Assembly (NCBI GenBank): GCA_963664815.2
Contig: CAXXHB010000003.1
Coordinates: forward strand, 2,496,001 to 2,560,000
Length of the DNA stretch: 64,000 nt
DNA from: Spirochaetota bacterium
GTDB lineage: Bacteria > Spirochaetota > UBA4802 > UBA5550
Direction: 5' to 3'
The notes beneath the pieces are model-generated. The model was not told the origin of the DNA, did not search any database, and saw only the letters and a list, made by a program, of their open reading frames with translations. This document shows positions 1-64,000 of the stretch, one piece after another (within the stretch, counting starts at the first letter, position 1; every line of letters begins with the position of its first letter). Both the position numbers and the translations under genes were made by a program.

Positions 1-1049
1 AAATCGTTTTTTCTCAGTTGTGAAGCAACATCAAATCCTTTTTCAAGAGATTCTCCGCCTGAATGAATAATATAAACATCAACACCCGGTTCATCTATAT
101 CACTTTCTTCTATAAGAAGAAGCATTCTTTCAATTCCTGCAGCAAATCCAACTCCAGGAGTCGGTTTTCCATCAAACTGTTCAACCAGGTAGTCATATCT
201 CCCACCTCCGGCAAATGCATTCTGACTTCCAAGATTATCTGCTGTGAACTCAAATGTGGTTCGCGTATAGTAATCAAGCCCTCTTACAAGATAATTATCA
301 ATCTTATATTTTATTCCGCTTCTGTCGAGATACATTTTTACCTTTGAAAAATGATCACTGCACCCGCCGCAAATATGCTCAGATATCACAGGCGCTGCTT
401 CCCGCAATGCACGACAGTTTTCTTTTTTGCAATCCAGAAGCCTGAGAGGATTTGTATTCAGTCTTTTCCTGCAATCATCACAAAGCTTATCGGTATGCAG
501 GCTGTAGTACTCTTTGAGTTTTTCGATAAAAGCGCCCCTGCATTCCCTGCATCCGATTGAGTTTAATTGTATTGTATAATTTTCAATTCCTATGCTTTTT
601 GCTATGGAATCCACAACAGAGATAATCTCAAAATCATAATAAGGATCTTCACTGCCAAAAATTTCAGCGCCAAGCTGATTGAACTGACGCAGCCTGCCTC
701 GCTGAGGCTTTTCAGCCCTGAACATCGGTCCATTATAAAAAAACTTGTTGAGCGCAAGCCTGTTGTACTCTCCATTCTCCACATATGCCCTTACAATACC
801 GGCAGTTCCTTCAGGACGAAGTGTAAGGTTCCGGCCTCCCCTGTCTTCAAATGTAAACATCTCTTTTGAAACGATATCAGTATCATCTCCAATACCTCTG
901 GAAAAAACTTCAGTGAATTCCATTATCGGCACTATTAACTCTTTATAATTGAATATCCTGAAAACATTTCTCGCTGCATCAAGTATGAAGTTCCATTTGA
1001 ACACTCTGTCTGGGAATATATCCTCTATTCCAGGCGGTTTACTTATCAT
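1..1049 (-). CDS. hisS: Histidine--tRNA ligase, 3' end runs off the window
   Basis: Manual translation of the - strand from ATG at 1049: MISKPPGIEDIFP...EFTEVFSRGIGDDTDIVSKEMFTFEDRGGRNLTLRPEGTA...GPMFRAEKPQRGRLRQFNQLGAE (class IIa HisRS motifs). Not in the ORF track because it lacks a stop in the window. Confidence 0.95.
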   Translation of the reverse strand, partial: MISKPPGIEDIFPDRVFKWNFILDAARNVFRIFNYKELIVPIMEFTEVFSRGIGDDTDIVSKEMFTFEDRGGRNLTLRPEGTAGIVRAYVENGEYNRLALNKFFYNGPMFRAEKPQRGRLRQFNQLGAEIFGSEDPYYDFEIISVVDSIAKSIGIENYTIQLNSIGCRECRGAFIEKLKEYYSLHTDKLCDDCRKRLNTNPLRLLDCKKENCRALREAAPVISEHICGGCSDHFSKVKMYLDRSGIKYKIDNYLVRGLDYYTRTTFEFTADNLGSQNAFAGGGRYDYLVEQFDGKPTPGVGFAAGIERMLLLIEESDIDEPGVDVYIIHSGGESLEKGFDVASQLRKND

Positions 1050-1051
1050 TA

Positions 1052-2281
1052 TCAATCTCCCCTGTTTTCAAGTCTTCTTCTGAAAACTGCGTCTTTAAAC
1101 ACAGGTTTATCGAACAAAACACGATAAATTTTGTTCGGTCTCCCCATGTCAATTTCACCATCTTCAAAATAAATTTTTAAAACCCTGTATTTGTCATCAA
1201 GTATCACATCTTTTATTGGATAAATTCCGTCAAGAACTTCATCTTTATAAATTGGATTAAAAGTTTTTATTATTACTTCATTTGAAGCAGTACTATCATC
1301 ATCTCTATATGCAACAAAAAGCGCATTGTTTATATATGGCACTCCATCATATCCCATTTTATCAAATTCATTAAAAAGATCTGTCGTATATGGCCTGTGG
1401 CTTATCAGGTTCAGTTCATCAAGCCAGAAAGGAAGAAATCGTTTAAATTCATCCGTCCCCGCAAGCTGTACAGCATGCTTATAGATTCTTGTGGTATTCG
1501 CTGCATGATATATCGATTTCATCCGTCCTTCAATTTTAAATGCATCAACGCCTGCATCAATATACTCCTCCAGTCTCTCAATCAGACAGAGATCCTTTGA
1601 TGACATTATTTCAGTACCACGGGGATGTTCAACTAATGGAAGAAAGTCACCCTCCCTCTTTTCTTCCATCAGATAATATTTCCATCTGCATGGTTGCGAA
1701 CAGTCCCCACGATTGGCATCTCCCCCCTGCAGGTATCTGCTTAAAAGACATCGTCCTGAATAGGCAATACATAAAGCACCATGAGCAAAAACCTCAATCT
1801 CCGCACCGGTATTTCTCTTTATCGTCCTTATCTCTTCAACAGTAGCCTCCCTGGCCAGAACTATACGCTTAAATCCTGCATCCATCCAGAACTTTACTGA
1901 ATAACTGTTTAATGTACTCATCTGTGTTGAAAGGTGAAAATCAGCATCAATTCCTGTCTGTTTTAATATCTGCAGCATCCCAGGATCGGAAATCATAACT
2001 GAATCAAATCCGAGATCCCTGATCTTTTCCGCATATTGAAAAGCGGCATCGACATCACCTTCATGAAGAAAAGCATTCATAAGAAACGTTGTCTTCACAC
2101 CTGCTTCTTTACAGTATGCTATTCCTGATTTTATATCTTCATATGTAAAATTTCCAGCTTTGACCCTTAGATTGAATTCATCTCCTCCGAAATAGACATT
2201 GTCCGCACCGTACTTAACAGCGAAGATCATCTTCTCAAGATTACCGGCCGGTGAAACTATCTGTATCTTTTCAGTTTTCAT
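1052..2281 (-). CDS. Peptidase U32 family protein (TrhP-like tRNA hydroxylation)
   Basis: SPAG, HLSTQ, HGALCIAYSGRC, NRGDCSQPCRW and FKIEGRMK motifs. Confidence 0.9.
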   Translation of the reverse strand: MKTEKIQIVSPAGNLEKMIFAVKYGADNVYFGGDEFNLRVKAGNFTYEDIKSGIAYCKEAGVKTTFLMNAFLHEGDVDAAFQYAEKIRDLGFDSVMISDPGMLQILKQTGIDADFHLSTQMSTLNSYSVKFWMDAGFKRIVLAREATVEEIRTIKRNTGAEIEVFAHGALCIAYSGRCLLSRYLQGGDANRGDCSQPCRWKYYLMEEKREGDFLPLVEHPRGTEIMSSKDLCLIERLEEYIDAGVDAFKIEGRMKSIYHAANTTRIYKHAVQLAGTDEFKRFLPFWLDELNLISHRPYTTDLFNEFDKMGYDGVPYINNALFVAYRDDDSTASNEVIIKTFNPIYKDEVLDGIYPIKDVILDDKYRVLKIYFEDGEIDMGRPNKIYRVLFDKPVFKDAVFRRRLENRGD

Positions 2282-2314
2282 TAAGCAGTCCCATGATAAT
2301 TTCCTGTTATGATC

Positions 2315-3241
2315 TCATTTGAATTTCACATCCGCTATTATCCTGTCCATATTCGGAACGGTAAGATTATCCGGTGTTTTTTTACCCCTTACCGGATAAG
2401 CTCCCATTCCGGCAAGAATTTTTTTATTTCCCAGGGCACTTGCAGGGTACTCTGAATATTCGGTCGTGTAGAGCGGAATTTTCAGGCTCTGAGCAGATTT
2501 TGCTGCTTCAAAAATCCCACCCTCTTCAGGAGACTCGACAATAAAAACAGCATATGATAATGCGCAGATTATTTTATTCCGGGTAAATGCACTATATTTG
2601 TCTGCGGCCTCTTCCGGATAAAAAACTGATACAACAAGAAACCGCTCTTTGTCATAAATTGATTTAATCATATCCGGAATGCTGAACTTGAAAATTCCGT
2701 ATGGAAGAAACGCTATTGTATAACCGCCATATTCAAGCGCTGACCTGTGGGCGGCCATTTCTGCTCCTTTAGCAAATCCGCTGATAACCATTATGTCATG
2801 CTCGACAAGATCCTTTGCAGCCATATATGATATAAATTCACCCCTGCTGCTGACATTACTGTCGCCCAGTATCGCCACACCTTTTTTTTTCAACAGCTGC
2901 AGATTCCCGTATGTATATAATATTGGCGGAATATCGCTGCCAAGGATTTTGTTTAGCCTTTCAGGGTATCCGCCGGAATAAAATGCAGTCACAGTTATTC
3001 CAGCATCAATAATTTTCTGATATTCCTCTGCCACTGATGGTAAAATATCTATTGCATTCATTATAGCAGAGAGGTTTTTTGAACTGAAACTAAATTCATT
3101 TTTAATTTCACCTTCAGTGAGTTCAAAAATATCAGAAAGAGATATTCCGGCGTCGGAAACCATCCTGTAAATTTCTTTTAAATTCACAGGCCCCATCCCC
3201 TCTGCTCTTTCCAGCGCTATCCAGTATTTATTGCTGTTCAT
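2315..3241 (-). CDS. dprA: DNA-processing protein DprA/Smf
   Basis: YPERL..PPILY.GN, ISGFAKG, AHRSAL, RNKII..LS, VES motifs. Confidence 0.85.
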   Translation of the reverse strand: MNSNKYWIALERAEGMGPVNLKEIYRMVSDAGISLSDIFELTEGEIKNEFSFSSKNLSAIMNAIDILPSVAEEYQKIIDAGITVTAFYSGGYPERLNKILGSDIPPILYTYGNLQLLKKKGVAILGDSNVSSRGEFISYMAAKDLVEHDIMVISGFAKGAEMAAHRSALEYGGYTIAFLPYGIFKFSIPDMIKSIYDKERFLVVSVFYPEEAADKYSAFTRNKIICALSYAVFIVESPEEGGIFEAAKSAQSLKIPLYTTEYSEYPASALGNKKILAGMGAYPVRGKKTPDNLTVPNMDRIIADVKFK

Positions 3242-3306
3242 AATTGGCGTATCATAATCATCAAATAATAATTATTCCTTAATTTTTTATAACATAAAAC
3301 CCTTTA

Positions 3307-3395
3307 TTCTCTTCTCCGCCAAAAGCGGCGGAAAGATATAATCGCTTATTCTTTATACCAAAACATATGATAAGGAATTATTACTGATCATCAAT
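3307..3395. repeat. Intergenic hairpin-containing repeat, copy 1 (copy 2 at 13457-13541)
   Basis: CCGCC-AAAAGC-GGCGG hairpin followed by AGATATAATCG...AATTATTACTG, shared with 13457-13541. Confidence 0.65.
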
Positions 3396-3533
3396 ATATA
3401 TAATATATATTTTTCTTTTATCAGTAAAGTTTACGGTTGTTTCAGCCTGATTCATGCCGCTGCGAAGCATATTTACTATTTTCAGATAAGATTGTTCTTA
3501 AGTATTCAACTATTTTAATACGGAACAATATCC

Positions 3534-3884
3534 CTATCTCTGAGGATTTTTAATTCTTTCCTGAATATTATTTATTAAATCCAGATACTCCCGCTGTACA
3601 AGAATATGATCTTTAACAGTTTTGTTTTTTTCAAACTCATCTTTCAAAATTTCAAGTTCCGCTCTTCCGATTGATGAATCTTCATCTGCCCGAACCTGAT
3701 TTTTTATCACACCGCCAATTTTTATCAGCTCAGCAAGAATCCTCTGGGCTGCTGCATCATGTTTCATTCTTTCAAGACTTTCCCTGTATCTTACGGTAAT
3801 TTCATGATTTTCAATCAATCCCGCAAGTTCCTTTGCCTTCTCTATGATTGCTTCATATTTTTCCATTTTATTACCATAATACAT
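3534..3884 (-). CDS. YlbF/YmcA-like helical protein
   Basis: 116 aa, 'KAKELAGLI' start, all-helical pattern. Confidence 0.55.
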   Translation of the reverse strand: MYYGNKMEKYEAIIEKAKELAGLIENHEITVRYRESLERMKHDAAAQRILAELIKIGGVIKNQVRADEDSSIGRAELEILKDEFEKNKTVKDHILVQREYLDLINNIQERIKNPQR

Positions 3885-4797
3885 CCATTGGATTTAAGAG
3901 TTCCCCGTTATGCCACAGTGTAAAATGAAGATGAGGACCGGTTGATAATCCGGTAGAACCGACTCTCCCCAGAAGCTTTCCTGCCTTAACCCGTTCACCA
4001 TTTTTTGCATAAATCTGCGACATATGCCCATACATTGTTTTATATCCATTATCATGCTGAATTATTACAGCTTTACCATAACTGCCATTCCATCCTGCTG
4101 TTATAACAACTCCCTCTCTCGCAGCACCTATATATGTTCCATAAGGAGCCGCGATGTCAAGCCCGTTATGAAACATGGTAGTCCTGTAAACAGGATGTTT
4201 CCTGTTACCAAAAAATGAACTAAGCCTCCCACCAAGAGGTGACCTGAACATCTGTCTCAGCCTGAATTTATCTGCCAGACTAGCTGTCATATTATCAGTT
4301 CTTGGTCTTGCATCTTTGATAAATACAGCTATGGGGGGTCTCTCCTTAAAAAATACAGAATATAGGGGATACAGCAACGGCTGTTTTTGAACAACTAAAT
4401 CGCCTGCAGATACTCCATGTGCATCAGAGAGTTCTTTGATGCTACCAGGATTGTTAACAAACTCAATTGTACCCGGTTCAGAGGGAACTATTACTGTCTG
4501 ATTTGTCCTCGCGCGCAGGTCCTCCCAGAAAATATTAATCCCTATTAATGTATCAATATCCACTTTATATTCTTTTGCTATTTTCCAGAAATTATTCCCT
4601 TTTGATATAGTAACATAATACAATTTAATATTTTCAAACTCAACATTCACTTTCATATAATTAATATAATTTTCTTCAGTTTTAAAAAATGAGCGGATAT
4701 CAGGTGTTATGTCTCTTCTTTTATTACTTTGACAAAAACATAAAATTCCTGAAATGGTTATAACTACAAGGGTAAATAAAACTATTTTCTTATACAT
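3871..4797 (-). CDS. LysM plus M23 family peptidoglycan endopeptidase
   Basis: HNGLD, YGHM and STGPHLHF motifs; LysM-like KGNNFWKIAKEY. Confidence 0.92.
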   Translation of the reverse strand: MYKKIVLFTLVVITISGILCFCQSNKRRDITPDIRSFFKTEENYINYMKVNVEFENIKLYYVTISKGNNFWKIAKEYKVDIDTLIGINIFWEDLRARTNQTVIVPSEPGTIEFVNNPGSIKELSDAHGVSAGDLVVQKQPLLYPLYSVFFKERPPIAVFIKDARPRTDNMTASLADKFRLRQMFRSPLGGRLSSFFGNRKHPVYRTTMFHNGLDIAAPYGTYIGAAREGVVITAGWNGSYGKAVIIQHDNGYKTMYGHMSQIYAKNGERVKAGKLLGRVGSTGLSTGPHLHFTLWHNGELLNPMDVLW

Positions 4798-4804
4798 AAA
4801 ATCC

Positions 4805-4851
4805 CTGATTTTATAAATATTTTTTTATAATAAAAATATTTATAAAATCAG
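4805..4851. other. Perfect 19-bp-arm AT-rich inverted repeat upstream of the M23 gene
   Basis: CTGATTTTATAAATATTTT...AAAATATTTATAAAATCAG. Confidence 0.6.
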
Positions 4852-5001
4852 TCAAATAAAAAATCCGGCTACTGTGATTATTTCCAGAAAGTCGGATTTT
4901 TGCAGTACAGACAGATTATTTATTAAACAAATACAGTTTCTTAAAGAGTCATGAACTATTATTAAAAATCCCGACATTATACCGCCGGGATTTTATAATT
5001 T

Positions 5002-5559
5002 TTATTTACTCTTCAGTTTTATTGATTCGACCAGATCGACAAAAAGACCGTAGAATTTTTTCAGCTCATCCTTATCGCGCAGCGGGCGTGGATCGGGATA
5101 ACCACCCTTGATAATATCTTTTATATAATTTGACATAACATAAATTGGTCCGGATATTCTATGCGTTATCCTTATAATCATTATAAACAATATAAAACCC
5201 TGGAAAATTACGCAAATTATCATAGCTACAAGAAGATACCTGTTATATTCAGCCAGCTTGTTAATATTATTGAGATTCGTATTATGATTCCTGATAAGCA
5301 TATCGACAGTTGTTTTATAATCACTATTGATATGCTCATTAATATTTGTTGCCTGCATTAACTGGAAAATATTATCTTCAATCTGATATATATTGTTTAT
5401 TTTTTCATTATTATATACAACAAATGCTGCTATTGATGACAGTATAATAATTGAAACCGACGCCACAACTCCGATAATAGAAAAAGCGGTTCTCAGCTGA
5501 AATTCCTTATCTATCAAATATTTTTTTCTTTTAGCCATATATAACCAACCTGATTTCAA
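5002..5559 (-). CDS. Two-TM membrane protein with a HAMP-like C-terminus
   Basis: Two hydrophobic segments; THRISGPI...LRDKDEL. Confidence 0.7.
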   Translation of the reverse strand: MKSGWLYMAKRKKYLIDKEFQLRTAFSIIGVVASVSIIILSSIAAFVVYNNEKINNIYQIEDNIFQLMQATNINEHINSDYKTTVDMLIRNHNTNLNNINKLAEYNRYLLVAMIICVIFQGFILFIMIIRITHRISGPIYVMSNYIKDIIKGGYPDPRPLRDKDELKKFYGLFVDLVESIKLKSK

Positions 5560-5700
5560 ATAATATAATCTAAATTTTAAAATTACAAAATATAATAATT
5601 GATCCTGTCCGTAAAATACTTTTTAATATCTGAAACATAATCAGAATATCTGAATTGTTATACATATTATTTCAGAAAAAATATTTTTTATAACAAATTA

Positions 5701-6294
5701 TCAATACAAAATCTTTTCCGCTCCTGCCTGTTTTACCATTCTGAAAAAAAGCCGCAATGGAAATCCGATTACATTGGTCATGGAACCACTGACAGACTTT
5801 ACAAGCATTTCTCCATGCTCCTGTATTGCATAGGATCCGGCTTTATCGCCATAATCAACAATTTCAAGATATCCTCTGACAGTATTGTCATCGAGATTCA
5901 TAAATTCCACAGATGTTTTTTCAGAATCATAGATTCTTACAAATTCATCTCCATTTCTGAACGCAATACATAAACCTGTAACTACAAAATGCTCTCTCCC
6001 TGAAAGCATATGAAGCATTGATACAGCATCTTCTTCAGAACATGGCTTTCCCAGTATTTTGCCGTTTATTGAAACAATAGTATCTGAGGTTATAATAAAA
6101 CATTCTTCCGGAAAATTTTCACAGGAGATAATTCTGTCCATTTTTAAGTTTGTTATTCTTTCGGTATAGTTATCCGGCATTTCATCATCATTCAGTTTTT
6201 CATCAACAGAGGGAGATATAACCTGAACAGTTCCGAAAATACCTTCAATAATATTTTTTCTTCTGGGCGAACCCGATCCAAGGATTATTTTCAC
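5701..6294 (-). CDS. maf: Maf family nucleoside triphosphate pyrophosphatase
   Basis: ILGSGSPRR, SDTIV, ILGKP, DKAGSYAIQ, NVIGFP motifs. Confidence 0.93.
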   Translation of the reverse strand: MKIILGSGSPRRKNIIEGIFGTVQVISPSVDEKLNDDEMPDNYTERITNLKMDRIISCENFPEECFIITSDTIVSINGKILGKPCSEEDAVSMLHMLSGREHFVVTGLCIAFRNGDEFVRIYDSEKTSVEFMNLDDNTVRGYLEIVDYGDKAGSYAIQEHGEMLVKSVSGSMTNVIGFPLRLFFRMVKQAGAEKILY

Positions 6295-8342
6295 TATTTC
6301 ATTATAACCTTTTCATTGATTTTATATACATTGGTTACACTTTTTATTTTTTTTATCCGTTTGAGTATATCCGTAAGATGTTCATTGCTTGTGACTTCAA
6401 GAATAAACTTAAGCACAGCTTTTCCGTTTCCTGATGACTGTGCTTCTACCTTTAAAATATTCGATTTTGCCAGTGATATTTCATCTGTAACATCTTTTAA
6501 AAGATTTGGCCTGTCAATAGATTCAACTGTCATTTTAATAGGATATTTATTCCCCTCATCTTTATCCCAGATAATGTGAATAAACCTTTCTTTCTCCAGG
6601 CTGAGACGTTCAATCGAAGGACATGAAACTTTGTGTATTGTAACCCCGCGACCGCGTGTAATGAAACCTATTACCTCATCTCCAGGTATGGGCTGACAAC
6701 ACTGCGCAAGCTTTATAAGTACATTGCTGTTGCCTTCTATGCTTATGCCGATTTTACCTGTCTTGCCTAAATTTCTGACCCTTATCTGCTCATCTTCAGG
6801 AATGGAAACTCTCGCCTTTTTAACTTCCTTTTTTCTTTCCTCTTTTCTTTTAAGCTCTTCCTCTGTTTTTACAAATTCATCACTATGCTTTTTCAGCCAG
6901 TTTCTTATTTTATATCTTGCATTTCCCGATTTAACTATCTTCAGCCATGCTTCTGCCGGATGTGAATTTTTAGATGTTATTATCTCGATAATTTCGCCAC
7001 TTTTAAGCTTAGTTCTTAACGGTATAAGTTTATTGTTCACTTTCGCTCCGGAGCAGCGGTTTCCCACCTCAGTGTGAATAGCATAAGCAAAATCAATCGG
7101 AGTTGATCCGGAGGGTAGTTTAATGATCTCCCCCTTGGGCGTGAAAACAAAAATTTCATCCTCATAAAGATCCATTTTTACAGTTGAAACGAAATCCCGT
7201 GTGTTCATTGCATCAATGCTGATACTGTCAAGATTAGTAAGAATCGACAGGTTCTTATAATCATTCTTTATAATCTTCTCCTTGTCTTTGTAAATCCAGT
7301 GAGCAGCAATACCCATCTCCGCCGTTGCATCCATATCCTTAGTTCTTATCTGCACTTCAAGAGGAAATCCTTCAGGTCCTATTACTGTTGTGTGAAGCGA
7401 CTGGTACATATTCGATTTAGGTACAGCTATATAATCTTTAAATCTTCCTTCTACAGGGGACCATATTGAATGTATTACTCCCAGAATGGCATAGCAGTCT
7501 TTCATTTCATCAGTAAGAAGCCTGATTCCTCTTATATCATATATATCATCAAATGACTTATTGCTTAAAACCATTTTCCTGTAGATCGAATAAAAACTTT
7601 TAGCCCTGCCCTTGATCTCTACATTTATTTTAAGCTCCGCCAGTTTATTGTTTATTATATATCTCACATTTTCAAGATACGATTCAACCTCTGACTGCCT
7701 CTGGGCTATTTTTCTTTTTATTTCATTAAACTCATCCCTGTATAATACATGAAAAGAGAGATCCTCCAGTTCTGTTGCAAGTCTTGATATGCCTAGCCTT
7801 CTTGCAATAGGTGCATATATATCAAGAGTCTCCTTTGCAATTCTCTGCTGTTTATATTCAGGCTGAAACATTATTGTACGCATGTTGTGCTGCTTATCGG
7901 CAAGTTTAATTATGATAACCCTTACATCTTTAACAGTTGCCAGCAGCATTTTTCTCAGAGTTTCAGCCTGTGCATGTGATTTTGAACGGTTTTTCAACGA
8001 TGAAATTTTTGTCACTCCATCTACCAGCATTGCAACTTCATCATTAAATTCTTTGGCGAGAAAATCCTTTGAATGTTCTGTATCTTCCACAACATCATGA
8101 AGCAGGGCAGCACATATGGTTGTTGTATCAAGGCGAAGCATAGCAAGAGTAATTGCAACTTCCAGCGGATGTATAATATATGGTTCTCCGGAGAGGCGAG
8201 TCTGCCCCTCATGAGCTTTATATGCGACATCATACGCTTTTTTTACGATCTCAACATCAGATTCGTTATTATTTTTTCGTATTAAATCAATTAATGTCGC
8301 TATGTCCCTCTGCCGTATTTTGAATTCAAATTCAGTTATCAT
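6294..8342 (-). CDS. relA: Bifunctional (p)ppGpp synthetase/hydrolase (RelA/SpoT)
   Basis: HD domain (LLHDVVED), synthetase (YQSLHT, EVQIRT), TGS, CC and ACT domains. Confidence 0.96.
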   Translation of the reverse strand: MITEFEFKIRQRDIATLIDLIRKNNNESDVEIVKKAYDVAYKAHEGQTRLSGEPYIIHPLEVAITLAMLRLDTTTICAALLHDVVEDTEHSKDFLAKEFNDEVAMLVDGVTKISSLKNRSKSHAQAETLRKMLLATVKDVRVIIIKLADKQHNMRTIMFQPEYKQQRIAKETLDIYAPIARRLGISRLATELEDLSFHVLYRDEFNEIKRKIAQRQSEVESYLENVRYIINNKLAELKINVEIKGRAKSFYSIYRKMVLSNKSFDDIYDIRGIRLLTDEMKDCYAILGVIHSIWSPVEGRFKDYIAVPKSNMYQSLHTTVIGPEGFPLEVQIRTKDMDATAEMGIAAHWIYKDKEKIIKNDYKNLSILTNLDSISIDAMNTRDFVSTVKMDLYEDEIFVFTPKGEIIKLPSGSTPIDFAYAIHTEVGNRCSGAKVNNKLIPLRTKLKSGEIIEIITSKNSHPAEAWLKIVKSGNARYKIRNWLKKHSDEFVKTEEELKRKEERKKEVKKARVSIPEDEQIRVRNLGKTGKIGISIEGNSNVLIKLAQCCQPIPGDEVIGFITRGRGVTIHKVSCPSIERLSLEKERFIHIIWDKDEGNKYPIKMTVESIDRPNLLKDVTDEISLAKSNILKVEAQSSGNGKAVLKFILEVTSNEHLTDILKRIKKIKSVTNVYKINEKVIMK

Positions 8343-8533
8343 ATATTCAATATAATTTACAGTTGCATTAAATTGCAGAAATTATTATTAAAACTTAAAA
8401 TTTTTAAAGATCATCAAGTCAAGACATATATTATTTATCTCCATATTTTGAATTAAAATTTTTTTAAGTTTAAATTTTACTAAAGATTTCCCTCTTCAAT
8501 TACGATAATAAAAAAAAATATAATCGCAACAAC

Positions 8534-10249
8534 GTGATAATGCATATTAACCGCGAAATGAAAATAATACTTCTGCTAGTTACCGCTCTTTTTATTAAGA
8601 GTGGTACTGAAGCACAGCCGGTGTCCCTCCCGCCATACATCGCGACAGATATAAAAACTGAAAGAATTAAATTCTCGAATGAATCAGTAAAAATCACATG
8701 GAAAATGGATAAAAATTATTCGGGTGATTTTATTCTAGGCCGTAGTGAAAAGGAAATTTCATCCATCGATGATGCATTACAGGCAAAACTCATAGGTATA
8801 TACAATTCCAGCATGAACGGTATACATATAGATCTCGACATACAGCAGGGAAAAAAATATTATTATATAATTCTCGCCAAAGACTATCTTCTTAAACGGA
8901 ACATCGATATCATCAGGAATTCGAATTATACCCCCGACCCCTTCTCTCTTTATGCTGAACCGGATCCAGTAGAATCAATAAAAGTCAACGTTTCTGAAAC
9001 AACTAAAATTCTCATACGCTGGAATAAAAGCAGGGGAAGCAGCATCAGGTATAATCTCTACAGAAGCAGAAGTTCCATCTCATCGCCGGGAGAACTTGAA
9101 GTTGCTGAAAAAATATCAACTACAGATAAAAATGAATTTACCGATTCTTCAGTACCGGATTACGGGAGCTATTTTTATGCTGTAACAATAACTGATAAAA
9201 ACGGAATTGAATATTTTAATCCGAAGAAAGACCAGAATTATACATCAACCGGAATATATCTTAAAGGCAAGTCCTTTGCCTCTCCATTAAATGTGGAGGC
9301 ATTTAATGGAGATAAACATTCAATTATTGTTAAATGGGAAAAATCTGAATCCAGAACCGGTAAAGAGCTTCAGGGTTATGAGATTTACCGATCAGATGAA
9401 ATTATCAATACACTCCTTAAATTAAAATTTTCAAAACTAATCCGGATAGTTGACACCAGTACAATAATTTATACTGATAAAGATCTGAATCCCGGAAAAT
9501 ATTATTATGCCGTATTTTCAAGATATAGTGACGGAACTGTTGATATAAATTTTGATACAGATTCAAATTATACCAAGACACCACTGATGATTACTCAGCC
9601 ATATAAAATTGTTTCAGTTAAACATGAGATTGTTGATAAAAAAACAGTTATTAAATGGAATTATTCCGGCAATACCGGCAATGAGATTGTAACTGTTTTT
9701 AAATCGATAAAAATTCCGGCGAACTCTGCAGTTATACCAAATGAAGACATAATAGGGACAGAAAATGTTAAAGCTGAAAAATTTACCATAGAAACTCCAT
9801 CGCAGGGATCCTTTTATTATGGTATACTGTGCAGAAATGACAATGAAACTATAAAGATCGCTAAAGGTATAAATATAACAGCTAAACCTGTAGAAAGCGG
9901 ATCGGGAGTCATTTCCGAAAAAGAGTATAAAAAAAATAAACCTTCCGATGCTAAAAATCTTTTTAAAGAAGAGGATCTTAATTTCGAAGGTAGTGATCTG
10001 GATTATATAATATATAATACTTATTACAAAGGGAAGTTTTCTCTTGCTTTAAAAGAATTGAAAAATTACATGTCAACAACCGACAATAAATACGATCAGT
10101 CGAAAGCTAAACTTTTTATTGCGAAAACTTATATAGAAATGCATGAATATCAGAAAAGCATCAACCTGCTTGAAGATAACGATGTGAAAACTGCTTTTCC
10201 TGACGAATCAAAATTCTGGACTGAATTCGCAATTGTCAGGTTAAAATAG
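8534..10249 (+). CDS. Exported fibronectin type III repeat protein
   Basis: Signal-like N-terminus, repeated W...Y.LYRS...YYAV FN3 patterns, helical C-terminus. Confidence 0.7.
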   Translation: MIMHINREMKIILLLVTALFIKSGTEAQPVSLPPYIATDIKTERIKFSNESVKITWKMDKNYSGDFILGRSEKEISSIDDALQAKLIGIYNSSMNGIHIDLDIQQGKKYYYIILAKDYLLKRNIDIIRNSNYTPDPFSLYAEPDPVESIKVNVSETTKILIRWNKSRGSSIRYNLYRSRSSISSPGELEVAEKISTTDKNEFTDSSVPDYGSYFYAVTITDKNGIEYFNPKKDQNYTSTGIYLKGKSFASPLNVEAFNGDKHSIIVKWEKSESRTGKELQGYEIYRSDEIINTLLKLKFSKLIRIVDTSTIIYTDKDLNPGKYYYAVFSRYSDGTVDINFDTDSNYTKTPLMITQPYKIVSVKHEIVDKKTVIKWNYSGNTGNEIVTVFKSIKIPANSAVIPNEDIIGTENVKAEKFTIETPSQGSFYYGILCRNDNETIKIAKGINITAKPVESGSGVISEKEYKKNKPSDAKNLFKEEDLNFEGSDLDYIIYNTYYKGKFSLALKELKNYMSTTDNKYDQSKAKLFIAKTYIEMHEYQKSINLLEDNDVKTAFPDESKFWTEFAIVRLK

Positions 10250-10323
10250 TATTATATAAACAAGTCGGCAATAATTGCTTTAATATAACAGTATCAATAA
10301 TAAGATTTCAGGAGTGAATTCAA

Positions 10324-11559
10324 ATGAAGAAATGGATAATAGTTGGAATCATTTTTATCTTTCTGGGAATAGGATTAGTTGCCTACTATGACTCTTTTGT
10401 CAAACCCGAAAGAGAAGCTAAAGAACTTATCGTTGAGGCAAAAATGTCTTTTGAAAGAAATGATAAGGAATCTATAAACAAGGCAATAGATCTTTTTACA
10501 AAAGTGATAGCCAAATATCCCGGAACAGATTCATCCCTTGAAGCATATTACTATATTGCTGAAAGTTATGAAAAACTTAACCTTAACAGGCTTGCATACC
10601 TTAAATATGTTTATCTGTTAAAAGGGAATCAGAAACTAACGCCCGATATGGAAAAGGAAATAACTGCCCGCATAGCAAGATTGAAGATCATGAAGCGTTA
10701 TGATGAAGAGGGAATTCATTCACTTATGGGTCTTCTTAATTACAGCGATAACAAGGATTTCAGAAGCAGAATTTATACCGAACTTGGTCATACATACCTG
10801 ACGACCGGAGAACTTCAGAAATCAAAGAGAATGTTCGATCTTGCCCTCTCCGAAAACGGGAATAATGAAGAAGCAATACTTGGTAAAGCCAGGGCATATA
10901 AAAAACTTGGAAAGGATGAGCAGGCATATGAGCTATATGACCACTTTCTGAAGTATTATTCCAACTTCAGCAATTATACCGGCGATGTAACAACATCCTA
11001 CACAAAGCAACTATATGAAAGCGGGATTTTAAGTTACAGGAAAGGTAAATATTATCCGGCTATTTCATATTTTAAAAAATACATTTCACAGTTTCCGGGG
11101 AGTTCAAAAACAGAGAATTCACTTTACTGGATAGGCGAATCATATTTTGCATTAAAGCAGTATGACAATGCAGTCTCATATTTTAAAAGAGTTCTTGGAA
11201 ATGACTACTATCAAAAAGATCAGGATGCGTACATTAAAATCGGATATTCATACTTTATGGCGAAGAATTACGATCTGGCATCAAGGGAATTCCAGACTTA
11301 TATAGACAATTATCCAAATGGGAAATATCTCGAGCGGGCAAAACAATGGAAAGAGATGAGCACAAAGGAAATGATGTATAAATACAGGAAAAGCGACAAA
11401 CTTGATACTGATGTTGAAGATGAATCAACTGATGGTGACGAAAAAGACAGTACAGATCAGGGATTATCTCCTGAAAATTCCAAAACAGTTAAAACCGAAT
11501 ATAACCTGAAAGAAGAAAAAGGTTCTGATTACAGCAACGACAATATGGCCGAACTTTAA
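10324..11559 (+). CDS. Membrane-anchored tetratricopeptide repeat protein (CpoB/BamD-like)
   Basis: N-terminal TM segment; TPRs such as SLYWIGESYF and AYIKIGYSYF. Confidence 0.85.
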   Translation: MKKWIIVGIIFIFLGIGLVAYYDSFVKPEREAKELIVEAKMSFERNDKESINKAIDLFTKVIAKYPGTDSSLEAYYYIAESYEKLNLNRLAYLKYVYLLKGNQKLTPDMEKEITARIARLKIMKRYDEEGIHSLMGLLNYSDNKDFRSRIYTELGHTYLTTGELQKSKRMFDLALSENGNNEEAILGKARAYKKLGKDEQAYELYDHFLKYYSNFSNYTGDVTTSYTKQLYESGILSYRKGKYYPAISYFKKYISQFPGSSKTENSLYWIGESYFALKQYDNAVSYFKRVLGNDYYQKDQDAYIKIGYSYFMAKNYDLASREFQTYIDNYPNGKYLERAKQWKEMSTKEMMYKYRKSDKLDTDVEDESTDGDEKDSTDQGLSPENSKTVKTEYNLKEEKGSDYSNDNMAEL

Positions 11560-11575
11560 TAAATCTGCTTATCAT

Positions 11576-11606
11576 AAAAAAACCGCTTATAAAAAGCGGT
11601 TTTTTT
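11576..11606. terminator. Bidirectional intrinsic terminator
   Basis: A7-CCGCTT-ATAAA-AAGCGG-T7 between convergent genes. Confidence 0.85.
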
Positions 11607-12762
11607 ATGGTCTCTCTTTTAATATAATCTGAATATTTTCGGAAGTTTTGTTTCTCCAGATGGTCAGATTTATTGATGAACCAATTTTTTTTGAATTTAT
11701 TATCTGTATCAGGGAGTAACCTTCATTTATAAATTTATCATCAATTTTAAGTATTACATCCCCTTCTTTTATTCCTGCTTTAGCGGCCGGGCTATTTTTA
11801 ATTACACTCCCGATAAGCACACCCTGATTCCCCCGAAGTCCAAGACTTTTAGCGACATCTTCCGTGAGAGGAGCCATACCTACCCCGATATAACCCCTCC
11901 TGATTTTTCCATATTTTTTCAGCTCTATTAAAATCTCTTTTGCCGAATTTACAGGTATTGCAAAACCTATCCCTATATTTCCACCGGAACTTGAATATAT
12001 TGCACGATTCACACCTATCACTTCACCGTCAATATTTATAAGAGGGCCTCCGGAATTACCCTGGTTGATTGCTGCATCAGTCTGAATATGAGAGTTTCCT
12101 GTATCATCGAGCTGTCTCCTTCCGGTTCCGCTGACAACACCTGATGTAAAAGTTTTATCAAGTCCAAATGGATTTCCTATTGCGAGAACAAAGTCGCCTA
12201 TCTTAACATCATCAGAGTTACCGAAATATACAGGTTTAAAATTTCCGCTGCTTTTAATTTTCAATAAAGCGATATCTGTTACTGCATCAGATCCTATAAT
12301 CTGCGCTTCATAAGTTTTCTCTGCAACAGTAACCTTAACAGAATCCACATTCTGTACGACATGATGATTGGTACAAATATATCCATCGCTTGAAATTATA
12401 AAACCGGTGCCAAGCCCGCGGGCCTTCCTGGTTTTGGGGGTATTTTCCTTCATCCCGAAAAATTCCCTGAAAACCGGATCATCAACAAAGGGATTAAAAC
12501 CTTTAATGTTTATAATCTTTTCAGTGCTGATGAAAACCACGGAATCCTTGTACTGGTTGTAAATTTCATGAAATGTATTCTGCATCTCATGTACAACAGA
12601 AGGTTCTGATTTTTTTAAGGGTGATTCCCTCTCAGTCTCAGAAATGAATGAACTGCCGTTTAAATCCGATGATACCCCGATTACAGATAATATTAAAGAA
12701 AGAAAGAAAACTATCTGAAATACATTTCTCATTTTCAGACCCCTGCCATATAGTTTAATCAT
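11605..12762 (-). CDS. HtrA/DegP family serine protease with one PDZ domain
   Basis: GTGFII, TNHHVV, TDIALLK, IQTDAAINQGNSGGPL, then PDZ. Confidence 0.95.
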   Translation of the reverse strand: MIKLYGRGLKMRNVFQIVFFLSLILSVIGVSSDLNGSSFISETERESPLKKSEPSVVHEMQNTFHEIYNQYKDSVVFISTEKIINIKGFNPFVDDPVFREFFGMKENTPKTRKARGLGTGFIISSDGYICTNHHVVQNVDSVKVTVAEKTYEAQIIGSDAVTDIALLKIKSSGNFKPVYFGNSDDVKIGDFVLAIGNPFGLDKTFTSGVVSGTGRRQLDDTGNSHIQTDAAINQGNSGGPLINIDGEVIGVNRAIYSSSGGNIGIGFAIPVNSAKEILIELKKYGKIRRGYIGVGMAPLTEDVAKSLGLRGNQGVLIGSVIKNSPAAKAGIKEGDVILKIDDKFINEGYSLIQIINSKKIGSSINLTIWRNKTSENIQIILKERP

Positions 12763-13286
12763 TCCCCTTCAAACTCAACAAGGTGGAACATTTTGTACCC
12801 GTTATCTTCAAGATTCTTTCTTCCTCCGACTTCAGGCAGGTCAACAATAAATGCCATCTCAATTACAACTCCTCCAAGCTGCTCAACAAGCCTTGCAGCC
12901 GCTATTGCGGTACCCCCTGTTGCAAGAAGATCATCAATAACGAGTATCTTATCCCCTTTCTTTATTGCATCCGTATGAATCTCCAGTGTACTCACGCCAT
13001 ATTCAAGTTCATATTCATACGATAATGACTCATAAGGGAGTTTACCAGGTTTTCTTACCGGAATAAAACCCTTGCCAAGAGCATACGCTACCGCTCCCCC
13101 AAGAATAAATCCCCTTGCTTCAACACCCACAACATAATCAATCTGGGTATTCTTATATCTGTTTACAAAACAATCAATTGCTTCCTTAAAACCTTCAGGA
13201 TCCTTTATAAGAGTAGTGATATCCCTGAACATTATCCCCTGTTTCGGAAAATCCGGTATAGTCCTTATTTTAGATTTTAATGACAT
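12759..13286 (-). CDS. apt: Adenine phosphoribosyltransferase
   Basis: PDFPKQGIMFRDIT, EARGF, VIDDLLATGGT; AAGGAG RBS before ATG 13286. Confidence 0.97.
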   Translation of the reverse strand: MSLKSKIRTIPDFPKQGIMFRDITTLIKDPEGFKEAIDCFVNRYKNTQIDYVVGVEARGFILGGAVAYALGKGFIPVRKPGKLPYESLSYEYELEYGVSTLEIHTDAIKKGDKILVIDDLLATGGTAIAAARLVEQLGGVVIEMAFIVDLPEVGGRKNLEDNGYKMFHLVEFEGE

Positions 13287-13456
13287 TTTTTCTCCTTTCA
13301 TATATTATGAATTTTTATTTTATTTTTTCTGTCGGTTTCTTTTTATCTGAAAAAATATTCAATACCACACCGATGGCGATCAGGCAGAATATTCATTTTA
13401 CACATCAGAATATATATTCACAAATTATTACATTTTTTATTACATAAAAAGCTCTG

Positions 13457-13541
13457 TTCTCCCCGCCGTAGAAGCGGCGGGGAGATATAATCGTTTATTA
13501 TACATTAAAATACATGTTAAGAAATTATTACTGTTTATTAA
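13457..13541. repeat. Intergenic hairpin-containing repeat, copy 2
   Basis: CTCCCCGCCG-TAGAAG-CGGCGGGGAG followed by a tail similar to 3307-3395. Confidence 0.65.
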
Positions 13542-13553
13542 TTAAAGATTCAG

Positions 13554-15032
13554 CTATGATTCAATGTCAATTTTTTTTCTGTTCCATTCATACATAAATA
13601 TTGAAAGAGCTACTGAAGCATTTAACGATTCAATCTTTTCCGATAATGGTATTGAAACACTCTTATCCCGGTAAATCTCCGGCAGCCCCGGACCTTCAAC
13701 TCCTGGAACCAGAATAAAGCTTTCCGGAAATTTAACTTCGGATATATTCTTCCCGTTTTTATCCAGTGCAAGAATATCCAGGCCGGATTTTTCGGCTATT
13801 GAAAAAATCTCTTTCAATGACGGGCCTCTCACAAATTCCATTTCAAAAACAGCGCCCGATGAAGATCTTACAGATTTCGGATGAAATGGATTTGCCGCAT
13901 CATTTGTAATTATTATTTTAGTTATACCAAAGCCTGCTGCGGACCTTACCGCCGATCCGACATTAAGCGGATCCTGAAATGGTATAACCGGAGTACACCC
14001 TCTTTCAATAATTCCATTCCATTCGTTTATTGCAGGGAGAGTGGCAATAAGTACGGGGGTTTTACCCGCCGAAATATCCAGTTCATTATAAAGCGATTTC
14101 TTAAGAATATAAAGCGAGCTGCACTTTCTGAACGATTCTATTATTAAATCAAAATCGCTGTCTGTCTCAGGATAATCATCCGGAAGCAGCAGCTTAAAGC
14201 TATCCGGAGATTTACCGGCCAGAAAATCAGAAATAATTTTTTTACCGGCTATGGCAACTACACCCGTTTTTTTTATTCCATCACCGACTGTAAGCTTTTT
14301 TATCTCTTTAAATAACTTATTATCATCTGATGTTATTGCAATTCCATTAGTATCATGTTCATTTTTCATTATTTTATATATTTTCCTGAATGTATCCTCT
14401 CCTTTCCTGAATAAAAGAATTCTCCTGGAATAATCGGTACCTGGCAGTTTATAGCTTTTATCAAGCTCAAGGATATAATTTTTTTTATTTCTCTCTGACA
14501 GTGATAAGATATCTCCTGTTGCATCCGGCCCTTTGAGGAAAATTACAGCTCCACCTTCAGGGATAAAATGTTCCACCCTGCTTAAGGTTTCAGGGGCATC
14601 CTCAAGAGCTCTTGTAATTACACCCCTGACATTAAAAAATGATTTTTCAGTTACCTTGTGTGGATAAATTTCCACATTTTTCAGTTTTAATGCATCAACA
14701 GCGTGTTTCAGAAACTCTACCCTTTTCCCCCTCTGCTCTGCAAGAATTAAATAAATCCCGGGATTCATTATCTTCAGCGGGATACCGGGGAAACCGGCAC
14801 CGGTTCCTATATCAACTAAAGATTCAGGAAGTGTAAGAAATTTCGTGCAATACACTGAGTCTATGAAGTGTTTAATAATGAACTGATCTTCCCCTTTGAT
14901 CCTCGTCAGATCATTATCATCATTGTTCTCTGTTATCAATTTATAATAAAGGGAAAGCTGCTTTATCTGTTTATCGCTGATTTGAATATCAGCTTCTTTA
15001 AAATATCTCTTAATTTTTAAATCAATCATCAA
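13554..15032 (-). CDS. rsmG: 16S rRNA m7G527 methyltransferase RsmG fused to a TrmH/SpoU (SPOUT) methyltransferase
   Basis: N-terminal KHFIDS, DIGTGAGFPGIPL, TRA; C-terminal QDPLNVGSAVR, GVEGPGL, ESLNAS. Confidence 0.9.
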   Translation of the reverse strand: MMIDLKIKRYFKEADIQISDKQIKQLSLYYKLITENNDDNDLTRIKGEDQFIIKHFIDSVYCTKFLTLPESLVDIGTGAGFPGIPLKIMNPGIYLILAEQRGKRVEFLKHAVDALKLKNVEIYPHKVTEKSFFNVRGVITRALEDAPETLSRVEHFIPEGGAVIFLKGPDATGDILSLSERNKKNYILELDKSYKLPGTDYSRRILLFRKGEDTFRKIYKIMKNEHDTNGIAITSDDNKLFKEIKKLTVGDGIKKTGVVAIAGKKIISDFLAGKSPDSFKLLLPDDYPETDSDFDLIIESFRKCSSLYILKKSLYNELDISAGKTPVLIATLPAINEWNGIIERGCTPVIPFQDPLNVGSAVRSAAGFGITKIIITNDAANPFHPKSVRSSSGAVFEMEFVRGPSLKEIFSIAEKSGLDILALDKNGKNISEVKFPESFILVPGVEGPGLPEIYRDKSVSIPLSEKIESLNASVALSIFMYEWNRKKIDIES

Positions 15033-15136
15033 ACTTGTTCCAGGTTCTTTTCAAAATGTGAAATTTTATTTATATACATAACAATATGTCCATTACTTTA
15101 GATTGCCGGCTTTCAGTAATAGTGATTCTTTTTTCA

Positions 15137-15595
15137 TTAAATATCAAAACTCATCGGGAAAGATGTTACCCCGTTTTTTAACTGGAAATCAGCTATTTTT
15201 CTGAACCCGAGCTTTTCATATATTTTAACTGCTGAAAAGGTCGAATTTACGGTAATTCTGTTTAACTCAGTACTGTTTTTCTTTATTAAACTGATACAGA
15301 TATGAATAAGCATCCCGGCTATACCCTTCTTCTGAAACTCTTTTTTTACAAAGAGGAGATAGATATGATTCATACCGGACATTTCTATATACCCTGCAAT
15401 CTCATTATCGGTCTTTGCGAGTAATATAGTATTCCCTTTATAAAATCTATCCCTTATTGAATCTTCTTTTATAATTTCATAAAAGCTTATTATCGCCTTT
15501 TCAGGGAAATCTGCTGCTACAAATTCGTTAAATACATCTTTTATCAGGTTACCCGCATTCATTATCTCATCAAATTTAATAGCCTCTATTTTCAT
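15137..15595 (-). CDS. GNAT family N-acetyltransferase
   Basis: LFVKKEFQKKGIA, AVKIYEKLGF. Confidence 0.9.
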   Translation of the reverse strand: MKIEAIKFDEIMNAGNLIKDVFNEFVAADFPEKAIISFYEIIKEDSIRDRFYKGNTILLAKTDNEIAGYIEMSGMNHIYLLFVKKEFQKKGIAGMLIHICISLIKKNSTELNRITVNSTFSAVKIYEKLGFRKIADFQLKNGVTSFPMSFDI

Positions 15596-15853
15596 TTCCG
15601 GAATACCATTCCCGTTTAATTGTCAGAATATCATTTTTAAAAAGATTCAGCGGATTATAACAGAGATTATAAATATATCAGTTTTTCAACTATATTATAT
15701 TATAATACAAATAACCCTTACAACAGAGATATTTCAAATTTTTTCTAAATCCCTTGACATACAAACATGAAGTAAAAAGAATGTAGTAATTCTAAAATTG
15801 AACAGAGGTCAGCCTTCCCGCAACCACCCTTTGCTCTATAAATTGGAGACCCA

Positions 15854-16669
15854 ATGAACATCGAAAACTTTTTTCAGAAAAATCAGATTATCAAACTTGC
15901 TGCCTCCGAAAAACAACCTGCACTCAAAGAACTTGTAGCCGAACTTCAGAATCTGGGATTTATTGAAAACAAAGACAGATACTACGCACAGGTAGTACAC
16001 AGGGAATCTCTTGAAAACACAGGTCTTGGAAACCGTCTTGCAATACCACATGCAAGAACAGATTCAGTTACAGAATTCATTTCAGTTATGGGGATCTGTG
16101 ACGAATCAATTGATTACCAGTCTCTTGATAATAAACCTGTAAAGTATATTATACTCAGCCTTTTCCCCACATCTCAAAGTACAAGATACCTTTATTTTAT
16201 CGGAATGATGGCACGAATATTCAATAACAGAGAAAATGACTCCTTCCTCAACGGGAACCCCACTCCTGAAGAATTATTCAATTTTCTTCAGAATAAATGT
16301 GAAGATTACTTTAAAGCTATTTCCAGTCAGGACTCATACAGAGTTAATGAAAATGAACTTATAGGGGTACCATCATCTGATCTTGACCTTATGATAAGGC
16401 TTGATCATCTCAACAACCTCAATGCTGAATTAAATTCACAGCCTGGTATTTTACAGAAAATTGAAGAGATGAAAAAATTAATCGACAACCGGCTGCTCAC
16501 ATATTATGAGAGAATGATAAAAAAGAAAAACAATCCATTTGCAGTTATTGAAAAAAACAGCTGCAGCGGGTGCCATATGGGGATTCCCCCTGTAAATATG
16601 ATAAAGCTTCAGGACAGAGACGGCATTCAGGTCTGCACATATTGCGGAAGATTTCTGATAATGCTGTAA
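15854..16669 (+). CDS. PTS EIIA (Ntr/Fru type) domain fused to a C4 zinc-ribbon domain
   Basis: RE..ENTGLG..LAIPHAR; C-terminal CSGC...CTYCGRFL. Confidence 0.85.
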   Translation: MNIENFFQKNQIIKLAASEKQPALKELVAELQNLGFIENKDRYYAQVVHRESLENTGLGNRLAIPHARTDSVTEFISVMGICDESIDYQSLDNKPVKYIILSLFPTSQSTRYLYFIGMMARIFNNRENDSFLNGNPTPEELFNFLQNKCEDYFKAISSQDSYRVNENELIGVPSSDLDLMIRLDHLNNLNAELNSQPGILQKIEEMKKLIDNRLLTYYERMIKKKNNPFAVIEKNSCSGCHMGIPPVNMIKLQDRDGIQVCTYCGRFLIML

Positions 16670-16696
16670 AAAAAGCTGCCTGCCGGCAGCTTTTTT
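16668..16696. terminator. Bidirectional intrinsic terminator
   Basis: AAAAAAGCTGCC-TGCC-GGCAGCTTTTTT. Confidence 0.85.
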
Positions 16697-16708
16697 ATCT
16701 ATCCGGCT

Positions 16709-17482
16709 TTATCTTTTCCTCACAAATCCTTCAAGCAGATCAATCGGTATCGGGAAAATCGTGGTTGAATTATTCTCTGTTGCGATCTCTCTCAGTGTCT
16801 GGAGATATCGAAGCTGAATAGCAATCGGATGCACCTCCATAAGCGCCGCAGCGTCAACAATTTTTGCAGCCGCCTGAAATTCACCTTCAGCGGCAATAAC
16901 CTTTGCCCTTCTCTCTCTCTCTGCTTCCGCCTGTTTCGCCATGGCTCTCTGCATCTCCTGAGGAAGATCAACATGCTTAACCTCAACAGCTGATACCTTT
17001 ATACCCCATGGATCAGTGCGCGAATCAAGAACAGTCTGTAATTCATTATTAATATGCTCCCTGTTGCTCAGAAGATCATCCAGTTCCGAGTTGCCCAGAA
17101 TACTTCGAAGTGTTGTCTGGGAGAGCTGGGATGTCGCATAAAGAAAATCATCAACTTCAGTAATAGCCTTATTCGGCTCAACCACCCTGAAATATACAAC
17201 TGCATTAACTTTAACAGAGACATTATCTTTTGTAATAATATCCTGAGGGGGAACATCCAGCGCCACAAGCCTCAGATTCACGCGAATAAACTTATCGATA
17301 AATGGAATTACTATAATAATCCCGGGTCCTTTCGGGCCTTTCGGCACAACAAGCAGTCTTCCGAGTCTGAAAATAACCGCTCTTTCATATTCCTTGATAA
17401 TCTTGATTGACGGAATAAGAATAAGGAGTATAAAAAAAATAAGTGTCGGTATAAAACCGAAATCATGACCAAACATTAACAA
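16709..17482 (-). CDS. SPFH/stomatin (slipin) family protein
   Basis: [32 protein letters not shown]. Confidence 0.95.
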
Positions 17483-18819
17483 CCTCCATTAAATTTAACT
17501 TTTACTTTTAAAACCATTCCGTTAACTTCCTCGACAACTACCGAATCTCCTGATTTTATCTCAGAGTCAGATTCGGCATTCCATATTTCACCATGTATTG
17601 ATATTTTACCTTTTCCCGTAAAGTCATTCATGGCTGTACCCTTTTCACCGATCATACCCTCTTTTCCGGTTGTAACCTGAGTTTTATGTACATTAATAAC
17701 AGCCCTCACCACGATGAATACAAAAGCAAGTACAACCGCTATCATGGCGATTATTGATGATATTGGAACACCGCCGCCAGGCAGCGGGGAATCAAACAGT
17801 ATTGTTGCACCAAGAAAAAATGACACGATACCTCCCGCAGTCAAAAGACCGAAACTTTGAAATTTTAATTCAAGAATAAATAACACAAATGCGCAGATTA
17901 TAAGAACAAGACCAAGAGCATTAATAGGAATAATCCTGATCCCCATCAGAAACAGGACAAGTGCAACCCCCCCCGCTGTACCCGGGACAATCATACCCGG
18001 GTTCTTCAACTCTATGCCAATTCCTGCAATGGCAATAATAAACAGTAAAAAAATCATCTGCGGGTCGGCAAATCTGTTAACGAATTTCTGTTTCCAGGTC
18101 ATTTCATATATGGTTTCCCTTATATCTTTTGTTCTGAATACAAATGGCAAACCGTTAAGATCAATTTTACGCCCATCCAGCTGCTTTAAAAGATCAGCCG
18201 TATCATCAGCAATAATATCAATCACGCCGGTCTTATATGCCTCAATATAACTGCTGGAGACAGCCTTTCTTACCGCCTCCACGGCCCAGTCGACATTCCG
18301 GCCTCTTTTCTGCGCAAGACTTCTGGCATATGCAATGGTATCATTAAGAACTTTTTTCTCCATTATACCCTCCGGTCCACCCTCTTTATCCTTTTTCATG
18401 AAATCAAGCATCGGGCTTACAGGATGCATGGCGCCAATTTCGGTTCCAGGTGCCATTGCTGCAACATGAGATGAAAGCATAATAAACCCGCCTGCAGATG
18501 CGGCCTGTGCCCCTTTCGGAAATGTATACACAACAACCGGTACCGGCGAAGTAAGTATTGACTTTATTATATCTCTCATTGAATCCATTAATCCGCCGGG
18601 AGTATCCATCCGGAGTATTATAAACTGATTCCCTTCATCTGATGCTTTCTTCAATGCATCTACAATATACTCCGCCACTATAGGATTAACCGACCCATTC
18701 AAAGTAATAACAGCATATTTATTATCAGCACTGAAAGCAGAGGGTGGTATCATAACAAAAGTGATCAGTAAAGCTGACATCACTATTAATTTACAAGAGG
18801 ATAAAATCCCGTTTTTCAT
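17476..18819 (-). CDS. nfeD: NfeD membrane-bound serine protease (long form)
   Basis: DTPGGL, AASAG, TM block and OB-fold HGEIWNA; paired with stomatin. Confidence 0.92.
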
Positions 18820-19165
18820 AATACTTACCTGGACAATTATTTTTATACTTTTTTTATTTTATTCCAATTATTATGCAATCATAAGATCTGATTCATTCAA
18901 GTGTATATATTATTTTTTATTTAAAATAAAAAATTTACCGCATTTTATTAACAGTATATTAATATACTGTTAATAAACAAATACTTCAAATATTTAAAAA
19001 ATACCTGAAAATGTAAAAAGTATACTTCAGGATAAATAAATTTCCTGCAAGCCTATAAAAATTAGTTATTGACTGATTTTTATTTAATCAGCTAGATTTA
19101 TATTTTATTATAGTGCATAAAAATTATAAAGTTCATCTGACTAAACATCAAAAGAATGAAATTGA

Positions 19166-19693
19166 ATGAAAATGATTAAAAAAATAATACTTCTGTTCGT
19201 TCTGATCCTGACAATTATCGCCCCGCTGTCACCATCAGAATTTGAACAGCTATGGGGTATGTCTAAATCTGATTTAATTGCCAGGTTTAAGCTTAAAGAT
19301 TATTCAACATTCAAACCCGAGGATCATCCTGAATATAACAACAGGATTATCAAATTTTTCAATTCGATGAATTCTGACGGCAAAACTGCCATCACAATTC
19401 TCAGAATAGATGGAAAACCTGAGACGGACTACTGTTTTTTTAACGAGAAGCTCTATTCAGTTTCTGAAGAGTGGGGAAATGTTGAAAAGGGAAGAGCAAA
19501 CGACCTGCTTAAATCCATTGAATGCAGTTATTCATCAATATCCACTGAAAAAAAGAATCCGGATATTATTTATAGCTTTAAAAAAAATAAAACCAAAGTA
19601 CTTCTTTATACAAAATTTATCGATGATAAATCTGTAAGACTAAAAGTATTCTACTACTCAACCGATCTTTTCAGCATGATGCTCTTCGAATAA
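19166..19693 (+). CDS. Exported hypothetical protein
   Basis: 175-aa ORF with a signal peptide and a WGMS motif. Confidence 0.7.
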   Translation: MKMIKKIILLFVLILTIIAPLSPSEFEQLWGMSKSDLIARFKLKDYSTFKPEDHPEYNNRIIKFFNSMNSDGKTAITILRIDGKPETDYCFFNEKLYSVSEEWGNVEKGRANDLLKSIECSYSSISTEKKNPDIIYSFKKNKTKVLLYTKFIDDKSVRLKVFYYSTDLFSMMLFE

Positions 19694-19804
19694 AATTTTA
19701 ATTTTAAAAAAAGTTTCCATTAATGCTTGACAGTTTTTTTGTACCGAAACATATTTGCCACCGTACTTAAAAACGAATTTATCCATGAAGTGAAGGTATT
19801 TGAG

Positions 19805-20098
19805 TTGGCTAATATAAAACAACAGAAAAAAAGAGACATTCAAAACGAAAAAAGAAGAGTAAAAAATTCTCAGGTTAAATCTTCTATCAGAACAGCAGCT
19901 AAAAAAGTTGTCAGGGTAACAGATGTTAAAGATAATAAAGATACAGCTGTTATCGAAGAAACATACAAATCTTTTATCAAAATGATAGATACGGCAGCAA
20001 GCAAGGGGATTATTAAAAAATCAACCGCAGCAAGAAAAAAATCAAGGTTAGCGAGAAAGGTTAATTCAGCTGTAACATCACTTAATAAAACTGCTTAA
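19805..20098 (+). CDS. rpsT: 30S ribosomal protein S20
   Basis: TTG start, ANIKQQKKR...KGIIKKSTAARKKSRL. Confidence 0.95.
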   Translation: MANIKQQKKRDIQNEKRRVKNSQVKSSIRTAAKKVVRVTDVKDNKDTAVIEETYKSFIKMIDTAASKGIIKKSTAARKKSRLARKVNSAVTSLNKTA

Positions 20099-20107
20099 GG
20101 ATTTTTT

Positions 20108-20380
20108 TTGAATAAAACTGATATCATTGAACTGATTAGTATCAGGACAGGATTTACAAAAAAAAAAGTTGAGATAATAGTTAACTTTTTTATAGACAAA
20201 ATTACAGATGAAGTCCAGAGTGGACATGATGTTGAGATTAGGGGATTCGGAACCTTTTATCAGACAACTCAGGAGAAAAGAAAGATAAAATCTCCAATTG
20301 CGGGTAAAACAATTGATGTTCCTGCAAAAAAGAAAATAGGCTTTAAAGCAAGCAAGATTACTGAAAAAGAGATAGAATAA
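20108..20380 (+). CDS. HU/IHF family DNA-binding protein
   Basis: MNKTDII, VEIRGFGTF, GFKAS. Confidence 0.92.
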   Translation: MNKTDIIELISIRTGFTKKKVEIIVNFFIDKITDEVQSGHDVEIRGFGTFYQTTQEKRKIKSPIAGKTIDVPAKKKIGFKASKITEKEIE

Positions 20381-20453
20381 GGGCGCTTAGCTCAGCTGGG
20401 AGAGCATCTGCCTTACAAGCAGAGGGTCGCAGGTTCGATCCCTGCAGCGCCCA
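20381..20453 (+). tRNA. tRNA-Val(TAC), CCA end not encoded
   Basis: GGGCGCT acceptor stem, D arm AGCTCAGCTGGGAGAGC, anticodon loop CT-TAC-AA, T loop GGTTCGATCCC. Confidence 0.97.
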
Positions 20454-20490
20454 ATAAAAACTCCTGATCATATCAGGAGTTTTTTTATTT
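20454..20490 (+). terminator. Intrinsic terminator after rpsT-HU-tRNA
   Basis: AAAAACTCCTGAT-CAT-ATCAGGAGTTTTTTT. Confidence 0.88.
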
Positions 20491-20707
20491 ATCCATATAA
20501 CAGCTAAAACATTTCGAAAGACCGGTATATATAACAATTACGGTTTAAACTCATGGATGAACCGAGAAGGCTCCAAAGTTGCATAGATACATTTGCCTGG
20601 TTATTTCAGTATTACCGGTACATTTAAATCTTTAGAACCATCCTGAACAGGTCTGTATTTATCCTGCAGACCTGTCTATGTTTCAGGTGATATCTTATAA
20701 TGGTTAA

Positions 20708-21664
20708 TCATCCGGCTGCATCAACCTTTCCCGGTATATACCTTCCGTAATGATCTCGCTTTGCCGTACCCTTTGTCTCTTTCTGCTCACTTTCAATTCC
20801 CAGGCTGAAGAAACCCGTTCTTGCTATAGTTTCTCCGGCAATCACAAGAAACGCAGATAAATAGATACATATTTCGGCACTATCTTCAGAAAATAACCTT
20901 GATGCGGCAAACATCATTACCGCACCGGCCAGCGAAACTGCAAGCCCGGTAAAGTTCAATTTTTTAAACAACGCGCCCCATCTGCTGCCGAACGATGATG
21001 CCGCCGCAAAACTGTCGATATTCCATTCATCGGGATCATCTTTCAATTCCGGCATCAATATAATAAACTGAACCATTTTAAAAATCACAACTATGGCGAG
21101 TATAATACCTGCCGTATTTATAAAACTGGCCGCTACCGGTATATCTTTACAATACATTGTCAATAAAACGGATGTTGTTACACACCCGAATACCACTATA
21201 CTTAATAAAAAACCGGTATATGTATTAATACTGCACCACCCCGTTTTACCTGTTGAATAGTAGATACCTGCCATACTGATTACTGCTGCAACCCCGGCGA
21301 TCGCTGTGAGCGATATCACAATATTCCCATTTGTCCCTTTCAGGTATATATACAGGTAAACAAACCATAATGCGAGAAAAGCCCCTGTAAAAAATATCTC
21401 CCTGCTTAGCCATGATGACCACATATTAGTCACTGCCCTGTAGGCCCTGAACGGATTTCCGAGATGAAAAAGTGACACCGCCATGCTTAGCATTATAACA
21501 GGCCCTGTAACCATCATCCCAGCTGCCGATGCATAATCACCCTTTCCCGGTACTGCCTGTATAATACGGATCAGCGCCGAGGCGATAAATATTCCGGCGG
21601 CGCACTGCACCAGCAGGCTGTTTATGATCAGTGATAACTCTTTTCGTAACATATTTAAAAACAC
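20708..21664 (-). CDS. dmsC: DmsC/YnfH-type membrane anchor subunit
   Basis: SLFHLGNPFRAY...SSWLSRE, multiple TM helices. Confidence 0.85.
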   Translation of the reverse strand: MFLNMLRKELSLIINSLLVQCAAGIFIASALIRIIQAVPGKGDYASAAGMMVTGPVIMLSMAVSLFHLGNPFRAYRAVTNMWSSWLSREIFFTGAFLALWFVYLYIYLKGTNGNIVISLTAIAGVAAVISMAGIYYSTGKTGWCSINTYTGFLLSIVVFGCVTTSVLLTMYCKDIPVAASFINTAGIILAIVVIFKMVQFIILMPELKDDPDEWNIDSFAAASSFGSRWGALFKKLNFTGLAVSLAGAVMMFAASRLFSEDSAEICIYLSAFLVIAGETIARTGFFSLGIESEQKETKGTAKRDHYGRYIPGKVDAAG

Positions 21665-21692
21665 CTCCGATAATTGAACTGTTATGTACCTG

Positions 21693-22319
21693 CTATTCCA
21701 GGAAATAGACCGATGGTCTGGTCCCTTTGTCTTTCAGCAGCTGCGTATATTTCCGCGTTTTAAGAATCTGCGATACTTCGCTTTCAGGATCTTCAGCGTC
21801 TCCAAAAAAACGCGCCTTTGCCGGGCAGACCTCGACACAGTTCGGCTGCATACCTTTGTCTAAACGATGGTAGCAGAAGTTGCACTTCGACACTGTACCC
21901 TTCTGCTGAGATACCACCAGTTTGTCTCCAACCGGGAAATCGAGATAATACTCAGGGCTGTTTTCATTGTATGTCCTGACGCTGTCATACGGGCATGCCA
22001 TTATGCACAGGCGGCATCCGAGGCATTTGTTATAATCCTGCATAACAACACCATCTTCACGCCTGTAAGTAGCCTCCGCCGGGCATGCTTTCACACATGC
22101 GGGTTTTTCGCAGTGCTGGCAGGCCAGTGTAAGGTACTGCTTCTTCAGATAGGGATATTTTCCGTACGGAGTATCCATCTCTCTGCCGCCATATGTCAGC
22201 GCTCTGTTCCACCACACTTCATTGGGAAGGTTATTCCCCGATTTGCATGCGATGGCGCATGTATGACAACCTATACAGCGTTTAATATCAACCAACATTA
22301 CATATCTTTTTTCTGCCAT
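21693..22319 (-). CDS. dmsB: DmsB-type 4Fe-4S dicluster subunit
   Basis: Four Cys clusters (CIGCHTCAIAC, CQHCEKPACVKACP, CLGCRLCIMACP, CNFC...CVEVCP). Confidence 0.9.
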   Translation of the reverse strand: MAEKRYVMLVDIKRCIGCHTCAIACKSGNNLPNEVWWNRALTYGGREMDTPYGKYPYLKKQYLTLACQHCEKPACVKACPAEATYRREDGVVMQDYNKCLGCRLCIMACPYDSVRTYNENSPEYYLDFPVGDKLVVSQQKGTVSKCNFCYHRLDKGMQPNCVEVCPAKARFFGDAEDPESEVSQILKTRKYTQLLKDKGTRPSVYFLE

Positions 22320-22399
22320 CTGGTTACCTCATTTTTCCGCTTCATTCGACAGGCCTTCAAGCCTTAAACGATTGCTTAACATAGTATCACCCACCTTTA

Positions 22400-24733
22400 C
22401 TAAACCCTGCGGACTTCACAGAGCACATCGTAGAAACTCTGATTGTAGCTTGACGTATTCAGATGGTCGTTTGTAAGTTCCTGGTATGATCCTGCCATGA
22501 ACTGGTTCCGGTGCCATCCCTTCGGCACGCTTACCATCCCGGGGCGCTGCTCCTCACTCAGCACAGCCTTCAGCACCACATGACCCCGGTCATTGAGTAT
22601 CTCGACCACGTCACCGGTACTTATCCCCCTCTTCCCCGCATCTTCAGGATGAATCTTCACAAGCGGTTCAGAATCGAGCTCCCTGAGCCACGGAGTGTTA
22701 TGCCACTGGCTGTGGAGGCGCCACCTCTGGCGCACGGTATGATATATCAGCGGGTATTTTTTCATTAAAGGATTATCAGGCCATGCCTCGGTCGGGGGCG
22801 TAAATATAGGCAGGTGTTCTCTGCTTTTGTCTATTTCTACGCCACAGTCTATCCGCGGCCTGGGATCCTCAAGATAGAACTCAAGCCTTCCGGACGGTGT
22901 AGGGTATTTATTGCCTGCCCAGTTTATCCAGCACGTCGGGAGAGTCTGTATCACCTTTTTCTCCCTGAGATTTTCCCATGTAAGTCCGGAAGCCCTTGCC
23001 AGGTCGGTATTGATCAGCAACTGCACAAACTCTTCATCGGTATTTTTATAGTATTCCCCTATTCCCATACCATCCGCAATCAGGCGATAGATATCTGTCG
23101 TCGATTTTGATTCATATGCCGGTTCAAATACTTTTTCACATATCGTCGTATGCGGCTGGTCAGGTCCCTGCGTCAGATCGAGTCTTTCGAACCAGTGTGC
23201 TGCCGGCAGCACCAGGTCTGCGTAGTTTGTCGTGTCAGTCTCAACCATATCTACGGCGACTATGAATTCTATCGCGGGAAAGATAGTGTTTATTGTTTCG
23301 TTCTGGTTTGTCGCGTTACATACCACGTTGCTTGCGAAGATAAACATCGCCTTTATCGGGTGGTCTTTTCCTTTAAACTTTCCGGTTTTAAGAACCTCTT
23401 TCAGATATACCCACGGAACAACCGGTGAATTCATCCCCTTCGGGAAGAAATACGGTATCAGATTCAGATTGTATCCGGATAAACCGCAATGTCCGATTGA
23501 TGCCCCTTTTTTTGCTATGTTCCCTGTCAGTGAAGCCAGTATTCCCCAGGCATGACCTGTCTGCAGTCCGTTATCATACTGAATAAATCCGCAATAGATA
23601 CTTGATGGTTTATTTTCCGCGTAAAGTCTGGCCACTTCGCGTATTACTTCAGGTTCTACCTCGCATATTCCGGATACTTTTTCAGGTGGATATTTCTCCA
23701 TCTCTGCGGCAAGAAGGGTGTATGCGGTTGATACTTTAAAACTGCCGACTTTAAACGTCCCCTCAAGGGCCGGTTTCTGTACCTGATCAGGCGGTTTTCC
23801 TTCATTCGTTGCCGTATCCCATACTATATACGGATCAGGTACAGCAGGAGTTTCAGGGTTTATTCCGGTCAGATCACTCTGCCGCAGGAATTTTTGTGTA
23901 TCTTCACGGACAAGAAACGGTGCCACGGTATTTTTCAGCATAAATTCTTCATCATACAGCTTCTCCGAAATTATCACGTGAGCCATAGACATCGCCAGTG
24001 CCGGGTCTGCTCCAGGCCTGATCGATATCCACCTGTCAGCCTTCGATGCCGCGGTAGTAAATCTTGGATCAATCACTATAACTTTCGCTCCCGCCTCCTG
24101 TGCGTCAGCTATGAATCTCCAGTCGTGAGGATGTGAGTCCGTTATATTCGCGGCCCATACAATGATTGTTTTGGCGTTCGCAAGGTCAGCAGGATCGTTT
24201 CTCTGGTTGAACGAACTGCCATTTCCCAGCACCCTGCCAAGACCGAATGTATCTGACATGTCAAGCGAGTGTTCTGTTTCAGTAGCACCAAGCAGGTTCG
24301 CGAATCTTTTCAGCCCGTAAACACCCTGTATAAAACCTGTATCGCCGCTTACCGTCGAAAATGCGATCGACTGCTTTCCGAACTCCTGCTGATATGCATT
24401 GAACTTTGTTGTGATCATATCGATCGCTTCATCCCACGAAATACGCTCCCACCGCCCCTCACCGCGTTCGCCCACGCGTTTCATCGGGTATTTAAGCCGG
24501 TTCGGGTCATACAGCCTCTGTATCTGGCTCAGGCCGCGCAGGCATACCCTGTTGTATCTCGGATCAGGAAACGGCGCCATTGATGTTTTTACTGCTTTCC
24601 CGTCCCTTACGTGAACATAAAGCCTGCATCGACTCTGACAGTTACCGACGCACATGCAGCTAAAAATCTGTTCATGCTGTTCCGCTGAATCATCTTCCGC
24701 GGTTTCAGAACCGGTCATCTGATGTTTTGCCAT
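22400..24733 (-). CDS. Molybdopterin oxidoreductase catalytic subunit (DMSO reductase family), no Tat signal
   Basis: C..GNCQSRC and CLRG Fe-S motif, RLKYPMKRVGERGEG, ADLVLPAA, LHSQW, molydopterin-binding C-terminus. Confidence 0.92.
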   Translation of the reverse strand: MAKHQMTGSETAEDDSAEQHEQIFSCMCVGNCQSRCRLYVHVRDGKAVKTSMAPFPDPRYNRVCLRGLSQIQRLYDPNRLKYPMKRVGERGEGRWERISWDEAIDMITTKFNAYQQEFGKQSIAFSTVSGDTGFIQGVYGLKRFANLLGATETEHSLDMSDTFGLGRVLGNGSSFNQRNDPADLANAKTIIVWAANITDSHPHDWRFIADAQEAGAKVIVIDPRFTTAASKADRWISIRPGADPALAMSMAHVIISEKLYDEEFMLKNTVAPFLVREDTQKFLRQSDLTGINPETPAVPDPYIVWDTATNEGKPPDQVQKPALEGTFKVGSFKVSTAYTLLAAEMEKYPPEKVSGICEVEPEVIREVARLYAENKPSSIYCGFIQYDNGLQTGHAWGILASLTGNIAKKGASIGHCGLSGYNLNLIPYFFPKGMNSPVVPWVYLKEVLKTGKFKGKDHPIKAMFIFASNVVCNATNQNETINTIFPAIEFIVAVDMVETDTTNYADLVLPAAHWFERLDLTQGPDQPHTTICEKVFEPAYESKSTTDIYRLIADGMGIGEYYKNTDEEFVQLLINTDLARASGLTWENLREKKVIQTLPTCWINWAGNKYPTPSGRLEFYLEDPRPRIDCGVEIDKSREHLPIFTPPTEAWPDNPLMKKYPLIYHTVRQRWRLHSQWHNTPWLRELDSEPLVKIHPEDAGKRGISTGDVVEILNDRGHVVLKAVLSEEQRPGMVSVPKGWHRNQFMAGSYQELTNDHLNTSSYNQSFYDVLCEVRRV

Positions 24734-24791
24734 AAATAATTACCTCCACTAATGCTCTTCCTGGCATATTGCTTAAAAATAAAGTTAAATG

Positions 24792-24807
24792 AACCAACCA
24801 GTTGGTC
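24792..24807. promoter_or_regulatory. Putative TetR operator upstream of the molybdoenzyme operon
   Basis: AACCAACCAGTTGGTC, identical to 25454-25469; palindromic ACCAAC-N2-GTTGGT. Confidence 0.75.
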
Positions 24808-24854
24808 TATTTTAATATAAATAAAAAAACCTGATCTCATAACGGACGCAGGTT

Positions 24855-25445
24855 CTATTTCACTTTTCGTTCATCCAGTACTGTTTTCATAAATTGTGTG
24901 CAATCCTTCAACGGCCTGGTGTTACCTGATATTTTTGAGAGCAGCACTCCCCCTTCTATCGAAGCGAGTATCATTCTTGCCAGAACAACCGCCGGTTCCT
25001 TTAATTTATACTCGCCGTCATTCTCCGCCTGAGTCAGAAGTGTTACGAATCTCTTCTCCCACCGTTTGAAAACACCCTCGATAAATTTTGAAACATCCGA
25101 ACCGTCACGTCCAACCTCAAGCGCCATGTTTCCGAAAAGGCACCCTCTTGAGATATCACCATTGACATGATAACCGGTTATCGCATCGATCATATCGTCA
25201 ATCTGATCAGATGCCGCAGAATGTTTTACACCCGATCTGATTTTTTCTTCATAACTCTCAAGTGATCCGTTTAAAACTTCAATAATAAGAGAGTCTTTTG
25301 ATTTATAGTGGAAATAGAGACTCCCCTTTTTTATGCCTGAGTTGTCAACTATATCACTGATACTTGTGTTATTATACCCCCTTCTGTGAAAAAGTTCACG
25401 GGAGACATCAAGTATTTTTTCTTTTGTTTCTTCGCCTTTCTGCAT
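24855..25445 (-). CDS. TetR/AcrR family regulator (NemR/LmrA-like)
   Basis: HTH GYNNTSISDI...KGSLYFHYKSK; GCLFGNMALE. Confidence 0.93.
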   Translation of the reverse strand: MQKGEETKEKILDVSRELFHRRGYNNTSISDIVDNSGIKKGSLYFHYKSKDSLIIEVLNGSLESYEEKIRSGVKHSAASDQIDDMIDAITGYHVNGDISRGCLFGNMALEVGRDGSDVSKFIEGVFKRWEKRFVTLLTQAENDGEYKLKEPAVVLARMILASIEGGVLLSKISGNTRPLKDCTQFMKTVLDERKVK

Positions 25446-25453
25446 ACTTTATA

Positions 25454-25499
25454 AACCAACCAGTTGGTCAATTGTCATACTGATATAATTATAAGTCAA
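25454..25499 (-). promoter_or_regulatory. tetR promoter (-35 TTGACT, 17 bp, -10 GACAAT) with adjacent operator copy
   Basis: Sigma70-like spacing on the - strand; operator at 25454-25469 lies between -10 and ATG. Confidence 0.6.
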
Positions 25500-25633
25500 T
25501 CTTTTTTCAGCAAAAACATAATTCAGGAGCAATATTACATTTTTTGTTATTTTACCCAACTATCTTTTCTGATTCCTTCTACTCTTATGAATTCCTTATA
25601 TAATTATTGAAGTTAACTATTGGATCAGTACAC

Positions 25634-26130
25634 TCATTGTCGTTCCTGTAAAAAGCCTCCTGATTCCCCACCATAATTTATGTACTGTATATACTTGGTA
25701 ATGTTGTAGTTCATCCCGCATTGCAAGGCATTCGATTCAGTCTCTTCATCGACAGTTGTTTTGTGATATCCATAGGAGGATATTGAAGAGGTAAAAATAA
25801 ACCTTTTTACCTTTTTCTCTATAGACTCATTAACTACATTCCTGGTTCCGGTAACATTAACCTGGTACTGTTCCTTATTGTGTCTGGACCACATACTCGT
25901 ATTGCCGTCAACATGAAACACTGCATCTGCCTGTTTCGGCAGAGCATTGACAACAGAATTATAATCGATGATATTTCCGCTGACCATGGAGACATTATAC
26001 CGTGACAGATAATTAAGATTATCAGAAGGGAGATGCAGGGCTATTACCTCCCTTTTCTTTTTGTTAATCCATCGATTAGGTTGAGGCCAGGGAATCCGGT
26101 CGATCCCGTTACAAATGCAGTTTTGGTCAT
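25634..26130 (-). pseudogene. NAD-dependent epimerase/dehydratase, frameshifted and truncated
   Basis: MTKTAFVTGSTGF start at 26130, frameshift, then NVTGTRNV..FIFTSS..YNITK and an early end. Confidence 0.8.
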
Positions 26131-26354
26131 GATAATACTTTATTTATAATCGTTATCAGATACTCTGATAATAGTCTGAAATCTGATTTACCTTAATATC
26201 AGAACATCTATGAAAGCTTTTCAAAATATAACATCCCCTGTAAAATATAAATGATTATTCACTTACTATAATTGCCCGTAAATTCCGGACGCCAACTATG
26301 TTTGATCGATATAACTCATGGAAAATAAAAAAGAAGAAAGAATCGATGCTGGTG

Positions 26355-27293
26355 TCATGAGCAAACCTGCTCTGCTAATATATCTGTTGACTCACTCCTC
26401 AGTACAGTAATATCTCTTATCGGTGAAACTCCGTAGAGACGGCTATATTCACGGCTGAACTGTGAAGGGCTCTCATAACCCACATGAAACGCAGCAGTGG
26501 CTGCATCAATATTTTCCGTCAGCAGCAATCTTCGCGCTTCCTGCAATCGCAATCTTTTTTGAAACTGTAACGGACTTAAAGCTGTCATTTCCCTGAAATG
26601 GTGATGAAAGGTCGATATACCCATCTCAGCCATATCTGCAAGATCCTCAATCCGTACGGGTTTTGTAAAATTGGATTTAATCCACGCAACAACCTGCGCG
26701 ACCTGCTGACTTGTGGAGCCTGAAGCTGCAAGCTGACGGAGTCTTTTCCCCTGTTCGCCCACCAGCAGTCTGTAAAATATTTCACGCTGAATAACAGGAG
26801 AAAGAACCGGGATATCCTGCTCATTGTCTAAAAGATCAATCAGACGCTGGAAGGCATTAACCAGTGGAAGAGTCAGCAGTCCTGTAGCCATGCCTCTCTC
26901 TGTTTTCTCTGATTTTGGCGGCGGAAGCTTGCTTTCAGTCATGATCTTTGTGATGTCACTATAATCAAAAGTCAACCGAAGTCCAAGATATGGAGCTTTG
27001 TTGCTTGCCTCTGTTATTTGCGCGGTTACAGGCAGAGGGAGTCCTGAAAACAGATAATAATTCGTATCATATATGAATGTATCTCTCCCTAAAAGTACAC
27101 GTTTAGCTCCCTGTGCTATCAGACAGACACTGGGTTCATACATCCCCGTCAGCGGCTCTGAGGTTTCAGTTTTACGAAACAGAGAAAGACCCTGAACAGA
27201 TGTTGTTCTCAATTCTCCATGTCCGGTTAATCGTGCAATACTTTTTGCCAGTTCATTGACCGCAGATTTTAGAGCAGTTGTGTCATTAGTCAT
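26355..27293 (-). CDS. AraC family regulator (YqhC-like)
   Basis: AraC_N (YEPSVCLIAQGAK) plus HTH SPLQFQK..GYESPSQFSREY. Confidence 0.93.
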   Translation of the reverse strand: MTNDTTALKSAVNELAKSIARLTGHGELRTTSVQGLSLFRKTETSEPLTGMYEPSVCLIAQGAKRVLLGRDTFIYDTNYYLFSGLPLPVTAQITEASNKAPYLGLRLTFDYSDITKIMTESKLPPPKSEKTERGMATGLLTLPLVNAFQRLIDLLDNEQDIPVLSPVIQREIFYRLLVGEQGKRLRQLAASGSTSQQVAQVVAWIKSNFTKPVRIEDLADMAEMGISTFHHHFREMTALSPLQFQKRLRLQEARRLLLTENIDAATAAFHVGYESPSQFSREYSRLYGVSPIRDITVLRSESTDILAEQVCS

Positions 27294-27467
27294 AAAAATA
27301 CCCTCCCTGCCGCCAATTATGATATTATTATATAAAGAATGTTCCGAACTCCTGTCAAATTTTTTTATATCAAAAGAGAGAAATAGGCAATAATTATACA
27401 GGATTGGTCTACCTTCTTTTTTAATACTTTGTTATCATGAACAAAAATCCGATAAAAGGAGTATTTT

Positions 27468-27851
27468 GTGTTTACCATTAAAAATGTGACCATGAATCAG
27501 GGTCTGGATGGAAGTTTGACAATCAATGAGGTTAAGGAAATCCTTATCCATATCTATGCTTATGACGGTTTTTCCCGTTCGTTGAATGGAATTAATGCTT
27601 TTATGTCAGTTCCGGATGATCGAAAAGCGAGAGGTATAACTGATAAATCAGGACGCGGTCTGGTTCAATTCGATGGTATGCCTGTCCAGAAAATGACGCC
27701 GGGAGATGTAGTATGGATATCGGCGAATGTACGTCACTGGCACGGTGCTGCACCGGGCAGTCCTGTGTCACATATAGCAATTTCAGAATCATGGGATGAT
27801 TCTGCTGTTAAATGGATTGAGCATGTCACGGATGAACAATACAACAAATAA
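27468..27851 (+). pseudogene. Internally deleted carboxymuconolactone decarboxylase/cupin remnant
   Basis: EVKEILIHIYAY.GFSRSLNG joined directly to PGDVVWI...HWHGA...HIAI; both domains incomplete. Confidence 0.65.
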
Positions 27852-27861
27852 CTTATAATTA

Positions 27862-28888
<1,027 letters not shown>

Positions 28889-29050
28889 TCAAAAAAAGTG
28901 GTGTCCCACTACCCCCTTCACGGCAAACGGTGAATAAAAAACAGAAAAATCAATAAACAATCTCAATTACTGTTTAAGGTTTATTCTCATTGAAAAGTTA
29001 ATTATATATTGACGATAACATTTTTAGATATCCCTTCATTAATGGAACTG

Positions 29051-29092
29051 CAGTTTTTCAGGCAGCTACGTTAAGATTCCTGTAAGTTATGT
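29051..29092 (+). repeat. Composite element copy A (right terminus only)
   Basis: GGCAGCTACGTTAAGATTCCTGTAA|GTTATGT matches the common right end. Confidence 0.75.
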
Positions 29093-29162
29093 GAATTGAC
29101 CTTTAAGTATATTCAATTCCTCAAAGTACACACATGTACTTTGAGGAATGTTTCCTGCAATA

Positions 29163-29681
29163 TTACTTGATTACCAACTGGCCACATGCAGCTTTTATTG
29201 ATGTTCCCAGGCTTTGCCTTATTGTAACTTTAACATTATTTTTTTCAAGCCTTTGTTTAACCTTCTTCAGGTATTCATCAGCTGCTGATTTAAACTCATT
29301 AGATTTTTCTCCATTAAATTTCAGCAAATTCATAACAACATTTTTATTTGAAAACCATTTTGAGAGATTTTCAATATCAGCTTTTCTATCATTAATACCG
29401 GGCAGCAGCAGATAAGCTACAGATATAGATTTTTTATGTCTTCTTCCATATTCCATCGCTGATGCAATGACTTCATTAATATTATACTTAGACATTCCTG
29501 GTATTAAATAATCTCTTGTTCTTTGATCTGTTGCATGTAATGAAAGAACAAGTTGTATTTTAAGATGCTCTTCCTTCAGTGATTTTAATTTATCCGCTGG
29601 ACCTACTGTTGAGATGCTGATTCCATCTGTAGGAAAGTTTAATCCATTACGATCTCTAAGAATATGAATTGATTTGATCAA
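29163..29681 (-). pseudogene. C-terminal half of an RlmN/Cfr-family radical SAM methyltransferase
   Basis: ISTVG, LSLHA, YLLLPGIND, IKAACGQL present; CxxxCxxC and MGMGE absent. Confidence 0.8.
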
Positions 29682-29850
29682 TTCGGAATTGTTTGTCCAC
29701 GCATTAAAGACGGGCAGGCAGACAATTGCAGTATCAGTTTACAGGTTAAACTGCAGTATCCGGAAAAATCATTGATTACATATGACCTTCCCGCTATCTT
29801 TCAGTCACCTATCTTTGTACGGGCAAAGATAAGGGCAAATACTCTCCCGC

Positions 29851-31227
29851 TTATTTCACCGCCGCCGGGATGACTATCCCTATGTTATTTGATGCTGCGT
29901 TTTCCCTTACCTTTATCCAGATATAATAATCCCCGGGCTTAAGCCCTTCGGTTGATATATTCAGCATCACACTGCTGCCGTCTGAACCGGCATCCCCGGA
30001 CTGCCTGGATGCGACTACCCCCCTGTCGTCGATAAATTGCGCAATCCATTTTAAATCTTTTTTAAGATTCGAGGTATCGTTCAAAAACACCGCATAAACT
30101 GTATTATTTTTCAGCTGACCGGGGATGGTTTTATCCGGAGAGTTTTTCTGCGTGAATGTTATGGACTTAACAGCCGCATTTACTGCGGATGTATTAATGC
30201 CGTTTCCGAGAACTGAAGCTGTTTTAAGTATATTCCCGGCCTTTGAGGTTTTCGATGTAAGATAGACAGGCATGTCTATGGTAATCTTCCCATCCCCCTT
30301 CTTATCATAAAACCACATCCTGACTGAATATCCGGTACCCTGTACAAGCGGTTGAGACATCGAAAGAGATATCGACATCGAGCTGAAGTTCATGGCAGGT
30401 AAGCCCATAGCCTCTTTATAGAGGTCGTCCACTCTCCCGAGTTCATTTCCGCTGCTGTCATGCAGCGAGAAACCGGCTCCGAGGAACACATCCCCCTTAC
30501 CGTCCTTTACAAAGTTTATCGGTTCTGTAAGTTTTACTGCGAATTCCTCCCCTATACCTATCTCATTCCCTGTTACGTATTCATTCTCTTTTTTTGTCAT
30601 GATGTTGAAGTCTTCAAAGGATATCCCCTTTAATACAAACACGGCGCCGGTAAAGGGGTCTATGCGGATGCTGCCCATACCGCGTCCGGATGGTTTTTCC
30701 CCGGTAAGAACCCACAGGCATTCTGCAGATCTTGCGTTCTTCCTGGCACCTGTATTCCCAAGTTCGTCTGCTCTTTTGTAATCAGAGCACGCGCTATCGC
30801 TACGGTTAAGCTTCCTGTAACAATCACCGCGGTACAGCCAGAAAATGGAATCTTTCGGGTTAAGCTCGATGCATTTTGTATAATCCTTTTCAGAGAGGGC
30901 GTACTGCTCTGTATTGTAATAGCAATCACCTCTTTTTTTATAAAAACGGTAATTCCCCGGTTCCAGTTCTATCGCTGTTGTGTAATCACTTATCGCATCG
31001 GGGTAATTCTTCATCGCGAAGAATGAATCCCCCCTGTACCAGTAGCCCTTCACTCTGTTCGGATCCATGCTGATTGCCTTGCTGAAATGTTTTACTGCTT
31101 CATTGTAGTTTTGGGAAACGTAAAACGTATCCGCCATTTCAATGATCGTATCGTACTCATCAGCCCGGCAGATATCTGCCGCCAGAGTAAATGAAATTAA
31201 AAAAACCAGTGTCATCGGTATTTTCAT
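29851..31227 (-). CDS. Exported TPR-repeat protein
   Basis: Signal peptide, 4 TPRs, beta-rich C-terminus. Confidence 0.8.
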   Translation of the reverse strand: MKIPMTLVFLISFTLAADICRADEYDTIIEMADTFYVSQNYNEAVKHFSKAISMDPNRVKGYWYRGDSFFAMKNYPDAISDYTTAIELEPGNYRFYKKRGDCYYNTEQYALSEKDYTKCIELNPKDSIFWLYRGDCYRKLNRSDSACSDYKRADELGNTGARKNARSAECLWVLTGEKPSGRGMGSIRIDPFTGAVFVLKGISFEDFNIMTKKENEYVTGNEIGIGEEFAVKLTEPINFVKDGKGDVFLGAGFSLHDSSGNELGRVDDLYKEAMGLPAMNFSSMSISLSMSQPLVQGTGYSVRMWFYDKKGDGKITIDMPVYLTSKTSKAGNILKTASVLGNGINTSAVNAAVKSITFTQKNSPDKTIPGQLKNNTVYAVFLNDTSNLKKDLKWIAQFIDDRGVVASRQSGDAGSDGSSVMLNISTEGLKPGDYYIWIKVRENAASNNIGIVIPAAVK

Positions 31228-31385
31228 AATCTCTCCTCTTAATTATTAAGCTCCTTCTGACGGAGCGGATTTTTTATAAAGACCCATTTATCATACTTTT
31301 AACTGCAGCCATCCCCTGGTGGAAACCCATGGTTTCCCGGAACTGCGGTTCCACAAGCCATACAATATTAACAGCAGGTTTTGTT

Positions 31386-31608
31386 TTCGCGGGCAAATGA
31401 ACCATAGAGGATAATTTTTTTAACGGACATTGTCTGTTTAACAATGTCGGCATACTGTTTTACTTTTTCAATAACTGCCTGATCCATATGAATAAATCCT
31501 CAGTCTGTTTTAATAAATCGATGCAGATTTGATCTGTCAGTATTTTAAGCAATTCATCCCTGTCCTGCGGATAACGGGCCTGAATATTCAAAGGCATTAA
31601 GCGGTTAT
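31386..31608 (-). pseudogene. HEPN-MNT toxin-antitoxin remnant (HEPN C-terminus plus nucleotidyltransferase N-terminus)
   Basis: Manual translation: ..PLNIQARYPQD..FIWIRQLL overlapping MDQAVIEKVKQYADIV..KIILYGSFARE. Confidence 0.7.
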
Positions 31609-31993
31609 TATCTATATCCATTATATTAATATTTATCTTAATATTATATCTCTGTCAAGCAGATTCGTTTATTATTTGTATATCAAAAAAGCCGTAAATT
31701 ATTTTATGTTTATGTGAAGCATGCACTCCGGAAAATAAATCTTTACCGGTTATAGAATTATAAAAAAAGCGGATTTTCAAAATAAAAAAGTTTGTCTTTT
31801 TGCACTATTTTATCATGTAGATATTTATATCTGCCTCTATGTATAACTCAAACATCTTCTTATTGATACAGGAAATTCCATGTATTAATAAACCCGCTGT
31901 CCCCTTCACCACCTCTGATCCAGAGGACTTAATATATCTATCGGAAACCAAACGTTGTTCCAGGCTGACAAACCTCTCTTTTATCAGTGTCAG

Positions 31994-33085
31994 TTAATTA
32001 AATTTTGCCCGGATAAATCCGCTTGTTTCCTCCATTGTCTGGCTGAATTCCGGCTCACAGCATTTACTGTCAAGAAATGCGTGAGTAACCCCCTGGATGC
32101 AGATATAACGCACCAGATTCCCCGCGTCAGAAAGCTTATCAGCAAACTTTTTCGCATCATCGCGCAGAATATCAAACTGGGCGGTTATTATCAGGGCCGG
32201 AGGCATATTCCGGGCATCTGCATTCAGCGGCGATGCTCTGTATCCGGCTCTGATACCAGGATCCGGGATATAACATCGTATCACTTTTTTTAAAAATTCC
32301 GAGTCAAGTCCGTAACCCGTCGAAAAACGTTTCATTGACTCTGCAGATGATTCGGCGAGATTGACTGCTGGATAATACAGAATTACACCCTTTATGCATC
32401 GATTGCCAATTGATTCGAAAACAGCCGACGAGGCGGCGAGATTTCCTCCGGCGCTGTCACCAGCCAGATAAATCCGGGTTGGATCACCATTGTACCTGAA
32501 AGCATTGAGACGCGCCCATTGTATCGTCCTGGCGCAATCCTCAAACGCAGCAGGATAGGGATTTTCCGGCGCAAGCCTGTAATCAACGGAAATAACTACA
32601 GAACGGGCTGCACGGCAGATTCCTGAGGCTATATGAGCCGCTCCGGACGCTGATCCGAAGATCCATCCCCCCCCGTGGAGATATATCACAACGGGAAATC
32701 TCTCAGTTGCGGTAAATTCATCCGGTGAATATATCCTGAGTTGAAGGTTTCCTGCCCCGTCTTTGACCGGAAGATTTTCGTATTTTATCCCTTTCATTGA
32801 AAATGGTACCGGGGGGTTTGTGGTTTCATCCCGAAGCTTTTTCAACACAGAGTAATCACCCGCCAATGCTTTATCAAGGGCGCTGATCAGAAAGTCTGAA
32901 AACTGTGCCGTATATTGCTTCAACTCGGCTGAGACTTCTGCCTTCAGATCCTTATCGGAGGGATTCTCCATGCATGTCGAAAACGTCCAATACTCCTGTT
33001 GACCTGATTTTGAACAACGGGATGGCAGAGCGGCAATAAGGCATACCCATAATGCCAAAACGACGGTTTTACCTGAAATTTTCAT
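31994..33085 (-). CDS. Exported alpha/beta hydrolase (HSL-family esterase)
   Basis: HGGGW, GDSAGG, DILRD, THAF. Confidence 0.93.
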   Translation of the reverse strand: MKISGKTVVLALWVCLIAALPSRCSKSGQQEYWTFSTCMENPSDKDLKAEVSAELKQYTAQFSDFLISALDKALAGDYSVLKKLRDETTNPPVPFSMKGIKYENLPVKDGAGNLQLRIYSPDEFTATERFPVVIYLHGGGWIFGSASGAAHIASGICRAARSVVISVDYRLAPENPYPAAFEDCARTIQWARLNAFRYNGDPTRIYLAGDSAGGNLAASSAVFESIGNRCIKGVILYYPAVNLAESSAESMKRFSTGYGLDSEFLKKVIRCYIPDPGIRAGYRASPLNADARNMPPALIITAQFDILRDDAKKFADKLSDAGNLVRYICIQGVTHAFLDSKCCEPEFSQTMEETSGFIRAKFN

Positions 33086-33226
33086 TGTATCAACATCTCC
33101 TTATCTGTTATCCCTGACCTTATCTTGAAACCGGTATCAACCGCATAATCGGAATTTGATGAGATTTGCCATAAAAAATAACGAACAGGGATATCATTTT
33201 TATCAGAATAATATCCGTGCATAGTG

Positions 33227-34588
33227 CTAAACATAACGATACCTCGTACGGTTGCGTGAAAAGAAAAATACAGACACGCCCAGACTTATAAATTCGGCGA
33301 GCGGAACCGCCAGCCACACGCCTTTTACTCTGAGAAGCCCGGGAAGAGTTATGATGCCCAGCGCAATAAAGAAACTCCGTGAAAACGCAAGTATGGCGGA
33401 AAGTGTACCGTTAGAAAGCGCGGTGAACATCGCCGATGTAAAAATATTAAATCCGGCAAACAGAAACGCGAAAGGGAAAATAAAAAATCCTGTGCGGGTA
33501 ATAGCGTATACCTGTGAACCTTCAGGAGCGAAAATCCCGGCGAGCATTCCTCCGGAGGACAATGCAAAAACAGATACTGAAATTGAAACGGCGAGTATTA
33601 CAGTTGAAGAAATTTTAACTACCCTTTTAAGCTGCCGGTGATTACGACTTCCGTAATTGTAGCTTATTACCGGGGCTACGCCCATTGAGAAACCGATGAA
33701 GAATGTCGTTAAAAGGAACTGCGAGTAAATCATAATTGTTATCGCGGCAACGCCGTCCTCGCCTGCAAGCACCATCATTGCCGCGTTGAAAAGAAAAGTC
33801 GTTACTGCGGCTGAAAGCTGCCCTACCATCTCGGAAGAGCCGTTGAAGGCGCATTCGCCCAACACACGCAGGTCGGGTTTGTGTACCTGGAAAAAAAGCG
33901 TGCCACCATTATTGAGGAAGAAAAAGAGAATTCCGGCAACCGCCGGAATGGAATAGCCGATGCAGTTTGAAAACGCGGCTCCTTTGATTCCCATTGGAAA
34001 GACGAAGATGAAGAGGTAATCGAAAAACGCGTCAGCAAGACCCGCCGCGATGCAGAGCTTCATGCCAAGCCCCGGCTTTCCCGCCGTTACGAAGAGGCTG
34101 GCAAAGAGAACCTGCAGCATATTAACCGGAGCAAAGATCAGAAGCACCCCGAGATAGCTGCGGCAGTAGGGGAGAAGCGTGACGCTCGCTCCGAGTGCGT
34201 GAAGAAGCGGATCGAGATAAATCAGACCGGTTATGGTAAAAAGAATGCCGATTACAACAGTTGCAGCGGTAATCAGCGTGAAATCCCTGCGGGCCCCGCT
34301 GTCGTCTCCACACCCCATTTTCCGCGCGATGATGGCACTTCCGCCAGTTGCTAGCATCGTTGCAAGTCCGACAATGAGATTTATGACGGGTGTTACGATG
34401 TTGATCGCGGAAAGAGCATCAGTATTCACACCACGGGCGACGAAGATCGTATCGAGGATGGTATAAAGTCCGAAAAAAATCATCATCAGGATCGTCGGGA
34501 AAGCGAATCGGAAAAGCGAGCGTGCATCGAAATCCTCGGCAAGCGCGTTTTGCACGGGTGAAATATCTGTGGTTTGTTCATTAAACAT
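33227..34588 (-). CDS. MATE family efflux transporter
   Basis: 12-TM pattern, DTIFV, ISYNYG, GVWLAVP. Confidence 0.92.
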   Translation of the reverse strand: MFNEQTTDISPVQNALAEDFDARSLFRFAFPTILMMIFFGLYTILDTIFVARGVNTDALSAINIVTPVINLIVGLATMLATGGSAIIARKMGCGDDSGARRDFTLITAATVVIGILFTITGLIYLDPLLHALGASVTLLPYCRSYLGVLLIFAPVNMLQVLFASLFVTAGKPGLGMKLCIAAGLADAFFDYLFIFVFPMGIKGAAFSNCIGYSIPAVAGILFFFLNNGGTLFFQVHKPDLRVLGECAFNGSSEMVGQLSAAVTTFLFNAAMMVLAGEDGVAAITIMIYSQFLLTTFFIGFSMGVAPVISYNYGSRNHRQLKRVVKISSTVILAVSISVSVFALSSGGMLAGIFAPEGSQVYAITRTGFFIFPFAFLFAGFNIFTSAMFTALSNGTLSAILAFSRSFFIALGIITLPGLLRVKGVWLAVPLAEFISLGVSVFFFSRNRTRYRYV

Positions 34589-35236
34589 ATATCATATCCT
34601 TTTGTGTGTTATAGCATTTGACGAAATAATTTATACGCTGTCATTCCGAGCCATAGCACCCGACTTTTCACGATAAAATGTGATGATTGTCTGTTTATGC
34701 CCAATCCGCCCCCCGATCGATTTGATAAAAAGCGTATGCGCGATGAATCGATTGCGACAAAGCGGATATATTCCCGAAATCCCGATGCCTGACATGTTAT
34801 TGTCATTCATACAAGATTGTATATCATACAACAGATGCTGACGTCTTCATCGTTATTGCGCTTTATCTTATTTTCCCTGACCTGACAGTTGCAATTAATA
34901 ATATAAAGAGAAGCATTGAGGTTTATTGAAGAGAAGGCACTTGCCCATTGTGGGTTATTTATATAGTGGTATACAATGACCGGGCAGTTTTAAAAGTTAA
35001 ATGATATAAAGAAAGTTACACAATTTATGAGCTGTACAGTAAGTTTGAAAGATATTGTTGCTGCTGAATCATTTTTTTATTAATCTGAGACCGTGAAAGT
35101 ATTGTTTAATAACTACGGGGAAGAGAAGAAAAACAAAGTGTCTTTAACTATAATGAAGTATTTTATAACAGTAAAATATGGTATGAATCTTTGGCAATAC
35201 CGTTTTTACCCAGGTGGAATATTAATTGTTTCATCA

Positions 35237-36139
35237 TCAAGAATAGTGAGTATCCCTGGGTATATTCGTCAATATGACCATCTTCTGTGTCGGGTAACCG
35301 AACTCTAAAAGGAGTTCCCCTTCGGCAAATCCCAATTTTTCAAGAGTGTTACGGTGTCCGGTATCAGCTTTATCTCCCTTGCGATAAGAAGTGGTGCTTA
35401 TCTCTTTATGCTCGGACAGTTCACTCATTGCTTTCATAAGGAGCGTGTGAGCTGCCATACCTTGATTGCGATAGAACGGATGTATTCCCAAAAAATCAAT
35501 GCTTCCGGACTTATGCGAAATCATCAGGAGGCCAATGGCAATATCGCCCTGTTTCATAATAAAGGCTCCTTTCTGTGCAATATAACGTTTCAGCGTATCT
35601 ATATGCTCATTTTCGTTTAAACAGGGAAATCCGTCTATAACGAGTCTAAGTAAACGCATCCACTCCGGAATATCTTCCTCACAGGCTAAAATGATTATTT
35701 GATACGTGTGCCATTTGGCCCTGGAATTTGCCCTGAGCGCGGACTCGTCGAATTCGAAACGCATCTGAAGCGGGTAGAATTTCTCATTTTCACGGAACCG
35801 GCTGGGCGGCAGCTTATATCTCGATTTAAAGACAGATGAGAACGCCTGCTGGCTTTCGTACCCCGCATTCAGGGCAATCTCGACAATTGGTTTTTCCGAA
35901 AAAACGAGTAACGCAGCGGCTTCGGTAAGACGCCTCCGCTGGATATAATCATGCATTGTAAGCCCGACTGTCTTTGTAAAAATGCGGTGAAGGTGATAAC
36001 GCGAATAGCCAAGTTCATCTGCCACAGTCTCAAGAGAAAGAGATTCTGCAAGGTTTGCTTCAATGTGGTCGATTGTTGCAACGACGATTTCTATTTTTCC
36101 CATAATTTTGCCTTTCATTTCCGGCAGTATATCATACAT
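35237..36139 (-). CDS. AraC HTH plus GNAT-like domain regulator
   Basis: N-terminal GYSRYHLHR..GYESQQAF; C-terminal HPFYRNQG..EKLGF. Confidence 0.85.
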   Translation of the reverse strand: MYDILPEMKGKIMGKIEIVVATIDHIEANLAESLSLETVADELGYSRYHLHRIFTKTVGLTMHDYIQRRRLTEAAALLVFSEKPIVEIALNAGYESQQAFSSVFKSRYKLPPSRFRENEKFYPLQMRFEFDESALRANSRAKWHTYQIIILACEEDIPEWMRLLRLVIDGFPCLNENEHIDTLKRYIAQKGAFIMKQGDIAIGLLMISHKSGSIDFLGIHPFYRNQGMAAHTLLMKAMSELSEHKEISTTSYRKGDKADTGHRNTLEKLGFAEGELLLEFGYPTQKMVILTNIPRDTHYS

Positions 36140-36213
36140 CCGGAGTGTATGTCTTCATCATTCTTGCGCTTTTTTATTACATCACTTCGGTATAGCTCAT
36201 TTCGAAAATCTCG

Positions 36214-36244
36214 ATACAGGCAGTGCATCGCCCGTTATATGCCG
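36214..36244 (-). repeat. Second attC-like half-site family (also 47620-47650, partial 50904-50918)
   Basis: 30/31 identity to 47620-47650; - strand reads CGGCATATAAC followed by conserved sequence. Confidence 0.55.
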
Positions 36245-36508
36245 TCAGGTGATAATTGAGTCTGCCGGAATGCTGACATCCTTTAGCAACCTCATCCACA
36301 TCTTCAAAGGGAGCGGAGGCCAGGCCGGTACTCCGGCGCAGCATTTTTTGCCGCCGTTATGTGCTGTGGCTTCATCTTATATGTAATTGATGTTAAAAAT
36401 TCTTCTTGCAACTTTTAACATCAATTATTCAGACAATTCGCTGAAACATTAAATCTCCTCTAAATTGCAGGCAGTAAATTAAGATGTCACCGTGTGAAGA
36501 TTTATTAT

Positions 36509-36901
36509 TCATTCCTTATCTAACCAGTTGATCGCATCTTCTTCTTTTGTAAACCAATGTTCAGATTCAGACGCTAAGTTATCATATTGATTATTCAAGA
36601 TGGCTAAATGAATATTTTTGTAAAATAATTGCTGGTTAAATACATTACGAAATATTTTTGATAATTTATTATGTGTTTCGATGCTCTCCCAATCAACTTT
36701 ACGAACATCATATATGACTTTTATATGTTCTTGAGATAATGAAAGATTGTTAAAATATTCAGCCAACATTTTCATTCCGGAGAGACCTTTTTCAAATGTG
36801 ATTTTACCTGAATAATCAATCATATATATATTTTTATCTTTTATATGATGTATAAACGTCATGGCAAGTAATCCTATATTGAATAATTTTATTCCACACA
36901 A
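36509..36901 (-). CDS. Hypothetical protein (STAS/SEC14-like)
   Basis: 130-aa ORF ending F.KEEDAINWL. Confidence 0.6.
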   Translation of the reverse strand: MCGIKLFNIGLLAMTFIHHIKDKNIYMIDYSGKITFEKGLSGMKMLAEYFNNLSLSQEHIKVIYDVRKVDWESIETHNKLSKIFRNVFNQQLFYKNIHLAILNNQYDNLASESEHWFTKEEDAINWLDKE

Positions 36902-37262
36902 CTATCAGTCTTACTCTCAATATTCTTTCCTGTTTTTCATATTATCTTTCCACTGGCCTGTATATACCCCGGAGTATCCACAATCATTCCAACTGTATGT
37001 ACCATATCCATTTTTCATACCATCTTTCCACTTGCCATAATACGATTCAGCATAGAATGAATTTTCTATCTCTCGATTTATCTATAAAGTAATCTGAAGT
37101 AAACATCAGAAAGTATTCAACCAATAAATTCCGGTTTGTGAAAAAGGTTAAAGAGTATGTAAGTGAGGTACAAGTTGTCCATTTTTTCGTGGAAATGTCA
37201 AAATATATATTTTAATATTTAACTGCGTAGTTTTATATTAATAAAACAACAGGAGGTAATCA

Positions 37263-38261
37263 ATGAAACAGTTACCCATTTTCAGCATAATAATTATATG
37301 TTTTTTTTACTTTGGTTGTGGCTCTAAATATTGTGCCATGCAAAAAGATACAGTTGGAGCTTTGAAATATAGTGAAGCAAAACAATCAATACAGTGGCAT
37401 AAAGATTTGATAATGAGATTACGAAATAATAATTCCGGGGATACAAACAATAGGCTTTCAGCCATTGGTCATGCGGCAGGTTCATATCAACAATACCCAA
37501 TAGATATATCACTGCCTTCAGATAAAAAAGTTTCTGAATTGATACTCGATAGTATAAAAACACATGATCTTAATGGAATTGAAATAGATGTTCAAATTGA
37601 TAAATCCGGAGATGTATATGTAACTCATGATAGAATAATAGGTGATGATAAGGAGAATATTAAGCAAATTAATAAAAACAGTGAAAAACTGAATGAAGTC
37701 ATAACAACGATATATAAAAACGGATTAAATAATGATATACGTTTATTCATTGAATTAAAAACTTCTTCTCAAGAAGTTACAGATATAGATGAATTATTAA
37801 TAAATGGCATATTAAAATCTATAAAATATGGCATCGATAATAAATCTTTTCAAAATAAAATTCTAAATAATATTTCATTTATTTCATTTAATTATAACAT
37901 GCTTAAAAAGTTCCACGATGAAAATAAAAAAATTGGAATAGTAAACTTCCGATTATATCAAATTATTGCATCCAGCTATAATAAACTATTAACATGGTGC
38001 ATCTGTCCAGCTTTCAGCGTACTAAATGTTGATTTATTGAAAAAAGATGATATTCTTACCGGAATTTGGTTTGATCCAAAAGGAATACCTGATTTTACTA
38101 CAGCTTTTAATGAAATAAATAATTATAGAAAGAACAAAGCTTATGAAATATATATTTCTACTTATGGACTTAGTAAAGACTCTTATGTAAAAGCTTTAAA
38201 AAAGAATAAAGAAGGATTACGTAACATTACTGGTTTGATTTTTGATATCCAAAGACCCTAA
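37263..38261 (+). CDS. Glycerophosphodiester phosphodiesterase-like lipoprotein
   Basis: Lipobox-like FGC, IGHA, GIEIDVQ..VYVTHD, FIELK, ISFN; AGGAGG RBS; very AT-rich. Confidence 0.7.
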   Translation: MKQLPIFSIIIICFFYFGCGSKYCAMQKDTVGALKYSEAKQSIQWHKDLIMRLRNNNSGDTNNRLSAIGHAAGSYQQYPIDISLPSDKKVSELILDSIKTHDLNGIEIDVQIDKSGDVYVTHDRIIGDDKENIKQINKNSEKLNEVITTIYKNGLNNDIRLFIELKTSSQEVTDIDELLINGILKSIKYGIDNKSFQNKILNNISFISFNYNMLKKFHDENKKIGIVNFRLYQIIASSYNKLLTWCICPAFSVLNVDLLKKDDILTGIWFDPKGIPDFTTAFNEINNYRKNKAYEIYISTYGLSKDSYVKALKKNKEGLRNITGLIFDIQRP

Positions 38262-38262
38262 C

Positions 38263-38486
38263 AGCTTTTGAGATTTTGCATAAAATCGCCATTTACAGTC
38301 TCTCCGCTGATTGGAGAAATATTTATTTTACAGGATTATTATTTTTTCCGGTAAAATCACCGGATTATTACTGCATGTTATTTCAAAGACCGGAAGAAAA
38401 CAATGTTAAAATTCCTATGACTGTTCTGAGTATAATCGAAACATGTTCTGCCCGATGCCAGCGATTTCGTTCAACAAAAGTTATGC
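38263..38486 (+). repeat. Composite element copy B (oriIS part, attC-like hairpin deleted)
   Basis: GCATAAAATCGCC...CCGGTAAAATCACCGG...AAATTCCTAT...GTTCAACAAAA|GTTATGC. Confidence 0.9.
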
Positions 38487-39128
38487 GTTGTGCCCGAATA
38501 CTTTTTCAATTTCTTGATAAATCCAAAAATCATCTTTATTGCTATCCAGCTCATTCTTATAAAAATATTTTGATAATACCCATAATCCCATATCTATTTT
38601 TTTATAATCTTTTATTGTAACGCCAAAACGTTCAAGGATTGTATCGATTGCTTTTTTATATAGATCATAAATCTTGAAATCTAATAATTTTTTACCTTTA
38701 ATCATTCCTGTCGATAATAGTATATTTTTAATAAAATCTGAAACCATATTATCGTATATTGGATACTTCGATGGATTATGTAAAGAACAATATTTCGTTG
38801 CAAAAGAATAAAAATCATATTCCTTCCCTCCTTTTGACTTAATCCCATGACCAAGTCGAATTTTATCAACGACTGAAAGCTCTCCTTTTGATAACATATC
38901 ATCAATATTTTTTATAGATAATATATGATTGGACAAGCTGATAACGTCGAAAACTGGTGTAGAATATAATGTTTTTATAACTGTTGTCTTTAATAAAACA
39001 TCTTCAATTTTTTGGTTTAGGGGTATTGCCTTCAGTAATTTTTCAATTGCATTATCAGACAGTCCATAGCGAGGATGTCGTAAGAATATATCTTGGCATT
39101 TAGTAATACTTTCATTCGATAATATCAT
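38481..39128 (-). CDS. Hypothetical cargo protein (possible HhH/DNA glycosylase-like fold)
   Basis: 215 aa, FYSFATKYCSLHNPSKYPIYD; stop TAA lies inside GCATAAC at the element junction. Confidence 0.65.
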   Translation of the reverse strand: MILSNESITKCQDIFLRHPRYGLSDNAIEKLLKAIPLNQKIEDVLLKTTVIKTLYSTPVFDVISLSNHILSIKNIDDMLSKGELSVVDKIRLGHGIKSKGGKEYDFYSFATKYCSLHNPSKYPIYDNMVSDFIKNILLSTGMIKGKKLLDFKIYDLYKKAIDTILERFGVTIKDYKKIDMGLWVLSKYFYKNELDSNKDDFWIYQEIEKVFGHNA

Positions 39129-39183
39129 TTTTAATTCACCCTTTCATATAATTAATTCATTAATCATGTTCCCATCATTCAGA

Positions 39184-39935
39184 AATGTCACTCCTGGAGA
39201 CACCCTTTTTATGCATTATAATCACTTGATCAACATACTCCCGCTTCTTCATTATTTTGAAATACTGTCGAGATTTCCCAAGACTCTGTTCATTGTTAGC
39301 AACTCTCAATGATTCAAGTTTATATCCGTACTAAGGATGAACATTCTATATCCGGTTTTGTTTTAATTCTTCTCCGGATTCAGTTGCCACTTTCTCATTT
39401 AGATAAAACCGGAAATCATATGGGAAAGATATATCCCCTGATCTATAATGACTTGTCACCAAGCTGTGACCATATACCGTTCTGCCTTTTGAATGAGAAT
39501 AATGCCACCCGAGACTTTCTATCTTCTTCGGTTTTCCCGGCTTCTCTATCACAGTATCATCTATTATTAAAAAGCCTGTCCCGTTTTTCTTCGCGATACA
39601 TTTTAAAATTCCTGTTAAATATTAAAAGATCTTTAAAGGTCCAATCTGTGTCTCTTATAAACATTATATCATTACTAACATCTCTTGTGTCAACCTGAAT
39701 GGAGTTGAGACTTGAGATTGTATGACGACCATCATATTCTATTATCCCATTCAGCATCTTATTAAAATGCCTCATTTGCTATTTTGAAAAAATTTCTTTC
39801 ACGCTGTAAAATATCTGTCTTCTGTAATCTGTTTTTTATTTATTAGAATTTTTCAAATACTATTCATAATGGAGTAAAAATTAATACTATTTTTATCCCA
39901 TTATCTTTTTTCTTTTAAAAAAACGCCTAGCTCAA
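39184..39935 (-). mobile_element. IS701-like (DDE) transposase remnant, copy 1
   Basis: Frameshifted fragments (IIDDTVIEKPG..WHYSHSKGRTVYGH); near-identical to 51365-52189; one IR at ~39917-39935. Confidence 0.75.
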
Positions 39936-40148
39936 ATAACTTATTAACTATCAGAAATGTTTTTTAAGTTCATGGAATCATTTTTATACAGAACTTTTCC
40001 TGTTTGAAAAACTTAAGCCCTGTTCAATAACAAAATAATAAAAAAAATGACCAGATTTATAAAACTGGTCGAATTCCCACCGGAACAAACTGTAGAATGC
40101 AGAAAATAAAAATGCGTATAAATACATAATTAAGAGATCATAATAACA

Positions 40149-41567
40149 ATGAAGCGAATTTTGCCGATCATTTTAGCTGCTTTGTTTTGTGCCGCCCCCC
40201 TCAGCGCTGAATACCTTTTTCTGACAGACGGTTCAATAATCGGCGGCAGCATAATAAGCGAAACTGTTACAGCCGTTGTCTTCCGCTCCGCCAGAGATAA
40301 AAAGGTAACAAGATATCCGCGGACCAATGTAATGAGGGTTCTATACACCGAACTCAACATGGGCCGTCTCTATGTTCAGATGAAGAGCGGCGACAATATG
40401 CTGTTATTCATGGTGGATGAAGACCGCACCACATACACCTTCCGCAAAGAACTTTACAAACCGGAAGAACTGAAACTTGAACGGGCTGATGTGCTTTTTG
40501 TGGCAGAACGCAACCCTTCTAAACTTATCGGTAAAGCGGATTATACATCCATTGAAATTGAATGGTATCCCCCTTTTGACGAGATGAAATATTACAATAT
40601 CTACATCAAGAATAAAAAGGAGGACCCGTTTATCGTTGCCGGAACATCTTCAAAAAAATCATTTCATCTGAAAAATCTCAAAGGCAACACAAAATATCTT
40701 ATCTCTGTAACAGGTGTTGATAAAAATAAGGAAGAAACACCACATAGCAACCTTCTTGAGATATCCACACTAAATACTTTACCATACGCACCCGGAGGAT
40801 TGGAGGTTACAGCCAATGAAAATGGTACTGTAACAGCCCAATGGAAGCCGGCAGTTGACCCAGACGGAATAGTGAAAAAATACAGGGTTTTTATTGTCAA
40901 AGGAAAAGATCGAACACTGTTTGGTGAAACAGAGGGCACGCGGATTGTTATAACCAAAAGCCCCTTGAAGATAGACCGTATCCAGGTTGTCTCCGTTGAC
41001 AACAGCGGGGCTGAATCTAAAATCTCCGACATCCGGGCTTTTCAGCCATATACCGGCAGACTGGCGTTTACGCCAATGCTTTTATTCCCCTTTGCTGAGT
41101 TCGGAAAGATGGGATCTGTGGGGTACGGCGGAACGGTTTCATATCTCCATAATGACATTTTTTTCAGGAATACACGAATCGGTCTGGAAGGCGGGTACTT
41201 TTATATTCCGGGAGTGAATTCTCTCAATGATTCTGGCCAGAAGGTTGAAAGAATCAATTTTGTTCCCTTTGGAATAAAGACGGGGTACCAGTTTAATACA
41301 AAAGGCGGATTATACTTATCACCTGCGGTGACCGCCGGGGCGGCGTATATAGACACCGCGTGTGTCAACAGCAGCAAAAATACAGGTATTCTCACTGACA
41401 ACGCGCACAGCGGAATTGATATGATGACGCTTGTATCAGTTAGCGCGGGGTGGAATATTTCAGAAAACTTTTTTTGGGGAATACGCGGAGACTACGGTAT
41501 CCTTTTCGAGAAGGATAAGCTGCTTCATTTCGCCCTTTGCGGTATAGATATGGGCTGGAGGTTCTGA
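40149..41567 (+). CDS. Exported FN3-domain protein with a C-terminal beta-barrel-like region
   Basis: Signal peptide, two FN3 patterns, terminal aromatic residue (GWRF). Confidence 0.75.
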   Translation: MKRILPIILAALFCAAPLSAEYLFLTDGSIIGGSIISETVTAVVFRSARDKKVTRYPRTNVMRVLYTELNMGRLYVQMKSGDNMLLFMVDEDRTTYTFRKELYKPEELKLERADVLFVAERNPSKLIGKADYTSIEIEWYPPFDEMKYYNIYIKNKKEDPFIVAGTSSKKSFHLKNLKGNTKYLISVTGVDKNKEETPHSNLLEISTLNTLPYAPGGLEVTANENGTVTAQWKPAVDPDGIVKKYRVFIVKGKDRTLFGETEGTRIVITKSPLKIDRIQVVSVDNSGAESKISDIRAFQPYTGRLAFTPMLLFPFAEFGKMGSVGYGGTVSYLHNDIFFRNTRIGLEGGYFYIPGVNSLNDSGQKVERINFVPFGIKTGYQFNTKGGLYLSPAVTAGAAYIDTACVNSSKNTGILTDNAHSGIDMMTLVSVSAGWNISENFFWGIRGDYGILFEKDKLLHFALCGIDMGWRF

Positions 41568-41569
41568 TA

Positions 41570-42475
41570 ATGAAAAGAAAATTATTGCTGCTTGTGGTTG
41601 CGGTGTCTCTTCTTTCCTGCAACAACGTGCTGATGGATACCTATGATGAACGATGGAAAGATGAAGCGGTAAACAGTGCAACGGATGGCAGTCAGGAGAT
41701 AACTGCCGCGATATCGGGTGTTACCGCGCCGGTTCTGGGAGCGACTCCGGTAACAAAAATAACAGATACAGACCAGTACACGGGTACTGTTTCCTGGGAC
41801 GGAGGATGGTCATGGTCTTCGCGTTTTGGCGGCAATAAAGCGTATACTGCAACAATAACCCTTACAGCCAAATCCGGTTACTCCTTTACCGGCATTGCGG
41901 CAAACCATTTTACTATCGCAGGTGCAACGAGTGTATTAAACAGTGCTGGTTCAGGCGTGGTGACGGCGGTATTTCCTGCTACAGCCGCAGTGGTTGTAGG
42001 TGATTCAGCCCTGGGGGGGAAGGTTTTATACATACTGGCATCGGGGGACACCGGATATGTTGCCGGAGAACAGCGGGGACTTATTGCAGCCAATTCGGAA
42101 CAGACTACAGGGATCCAGTGGAGTACTCTATCATCATATTCCTTTGGCACTCAAACAGCGCTGGGGACCGGATCTGCCAATACAGATAAAATAATAGCTG
42201 CGTGCGGCGCCGGTACAAACTATGCTGCCGGTCTGGCGCGGTCGTATACTGGCGGCGGATATACTGACTGGTATCTTCCGTCAGAAGATGAATTGACGAT
42301 AATCAGTAATAACAGAAGTACTATCGGCAATTTATCCGAGAGTGACTATTACTGGTGTTCGAGCGAAGTCGCTTACCCGAACTCAGCGCGGGCCATCCTC
42401 ATCAACGGAGGATTCAAATCTCAGGCGAGTATAAGTGGTACTACACTCAGGTTCCGGGCCATACGTTCTTTTTAG
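41570..42475 (+). CDS. DUF1566/Lcl (C-type lectin fold) lipoprotein
   Basis: Lipobox LLSC; GGYTDWYLPSEDEL, YYWCSSE, RAIRSF. Confidence 0.8.
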   Translation: MKRKLLLLVVAVSLLSCNNVLMDTYDERWKDEAVNSATDGSQEITAAISGVTAPVLGATPVTKITDTDQYTGTVSWDGGWSWSSRFGGNKAYTATITLTAKSGYSFTGIAANHFTIAGATSVLNSAGSGVVTAVFPATAAVVVGDSALGGKVLYILASGDTGYVAGEQRGLIAANSEQTTGIQWSTLSSYSFGTQTALGTGSANTDKIIAACGAGTNYAAGLARSYTGGGYTDWYLPSEDELTIISNNRSTIGNLSESDYYWCSSEVAYPNSARAILINGGFKSQASISGTTLRFRAIRSF

Positions 42476-42642
42476 TTAAATATTTTCCATACGCTCCTGT
42501 GGATGGAAAATCAGCACATAACTGCCGTTAAATTTCAATCAATTTATATTTTTTTCTACAGGCTCGTTATTCGATGTGGTCGGGTTACAACAGGTTTTTT
42601 GAGATTGAGGATGTCGAAATCAATACAAAAATGTAAAAATCG

Positions 42643-42942
42643 CTACTTTATCTTTTTTAATTTAATCTCAGGAGTAGCACCTAGTGCAAGAGCAACTTTT
42701 CTAAGAAAAGAAAGAGAAACATTTTTATAATTTCCAGATTCAAGACGTGCAATTGCCGGTTGTGAAGTCCCAACTTTCAACGCCAATTCTTTTTGAGTCA
42801 GATTATTAGTTTTTCTTAATTTTATAATTTCTTTGGCAAGAGCAAATTCTTCATTATATGATTCATATGCTTCTTTGAAATCTTTATCCTTCAATTCTTT
42901 TTCAAGTAAAGAATCAAAATTGTATGATTTAATTTTTCTCAT
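42643..42942 (-). CDS. XRE/HigA-type HTH antitoxin
   Basis: LTQKELA..GTSQPAIARLESG. Confidence 0.88.
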   Translation of the reverse strand: MRKIKSYNFDSLLEKELKDKDFKEAYESYNEEFALAKEIIKLRKTNNLTQKELALKVGTSQPAIARLESGNYKNVSLSFLRKVALALGATPEIKLKKIK

Positions 42943-42980
42943 GATTTTGCTCCATGTATGTTTTCATTAATTCTATCGCT

Positions 42981-43187
42981 TTACTTATCTGCTTTTATCA
43001 GTTTATCATCTTTTTTAATAAAACCTGAAGTGATGATATAAATCGAAGATTTAGAATGAGGTTCTTTCAGAAATGGTCCAAATTCTTTCAATAACCCAAT
43101 AGTTCTATATGTCTTTGCTCTGAATTTTGTTTCAAGAGAAGAAATAAATTCATATGCCGTATCAAGAATTTCTATTTTGTAATTCAT
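42981..43187 (-). pseudogene. RelE/Gp49-like toxin with internal deletion and altered 3' end
   Basis: LKEPHSK joined directly to SSIYIITSGFIKK; central RelE strands missing; toxin-first order upstream of the HTH gene. Confidence 0.7.
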
Positions 43188-43341
43188 ATTAAATAAGTAT
43201 ACCAAATGTGGTATACTTGTCAAACAATAAATGTTTTATTAAAACGGCACAGGACCCGAAAGCCAATTTGACGAGCCAGCTTCTCAAGGCGAGTGCCAAG
43301 GAACAAACGCGTTGTAAGTGTTGTTGTACTTAGTGGCAAAA

Positions 43342-43854
43342 CTATTTTTTAAGTAATTCATATTTACAAAATAGAGAAATTTTACAACCCGAATTAACCT
43401 CTATTTTTAAATTATCAGTATAATCATTCTCAAGGTCAGTTTTTACTCCTACCAGATAAATTCCATTTGCATTATTAGATTTGGCAATTTCTATAGCTTT
43501 TTTATCAATTTCTTCAAACGCGATATTTGTTTCTGCTTTAACTAATTTTATAAGAGTAGAAGTTTCTGTTGTAACGATCAAATCGATATAACTTCTTTTA
43601 TACTTTTCTAAATCCAGTGGATAAATAACTTCAAAATCTCCTATTTTTTTATATTGAGAATAATTGTTTTTCTGGACATTAACTACTGAATCGATTTTAG
43701 TTCTTTTTTCTTTATCGCTAATTATTAAATTTTTTACAATACAACCTTTAATTGACAACGCATCATCTTTATAGTTCTTGCAATTTTGCGAAGAGCAATT
43801 ACCTGAAACAACAATAGATAATAGAATTATTGAGATTATAATTTTTTTCTTCAT
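43342..43854 (-). CDS. Hypothetical exported cargo protein (intact copy)
   Basis: 170 aa; near-identical 5' part at 52190-52501. Confidence 0.75.
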   Translation of the reverse strand: MKKKIIISIILLSIVVSGNCSSQNCKNYKDDALSIKGCIVKNLIISDKEKRTKIDSVVNVQKNNYSQYKKIGDFEVIYPLDLEKYKRSYIDLIVTTETSTLIKLVKAETNIAFEEIDKKAIEIAKSNNANGIYLVGVKTDLENDYTDNLKIEVNSGCKISLFCKYELLKK

Positions 43855-43910
43855 AAGCTCCTTACATTAACCAGCCATGCTATGTATAACTATTGTAAAT
43901 TTTCTTACTA

Positions 43911-43980
43911 GTCTGCCAGGTCAGAAAGCTCGCCCCCCTCTTTCCCCTCATAAGAACCGTACGTGAAAGTTTTACCACAG
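43911..43980 (-). repeat. Composite element copy C (group II intron-like DVI and half of DV)
   Basis: GTCTGCCAGGTCAG...GAACCGTACGTGAAAGTTTTACCACAG, then truncated. Confidence 0.85.
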
Positions 43981-44128
43981 AACAACATAAACATTTTTAT
44001 TAATTTCATATCAACAGAAAAAGTCAATATCAATCTTGACATAGCAGGAAGTATAGGGCAATAGTTTCATATTCATAATAAAACGTGTGATGAAGAGTCA
44101 TTCATTAATAAATATTCCGGAGGAGAAT

Positions 44129-44707
44129 ATGCATTTTAAAATAAAATCAGCAAGTCTAATAGCGGCCCTAATCTTGATCTTTGGAGCAGTTGCTTTCTTT
44201 GCAAATGAAAGCACCGCGCAGGGAAAGACATACAAGATAGGAGATAAAGGCCCAGCCGGAGGTCGGGTATTTTATGACAAAGGTAATTCTGATGACGGCT
44301 GGAGATATTTGGAAGCAGCACCAGTTGATCAGAGCGTTAAATCAGAATGGGGTTGTTATGAAAAATCAATACCCGGAGCACAAGGTACAGCCATAGGGAC
44401 TGGTAAAAGCAACACGGAGGCTATAGTTAAAAGTTGTGGAGAAGCAAAAATAGCAGCTGAATTATGCACTGCATACAGAGGCGGCGGAAAAAGTGACTGG
44501 TTTTTGCCATCTAAAGATGAGCTTAACCGAATGTATATGAATTTGTATAAAAACGGTGTTGGCGGTTTCGTTGGTACCCTCTATTGGAGTTCGTCTGAGA
44601 ACGATGCTGGCAGCGCCTGGGGGCAGAATTTCTACAGTGGCGCCCAGGGCGACGGCAATAAGGACAACACCTTCAGAGTTCGGGCTGTCCGGGCTTTTAT
44701 CAATTGA
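44129..44707 (+). CDS. Exported DUF1566/Lcl protein, candidate DGR target 1
   Basis: GGAGGAG RBS; GGKSDWFLPSKDEL, YWSSSE, RVRAVRAF; paralog of 60618-61205. Confidence 0.85.
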   Translation: MHFKIKSASLIAALILIFGAVAFFANESTAQGKTYKIGDKGPAGGRVFYDKGNSDDGWRYLEAAPVDQSVKSEWGCYEKSIPGAQGTAIGTGKSNTEAIVKSCGEAKIAAELCTAYRGGGKSDWFLPSKDELNRMYMNLYKNGVGGFVGTLYWSSSENDAGSAWGQNFYSGAQGDGNKDNTFRVRAVRAFIN

Positions 44708-44847
44708 AATATTTAACTATTTTTACTTTCCCGCTGTAGCGGGTTCAAAAATTTTTAATGGTATCCTATGGCGCTTACTAAACTCAAGGATGAATTGCAA
44801 TAAGGTACGAGCTTAAAATATCAGCAGGAAATATCCGAATACATTGA

Positions 44848-45192
44848 AGATAAGTATACCCGGAGTTTTTGAGACGTTGCATAAAATCGCCATTTACGGT
44901 CTATCCGCTGACTGGACAAATAATGATTTTACTGGATTATTTTTTTCCGGTAAAATCACCGGATTTTTACTGTATGTTATTTCAAAGACCGGAAGAAAAC
45001 GGTATTCAAATTCCTATGACTGTGCTGAGTATAATCAAAGTATGTTCTGCCCGATATCAATGGTTTTGTCCAACAAAAGTCTTAACATAGCTGCTGTCTG
45101 AAATTTAAAATTATCTGCTTAATATTTTTATACCGCTGATAAAGACCAGCGGTTTTTTTGGGCAGCTACGTTAAGACTTCTATAAGTTATGT
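44848..45192 (+). repeat. Composite element copy D (oriIS-like 45004-45017, attC-like 45068-45192)
   Basis: ATTCAAATTCCTAT; GTCCAAC..AAGTCTTAACATAGCTGC / GCAGCTACGTTAAGACTT..G|TTATGT. Confidence 0.9.
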
Positions 45193-45445
45193 GAAGGCGT
45201 TGTATTTTTTGTAGATTTCAACATATTTATCTATCTCGTTGAGTGAAAAAAAGTGAATTTTTTACTTGACTATAGATATGTTTATTACGATTATATTTGT
45301 AAATGGAGTTTATGTTTTGAGAGGTAGTTTTATGATAAAAATATTTACAGAAATAGAAGATATTTAACTGGCAAACGTCGTGTAAGCATGACGTTGAAAT
45401 TGCTATTTTGAAGCTTGAATAGGACAATTTGTAAAAAATTCATTT

Positions 45446-45472
45446 AAAAAAAGACCCAAAGGGTCTTTTTTT
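45446..45472 (-). terminator. Intrinsic terminator after the DUF4760 gene
   Basis: A7-GACCC-AAA-GGGTC-T7. Confidence 0.8.
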
Positions 45473-46202
45473 ATACTCCCATTTTTGGCTTAAACTCACT
45501 TTTTTCAGTAAATCTTCTTGCTAATGCTTGGAACCAATCTCCAAAATGCACTGATTTATGCTTATTTCTCCTGTGATTTATGTATATTTCATATATTTTC
45601 CAATTTTTTATAATAAGGCTTCCTATCAAATCAACAACTAAATTTTCATCGTACACATGAGAATAAACACCTCTAGAAATTATTTCATAAACATTAATTA
45701 TATGAAGTAATGCTTCTCTGATTTTTTTTCCATCTTCTGTCATTTGAAAAAAAGATTGATCTTTTTCAAGTTTATAACCACCTTTTTCGTCAATATCACA
45801 AATCCACGAATGCAATATTTCTTCAGTTAGAGGCTTTCTTTCTTCAATTAATTCATCAAGAGTGATAATTTTATTTTTATAATATTCTTTCTGGATATCT
45901 CTGATTTCTTTTCTGTATGTTTGTATTTCTTTGACTAATTTGGGCAATTCAGTCATAGTTGTTTCTCTTCTCTTGAGCCATACATTTTTTTTTGCTTGAT
46001 AGACACCTAAAAGTAATGTAGATACAACTGCAAGGGCGGTAAAAGTTTTAACAACAGGTTCGTTAAATTTTTGGAATTTATATATTGTATAAACATTATA
46101 CAATACAATGGAAAGACCTATACAAATTACCAATATGATTATGAAGTAAACAACACGATCGATGAATTGTTCAATTTCACTTTTTCTTATACTTTTCAAC
46201 AT
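45471..46202 (-). CDS. DUF4760-like membrane-anchored protein
   Basis: Two N-terminal TMs; INVYEIISRGVYSHVYDENL..W..YI..RR...F..LA. Confidence 0.7.
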   Translation of the reverse strand: MLKSIRKSEIEQFIDRVVYFIIILVICIGLSIVLYNVYTIYKFQKFNEPVVKTFTALAVVSTLLLGVYQAKKNVWLKRRETTMTELPKLVKEIQTYRKEIRDIQKEYYKNKIITLDELIEERKPLTEEILHSWICDIDEKGGYKLEKDQSFFQMTEDGKKIREALLHIINVYEIISRGVYSHVYDENLVVDLIGSLIIKNWKIYEIYINHRRNKHKSVHFGDWFQALARRFTEKSEFKPKMGV

Positions 46203-46269
46203 TATTTTCTCTCATTTTTGTAATAGTATGTTGTTATCATTGTAAGGCATAAATAATATATCAAGCATC

Positions 46270-47591
46270 TTATTTTAAATAAAGTGAAATGTCCACATGA
46301 GATAATTGGACAATTTTTTTATGTAAAACGTTTAGTCCAGCCTCCTTCCTGACCAAAAGAATGGGAACGGGATATTCTCCCTGAAACCCGAATAGACGAG
46401 TGGACCATTCATTTAACCCGTCAAGTTGGTCTTGAGTATCAAAAATATCATAAGGGGGATTGATTGTCAATGTTTTATGGGATAGATCTTCACACAGATA
46501 GTTTTAAAGCAGCAGTTTTAGGAGAAAACACGGACGAACTGACAATGGAAACAGTCAGTTTAAAAACAGAAGCATTTAGGAGATTTTTAAGTAAACTGAT
46601 GATTGAGGATTATATAGTCGTTGAGGCATCAACCAATACATTCTGGTTTGTGGAACAGGTTAAAGAATATGTAAAGGAAGTCTATGTTGTAGATCCTTAC
46701 AAGTTTTCAATAATATCGAATTCCAGGAAGAAGACTGATAAGATTGATGCCATTAAACTGGCAAAGAAATTGAAATATTATGTATGCTACGATAAATCAT
46801 CGGATGAATTTCCGATAATCTACGTTCCATCAAAGGAAGTTAGCGAGTTGAGAAGCATGTTTGTAACGTATGAAATGCTCAAGAAACAGGCATGTATGAC
46901 AAAGAACCGTATCAGGTCACTTTTCCGTCAGAATGGTATTTTCGGATTTTCTAAGGAAAATCTTTCATACAACCACATACAGGACAGGATCAGGAGTCTG
47001 CCTGTCAGTGAGGCATTTTTAGTTCAAATCAATATTTTGCTATCAACGCTCAATTCTCTTGAAAATGAAAAAGAGAATATAAAGAAAGCAATTCTGAAGA
47101 AAGGGAAGATATTTTACAGAGAGATACGGATTCTGACAAGTATCCGCGGCATAAGCCCTTTTCTTGCTATCGCAATAATGTCAGATATTGCAGATATTAA
47201 CAGATTTCCCAGTGCTAAAAAACTATGCTCGTATTTAAGAACAGCTCCCCGAATAGATGCATCAGGGAACACAGCACATGTTGGTAAGGTGAATAAACAG
47301 TCAAGGACATTGACTGCCAGTTTAATGACAGAGAGTATAAAGCATTTCATTGATTCAAGTGACAGGCTTTATAAGTTTTATTTTGAAAAAAGGAAAGGTA
47401 AGAATGCCGGAAAGGTTCGTGTTGCAGTAATGCGCAAGATCATCGTTATCATTTATAATATGCTGAAAGAGAATAAAATGTATTACTATACTGATGAAAA
47501 AAACCATGTAGCAAAGATGAAACAATATGAGTCAGCATTAGCTGCATGATTTTTTATAAATATTTTTAAAAAGTGTTGATTTTCATCATAG
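46270..47591 (+). mobile_element. IS110 family element (ends approximate) with a ~190-nt upstream non-coding end
   Basis: GC-richer non-coding stretch before the TTG start; short right end TTGATTTTCATCATAG. Confidence 0.65.
46464..47549 (+). CDS. IS110 family transposase/recombinase, apparently intact
   Basis: DEDD residues (YGIDLH, VVEAS, KTDKIDA); SIRGI..DINRF.SAKKL.SY; ASG serine motif; VAVMRK. Confidence 0.92.
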   Translation: MSMFYGIDLHTDSFKAAVLGENTDELTMETVSLKTEAFRRFLSKLMIEDYIVVEASTNTFWFVEQVKEYVKEVYVVDPYKFSIISNSRKKTDKIDAIKLAKKLKYYVCYDKSSDEFPIIYVPSKEVSELRSMFVTYEMLKKQACMTKNRIRSLFRQNGIFGFSKENLSYNHIQDRIRSLPVSEAFLVQINILLSTLNSLENEKENIKKAILKKGKIFYREIRILTSIRGISPFLAIAIMSDIADINRFPSAKKLCSYLRTAPRIDASGNTAHVGKVNKQSRTLTASLMTESIKHFIDSSDRLYKFYFEKRKGKNAGKVRVAVMRKIIVIIYNMLKENKMYYYTDEKNHVAKMKQYESALAA

Positions 47592-47619
47592 ACGACGCCG
47601 CTCATGTCGACGCAGCTCA

Positions 47620-47650
47620 ATACAGGCAGTGCATCGCCTGTTATATGCCG
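47620..47650 (-). repeat. Second attC-like half-site family, next to the IS110 right end
   Basis: ATACAGGCAGTGCATCGCCTGTTATATGCCG, matching 36214-36244. Confidence 0.55.
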
Positions 47651-48189
47651 ACAGGGGGTCACTGAGCCAGCCGAAGTGCAAACATCCTGTTTGCCCGACA
47701 GAACCGCCTGAGCAACAGCCCGACACAATATTAATGGATTTTAAATTACCGGATTTATAATTTCAAGAATAATTCGTATGTAGAAATTTGAATAAATAAA
47801 CAATTGATTCTTTATAACAACCAATATATCTGCTTTTAAATTACTGTTAAACGATACTTTCCGGAATAAATTATCAGTATTTCTTAATCATCAGAATAAA
47901 AGTATCCATTCATGATCTTCCTACATCCACCACAATCATAATACATCAATATGCAGATAATAATCTACAACCACTCTGCTTCGCCGGAGGTGAACGATAC
48001 CTCACCGGTTCAAGAATCTCTTTCACTACAAGCCTTCCGGTTTTGCATGCAGGGCAGCATGAAAGGTTTTTACCTGTGACGCGCAGATAGATTTAACTCC
48101 ATGTCTGCGGTATACTTTCATTCTTCTTTTGAATTTCGTAAAACTCGCGGCATGCCGCAACAGCCTTCTTTTTTTTCCGGTGAGAGAGA

Positions 48190-48397
48190 ATTCCGAAGTA
48201 CCAACAGGGCAAACAATCTTGCCCTTTGCCGGATGTTTCTTGGTCAGCCTCTGGCGGAGCAGGATGAGCGGAGCAAAGAGCTTCTTGAGGATACAGCTTT
48301 CCTGGTCTGGAAATATTTCAGGATTGATATAACTCTCTGCAGGGAGTGTGGAAAAGGACACATTCATTATATCCATGGCTTGTCGACTTACGGTTAG
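48190..48397 (+). pseudogene. C-terminal remnant of an IS91-family (Y2/HUH) transposase
   Basis: NRANNLALCRMFLG...IDITLCRECGKGHI resembles the IS91-family C-terminus (L..CR..LG...D...CP.C.KG); directly followed by the oriIS-bearing repeat. Confidence 0.6.
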
Positions 48398-48797
48398 CTG
48401 TTATAAAGAAGTATATCCGCACAGATTTAAAAACTGTTTTATAGAGAGGATAAGTATGCCCGGAGCTTTTAAGATTTTGCATAAAATCGCCATTTACGGT
48501 CTCTCCGCTGACTGGAGAAATAATTATTTTACGGGATTATTATTTTTTCCGGTAAGATCACCGGATTATTACTGTATATTATTTCAAAGACCGGAAGAAA
48601 ACGGTATTCAAATTCCTGTTATGAGTATTCTGAGTATAATCGAAGCATATTCTGCCCGATTCCAGTGGTTTCGTCCAACAAAAGTTTTAACATGGCTGCT
48701 GTCTGAAGATTGAAATTATCTATCTAATATTTTTATACCACTGATAAAGACCCGCGGTTCTTTTGGGCAGCTACGTTTAGACTTCTATAAGTTATGT
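48398..48797 (+). repeat. Composite element copy E (right half, still attached to the transposase remnant; attC-like 48673-48797)
   Basis: Same sequence blocks as copy D; ends CTATAA|GTTATGT. Confidence 0.9.
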
Positions 48798-49282
48798 GCA
48801 GTACTACCGCGTTTTTTAAAAAATCTGGGAATAAATCTTCCTGTATCCTTACAATATTTTTCATACTCGTTAGGGAAAATAGTTTTTAAATCTTTTTCTT
48901 CTTTTATAATTAGCAAATGCCAAATAGGGTGTAGAATCAATGCCCAAATAATAAATATCCAATTATTTAATAAAAATGCCAAACCAAAATTAAAAAAAGT
49001 TAAAAATGCTGCATACAAAGGATGCCGAAAATATCTCAACGCTCCTGTAGTTATTAATGCCTTACCTCGTAATTTTGGATTTAATGAAACAAGACTCCAA
49101 GTAATTATTATAATGCTAACAATAGTTAATAACACAAAAATAGACACAGGAACAAAATCTTGATTATTAAACACTTGAGGAATATTTAACAAATTTTTTA
49201 AATAAAATGAGATTATTAATAATGCTAAACTTATTAATAATCCAATAGGCCCCGACCCAAATATTCTATTGAAATTATTCAT
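48785..49282 (-). CDS. Isoprenylcysteine carboxyl methyltransferase family membrane protein (cargo)
   Basis: LITTG..RYFRHPLY, EEKDL..F..EYEKY...TGRFIP; stop codon supplied by the element end. Confidence 0.88.
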   Translation of the reverse strand: MNNFNRIFGSGPIGLLISLALLIISFYLKNLLNIPQVFNNQDFVPVSIFVLLTIVSIIIITWSLVSLNPKLRGKALITTGALRYFRHPLYAAFLTFFNFGLAFLLNNWIFIIWALILHPIWHLLIIKEEKDLKTIFPNEYEKYCKDTGRFIPRFFKKRGSTAHNL

Positions 49283-49317
49283 ATAATTCTCCTTTTCAAA
49301 TATTGCTTGCGGTAGTA

Positions 49318-50084
49318 GTCTGCCAGGTCAGGGAACCCGTACCCCCTTTTCCCAATAAGAACCGTATGTGAAAGTTTCACCACAGGCACTTCCTCCGGAC
49401 GCCCTTTATGCGGCTCAAGCCGTCTAAAGCTGATTATACAATCAGCCGCTGTTATCTGATTTTATTCTCATTTTTCTATAGCAGAAATAATCAGAATCTT
49501 CTTTTAAAAATGGGCTCCTGTCAAGACATATCATTCTGTGCCGTACAATTTTAATGTGTCCCGCAGTAAAGAGAATCTCCTCATCAGAACATAAAGTTTG
49601 AGTCTCTTTTCCTATGCGTTTTACAGTACCGGTTTTTAAGCCATAAAGAATTTTTCATCGTATGTCTGGAACTGCCCCATCTCCATAGAGCCTGAAAAAG
49701 AACAGTATTGGAATTTTTAAAAGGATTCCTTTTAAAACCATTCCCCGGAGCTTTTGAGACGTTGAATAAAATCGCCATTCACGGTCTATCCGCTGACTGG
49801 AGAAATAATTATTTTATGTGATTTTTATTTTTTCCGGTAAAATCACCGGATTTTTACTGTATATTATTTCAAAGACCGGAAGAAAACGGTATTCAAAATC
49901 CTATTTATACTTGTGCTTAGTATTATCGAAGCATGTTCTGCCCGATGTCAGTGGTTTCGTCCAACAGAAGTCTTAACATAGATGCTGCTTGAATTTTAAA
50001 ATTATCTGCTTAATATTTTTATACCGCTAATAAAGATTAGCGGTTTTTTTGAGGCAGCTACGTTAAGACTTCTATAAGTTATAT
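49318..50084. mobile_element. Composite element copy F (complete non-autonomous form, 760 bp to the G|TT)
   Basis: Intron DV/DVI 49318-49416 (-), maturase remnant ~49470-49745 (-), oriIS-like 49891-49904, attC-like 49959-50084. Confidence 0.88.
49470..49745 (-). pseudogene. Decayed C-terminus (domain X/D) of a group II intron reverse transcriptase/maturase
   Basis: VLFQALWRWGSSRHTMKNSLWLKNRY, and after a frameshift HIKIVRHRMICLDRSPFL..DSDYF; copy H reads RHPMKNSLWLKNRYF..LDRNPFL. Matches the LWRWAKRRHP.K...W...RYF / IVRH......NP.....YF pattern. Confidence 0.78.
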
Positions 50085-50432
50085 GATTTTTTTGGTCCCT
50101 TCATTACACGAAAATCCTCTATTTTTTATTCTTTTTTCTTTTTTATCTTTAACAAATTCAAGTTTATAATGTAACACTGAAAGTATCGGTGTCAGAGTAT
50201 TTAAGCTGATGTTAGTACTTTTTCCTGATCTTAGATTTTGAATCATTGTTGGAGAAACACCTGATTCTTCTGCTAGTTTTCTGACAGAAATTTTATTTTC
50301 TTCCATAGCTTCAATAAGAAATTCAGAAATAAGAAATTTTTCATATCCTTTTTCAAAATCAGCTTTCCATTCCGGGTCTTGCATGAGTTTATCAAATGTA
50401 CTTAATTGTTCGGGGGCTTTATTCTTCTTCAT
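50079..50432 (-). CDS. XRE HTH antitoxin
   Basis: ISVRKLAEESGVSPTMIQNLRSG; stop TAA lies within ATATAAC at the element junction. Confidence 0.88.
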   Translation of the reverse strand: MKKNKAPEQLSTFDKLMQDPEWKADFEKGYEKFLISEFLIEAMEENKISVRKLAEESGVSPTMIQNLRSGKSTNISLNTLTPILSVLHYKLEFVKDKKEKRIKNRGFSCNEGTKKII

Positions 50433-50811
50433 AATATTTTCCTTCTTTAACTCTTCTTATATAACTTTCTTTATAATTTAATGCTTTAATCTTTTCGTTT
50501 TCAGGTAATTTATCTGATTTTTTCCGAAATGCGTTTGTTACTATGATTGTTTTACCTGTAACGAAGAATGATAAAAATCTTTCCGGTTGAGGTTTAAATG
50601 CGTAAATTTTATCTCCTTCATATCGGAATTTCGTAATGTCATTGATTTTTCCATTATCACCCATTCTCTTGAGAAGGTAGAAAACTTTCTTTTGCATTTC
50701 TGTATCAAGTTCTAATAAATAGTCATAAGCTTGACTATTTCCGGATTCATCATAATACCATTCGATGGTATAAATTTTGCCTTTGTATGCGATGTAGTCT
50801 TTTTTACTCAT
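50419..50811 (-). CDS. RelE/ParE (Gp49-like) toxin
   Basis: IYAFKPQPERFLSFF..IIVTNAFRKKSDKLP; overlaps the antitoxin. Confidence 0.88.
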   Translation of the reverse strand: MSKKDYIAYKGKIYTIEWYYDESGNSQAYDYLLELDTEMQKKVFYLLKRMGDNGKINDITKFRYEGDKIYAFKPQPERFLSFFVTGKTIIVTNAFRKKSDKLPENEKIKALNYKESYIRRVKEGKYYEEE

Positions 50812-51002
50812 AATCTAGTGTATCAATATATTTGCACAATGTCAATAGTTTTTTTAGTTTTATTTCAGTGAAAAGTTTATAAAAATACGTCAAGCAGAGT
50901 ATCTGCCTGTTATATGCCGGTAAAGGCAGGTGCGCCGATATTGCAATTTTTAAAGTGTTTTGATATACCGGAAAAGTCAATCCTGTTATCGACCAGGGCT
51001 CT

Positions 51003-51138
51003 CCAGCGGTTTCATCCAACAAAAGTCTTAACATAGCTGCCATCTGAAGATTAAAATTATCTGCTTAATATTTTATACATCTGATAAAGAATGACGGTTC
51101 TTTTGGGGTAGCTACGTTTAGACTCCTATAAGTGGGGC
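51003..51138 (+). repeat. Composite element copy G (attC-like hairpin only)
   Basis: ATCCAAC..AAGTCTTAACATAGCTGC...GTAGCTACGTTTAGACTCCTATAA|GTGGGGC. Confidence 0.88.
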
Positions 51139-51154
51139 GCAGTATATTGAAATA

Positions 51155-51364
51155 TTAATCTATAAGTTTTATAGATATTATTTTAATATCACAAATATCA
51201 TTACCTTTCTCATATGCGGCATCAAATTGTATTTCTTTAATGGTTGTAACGATAGGGTCTATGTTAAATTCTTTTATTGGAATAGTAATTGTATAGGTGT
51301 TATCAGATGGTTTTTTAATAGAATATTGGTCAGATTCATTCAAATAACTCCAAATATTAATTAA
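51155..51364 (-). pseudogene. 3' fragment of an unknown cargo gene cut by the IS701-like element
   Basis: Short AT-rich ORF end between copy G and the IS inverted repeat. Confidence 0.5.
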
Positions 51365-52189
51365 CTCGAGTTAGGCGTTTTTTGGACATAGCTACACCAC
51401 GAGTTTTAGTTTTTTATAAATGTCCCTCTTGGAGACACCCTTTTTATACATTATAATCACTTGATCAACGGACTCCCGCTTCTTCATTATTTTGAAATAC
51501 TGTCGAGATTTCCCAAGACTCTGTTCATTGTTAGCAACTCTCAATGATTCAAGTTTATATCCGTACTAAGGATGAACATGCTATATCCGGTTTTGTTTTA
51601 AATACTTCTCCGGATTCAGTTTCCACTTTCTCATTTAGATAAAACCGGAAATCATATGGAAAAGATATATCCCCTGATCTATAATGACTTGTCACCAAGC
51701 TGTGACCATATACCGTTCTGCCTTTTGAATGAGAATAATGCCACCCGAGACTTTCTATCTTCTTCGGTTTTCCCGGCTTCTCTATCACAGTATCATCTAT
51801 TATTAAAAAGCCTGTCCCGTTTTTCTTAGCGATACATTTTAAAAAATTCCTGTTAACTCTTAAAAGATCTTTACAGGTCCAAGCTGTATCTCTTATAAAC
51901 TTTATATCATTACTAACATCTCTTGTGTCAACCTGAATGGAGTTGATACTTGAGATTGTATGACGACCATCATATTCTATTATCCCTTTCAGCATCTTAG
52001 TAAAATGCCTCATTTGCGGTTTTGAAAAAATTTCTTTCGCCGCTGTAAAGTACTTGTCTTCTGTAATCTGTTGTTTATTTTTTTATCCATGTTAAGTCGT
52101 TTTTAAAATACTATTCATAATGGGGCTTAAAATTAATACAATTTTTTGCCCCATTATCTTTTTTCTTTTAAAAAAACGCCTAACTCAAG
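51365..52189 (-). mobile_element. IS701-like element, internally deleted, with both terminal IRs (copy 2)
   Basis: IRs CTCGAGTTAGGCGTTTTTT and AAAAAACGCCTAACTCAAG; transposase fragment 51555-52013 (FLIIDDTVIEKPG). Confidence 0.8.
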
Positions 52190-52501
52190 TAATTTTATAA
52201 GAGTAGAAGTTTCTATTGTAACAATCAAATCGATATAACTTCTTTTATACTTTTCTAAATCCAGTGGATAAATAACTTCAAAATCTCCTATTTTTTTATA
52301 TTGAGAATAATTGTTTTTCTGGACATTAACTACTGAATCGATTTTAGTTCTTTTTTCTTTATCGCTAATTATTAAATTTTTTACAATACAACCTTTAATT
52401 GACAACACATCATCTTTATAGTTCTTGCAATTTTGCGAAGAGCAATTACCTGAAACAACAATAGATAATAGAATTATTGAGATTATAATTTTTTTCTTCA
52501 T
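52190..52501 (-). pseudogene. Truncated duplicate of 43342-43854
   Basis: Near-identical up to TLIKL, then cut by the IS end at 52189. Confidence 0.85.
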
Positions 52502-52557
52502 AAGCTCCTTACATTAACCAGCCATGCTATGTATAACTATTGTAAATTTTCTTACTA

Positions 52558-53474
52558 GTCTGCCAGGTCAGGAAGCTCGCGCCTCCTTTCTCCCATAAAA
52601 ACCGTACGTGAAAGTTTTACCACAGGCACTTTCTCCGGTCGCCCTTCATACAGCTCAAGCCGTCTAAAGCTGATTATACAACCAACCGCTGTTAGCTGTT
52701 TTTATTCCCGTTTTTCTATAGTAGAAATAATCAGAATCTTCTTTTAAAAATGGGTTCCTGTCAAGACTTATCATTCTGTGCTGCACAATTTTAATGTGTC
52801 CCGCAGTAATGAGAATCTACTCATCAGAACAGAAAGTTTAAGCCCCTGTTACCTATGCGTTTTAAAGTACCGGTTTTTAAGCCATAAAGAATTTTTCATC
52901 GGGTGTCTGGAACTGCCCCATCTCCATAGAGCCTGAAAAAGAACAGTGTTGTGATTTTTAAAGAATTCCTTTTAAAACCATTCCCCGGGAGCTTTTAAGA
53001 CGTTGAATGAAATTGCCATTCACAGTCTATCCGATGATTGCATAAGTACTTCATTTATAATTATTATCAGATAATCTAATAATTGTCTGGACCCTGATTT
53101 ACCTGATTACAGGATGGTCAGGATTCACCTGCCAGTTCCGGAGACTAAATCATGATAATCTTTTAATCCTTTAATCCCGATTCAGATAGCTGTAGTATCA
53201 GGTTTTTACAAGATTTTTTGTTTTTCCGGTAAAATCACCGGATTCTTACTGCATGTTACTTCAAAGACCGTGAGAAAACTGTATTCAAATTCCTGTTATG
53301 ACTATTCTGAGTATAATCGAAGCATGTTCTGCCCCGATATCAGCGGTTTCGTCCAACAAAAGTCTTAACATAGATGCTTCCTGAATTTTAAAATTATCTG
53401 CTTAATATTTTATACATCTGATAAAGAATGACGGTTCTTTTGGGCAGCTACGTTAAGACTTCTATAAGTTGTAC
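52558..53474. mobile_element. Composite element copy H (complete form with internal insertion, 910 bp)
   Basis: Colinear with copy F; extra palindromic insert near 53041-53210; attC-like 53351-53474. Confidence 0.88.
53084..53188. repeat. REP/MITE-like imperfect palindrome nested in copy H
   Basis: TGTCTGGA..GATT repeats ... AATC repeats..TTCAGATA. Confidence 0.6.
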
Positions 53475-53908
53475 GTCGTTTGATTTTATTTTATTGACTC
53501 CATTAGAATGTAAAAATATTTACCTTCCCTAGTTTTATGTAATTGGTACCATGCTTCTAATGTTTTTTCTTTCATTACACCAATTTTTTTAAAAACTTCA
53601 TAAGAAAATTCCAATGGAGCCAATCCTGTAGCAGTTATTAAATTTTCATCAACAACTACAGGATCATTCACATAAAAATTAATTCCTGTATAATCGGAAC
53701 AAAACATTTTTAGAACCTCTTTGTCATTACTCGTATGCTTTCGATTATCCAGCAGTCCTTTTTGCGCTAATGCTATTGTAGCTCCACAAATTGCAGCGAC
53801 TACAACTTTTTTATTAATCACTTCTGCTACTATATTTAATATTTGATCTTCCCCTGATATAGTGGACATTAAGTTAAGCCGAAAATATAATAAATTTGGA
53901 GGCTTACA

Positions 53909-54199
53909 ATGTCAGAGAGAAGTAAATACAGCCCGGAATTTAAGAAAGAGGCTGTAGAATTATTAAGAACCAGCGGAAAGACATCACTTGAAATAGCGAA
54001 TGATCTTGGGATTAAAAGAGATAATCTATTGCGCTGGAATAGGGAAATTGAAACAGAGGAAAGGAATTCCGGGACAATAACAATAAATCCTCAGGATAGT
54101 GAAGAAATTAAACGACTCAAGAAGGAAATGTTGATTCTTAAGCAGGAGCGTGACATTCTAAAAAAGGCTCTGGGCATATTCTCGAAACCACAAGAATGA
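53909..54199 (+). CDS. IS3 OrfA
   Basis: KYSPEFKKEAV HTH, ERDILKKA; A-AAA-AAG slippery site near 54160. Confidence 0.93.
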   Translation: MSERSKYSPEFKKEAVELLRTSGKTSLEIANDLGIKRDNLLRWNREIETEERNSGTITINPQDSEEIKRLKKEMLILKQERDILKKALGIFSKPQE

Positions 54200-55065
54200 A
54201 ATATGAATTCATCAAGGAACAGAGTACTGAATTTCCAGTATCGAGGATATGCCAGATTATGGATGTGAGTAAAAGCGGTTATTATGCCTGGCTGAAAGCT
54301 CCAAAGAGTATAAGAGGGCTTGAAAATGAAATACTATTGGAGAGGATAAAATCATCACATGAATCAAGCGGAGAGAGCTATGGCAGCCCCAGAATTCATC
54401 AGGATTTACTTGAAGAAGGTATTTTCTGCGGAATACATAGGGTTGAGAGGCTGATGAATGTGAATGGGATTCATGCAAAGACAAAGAAAAAATTTAAGGC
54501 AACCACTGATTCGGGTCATTCTTTGCCAGTGTCTGAGAATATACTAGACAGGAATTTTACTGTTGAAGAGAAAGATAAAGTATATGTGTCAGATATAACC
54601 TATATCTGGACATTAGAAGGCTGGCTGTATTTATGTATAGTAATGGATTTATTTTCCAGAATGATAGTCGGATGGTCAATGGCAAATCATATGAGAGCTG
54701 AACTTGTTGAAGATGCTTTTAACATGGCCTGTATGAGAAGAAATCCGGGCCCTGGCCTGATATTCCATTCTGATAGAGGTAAACAATATGCCAGCAAATC
54801 CTTCAGGGAATTACTTGAATCAAAGAAATGTATTCAGAGTATGAGCAGGAATGGCAATTGCTGGGATAATGCCTGTGCTGAATCTTTATTTCATTCGATG
54901 AAAACAGAAGAATTTTATTTTAATATTTACAAAACAAGGAATGAGGCTAAGAGAAGTATCTTTAGATATATTGAAATATTTTATAACCGTAAAAGAAGGC
55001 ATTCACATCTGGGTTATAAAAGTCCGGAGATTTTTGAAAGATTAAATCTTAAAATAATGGCTTAA
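54196..55065 (+). CDS. IS3 OrfB DDE transposase
   Basis: SDITYI, FHSDRG.QY, NCWDNACAES; ATGA overlap with OrfA. Confidence 0.95.
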   Translation: MKYEFIKEQSTEFPVSRICQIMDVSKSGYYAWLKAPKSIRGLENEILLERIKSSHESSGESYGSPRIHQDLLEEGIFCGIHRVERLMNVNGIHAKTKKKFKATTDSGHSLPVSENILDRNFTVEEKDKVYVSDITYIWTLEGWLYLCIVMDLFSRMIVGWSMANHMRAELVEDAFNMACMRRNPGPGLIFHSDRGKQYASKSFRELLESKKCIQSMSRNGNCWDNACAESLFHSMKTEEFYFNIYKTRNEAKRSIFRYIEIFYNRKRRHSHLGYKSPEIFERLNLKIMA

Positions 55066-55750
55066 CAAAGTGTCCATTTTTTCGGGGGAACATCAATTTT
55101 TTGATTATTTTCATCCATCCAAGTATCGGCTCCCGGTAAAATGAGTAAGTCATTTTCCTTAAATTCAACATCAGCGACATCTTTATCTGGAGTAATAATA
55201 ATCCCTCCCATCGTTTTTATAGGTTTTAAGTTATCGCCTATTTTTATTAATGATATTTTTTCTTTGCTTTTATCTAAATATCTACCACTGTTTAATTCAG
55301 CAATTATAAATCCGATTTCCCAATCAGCTAATGTATCTAATATATACACATAGCAATTTCTACATTTGGTTTCTTTATTCATTTTTCCTCCAATAAATCC
55401 TTTCTTTATTGTCCTGGCCAATTCTTCAGCTTGAACAAAGGCTAATCCAATTATTGTTACAAACAAATAAGTTTTAGCTTCATAATTTTATTCTCAGGCG
55501 GTTTTGTTCAAGCTGTGTTATGTGCTGAAAACACGATTACAAAAAGTTTTGTGTAAGCGAAACGAATGTTGAGCTTGAATGCACTTATTTTACTATTATT
55601 CATTTTTTATTATATTCTTAATCTATTTTTTGTCTTAACTGGCAGAAACCGTTGTAATATACTCCATCATGATTTAATGGTTTGTAAGCGTCAAATTAAC
55701 CCCATCTTGAAAAAAGATCAATGATATATTACAATACCCTTCATTAAAAA

Positions 55751-56077
55751 ATGGAGGAAGAGATGAGTAAAAGAATTGAATATCAGAAACGCGATATGTC
55801 AAGCATGGAGAAACATATAGCCGCCTGGGAACAAAGCGGGATATCACAAGTTGAGTATTGCAGAGAGAATAAAATACCTCTGTCAACCTTCGGCAACTGG
55901 AAATCAAAAGTAAGTAAAAAATCTCAGAAAGAAATACCATTTATTGAACTGCAGGGGAATTTTTCATATCAGGATGAATATTTTGAATTACTGCTCGATG
56001 ATGGCATGACTTTGAGAATCCGTGAAACCATCCCTGTATCGCAATTACGAAATATCATTCTTGCCATACGGAGGTAG
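55751..56077 (+). CDS. tnpA: IS66 TnpA accessory protein
   Basis: WEQSGISQVEYCRE HTH. Confidence 0.88.
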   Translation: MEEEMSKRIEYQKRDMSSMEKHIAAWEQSGISQVEYCRENKIPLSTFGNWKSKVSKKSQKEIPFIELQGNFSYQDEYFELLLDDGMTLRIRETIPVSQLRNIILAIRR

Positions 56078-56427
56078 TGATGCTCAGTTTGCAGAGAGAA
56101 ACGAGAATATTTCTTCATCCCGGCAAAACAGATTTTCGGAAGTCAATCAATGGTTTATCCGTCTTTGTTCAGGAGCATATGAAGGAAGACCCTTTCAGCG
56201 GGAATTACTATGTGTTCTGCAACCGGACAAAAAATATGCTGAAGATATTATACTGGGACAGGAATGGTTTCTGCCTGTGGCATAAAAGGCTGGAGGAGGA
56301 TAAATTCCGCTGGCCCCGGATAGCCGAAGATGTCCATGAGATTACCCGCGAGGAATTCCGGTGGCTGTTACAGGGGCTTGACTTCTATAATGCTCATAAA
56401 ATCCGCCGTTATGCAAGCGTGATATAA
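56077..56427 (+). CDS. tnpB: IS66 TnpB accessory protein
   Basis: TDFRKSINGL, KILYWDRNGF, KRLE..KFRWP. Confidence 0.93.
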   Translation: MMLSLQRETRIFLHPGKTDFRKSINGLSVFVQEHMKEDPFSGNYYVFCNRTKNMLKILYWDRNGFCLWHKRLEEDKFRWPRIAEDVHEITREEFRWLLQGLDFYNAHKIRRYASVI

Positions 56428-56450
56428 AAATTAATTGCAATCATGAGGGC

Positions 56451-58046
56451 ATGTTATATGATGTACTCATGATTGCAATGCCCGACAACCTTCCTGATGA
56501 TGTAAACGAGCTCAAGAAAATTATTTCAAACCTGGCAAATGAATACGAAAAAGAAATTCAATATCTTAAAGAGAAAAATAAATTTTTACTTCAAAAGTTA
56601 TTCGGCCGTAAAAGCGAGAAGCTGACTCCCGATGATATTCTACAGGGCCGGTTGTTTGATGAATCAGAATTCAGCTCTGATGAGAATGAAAACGCAGAAG
56701 ATGATTCACCTGAAAAGCTAACCGTTGTTTCATCTCATACACGCCGGAAGACAGGAAAGAAACCTCTTCCGGAATCACTCCCTCGTGTTGATGTTGTACA
56801 TGATATCTCCGAAGAAGAAAAACAGTGTGCCTGCGGGTGCGAGATGAAACGCATTGGGGAAGAAGTTTCTGAAAAGCTTGATATGATTCCTGCGAAAATC
56901 CAGGTGCTTCGTCATATCCGATATAAATATGCCTGTAAAAACTGTGAAGGGAGCGAAAGTGATGAAGCTCCGGTAAAGATTGCGCCATTGCCTCCGCAGA
57001 TTATACCGCAGGGGATTGCAACACCAGGACTTGCGGCATGGGTGCTGGTGAGTAAATTCTGCGATGCGCTTCCTTTTTACCGGCAGGAAAAGCTTTTTTC
57101 CCGGATTGGTGTTGATATTTCACGAGCGACTTTTTGTAACTGGTCCATTATTACACATAGAGGCAGTGAACGGCTGCTCGAACTGATGTGGAGAGATATT
57201 CTTGCGTCTCGGCTTGTTGGCATGGATGAGACGCCGGTGCAGGTTATGAAAGAGCCAGGCCGCAAAAATACAACAAAGTCATACATGTGGCTGTTCCGGG
57301 GTGGAGAAGAAACCCGACCAATTGTGATATTCCGGTATGCTCCGACCCGGGGATCGGAATTCATAAACAGTGAATTTGCGGATTACGAAGGTGTCATCCA
57401 GACCGACGGCTATCAGGGATACAAAACTCTGGGTAAAAAAGAAAAAGTAACACATGCTGTATGCTGGGCACATGTCCGGAGAAAATTCATGGAAGCGATG
57501 AATGGCACCAGTCAGTCTTTTTCACATTCTATAGTATCGATGATAAAAACGCTTTATGATGTAGAAAAAGAAATACGTGAGAATAAATATAACCATGAAG
57601 AGATCAGACAGGTGCGCAATGATAAATCACGTCCAGTAGTGGAAAAGATAGAACAGCAATTGAAAAAGCATGTTCACAGTATTGCACCGGGAAGTCTTGC
57701 CGGTAAGGCAATCTCATACTCATTAAAGCTGTGGCCCCAGTTGTGTGTATATCTTGACAACCCTATTATTCCCATCGACAATAATCATGTTGAAAATGCA
57801 ATCCGCCCTTTTGTGGTGGGACGAAAAAACTGGCTTTTTTCCGGTAGCCCGCGCGGTGCCCATGCCAGTGCCGGATTATATAGCATAATAGAAACGGCAA
57901 AGGCAAATGGTCTTGAGCCATACTGGTATCTTAGATACCTGTTTGAAAAATTACCTGCCTGTACAAGTGATAATGAAATCCGGTCAATTATGCCGAATAG
58001 AATTGATCCTGAAGTTATCAGTAAACTCAGAGGTGGGGTTAATTAA
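56451..58046 (+). CDS. tnpC: IS66 TnpC DDE transposase
   Basis: FGRKSE, zinc finger, MDETP, QTDGY, CWAHVRRKF, IDNNHVENAIRP, GRKNWLF. Confidence 0.95.
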   Translation: MLYDVLMIAMPDNLPDDVNELKKIISNLANEYEKEIQYLKEKNKFLLQKLFGRKSEKLTPDDILQGRLFDESEFSSDENENAEDDSPEKLTVVSSHTRRKTGKKPLPESLPRVDVVHDISEEEKQCACGCEMKRIGEEVSEKLDMIPAKIQVLRHIRYKYACKNCEGSESDEAPVKIAPLPPQIIPQGIATPGLAAWVLVSKFCDALPFYRQEKLFSRIGVDISRATFCNWSIITHRGSERLLELMWRDILASRLVGMDETPVQVMKEPGRKNTTKSYMWLFRGGEETRPIVIFRYAPTRGSEFINSEFADYEGVIQTDGYQGYKTLGKKEKVTHAVCWAHVRRKFMEAMNGTSQSFSHSIVSMIKTLYDVEKEIRENKYNHEEIRQVRNDKSRPVVEKIEQQLKKHVHSIAPGSLAGKAISYSLKLWPQLCVYLDNPIIPIDNNHVENAIRPFVVGRKNWLFSGSPRGAHASAGLYSIIETAKANGLEPYWYLRYLFEKLPACTSDNEIRSIMPNRIDPEVISKLRGGVN

Positions 58047-58517
58047 GCACATACAATGGTTTTATCCCAGAAATCAGATATTTTTCGTTCTTTTTAAAAT
58101 CAATGGGAATTAAATCACATGATGTTGTTTTATAAAAAAATATAATCTTTACTGTTTTTGATTTTTCACCTTTTATTAATTCAAGAATTTCAAAAGTAAC
58201 TTCTTGTTCAGAAATATACTTCTTTTTATTTTTATCTTGGGATGTTTGTGTTTCTACTTTAATAACTTTGCCTTTAAAAACTATATCATGACGCATGACT
58301 TGTTTTATTTCATCTGGAGAATCACAAGGGCATGCGTTTAAAATGTAATTACTAAAAACTATAATTAAGATAGATAAAAAAAGCTTATAGTATTTCATTA
58401 TTAAACCATTTTCATAAATTGATTAAGTATCTATAATATACGGCCACGGATGGTCGTTGAAAATAGTCTCGCGCTTTTGTTCAACGTCTAGCTTACACGA
58501 AGTTGGCACATAGGGCC

Positions 58518-58590
58518 TCCGGTAAAATTACCGGATTTTTACTGTATGTTATTTCAAAGCGACCGGGAGAAAACGGTATTCAAATTCTAT
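58518..58590 (+). repeat. Composite element copy I (short, ends at the oriIS-like motif)
   Basis: CCGGTAAAATTACCGG...GGTATTCAAATTCTAT abutting the cyclase stop codon. Confidence 0.8.
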
Positions 58591-59906
58591 TCTTTCAAGT
58601 TGTTTATATATTTACCGAAATGTTTATCTTCTTTGAGTGTATGATTTACAACCCAGTCGATTAGCAATATCTGTATTTTGAACATTAAAAAAGTTTTACT
58701 CATTTTGCTTTCATTGATTTCGTTTTTCAATTGCTCAAATTGAACAGTAAATCTTCTATGTTGTATTTTCTGATGATCGATAAATGGATATTTATTATCA
58801 TGAAGATATTTTTCTTCAGTGGTAAAATGCTTAGAAACATAATCATCAAGAAACAAAATGAATTTTTCAATTTCAGATTTTTTATTTTCCTGGTCTACCA
58901 TATGTAAAAGTTTGATGGAGTTAGTTAATAATTCATAATGCTGCTTGTCTATTTCCTCGTTCCCAACTTCAAAATATGAACTCCATTCCAATTGCTGAGT
59001 TAATTCCTTTGTTCCTTCATGTTCTCCGGTTTTTAGGAACATTTTACATCTTTTAAGATAAACTTTTGCTGGTTGGTCATCAGGATTTAGTTTTACACAT
59101 TTATCGAGAAGTTCTTTTGCTTCTTCAATCTGTTTGAAGTGATAATATGCCAATGCTTCTTCAAACATCTGTTTCGTTTCCAGTTTTAGTTTTTTAATTT
59201 CCGGCTCATCCTGATCAAATACTTCATAGACAGACTGAGGCTGGTATTTGCCTTTAACTAATACTCTATCTATGAAACGAATACAATGTTCAGAAGCAAC
59301 CGCTATGTTTCTTAGAGTGTGTTCACTAATAAGTAATTTTACTCCATACTTTTTTGTTAAACTTTCAATTCTTGATGCAAGATTTACTGAATCACTAATT
59401 ACCGTACTTTCCATACGTGAAAAACCACCAATGGTTCCAAGCATCGCAAGGCCAGTATTAAGACCAATTCCAATGTTAATAGGTTTGTAACCGGCCCTTT
59501 TTCTACCTTCATTATAATGTTTGAGCTGCTTTAACATTAATAAAGCACAATGAAGAGCATCGTTTGCATCGTTTGGGAAAATGGCCATAATGGCATCACC
59601 GATAAATTTGTCGATTATCCCATCCTGTACATTGATTATTGGTTCCATTTGACTGAAATATGAATTAATAAAATTAAAATTTTCTTCCGGTGATAGCGTT
59701 TCTGAAAGTGTTGTAAAATCTCTAATATCAGTAAATAGAATTGTAATTTTTTTTTCTATCTGATCTCCTAGTTTCACATCGATGATATTATTCTTACCAA
59801 TTAATTTTAATAATTGATAAGGTACAAATCTATCATATGAACTGATAATCTTTTTTATAAGTTCCGGATTATTTGTAAGATCATTTTCATCTTTCATATC
59901 ATTCAC
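58587..59906 (-). CDS. Class III adenylate/guanylate cyclase with a C-terminal bacteriohemerythrin domain
   Basis: LFTDIRDFT, DKFIGDAIM, TVISDSVNLASRIE; W....VG..EIDKQH, HF..EE, H...H, H..KED. Confidence 0.9.
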   Translation of the reverse strand: MNDMKDENDLTNNPELIKKIISSYDRFVPYQLLKLIGKNNIIDVKLGDQIEKKITILFTDIRDFTTLSETLSPEENFNFINSYFSQMEPIINVQDGIIDKFIGDAIMAIFPNDANDALHCALLMLKQLKHYNEGRKRAGYKPINIGIGLNTGLAMLGTIGGFSRMESTVISDSVNLASRIESLTKKYGVKLLISEHTLRNIAVASEHCIRFIDRVLVKGKYQPQSVYEVFDQDEPEIKKLKLETKQMFEEALAYYHFKQIEEAKELLDKCVKLNPDDQPAKVYLKRCKMFLKTGEHEGTKELTQQLEWSSYFEVGNEEIDKQHYELLTNSIKLLHMVDQENKKSEIEKFILFLDDYVSKHFTTEEKYLHDNKYPFIDHQKIQHRRFTVQFEQLKNEINESKMSKTFLMFKIQILLIDWVVNHTLKEDKHFGKYINNLKE

Positions 59907-60033
59907 GGCTTATTCTCTAATTTAATATACAATGTAATTTAACTTTTTCAATAGATATGCACGTTAATTCTTTGGAAATAATTTTGATTCAGTATAGTTT
60001 TTATTATTAGCAGAATAAAAGTTAAGCACGTCG

Positions 60034-60375
60034 ATCTGCCAGGTCAGGAAGATCGCGCCTCCTTCCCCCCATAAATACCGTACGTGAAAGTTTTACCACA
60101 GGCACTTCCTTCGGTCGCCCTTTTTACGGCTCAAGCCGTCTAAAGCTGATTATACAACCAACCGCTGTTAGCATTTTTATTCCCGTTTTTTATATCAGAA
60201 ATAATCAGAATATTCTTTTAAAATGGGTTCTGCCCGATTCCAGTGGTTTCGTCCAACAAAAGTCTTAACATAGATGCTTCCTGAATTTTAAAATTATCTG
60301 CTTAATATTTTATACATCTGATAAAGATTAGCGGTTTTTTTGAGGCAACTACGTTAAGACTTCTATAAGTTATAT
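60034..60375. mobile_element. Composite element copy J (both ends, centre deleted, 335 bp)
   Basis: Intron-like end 60034-60132 fused at GTTC to the attC-like end 60251-60375; oriIS missing. Confidence 0.88.
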
Positions 60376-60617
60376 GAAGGCGGCGCGCTATACAGCAACC
60401 AGTCGCAGCAATACAAGGAAGTATTGCTGCGTTTATAAGAAACCGATTTTACCACAGAACAACATAAACATTTTTATTAATTTCATATCAACAGAAAAAG
60501 TCAATATCAATCTTGACATAGCAGGAAGTATAGAGCAATAGTTTCATATTCATAATAAAACGTGTGATGAAGAGTCATTCATTCATTCATTCATTAATAA
60601 ATATTCCGGAGGAGAAT

Positions 60618-61205
60618 ATGCATTTTAAAATAAAATCAGCAAGTTTAATTGCGGCTTTAATCATGATCTTTGGAGCAGCAGCTTTCTTTGCAAATGAAAG
60701 CAACGCGCAGGGAAAGACATACAAGATAGGGGACAAAGGCCCTGCCGGAGGCTGGGTATTTTATGACAAAGGTAATTCTGATGACGGATGGAGATATTTG
60801 GAAGCAGCACCAGTTGATCAGACTACAAAAGATGGTGCAGAATGGAGTTGCTATAAAAAATCAATACCCGGCGCACGAGGTACAGCCATAGGGACAGGTA
60901 AAAGTAATACAGAGGCTATAGTTAAAAGCTGTGGAGAAGCAAAGATAGCAGCTAAACTATGTACTGCATACAGAGGCGGCGGAAAAAGTGACTGGTTTTT
61001 GCCATCGAAAGATGAGCTTAATCTGATGTATGCAATTTTGTGTGTAAAAGGTGTTGGCAGTTTCGCTGATAACCATTATTGGAGTTCGTCGCAGAACCTT
61101 GCTGGCCTCGCGTGGTACCAGAGTTTCGGCAATGTCCTCAAGAAGGGCACCATCAGGGAGGACAACGTGCTTAGGGTTCGGGCTGTCCGGGCTTTTAACA
61201 ATTGA
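60618..61205 (+). CDS. Exported DUF1566/Lcl protein, candidate DGR target 2
   Basis: Paralog of 44129-44707 with a hypervariable C-terminus; ends RVRAVRAF. Confidence 0.85.
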   Translation: MHFKIKSASLIAALIMIFGAAAFFANESNAQGKTYKIGDKGPAGGWVFYDKGNSDDGWRYLEAAPVDQTTKDGAEWSCYKKSIPGARGTAIGTGKSNTEAIVKSCGEAKIAAKLCTAYRGGGKSDWFLPSKDELNLMYAILCVKGVGSFADNHYWSSSQNLAGLAWYQSFGNVLKKGTIREDNVLRVRAVRAFNN

Positions 61206-61346
61206 ACTATTTAACTATTTTTCTTTTCCCGCGATAGCGGATTCAAATTTTTTTTAATGGTATCCTATGGCGCTTACTGAATTCAAGGATGAATTGCAAT
61301 AAGGTACGAGCTTAAAATATCAGCAGGAAATATCCGAATACATTGA

Positions 61347-61667
61347 AGATAAGTATATCCGGAGTTTTTGAGACGTTGCATAAAATCGTCATTTACGGTC
61401 TATCCGTTGACTGGACAAATAATGATTTTACGGGATTATTATTTTCCCCGGTAAAATCACCGGATTATTACTGCATGTTATTTCAAAGAACGGGAGAAAA
61501 CGGTATTCAAATTCCTATATATACTGTTCGATCCCAGTGGTTTCGTCCAACAGAGTCTTAACATAGTTGTTGTCTGAAGATTGAAATTATCTGTTTAATA
61601 TTTTTATACCGCTGATAAAGACCAGCGGTTTTTTGGGCAGCTACGTTAAAACTTCTATAAGTTATAT
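61347..61667 (+). repeat. Composite element copy K (oriIS-like 61505-61518, attC-like 61545-61667)
   Basis: ATTCAAATTCCTATATA; ends CTATAA|GTTATAT. Confidence 0.9.
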
Positions 61668-61728
61668 GAAGCGGCCTCTAATAAAAATATATCCGACTTG
61701 AGGCATGGACTCCGAAAGACGGCAATAA

Positions 61729-62271
61729 TTATTGTTCATAAAAAGCCGAACCACTTACAACTAATTCACATAATTTTTCTTTTATTATTTTTATTAAACA
61801 ATCCGTAGTTCTAAAGTTTAGTATCTCATTACGAGTAATAACAATTAATCTAATTCCTTCTTGAAGCGCACTTGAAATTATACTTTGAGATTGTGTAAGA
61901 TCATATTGATTTCCAGTAATCCCATTTGCAGCGATGAAAATTCCAATATCTTGAGCTCTATGTTTTACTTTTTCCTTAAACCATGAAACATCGATGCTGC
62001 CGACAGGAGATGACCAATTCTTACATTCAACCAATATTATATATGGTAAAAAAACTAAGCCACCATTGTTTTTTTCATTCCAAAACGCTACATCAATTTC
62101 TTCAGTATTATGAATGTTCATTTGGTTTCGTCTTGTTACTGAAATTCCAGGTATTTTTTCGAATAAATAGCATATTAAATCTTCTAAAGCTTTACCCTTA
62201 TGTGCGGATACTTGAGCAAGATCGCTTTGATTAAAATAATCTAAAATTTTTCTGGAGGAATAATTAGCCAT
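61729..62271 (-). CDS. Mrr-like PD-(D/E)XK restriction endonuclease
   Basis: KGKALE, EEIDV, LVECKNW..PVG, GIFIA.NG.T. Confidence 0.8.
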   Translation of the reverse strand: MANYSSRKILDYFNQSDLAQVSAHKGKALEDLICYLFEKIPGISVTRRNQMNIHNTEEIDVAFWNEKNNGGLVFLPYIILVECKNWSSPVGSIDVSWFKEKVKHRAQDIGIFIAANGITGNQYDLTQSQSIISSALQEGIRLIVITRNEILNFRTTDCLIKIIKEKLCELVVSGSAFYEQ

Positions 62272-63163
62272 TTATTCCTCCTTTATGAGCTAACGTATTT
62301 CTTTTATTCAAAATATATGATGTCAGTTCATTCGTAGCTATTAACTGAATAAATTTCTCAAGACTGAGGAATAATATTAAAGGGTAACGATTTTCATACT
62401 TTTCAAGATTATTGATTAGTATTTCTTTATAAAGAACTAGACCGAGATTCGAATTAGTTGCATTTAAATAATTATTCATTTGAGAATATATCTTAGTAAT
62501 GCTGTTGTCATTTTTAATTGTTTTTTTAAATTCAATTAAAAGTGGATTCTGAATACTTTTTTGTAACTCATCAATCCAGATAGCTAAATCGATTCCTTTA
62601 TCAATTGAATTTGAATTCGAAACACTCGTTATGTGATTAAAATTTGATAAAAAATGTTCAATGTTTTCAATAATTTCACTTTCATTCTCAATCTGATATA
62701 TTTTATTTATAAATTGATTATAATTGAATTTTTTATCAACTTTAGGAATTCTTTTTTGTTCACTTATTTTTTTAGTTTTATTTTTAATATTAAGATTATC
62801 AATAAATACATTTAAGTTAAACGATATAGCATCATAATCATTTTCATTTGCCTTAATATTCGGAAATTCTTTTAAAGTATGGGGAATATCTATATCTGGT
62901 TCATAAATAATAAAGATAGGTTTATTCATTCCTCTTGCTAAACCAAGTTCAAAATAATTATTTTGAGTAAAGTTTTTGTTTATCATCGCACAAACGAAGT
63001 CAGAAGATTTAATTAACTTTTCAATTAGCTGATTAATAGATAAACCTGGTTCAAATGATAAATCAGCAATATCAATATGATTTTCATTAAGGATGTTTTT
63101 GAGGATAAAATTATTTATATTGTTACTAGAGATTAAAAAGCATTTAGTTTTGTTATTATCCAT
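62264..63163 (-). CDS. TIR/nucleoside-deoxyribosyltransferase-like domain fused to a PD-(D/E)XK-like domain
   Basis: IKSSDFV, NNYFELGLA.G.NKPIFII; DKGIDLAIW..LLIEFK; 8-bp overlap with the downstream nuclease. Confidence 0.7.
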   Translation of the reverse strand: MDNNKTKCFLISSNNINNFILKNILNENHIDIADLSFEPGLSINQLIEKLIKSSDFVCAMINKNFTQNNYFELGLARGMNKPIFIIYEPDIDIPHTLKEFPNIKANENDYDAISFNLNVFIDNLNIKNKTKKISEQKRIPKVDKKFNYNQFINKIYQIENESEIIENIEHFLSNFNHITSVSNSNSIDKGIDLAIWIDELQKSIQNPLLIEFKKTIKNDNSITKIYSQMNNYLNATNSNLGLVLYKEILINNLEKYENRYPLILFLSLEKFIQLIATNELTSYILNKRNTLAHKGGING

Positions 63164-63228
63164 AATAATTCCTATAAATATTTTCTTTACTAACCGGGCA
63201 CGGATGCCCGGATATATTTTTTAGGCCG

Positions 63229-63358
63229 GTCTGGTAGGTCAGGGAGCTCGCGCCTCCTTTCTACCATAAGAACCGTACGAGAAAGTTTTACCACAGGCAC
63301 TTCCTCCGGTCGCCCTTCTTACGACTCAAGTCGTCTAAAGATGATTATACAACCAGCT
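63229..63358 (-). repeat. Composite element copy L (intron-like DV/DVI end)
   Basis: GTCTGGTAGGTCAGGGAGC...GAACCGTACGAGAAAG...TACGACTCAAG. Confidence 0.85.
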
Positions 63359-63423
63359 GCCAATTAAAGTAATATCCCTACCTAATATTTTGATGCAAGA
63401 ATGTAGACAAATACTCATGAATT

Positions 63424-63846
63424 CTAACGGTTTAAATAAAGACTTGATAATTCGCTAACTAAAGAGTCAGATGAGTACGCAGGACTAGTCACAGGGATTC
63501 TGATAATTCTGGTTGAATGTTTACTACTTTTTTTATAATGAATTTCAATTTCTTTTCTTTTTCTTTTATCTGTTTTTGCAATTCTTACAATTTTATCTTT
63601 ACTAATTACCTTTTTTCTACCATATAAAAATCGAATAGTTAAATTATCTTCATAAAATGTATATTTATATACACCTAGTTCAAAGAAAAATAAATAAAAC
63701 GGTAATACTACTAAAACTCCAAATGATAGTATCATAGAAAATAAATTATAATGACTAGAATTACCTACGAGAAAACCATAAACAATTATAACTATTCCCA
63801 TGATTACTTTTATACTATCATCCCAGACTATCATACTGTGAGGCAA
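63424..63846 (-). CDS. Hypothetical membrane protein (bPH-like), probably 5'-truncated by the adjacent IS
   Basis: Two TMs, then Y.F.ED.L.IR; IS end about 15 bp upstream. Confidence 0.55.
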   Translation of the reverse strand: MPHSMIVWDDSIKVIMGIVIIVYGFLVGNSSHYNLFSMILSFGVLVVLPFYLFFFELGVYKYTFYEDNLTIRFLYGRKKVISKDKIVRIAKTDKRKRKEIEIHYKKSSKHSTRIIRIPVTSPAYSSDSLVSELSSLYLNR

Positions 63847-63860
63847 TGTTAAGCAGTTAG

Positions 63861-64000
63861 TATAGTGAGCCCAAAAAATGAGACACAGATTTCAATATGA
63901 TGAAGTGTATTTTTCCTTGAAATAAAACACAAGGAGAATTATAAAAGGTAATGAAAAAACGACATAGTAAAGAGTTCAAAGCAAAAGTAGCCATTGATGC
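63861..64000 (+). mobile_element. Left end of a second IS3 family element (OrfA starts at 63951, runs off the window)
   Basis: TATAGTGAGCCCAAAAAATGAGACAC IR-like sequence; MKKRHSKEFKAKVAIDA. Confidence 0.8.

Follow-up and report, generated by a model that had tools for sequence, protein, structure and literature searches.

We favour, with moderate confidence, the reading that positions 29-64 kb of the window (the whole 64,000-nucleotide stretch analysed) form most of an integron-like cassette array, in which a hairpin derived from IS91 has taken the attC role. The spacer of this array is debris, a pseudogene chimera: an IS91-family element, of a type with an HUH transposase alongside a tyrosine recombinase, has decayed and is joined to a group II intron's 3' stump. 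In this reading what counts is the terminal hairpin of ~150 nt. Relatives G016 and G050 show that this hairpin is natively tied to an IS91 transposase, and a recombinase platform, p185 with the tyrosine recombinase TR357 or a TR357 stump, adjoins all nine clusters that hold the hairpins of this genome. The cassette rule of integrons is obeyed in relatives' arrays, as measured in G006, and at 7 of 27 junctions of the window's hairpin kind (A-type) in this genome.

Anatomy of the spacer and its copies in the window

The element is inverted relative to the cargo genes. Its long form (1340 nt) encodes a 198-aa C-terminal half of the transposase (Y2_Tnp, 87.5 bits), and carries on its minus strand an RT/maturase tail and intron domains DV/DVI; the 760-nt form is the long form with the transposase part deleted, so the modules are not the one purpose-built non-coding unit that a first-pass annotation had proposed. 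Each module named there is nonetheless present. The intron 3' end matches Rfam RF00029 on the minus strand (33 bits, short of the gathering score, 40) and GIIM at 20.4-23.7 bits; it lacks domains I-IV and has a 27-nt insert in domain V. No RT of its lineage was found in the genome, where the three RVT_1 matches are all unrelated, and as nothing suggests a functional intron stump, the RT earlier supposed to act in trans is unneeded. The IS91 3' untranslated region (UTR) terminates in the ~150-nt hairpin, which is laid out like an attC site (AAC box, spacer, stem, loop, stem, spacer, GTT box) and contains two nested palindromes followed by GTTR; its identity as an IS91 oriIS is borne out by the same hairpin behind intact transposases in G016 and G050. 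Copies mix left-arm with right-arm versions of the inner stem, which suggests gene conversion. Spacer asymmetry indicates that A-type hairpins point the opposite way to the resident sites.

BLAST or nhmmer matches the repeat at all 12 starts previously listed in the window, every copy on the plus strand. The distal edge of the array is an A-type hairpin remnant at 29018..29095 (last ~70 nt and right-flank box; nhmmer, model positions 77-151, and alignment), adjoined by an aldo/keto reductase gene (Pfam, 27899-28888). An internal fragment at 38263..38482 (long-form ~1041-1262) holds IS91 3' UTR together with the hairpin's left half, and a left-end fragment at 43911..43980 (long-form 1-68), an intron DVI/DV stump, is followed by an Lcl_C gene unit. 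The UTR and A-type hairpin at 44846..45197 (long-form 1023-1340) begin right behind the lost transposase stop codon. Beyond an IS110-family insertion sequence (46329..47594, plus strand; transposase 46464-47549, Pfam), of which a second genomic copy is 98% identical, lies a 3' fragment of a second IS91 lineage, B-type (47697..48200, minus strand), assigned by its 90-94% identity to the 3' end of an intact element (C3:3695141-3695640) and fused at 48203 to an A-type remnant with the last ~80 transposase codons, UTR and hairpin (48203..48802, long-form 780-1340); the listed start 48398 falls within the piece 48203-48790. A complete short form occupies 49318..50090, its right-flank box reaching ~50090, with the intron stump (RT C-terminal pseudogene and DV/DVI) at 49318-49732 on the minus strand and the IS91 UTR and hairpin at 49744-50077 on the plus strand. 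It is followed by a minimal solo A-type hairpin (51003..51143, long-form 1212-1340; nhmmer) and by a second complete short form (52558..53478), which has an extra ~115-145 nt inside the UTR and the best Rfam DV/DVI match (52562-52658, minus strand). The remaining copies are a 70-nt UTR fragment abutting an adenylate cyclase stop codon (58518..58587), a deleted form joining long-form 2-200 to 1207-1340 at a short shared sequence stretch (60035..60380), a UTR with A-type hairpin behind a second Lcl_C gene (61345..61671) and a left-end fragment (63229..63360, long-form 1-132).

Several segmental duplications span cargo with element pieces: the Lcl_C units 43970-45196 and 60447-61671 are 86% identical, 43540-43980 and 52187-52625 are 97.5% identical, and a 987-nt repeat is 99.8% identical. 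The array also contains nested insertions of IS110, IS3 and IS66.

Termini, cargo and recombinase platform

The left end, GTCTGCCAGGTCAG, is found five times in the window at ≤2 mismatches versus 0.03 expected from shuffles, and 12 times in the genome in relaxed form; the right end, GTTAAGACTTCTATAAG/TT (slash, junction), is found in 22 copies genome-wide by motif search. These recurrences agree with the sharp ends and differing flanks first described: left-end flanks show no relation as far as the junction itself, one duplicated pair excepted. In all, the position is exact to the base at 12 left and at least 27 right ends amid unrelated flanks, and the 10-20 nt beyond AAG carry a non-random consensus, TTRKRYGMWG, common to all copies and to relatives. 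Only these two outer termini are fixed; many copies are truncated internally at scattered points (68, 132, 146, 180, 200, 363, 388, 780, 929, 1023, 1036 and 1207-1213 of the 1340-nt form), with some deletions joined at short shared stretches. We read the sharp right end, AAG/TT, as a cassette junction.

At 23 of 27 hairpins an antisense open frame of ≥60 codons ends 0-76 nt beyond AAG. Such cargo, all on the minus strand, includes an ICMT/PEMT-like methyltransferase gene (48785..49282; weak Pfam match, below cut-off), whose stop runs into the right-flank box of the left-hand hairpin and whose start is 36 nt from the left end of the next unit; a toxin-antitoxin pair (50079..50811; Gp49/HigB-like 50419-50811, HTH antitoxin 50079-50432), whose stop TAA is the TTA of AAG/TTA; and an Mrr-like nuclease gene (61729-62271) with a TIR-like gene (62264-63163; a weak call, below cut-off), together 61729..63163. 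vapBC pairs in G006 are placed likewise beside hairpins. In that genome's arrays of a second hairpin kind, the C-type described below, 19 of 27 adjacent R'/R'' pairs show complementarity at ≥9 of 11 positions, compared with 8.7% of 843 non-adjacent control pairs, and none of 23 same-site pairs reaches 10 of 11. Here, at 7 of the 27 A-type right ends, 6 of them independent, the flank recurs as its reverse complement (≤2 mismatches in 14) 0.5-2.2 kb off, with another hairpin site directly after; cassettes between two A-type hairpins match the constant left arm at only ~7-8 of 12-13 positions on manual comparison, and the window's own A-type junctions give 0 of 8. The integron-like gene shuffling first suggested gains real support.

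TR357 is a tyrosine recombinase (NF040815, 235 bits, cut-off 220) with IntI4 as its best PDB match (2a3v, E 1e-44); it has an extra 85-aa N-terminus and lacks the IntI-specific insert, so that activity on folded hairpins is not assured. One copy is intact (C3:1972136-1973209) and 8 of 9 are stumps. The window's array runs on to window coordinate ~70.6 kb, ~45 kb in total, and terminates in a 35-codon recombinase stump and the 179-aa gene p185 (C3:2569660-2571578). The genome holds 29 (covariance model) to 33 (nhmmer) A-type hairpins, in a single orientation within each cluster, and cargo is almost wholly different among clusters.

Of the spacer's parts only the hairpin is conserved in relatives, where the covariance model finds 1-2 hairpins each in 12 of 63 genomes. 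G006 has an array of the same kind free of intron or transposase debris; its small A-type array lies 2.2 Mb from its TR357 orthologue. In G016 a recombinase fragment precedes an intact 381-aa IS91 transposase (NF033538, 323.9 bits), which is followed by the hairpin at the same spacing, and G050 is arranged alike; no intact A-type transposase is present in this genome. A second hairpin kind, C-type (~113 nt), forms arrays headed by TR357 orthologues in relatives. Gene and array keep their usual relative orientation in G006, G007, G045, G004, G009, G077 and G017, and in G042 they are adjacent with sites on both strands; one relative has 53 such hairpins across ~100 kb. The six C-type sites of this genome share clusters and strand with A-type hairpins. 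The only intact IS91 transposase here belongs to IS91-B, an element that starts directly behind a C-type GTT box and whose terminal hairpin has an AAC arm complementary to the element's start at 10 of 12 positions; this transposase shares 24% identity with the A-type fragment, and the inner hairpin differs. The hairpin-and-cargo geometry recurs in other genera, and in G039, from another family, an intron-end piece adjoins a higBA pair.

Mechanism and competing explanations

In the cassette-array reading, TR357, which is IntI/XerA-like, would insert and remove cassettes at the GTT junction, the intact copy acting in trans on the window's array. IS91 elements may enter such arrays because their target GTTR matches the attC core; the IS91-derived hairpin would then have spread in this genome and displaced most resident sites, with intron and transposase pieces as passengers. 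A simple attC role would not predict inverted A-type hairpins, and the model gives no account of a left end that is exactly the intron's last base beside unrelated flanks. Also counted against it are the lack of complementarity at window junctions, the weak left-arm match, TR357 without the insert, and the 2.2-Mb distance in G006. Public sequencing runs yielded only repeat-broken contigs, with no excision or circle junction among them.

IS91-family oriIS ends, according to PMC13181058, comprise one or two subterminal palindromes and an essential adjacent tetranucleotide (CTTG, GTTC or GTCC), and the family moves as single-stranded circles, often overrunning terIS. Each hairpin could be an oriIS at which the HUH transposase nicks before GTTR, leftward replication ending at the next identical junction to release a single-stranded circle that re-inserts 5' of a GTTR core, preferably at an existing hairpin junction, building head-to-tail arrays. 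We think this rolling-circle route unlikely. The hairpin natively closes an IS91 transposase gene at its 3' end, its nested palindromes and GTTR resemble the oriIS ends described there, the conserved block is always anchored on the right and reaches leftwards to varying points of truncation, orientation is uniform per cluster, and an intact IS91-B transposase is present; yet that divergent enzyme is the sole intact one, the hairpins are confined to recombinase-flanked islands and absent from many other GTTR sites in 5.2 Mb, and neither compact cargo with 3' ends abutting the junction nor complementarity at seven junctions is predicted. We give similarly low credence to an inert remnant, an old integron-type island invaded once by the IS91/intron chimera, with no movement or hairpin role today, in which homologous recombination, segmental duplication and short-shared-stretch deletions spread and eroded the copies. 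The segmental duplications, scattered breakpoints, nested insertion sequences, eight recombinase stumps and mixed stem arms fit such decay, but not the 12 left and at least 27 right ends fixed amid unrelated flanks, the differing cargo of nine clusters, the same geometry in other genera, or the persistence of one intact TR357 and one intact IS91-B. Very improbable, in our view, is the original proposal of a dedicated non-autonomous element that comprises the entire ~0.8-kb tripartite unit, with both ends recognised in trans by RT, HUH transposase and recombinase, which together shuffle genes: its sharp outer ends with differing flanks, a short form at five or more sites and the G039 piece speak for it, but its middle is a transposase pseudogene that some copies keep and others lack, relatives build arrays of the hairpin alone, and the intron piece is incomplete, interrupted in domain V and without an RT of its lineage.

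Comparison with known systems

The layout, first thought to be without described precedent, amounts to a variant integron or CALIN array, with a recombinase platform at every cluster. Like sedentary chromosomal integrons and CALINs, it has a tyrosine recombinase at one end of a long one-way array, compact and mostly promoter-poor cargo (toxin-antitoxin pairs, nucleases, genes without known function), imperfect hairpins of ~110-150 nt with AAC...GTT boxes, and, in G006, cassettes that open with bases complementary to the following site's AAC box; with only a recombinase stump, the window's own array resembles a CALIN, an attC cluster without a nearby integrase. It differs in that TR357 lacks the insert, has the longer N-terminus and is co-oriented with the cargo, in a platform of nine copies beside a 29-copy gene, and in that most sites derive from an IS91 end. 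With IS91/ISCR rolling-circle elements, among them the subgroup with a tyrosine recombinase, it shares the HUH-Y2 transposase, 3' nested palindromes beside a GTTR tetranucleotide, a one-ended truncation series and association with captured genes; here, however, copies are non-autonomous stumps found only in recombinase-flanked islands, the end behaves as a cassette junction, and intact IS91-B sits cassette-like in an array. A limited literature search found no description of IS91 origin ends as attC-like arrays, which does not prove absence; IS91-borne recombinases fall in the 'integron-like' subgroup, without the IntI insert, according to 10.1101/542381.

As with group IIC-attC introns, a group II intron is tied to hairpin recombination sites in cassette arrays, and an intact one (C3:3194579-3196521) splits a C-type site in this genome. 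According to PMC3001079, insertion of group IIC-attC introns is into the bottom strand and places them antisense to cassette genes, whereas the stump and the intact intron here are co-oriented with cargo. The stump is also parted from the hairpin by IS91 sequence. The pdif (XerC/D) modules of Acinetobacter plasmids are discrete modules, often toxin-antitoxin, bracketed by short recombinase sites in varying contexts; recombination there uses duplex Xer sites of 28 bp that alternate in orientation, whereas here hairpins of ~150 nt lie in one orientation beside a dedicated recombinase.

Anatomy and native context of the repeat unit

All twelve repeat coordinates proposed for the window in the first-pass annotation fall within BLAST or nhmmer matches to the repeat, the spacer between cargo genes, and a repeat search finds 23 direct-repeat families at 28-64 kb of the window. 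The ends are as sharp as claimed there: the left motif occurs five times in the window at ≤2 mismatches, with 0.03 expected, and 12 times genome-wide in a relaxed form, and the right end, ...GTTAAGACTTCTATAAG followed by TT, is recovered in 22 copies by motif and 33 by nhmmer across the genome. The differing flanks are likewise borne out at the left end, where sequences are unrelated right up to the junction, one duplicated pair excepted.

We mapped 56 repeat pieces, in nine clusters, onto a 1340-nt long form at C3:3208805-3210144 (C3, contig CAXXHB010000003.1). The window spans C3:2496001-2560000 in a genome of 5.2 Mb and three contigs. Positions 1-388 are an intron stump coding on the minus strand, a group II intron maturase tail and then domain V/VI; positions 389-1035 are a transposase pseudogene of 198 aa on the plus strand; and positions 1036-1340 are non-coding, the last ~150 nt forming a large imperfect hairpin (A-type). 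Some genomic copies hold ~650 nt missing from the 760-nt copies of the window, and these "complete" 760-nt copies are the long form with positions 389-1035 deleted. Breakpoints recur at 780, where the unit is fused with a 3′ piece of another IS91 lineage (IS91-B, with B-type hairpins), at 1023/1036, immediately past the transposase stop codon, and at 1207-1213.

The Rfam group II intron model (RF00029, Intron_gpII) gives 33 bits (E 0.0018) at window positions 52562-52658 and 19.3 bits at 49322-49418, both on the minus strand and both under the gathering score of 40, and the domain V loop carries a 27-nt insert. On the maturase tail, GIIM (cut-off 23) scores 23.7 bits in one copy and 20.4 in another; stop codons interrupt the RT/maturase tail in the window copies, and no RVT_1 domain of this lineage was found in the genome. 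The intron-derived part runs for just 388 nt before IS91 sequence follows; we find neither domains I-IV nor GUGYG, the consensus 5′ end of group II introns, the unit's other end reading CTTATAG on the intron strand. Its terminus on that minus strand is ...AGAC or ...AGAT. Group IIC-attC introns, as an excerpt of PMC3001079 describes them, insert on the bottom strand of attC, antisense to the genes of the cassettes; the stump differs from these in being co-oriented with the cargo, both lying on the minus strand. The genome's sole intact group II intron (C3:3194579-3196521, in the 3.19-Mb cluster) encodes a 413-aa RT with RVT_1 and GIIM that has no significant similarity to the stump, cuts one ~113-nt hairpin site (C-type) into two halves, and also runs with the cargo, opposite to the description of IIC-attC introns. 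A second RT domain (59.5 bits, C3:1364617-1365141) is part of a 581-aa open frame that immediately follows the recombinase stump in the 1.37-Mb cluster; it belongs to neither lineage of intron RT and may be defence-type RT cargo.

The pseudogene's 198 aa cover positions 52-180 only of the Y2_Tnp profile (87.5 bits), so the A-type copies in this genome (G000) are remnants, and a full HUH-Y2 transposase with a zinc-binding N-terminus was not found among them. The relative G016 retains an intact 381-aa IS91 transposase that passes NF033538 (323.9 bits), Y2_Tnp and Zn_Tnp_IS91, in the order recombinase fragment, transposase, hairpin ~230 nt downstream; a second relative, G050, has the same order. 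This IS91 lineage therefore natively ends, on its 3′ side, in the hairpin. The A-type left end in G000 is the intron terminus, and the contigs of the intact relatives stop before their left terminus (terIS).

The hairpin itself contains two nested palindromes, with DNA folding z-scores of -4.0 to -5.5 and 40 predicted consensus pairs. Right ends were scored in 27 of the 33 nhmmer hits, after dropping two that are 3′-truncated and four without a recognisable end, and the tetranucleotide after the palindromes is GTTA or GTTG in 26 of these 27 (GTGG in the exception). An excerpt of PMC13181058 describes the IS91-family oriIS as one or two subterminal palindromes beside an essential tetranucleotide; palindromes and target tetranucleotide (GTTR) are both present here, and the hairpin end is a predicted origin of this type. 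Its stem has one A.C mismatch and no obvious bulged (extrahelical) bases. Inner-stem covariation proved uninformative, one pair covarying (C-G to U-A, 3/11) with mixed combinations also seen. A covariance model of the hairpin recovers 29 copies in G000 and one or two each in 12 of the 63 other genomes of the family.

Array architecture, cargo and platform

Within any one cluster the hairpins all lie on one strand. At 23 of the 27 scored hairpins an antisense ORF of 60 codons or more ends 0-76 nt beyond the AAG, and cargo starts lie 10-128 nt from the left end of the next unit; a stop codon embedded in the junction, considered as a general rule, holds at just 2/27 and was rejected. The 10-20 nt past the AAG are partly conserved (TTRKRYGMWG) in all copies and all genera examined, and this flank is able to pair with the hairpin left arm GGTTTCGTCCAAC.

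Among the genes carried are an adenylate cyclase, DUF4760, an Mrr-like nuclease and a higBA-like pair, together with a protein that is weakly TIR-like; a DJ-1 gene is interrupted by an IS3 element, and elements of the IS110 and IS66 types also occur. The DJ-1/PfpI gene lies on the minus strand in two ORFs (window 53486-53869 and 55062-55466), split by an IS3-family element with orfA at 53909-54199 and orfB at 54196-55065; this region (53486-55466) precedes an IS66-family element with its transposase at 56451-58046. The sole Rfam match at gathering threshold in the window is a tRNA gene at 20381-20453, ~8.6 kb left of the array's distal edge. Elsewhere, a toxin-antitoxin pair at C3:3687113-3687925, duplicated at 3692520-3693332, has an A-type hairpin on one side and a B-type hairpin in inverted orientation on the other; the pair carries a 22-nt terminal inverted repeat, GTTATGCGAARGTCTGCCCCCG, so that both junction boxes face the toxin-antitoxin cargo. 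An IS110 copy adjoins a B-type hairpin at C3:3687941-3689289.

All nine clusters lie beside a copy of p185, a 179-aa gene of unknown function with 29 full-length copies (70-89% identity) spread genome-wide; none is inside the window, and one lies just beyond its right end (C3:2571042-2571578). Each copy is accompanied by a conserved ~120 nt upstream and ~115 nt downstream, and islands of recombinase plus array lie downstream of eight or nine copies, as if the p185 3′ flank were an attachment site. Full-length p185 homologues are almost restricted to G000; outside it we found partial ones at 41-51% identity, together with one short contig at 73%. Tandem repeats of ~140 nt, up to about six units, separate p185 from the recombinase gene or its stump (C3:1362500-1364000, and downstream of other array-bearing p185 copies).

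That recombinase, the tyrosine recombinase TR357, is intact at one place only (C3:1972136-1973209). Four clusters keep stumps of 35-80 C-terminal codons and a fifth keeps 30 N-terminal codons, with conserved platform DNA only at the remaining clusters; the stump of the window's array is at C3:2569660-2569764, ~9.7 kb beyond the window end. TR357 passes NF040815 (235 bits, cut-off 220) and falls below the cut-off of the integron integrase model TIGR02249 (220.7 bits, cut-off 265), with model positions 180-234 unmatched; no match to TIGR02249 at cut-off was found anywhere in the G000 genome. Its top PDB relative is Vibrio IntI4 (E 1e-44), in which residues 182-240, holding the IntI-specific insert, correspond to just 17 residues of TR357, and the additional domain specific to IntI is absent. 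An excerpt of 10.1101/542381 assigns IS91-borne recombinases to the same "integron-like" subgroup, likewise lacking the IntI insert. A 329-aa ORF beside the array (window 27899-28888), considered as a canonical integron integrase, is an aldo/keto reductase.

A cassette rule in relatives and its reach in the genome

In many genomes of the family the single best match to TR357 is a full-length orthologue (42-66% identity), and C-type sites occur in 37 of 63 relatives. The two are adjacent in eight: in G006, G007, G045, G004, G009, G077 and G017 in the usual relative orientation, and in G042, where the sites adjoin the orthologue but occupy both strands. In G000 the recombinase is intact at one cluster, with a stump or platform DNA at the other eight. 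The orthologue of G006, a genome of the same genus, lies on the minus strand at C1:4426936-4428000, at the head of a ~100-kb run of C-type hairpins (53 hits in G006 with the C-type model R2); the cargo there shares a strand with the recombinase, and its stop codons fall 9-57 nt away from the site to their left.

We find that neighbouring sites in G006 obey a cassette rule, by which the bases that follow GTT in one site (R′) are reverse-complementary to those that precede AAC (R″) in the next. Agreement reaches at least 9/11 positions in 19 of 27 neighbouring pairs and at least 10/11 in 11 of them; among 843 non-neighbouring G006 pairs the corresponding figures are 8.7% and 0.9%, and none of 23 same-site R′/R″ pairs reaches 10/11. 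The G006 array bears the integron cassette signature.

Five C-type sites of G006, at C1:4340624-4342252, 4368232-4369843, 4371303-4372914, 4380654-4382287 and 4416894-4419793, are interrupted at an identical model position (73/75), by four insertions of ~1.5 kb and one of ~2.8 kb. The last holds an IS110-family transposase gene, itself struck by an IS3 element. We take IS110 insertions of this kind to resemble the IS1111-attC group. Just downstream of the G006 recombinase lie ~400-nt tandem repeats with half C-type sites.

In G000, six C-type sites share clusters and strand with the A-type hairpins. The intact IS91-B (C3:3695386-3697453), with a 418-aa transposase and a 295-aa tyrosine recombinase upstream, starts directly past a C-type GTT box (GTTGAACAAAAC...). 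The hairpin that closes it is its own and has an AAC arm, GTTCTGTCCAAC, complementary to that start at 10/12 positions; IS91-B therefore sits in the array as a cassette. Seven of the 27 A-type right ends (six independent) have the reverse complement of their flank 0.5-2.2 kb away at ≤2 mismatches in 14, against a chance expectation of about 0.5 over all 27, and each match has a hairpin (B-type, C-type or other) directly after it. One further match, 3.3 kb off and with no evident hairpin after it, was left out of the count. For cassettes with A-type hairpins on both sides, strict integron logic fails in either polarity, a partner search finding the rule at 0/8 A-type junctions within the window.

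Array polarity cannot be taken from the inverted-repeat rule, which is symmetric; gene geometry, recombinase position and the placement of IS91-B favour the cargo strand. For the A-type units, spacer asymmetry and the identity of the constant arm favour the opposite strand, and we therefore read these units as inverted relative to the resident sites and cargo. Apparent joints in four public sequencing runs were discarded as evidence of excision, Logan contigs breaking at repeats and the joints being in register between repeat copies.

Explanations and known systems

The reading that we place just on the probable side is an integron-like array in which the AAG/TT junction of the IS91-derived hairpin would act as a cassette boundary served by a TR357-type recombinase. 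The anatomy of the unit, its native context, the platform and the cassette rule are observed; the acting enzyme, and any activity at present, are inferred. IS91 elements would have come into the arrays because their GTTR target equals the attC core, any pieces of transposase and intron would be passengers, and the cassette rule predicts that a complete A-type IS91 begins with TTGGACGAAAC. This model does not account for one coincidence, that the terminus of 12 copies coincides, to the base, with the end of the intron, beside unrelated sequence. The cleanest idea for this sharp left end is that a once-active intron of the stump's lineage may have homed just downstream of hairpin sites, which leaves the shared fusion point of intron and transposase unaccounted for.

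Rolling-circle release between successive oriIS junctions, to which the predicted origin ends would lend themselves, seems unlikely; the only full IS91 transposase in G000 is that of IS91-B, 24% identical to the A-type fragment, and we found no autonomous copy of the A-type IS91, or of the stump's intron, in the G000 genome. An inert graveyard scrambled by recombination is doubtful to a like degree. The tripartite functional unit of the first-pass annotation, with intron end, oriIS and attC-like hairpin fused to shuffle genes, does have the physical junctions it describes and is very improbable; in relatives the three parts are found apart from each other, and in G006 vapBC pairs are set apart by ~330-nt units that end in an A-type hairpin and are free of intron and transposase debris, so that the hairpin alone is the candidate functional element.

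Extending the integron-like reading to the whole family joins several claims: integron-type arrays of up to ~100 kb with a recombinase lacking the IntI insert; IS91s with a sister recombinase as cassettes, their oriIS end an attC homologue and GTTR the attC core; and, in G000, the IS91-derived site as the main boundary on nine platform copies. We put this joint reading forward tentatively, as possible rather than probable. If true, it would provide a mechanistic, and perhaps an evolutionary, link between gene capture by IS91/ISCR and cassette capture by integrons.

Were the recombinase reading itself true, the IntI-specific domain would be dispensable for cassette capture of the integron kind, and integron searches that require this domain would miss whole families of arrays. 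It would also provide a concrete bridge between two means of gene capture that are mostly discussed separately, integrons and the rolling-circle elements of IS91/ISCR, and bear on the origin of attC sites and cassettes. The arrays would then probably be a main source of strain-level variation in the lineage, because their cargo (toxin-antitoxin, nuclease, TIR-like) is typical of defence islands.

The literature searched yielded no account of IS91 origin ends acting as attC-like sites, or of arrays of the integron type in spirochaetes other than Treponema. Treponema is the only spirochaete clade known to have integrons according to the abstract of a 2013 paper (PMC3607928), and Spirochaetes are listed among integron-bearing phyla, without detail, in an excerpt of 10.1101/030866. 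The closest known systems are, in order, sedentary chromosomal integrons and CALINs, IS91/ISCR elements, and group IIC-attC introns.

Follow-up and report, generated by a model that had tools for sequence, protein, structure and literature searches.

A 24-nt hairpin-loop insert that recurs beyond the decayed group II intron remnants of spirochaetal cassette arrays

The minus strand of a 64,000-nt stretch of Spirochaetota DNA, hereafter the window, carries at 49318–49745 what is, by homology, the decayed 3′ end of a group II intron, with an enlarged domain V (DV). Comparison with other introns and repeats indicates that this enlarged DV exemplifies a 24-nt hairpin-loop insert found repeatedly elsewhere and is not a peculiarity of a dead copy. 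The insert is the interesting part of the locus; the remnant itself is ordinary mobile-element debris that shows how cassette arrays keep and homogenise dead intron tails. No other element of group II introns is as conserved as DV. The features of the remnant, its neighbourhood and its further copies in the window are collected in Table 1.

Table 1. Positions of the intron remnant, its parts, its neighbours and its sister copies in the window.
Feature	Position	Strand	Basis
Intron remnant (maturase tail, DIV closing stem, DV and DVI)	49318-49745	-	homology to the full-length G007 intron
Maturase tail of the remnant, frameshifted, residues ~393-484, stop TGA at 49442-49444	49442-49745	-	translations, two tblastn HSPs in two frames
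Short stem (DIV closing stem) between the maturase stop and DV	49417-49441	-	
Domain V, 58 nt: lower helix (one C-A mismatch), AC bulge, upper helix, enlarged tip	49359-49416	-	
24-nt insert between G and AAA of the DV terminal loop	49378-49401	-	copy alignment, pattern searches, with/without pairs
Domain VI, 41 nt, ends AC; decayed: branch-site A replaced (CCUGGC), basal helix broken	49318-49358	-	
Downstream cassette ORF, 165 aa, starts 35 nt past the intron end	48785-49282	-	
D2 repeat, upstream partner of the remnant in the short composite	49744-49905	-	without detectable intron homology
D1 repeat, attC-like imperfect ~110-nt hairpin	49906-50087	-	ssDNA fold
Second full-length copy of the remnant, D2 junction as at 49 kb, insert present	52548-52972	-	
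Shorter copy, from maturase residue ~460, joined straight to D1, insert present	60035-60230	-	
Shortest DV-bearing copy (DIV stem, DV and DVI) behind an unrelated ORF, insert present	63229-63357	-	
DVI-only fragment	43901-43980	-	84% over 78 nt

The maturase tail of the 49-kb copy lies in two frames, ...NTVLFQALWRWGSSRHTMKNSLWLKNRY... and ...CSDEEILFTAGHIKIVRHRMICLDRSPFLKEDSDYFCYRK...*, both of which match residues ~393–484 of the 484-aa protein of a full-length intron in a second genome of the family, G007. A preliminary description of this DNA had proposed a 5′-truncated group II intron with an enlarged DV and a frameshifted maturase tail, and the maturase tail, DV and DVI were all found on the minus strand as it had stated. 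Only residues ~390–484 of the protein encoded in domain IV are left, frameshifted in this copy, and we therefore consider the remnant to be a fragment and not an intron. Sister copies matched Pfam GIIM with an E value of 5e-4. The ORF downstream of the remnant resembles ICMT/PEMT methyltransferases weakly, below the Pfam cut-offs.

The DV of the 49-kb copy is 58 nt long, as compared with 34 nt in the usual form. According to the published description, DV comprises two helices, a bulge and a GNRA tetraloop at the end (PMC3753933). Relative to that canonical form (PMC3753933; Rfam RF00029), the lower helix with its AGC, the 2-nt bulge, the 5-bp upper helix and the loop G and AAA are all retained, and the G is separated from the AAA by a predicted hairpin of 24 nt. 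The motif GAGCCGYAT..AYACGGTTC occurred once in the window, with zero occurrences expected from 100 shuffles. A scan of the whole window at the gathering score of Rfam returned tRNA only and no Intron_gpII. Using relaxed thresholds, Intron_gpII matched the 49-kb copy at 49322–49418 (19.3 bits, E 0.63 on 1.5 kb), the alignment containing 27 inserted nucleotides in the DV loop. This copy thus scored poorly against the model, whereas sister copies scored up to 50.8 bits: the whole genome yielded 19 Intron_gpII matches, of which nine exceeded the 40-bit cut-off, namely eight remnant-family copies and one unrelated intact intron. Six of these nine matches were ~100 nt long owing to the same insertion and reached up to 50.8 bits.

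A DNA search of 64 genomes of the family, the own genome included, identified G007 as the sole other genome matching the remnant. The full-length G007 intron is 72–74% identical to the remnant over ~340–420 nt. At the protein level, tblastn with the G007 intron protein matched the best own-genome copy with an E value of 6e-50; this copy is 75% identical to the G007 protein over residues 393–484 and has no frameshift. The protein is an En-less reverse transcriptase (RT)/maturase that passes TIGR04416 at 347 bits, and its tail, ...LDTVLFQALWRWARFRHPMKNSFWIKSRYW...HVKILRHRMIKLDKNPFAKEDSDYFYY..., is what had been read by eye in the window. The G007 homologue possesses both the GUGYG 5′ end and domains I–III: its GTGCG lies 13 nt downstream of a hairpin, and D1D4-7 matches it at 59 bits. 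It also possesses a canonical 34-nt DV plus DVI (65.3 bits), and the next ORF begins ~30 nt beyond it. We considered and rejected a series of truncated copies in G007, which holds one full copy and one diverged intron only.

The own genome contains 19 DV-bearing copies of the remnant, spread over ~8 regions of cassette-like arrays. As does the G007 intron, they share their orientation with the flanking ORFs. Alignment of the 19 copies with the G007 intron revealed the insert in 15 and its absence from four; all four DV-bearing copies in the window carry it (those at 49, 52, 60 and 63 kb, the last retaining only the final ~130 nt of the remnant), in agreement with the ~24-nt insertion that had been described as common to the copies. 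On the 3′ side, homology invariably stops at ...CAGAC and the downstream flanks all differ (19 of 19 copies); the exon begins with T in 14 of the 19 and in G007. Using the G007 protein as a tblastn query, we found 15 remnant loci, all of which start at residues 389–401, with nothing N-terminal of these residues at any of the 15. Two copies have an unbroken tail frame of 92–95 aa. The genome yielded no intact maturase or RT (GIIM or RT) of the remnant's lineage and no match to the 5′ ribozyme half (RF02012, D1D4-7) at E ≤ 1. The GTGCG 5′ half and intact RT that were sought on the suggestion of the preliminary description thus have no representative of this lineage. The GUGYG 5′ end and domains I–III are missing from every copy, and no full-length or longer copy is left in the genome as a witness of retrohoming. 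An apparently intact group II intron of another lineage lies inside one array (G000:C3:3194318-3197893, locus L002, G000 being the own genome). This intron matches D1D4-2 at 116.6 bits, has a canonical DV/DVI (51.6 bits) and encodes a 413-aa RT/maturase (RVT_1 + GIIM) that is 30% identical to the G007 protein.

The addition to DV reads CGACC, three variable bases, then GGAAGUGCCU(G/A)UGGUA (the part after the variable bases being GGAAGUGCCUGUGGUA). Pairs of sequences without and with the insert fix its borders. In the own genome, GAAGG-GAAA-GUUUC is the form without it and GAAGG-G(24 nt)AAA-CUUUC the form with it; in the G007 lineage, the corresponding forms are GAUGG-GGAA-CUAUC (G007) and GAUGG-G(24 nt)AAA-CUAUC (G067). 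The insert-bearing DV of G067 belongs to an ORF-less intron of the G007 lineage and has a degenerate 3′ strand; a second locus in G007 also has an insert-bearing DV. A putative 7-bp hairpin within the insert showed 93% pairing and no double changes. The 24-nt insert is predicted to be a discrete hairpin.

To look for the insert in other introns, we scanned one genome per species for canonical DV stems spaced 30–60 nt apart. Of the 34 loci obtained, ~26 were real enlarged DVs, mostly from Bacteroidota, and eight were chance matches in coding sequence, as judged from their flanks and DVI. The 24-nt insert was present at two loci, one in a Bacteroidales MAG (L043) and one in a Brevinema MAG (L065), the latter copy running off its contig. 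The L043 intron is complete, ORF-less and ~735 nt long; it is present as a single copy in its genome, with a GTGCG start, a D1D4-6 match of 121 bits, an enlarged DV and a long DVI. A metagenome contig (L069) holds a relative of this intron. Across six backgrounds, the upper DV helix varies yet stays paired (GAAGG/CUUUC, GAUGG/CUAUC, GCGG/CUGC twice, GAGG/CCUC and GUGG/CCGC), and the insert is nearly constant. In the full-text literature searched, we found no description of insertions or expansions in DV.

Other enlarged DVs, of 54–80 nt, occur in introns of Marinilabiliales (L039, L042, L044, L045, L054, L056 and L060; Labilibaculum, Ancylomarina). The DVI loops of Marinilabiliales introns contain optional hairpin inserts of ~20 nt. 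Several Bacteroidota DVs have the related motif GACCGNAGRGAGU.

The insert also occurs outside introns. A 26-nt search pattern was built on its commonest form, from which the insert of the 49-kb copy departs by two mismatches. Allowing up to three mismatches, the pattern was present in five of 122 genomes of the class, including 14 sites in the own genome, all inside remnants, with zero control matches. A 19-nt core, allowing up to one mismatch, was detected in 11 genomes out of a sample of 401 from the phylum, as compared with one control match; the one-mismatch matches in G155, G363 and G415 are without the CGACC part and may be due to chance. From a reading of the flanks, the insert sits at the tip of non-DV hairpins in seven genomes (G085, G094, G153, G218, G272, G274 and G304). 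Variable bases and 11-nt expansions occur at positions 6–8 of the insert. Among the insert loci searched with Rfam, Intron_gpII matched only at an intron locus (L084), and four non-intron loci (L085, L086, L087 and L089) matched no family at E ≤ 0.1.

One case outside introns is in G153, where a 24-nt palindromic repeat, GGTTCGRG-UUAUGAAA-CYCGAACC, occupies 79 sites on several contigs (loci L108, L114 and L118-L130). At least 10 of the 79 sites read UUAUG(24 nt)AAA. The loop of this palindrome carries the insert, and the position between G and AAA therefore recurs in a third, unrelated hairpin family. Short palindromic repeats of the REP type resemble the G153 repeat in that the latter places the insert in the loop of a 24-nt palindrome found at 79 sites; unlike them, it has an optional fixed 24-nt loop insert that it shares with intron DVs. 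We know of no description of a fixed 24-nt insert that is optional in repeat loops and shared with intron DVs elsewhere.

The occurrence of the insert at one loop position, in the DVs of different introns and in unrelated palindromes, points to a portable RNA module or to an insertion process that targets loops. A tentative reading, to which we give somewhat less than even weight, is that it is a very small hairpin element of 24 nt set between the G and the AAA of GAAA-type loops, which would have come to lie in unrelated hairpins through separate events: in DV, against at least three intron backgrounds, one of them a complete ORF-less intron, and in REP-like palindromes elsewhere in the phylum. 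Such an element could be a new kind of miniature insert that moves into hairpin loops; alternatively, it could be a portable RNA module, such as a cap bound by a protein. The position of the insert would correspond to the U-turn of a GNRA loop. By analogy with such loops, an insert at the U-turn may spare the docking face and hence be tolerated in the catalytic centre.

The arrays that hold the remnants consist of single genes or gene pairs separated by a D1 repeat of ~135 nt, often then followed by a D2 repeat of ~190 nt. Their genes include toxin-antitoxin pairs, small unknown ORFs and TIR-like, Mrr-like and cyclase genes. Arrays extend over 38258–64000 of the window and ~7 other regions of G000, such as C3:1367-1396 kb, 3193-3210 kb and 3686-3692 kb. 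D1 is a ~110-nt imperfect hairpin with a bulged basal stem, and its ssDNA fold had a z-score of about −6 (−6.3) on both strands in two of the three copies tested. Sites of the attC type are imperfect hairpins that have R''/L''...L'/R' boxes and extrahelical bases, and their consensus ends in RYYYAAC/GTTRRRY. D1 ends in TCTTAAC/GTTAAGA, one base off this consensus. The first ~140 nt of D1 are conserved in 13 of the 63 other genomes of the family; D2 shows no such conservation. We also considered D2 as a decayed intron and rejected this: its local alignment with the remnant was no better than those of shuffled sequences (114–121 of 300 as good), and tblastn gave E > 0.8.

The tyrosine recombinases of the arrays resemble integron integrases. 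The best two near arrays scored 220.7 and 164.6 bits on TIGR02249, the cut-off of which is 265. They match IntI4 (2a3v) in two blocks, with ~60 IntI4 residues unmatched opposite a query gap of 18 residues. A XerA-type model, NF040815, fits better and is passed by one recombinase (235 vs 220 bits). As these recombinases are without the IntI-specific region, we do not call the arrays integrons. At one array head, a gene for a Xer-like recombinase (287 aa) overlaps that of an IS91-family transposase (418 aa), both intact (G000:C3:3695389-3697429, minus strand; L033 11386-13429). C-terminal fragments of this transposase, ~90% identical to it, follow D1-D2 at at least five sites, including 47949–48200 in the window. 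A second hairpin repeat, of 58 nt and starting with CTTG, occurs at L033 ~11080-11140 and at least nine other array sites in G000; homology of the intact IS91 3′ end stops right before it, as expected for insertion at CTTG.

To compare the upstream junctions of the remnant, we used the 'long' composite as a ruler. In the short class (five copies, including those at 49 and 52 kb in the window), D1-D2 is joined directly to the remnant. In the long class (four copies), D1-D2 is followed by ~650 nt and then by the remnant; on their opposite strand, these ~650 nt contain part of a second IS91-family transposase (Y2_Tnp), 24% identical to the intact IS91 transposase. Two near-identical copies, one of which is without DV-DVI, have D1, a DUF998 ORF and the remnant in that order, and two copies have unique DNA upstream. 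In the eight copies of the shorter class, the remnant starts further in, at ruler positions 1059 to 1377. Overall, the 5′ ends fall at 1022–1035, 1059, 1183, 1245, 1265, 1299, 1316 and 1377, and all reach ~1445; the 3′ end is missing from one copy only.

At least five different sequences thus lie upstream of the remnant (the D2 repeat, the IS91-type transposase fragment, the DUF998 ORF and two unique stretches), and these junctions are all within maturase codons ~389–405, the value of ~405 coming from a reading of one copy. The D2–remnant junction is identical in five copies and the IS91-fragment–remnant junction in four, at distant loci with different downstream genes. The fusion point that the preliminary description took to be shared is accordingly common in its maturase coordinate (residues 389–401 at 15 of 15 loci) but not in its upstream partner: among the four DV-bearing copies in the window, only those at 49 and 52 kb have the same junction, and that at 60 kb reached the D1 repeat through a further deletion. 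The long composite is the less likely ancestor of the short one, since at the junction the short class is closer to G007 than the long class. It follows that the IS91 fragment is more likely, on this alignment, a later insertion ~10 nt inside the remnant.

The characters of the copies are reassorted. The insert is present or absent in both the short and the long junction class and with both variants of the DIV stem (AATCAG or AGAGAG), and all combinations of insert, junction class and DIV variant occur. A 26-nt internal deletion is common to two long copies and one short copy. Any tree on which all four combinations of two characters occur requires recombination or repeated change. Of the amplification after decay first proposed, the presence of identical decay marks at several loci is borne out: the same junction and the same 26-nt deletion recur. 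Spread as one composite with one fusion point is supported in part only, as the upstream sequences differ and insert, junction and DIV variant appear in all combinations.

The remnants show signs of neutral decay. The branch-site A (CCUACC) is retained in nine of 19 copies and lost in 10, the copies at 49, 52 and 60 kb in the window having CCUGGC, and the AGC triad or the DV stems are mutated in several. Among 13 copies, mean pairwise identity was 0.903 for the maturase tail, 0.882 for the DIV stem, 0.857 for the DV 5′ strand, 0.909 for the insert, 0.924 for the DV 3′ strand and 0.835 for DVI. The segments have thus diverged about equally (0.84–0.92), and DV and DVI are not conserved beyond the dead coding tail. 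In DV/DVI, 88.7% of pair cells were paired, compared with 87.6% in shuffles. Of 86 departures from the commonest pair, 47 break pairing (a sum of rows with one never-forming pair excluded). Double changes occurred in seven cells, five of which contrast G007 or one variant stem with the rest. These pair counts show no sign of selection on RNA structure in the own genome. The missing RT and 5′ half, the loss of the branch-site A in 10 of 19 copies and the even divergence of the segments indicate that the remnant is a non-functional fossil, one that by these signs does nothing today.

The copies probably arose in three steps. An active ancestor would have retrohomed into many intergenic sites of the cassette arrays; the 5′ parts of its copies would then have been lost; and features of decay, including the D2 or IS91-fragment junction, the 26-nt deletion and the DV insert, would have passed between copies by homologous recombination or gene conversion together with duplication within arrays, that is, by concerted evolution of the remains. 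Retrohoming places an exact intron 3′ end beside a different gene in each copy, and the exact 3′ end before 19 different genes argues for intron integration and not for DNA duplication. The shared junctions and the mosaic of characters in turn argue for recombination between copies. Some observations sit less easily with this scenario. No longer copy survives from the retrohoming phase, and no pair of empty and filled sites was found that would reveal directly which unit moved. A cluster of 5′ ends only ~15 nt wide calls for a truncation hot spot or for conversion, and for the shared D2 and IS91-fragment junctions composite transposition would be simpler than repeated conversion.

The latter point is the strength of the main alternative, in which a single truncation and fusion produced a composite of D1 hairpin, D2 and remnant that multiplied as DNA, as a non-autonomous element or through the array recombinases, the insert having arisen once in a dead copy. 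The junctions identical in five and in four copies lie at loci megabases apart and are found in copies with the insert as well as in copies without it, the attC-like hairpin D1 is conserved, and Xer-like recombinases and an intact IS91 stand at array heads. However, the remnant is also preceded, at the same 5′ limit, by at least three other sequences and is then without D1-D2. Its right limit is always the exact intron end, where we recognised no recombination site, and the D1 flanks of the five copies read revealed no conserved target motif or duplication. In addition, the same insert occurs in the DVs of other intron lineages, so that an origin in a dead copy is not required. We consider multiplication of such a composite rather unlikely.

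Independent 5′-truncated retro-insertions from a lost, insert-bearing master, with the truncation point as a hot spot of RT stalling, are less probable still. They would account for the single exact 3′ end before 19 different flanks, with T first in 14 of 19 copies and in G007, and for 5′ ends that vary slightly by context (residues 389–401, one at ~405 and the shorter ones). The unbroken 92–95-aa tail frame in two copies and the insert-bearing DV of a complete ORF-less intron elsewhere are also in keeping with such a master. Identical junctions common to four or five copies are not expected from independent events, nor is an internal deletion common to different junction classes, and the genome retains no master copy. 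In retroelements, 5′ truncations are typically scattered, whereas those of the remnant are clustered.

Co-option of the remnant, suggested earlier in the form of a terIS-like end for rolling-circle (IS91-type) transposition or of the 3′ half of a trans-splicing ribozyme, is very improbable: it can cite the opposite-strand IS91-family transposase fragment directly upstream of the remnant in the long composite and the intact IS91 transposase in the genome, but short-type copies are entirely without the transposase fragment, the 5-kb region of the resident IS91 gave no BLAST match to any remnant locus, the ribozyme-half version is largely refuted by the missing 5′ half (zero RF02012 matches at E ≤ 1, the only other intron being of a different lineage), the branch-site A is lost in 10 of 19 copies, the AGC triad or DV stems are mutated in several, and DV/DVI are conserved no more than the dead coding tail. 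Under the IS91 target rule, the end of the element adjoins GTTC/CTTG. The 3′ end of the resident IS91 abuts CTTG; the five D1 copies whose flanks were read have no conserved GTTC/CTTG there, which also speaks against the terIS-like terminus.

As a truncated intron fossil, the remnant is ordinary by comparison with cases in print (PMC7923331). That source describes 5′-truncated intron fragments in arrays lacking an integrase, H.ha.F1/F2 of Halorhodospira halochloris and UHB.F1, and judges them non-functional (PMC7923331). Like these, the remnant keeps only DV, DVI and a partial protein gene and lies in arrays of small cassettes rich in toxin-antitoxin genes. Unlike them, it has ~19 copies, clustered truncation points, the gene orientation of its neighbours and a 24-nt DV insert. 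Group IIC-attC introns, S.ma.I2 and its relatives among them, are described as inserted into the bottom strand of attC, opposite to cassette transcription, in integrons with IntI (PMC3001079, PMC7923331). The G007 intron, 13 nt past a hairpin, is reminiscent of the homing of such introns at recombination hairpins between cassettes. By contrast, the remnant and the G007 intron are in ORF orientation and the recombinases nearby are without the IntI-specific region.

Contigs of four DNA runs over 48300–51200 break at repeat borders and have only low-support joints; in these fragmented contigs, no empty site was seen. A contig of low depth, present in two DNA runs, links 49972 back to 48764 and thereby connects two D1 copies; this weakly supported joint could be a variant D1 elsewhere or a circular or tandem form of the cassette. 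The composite at 52 kb contains an extra insertion of ~150 nt within D2 (52973–53181, minus strand) that has its own inverted repeats and is possibly a miniature element. Further along the window, at 53486–55466, a DJ-1/PfpI gene is apparently split into 53486–53869 and 55062–55466 (minus strand) by an IS3-type element with an rve integrase ORF at 54196–55065 (plus strand).
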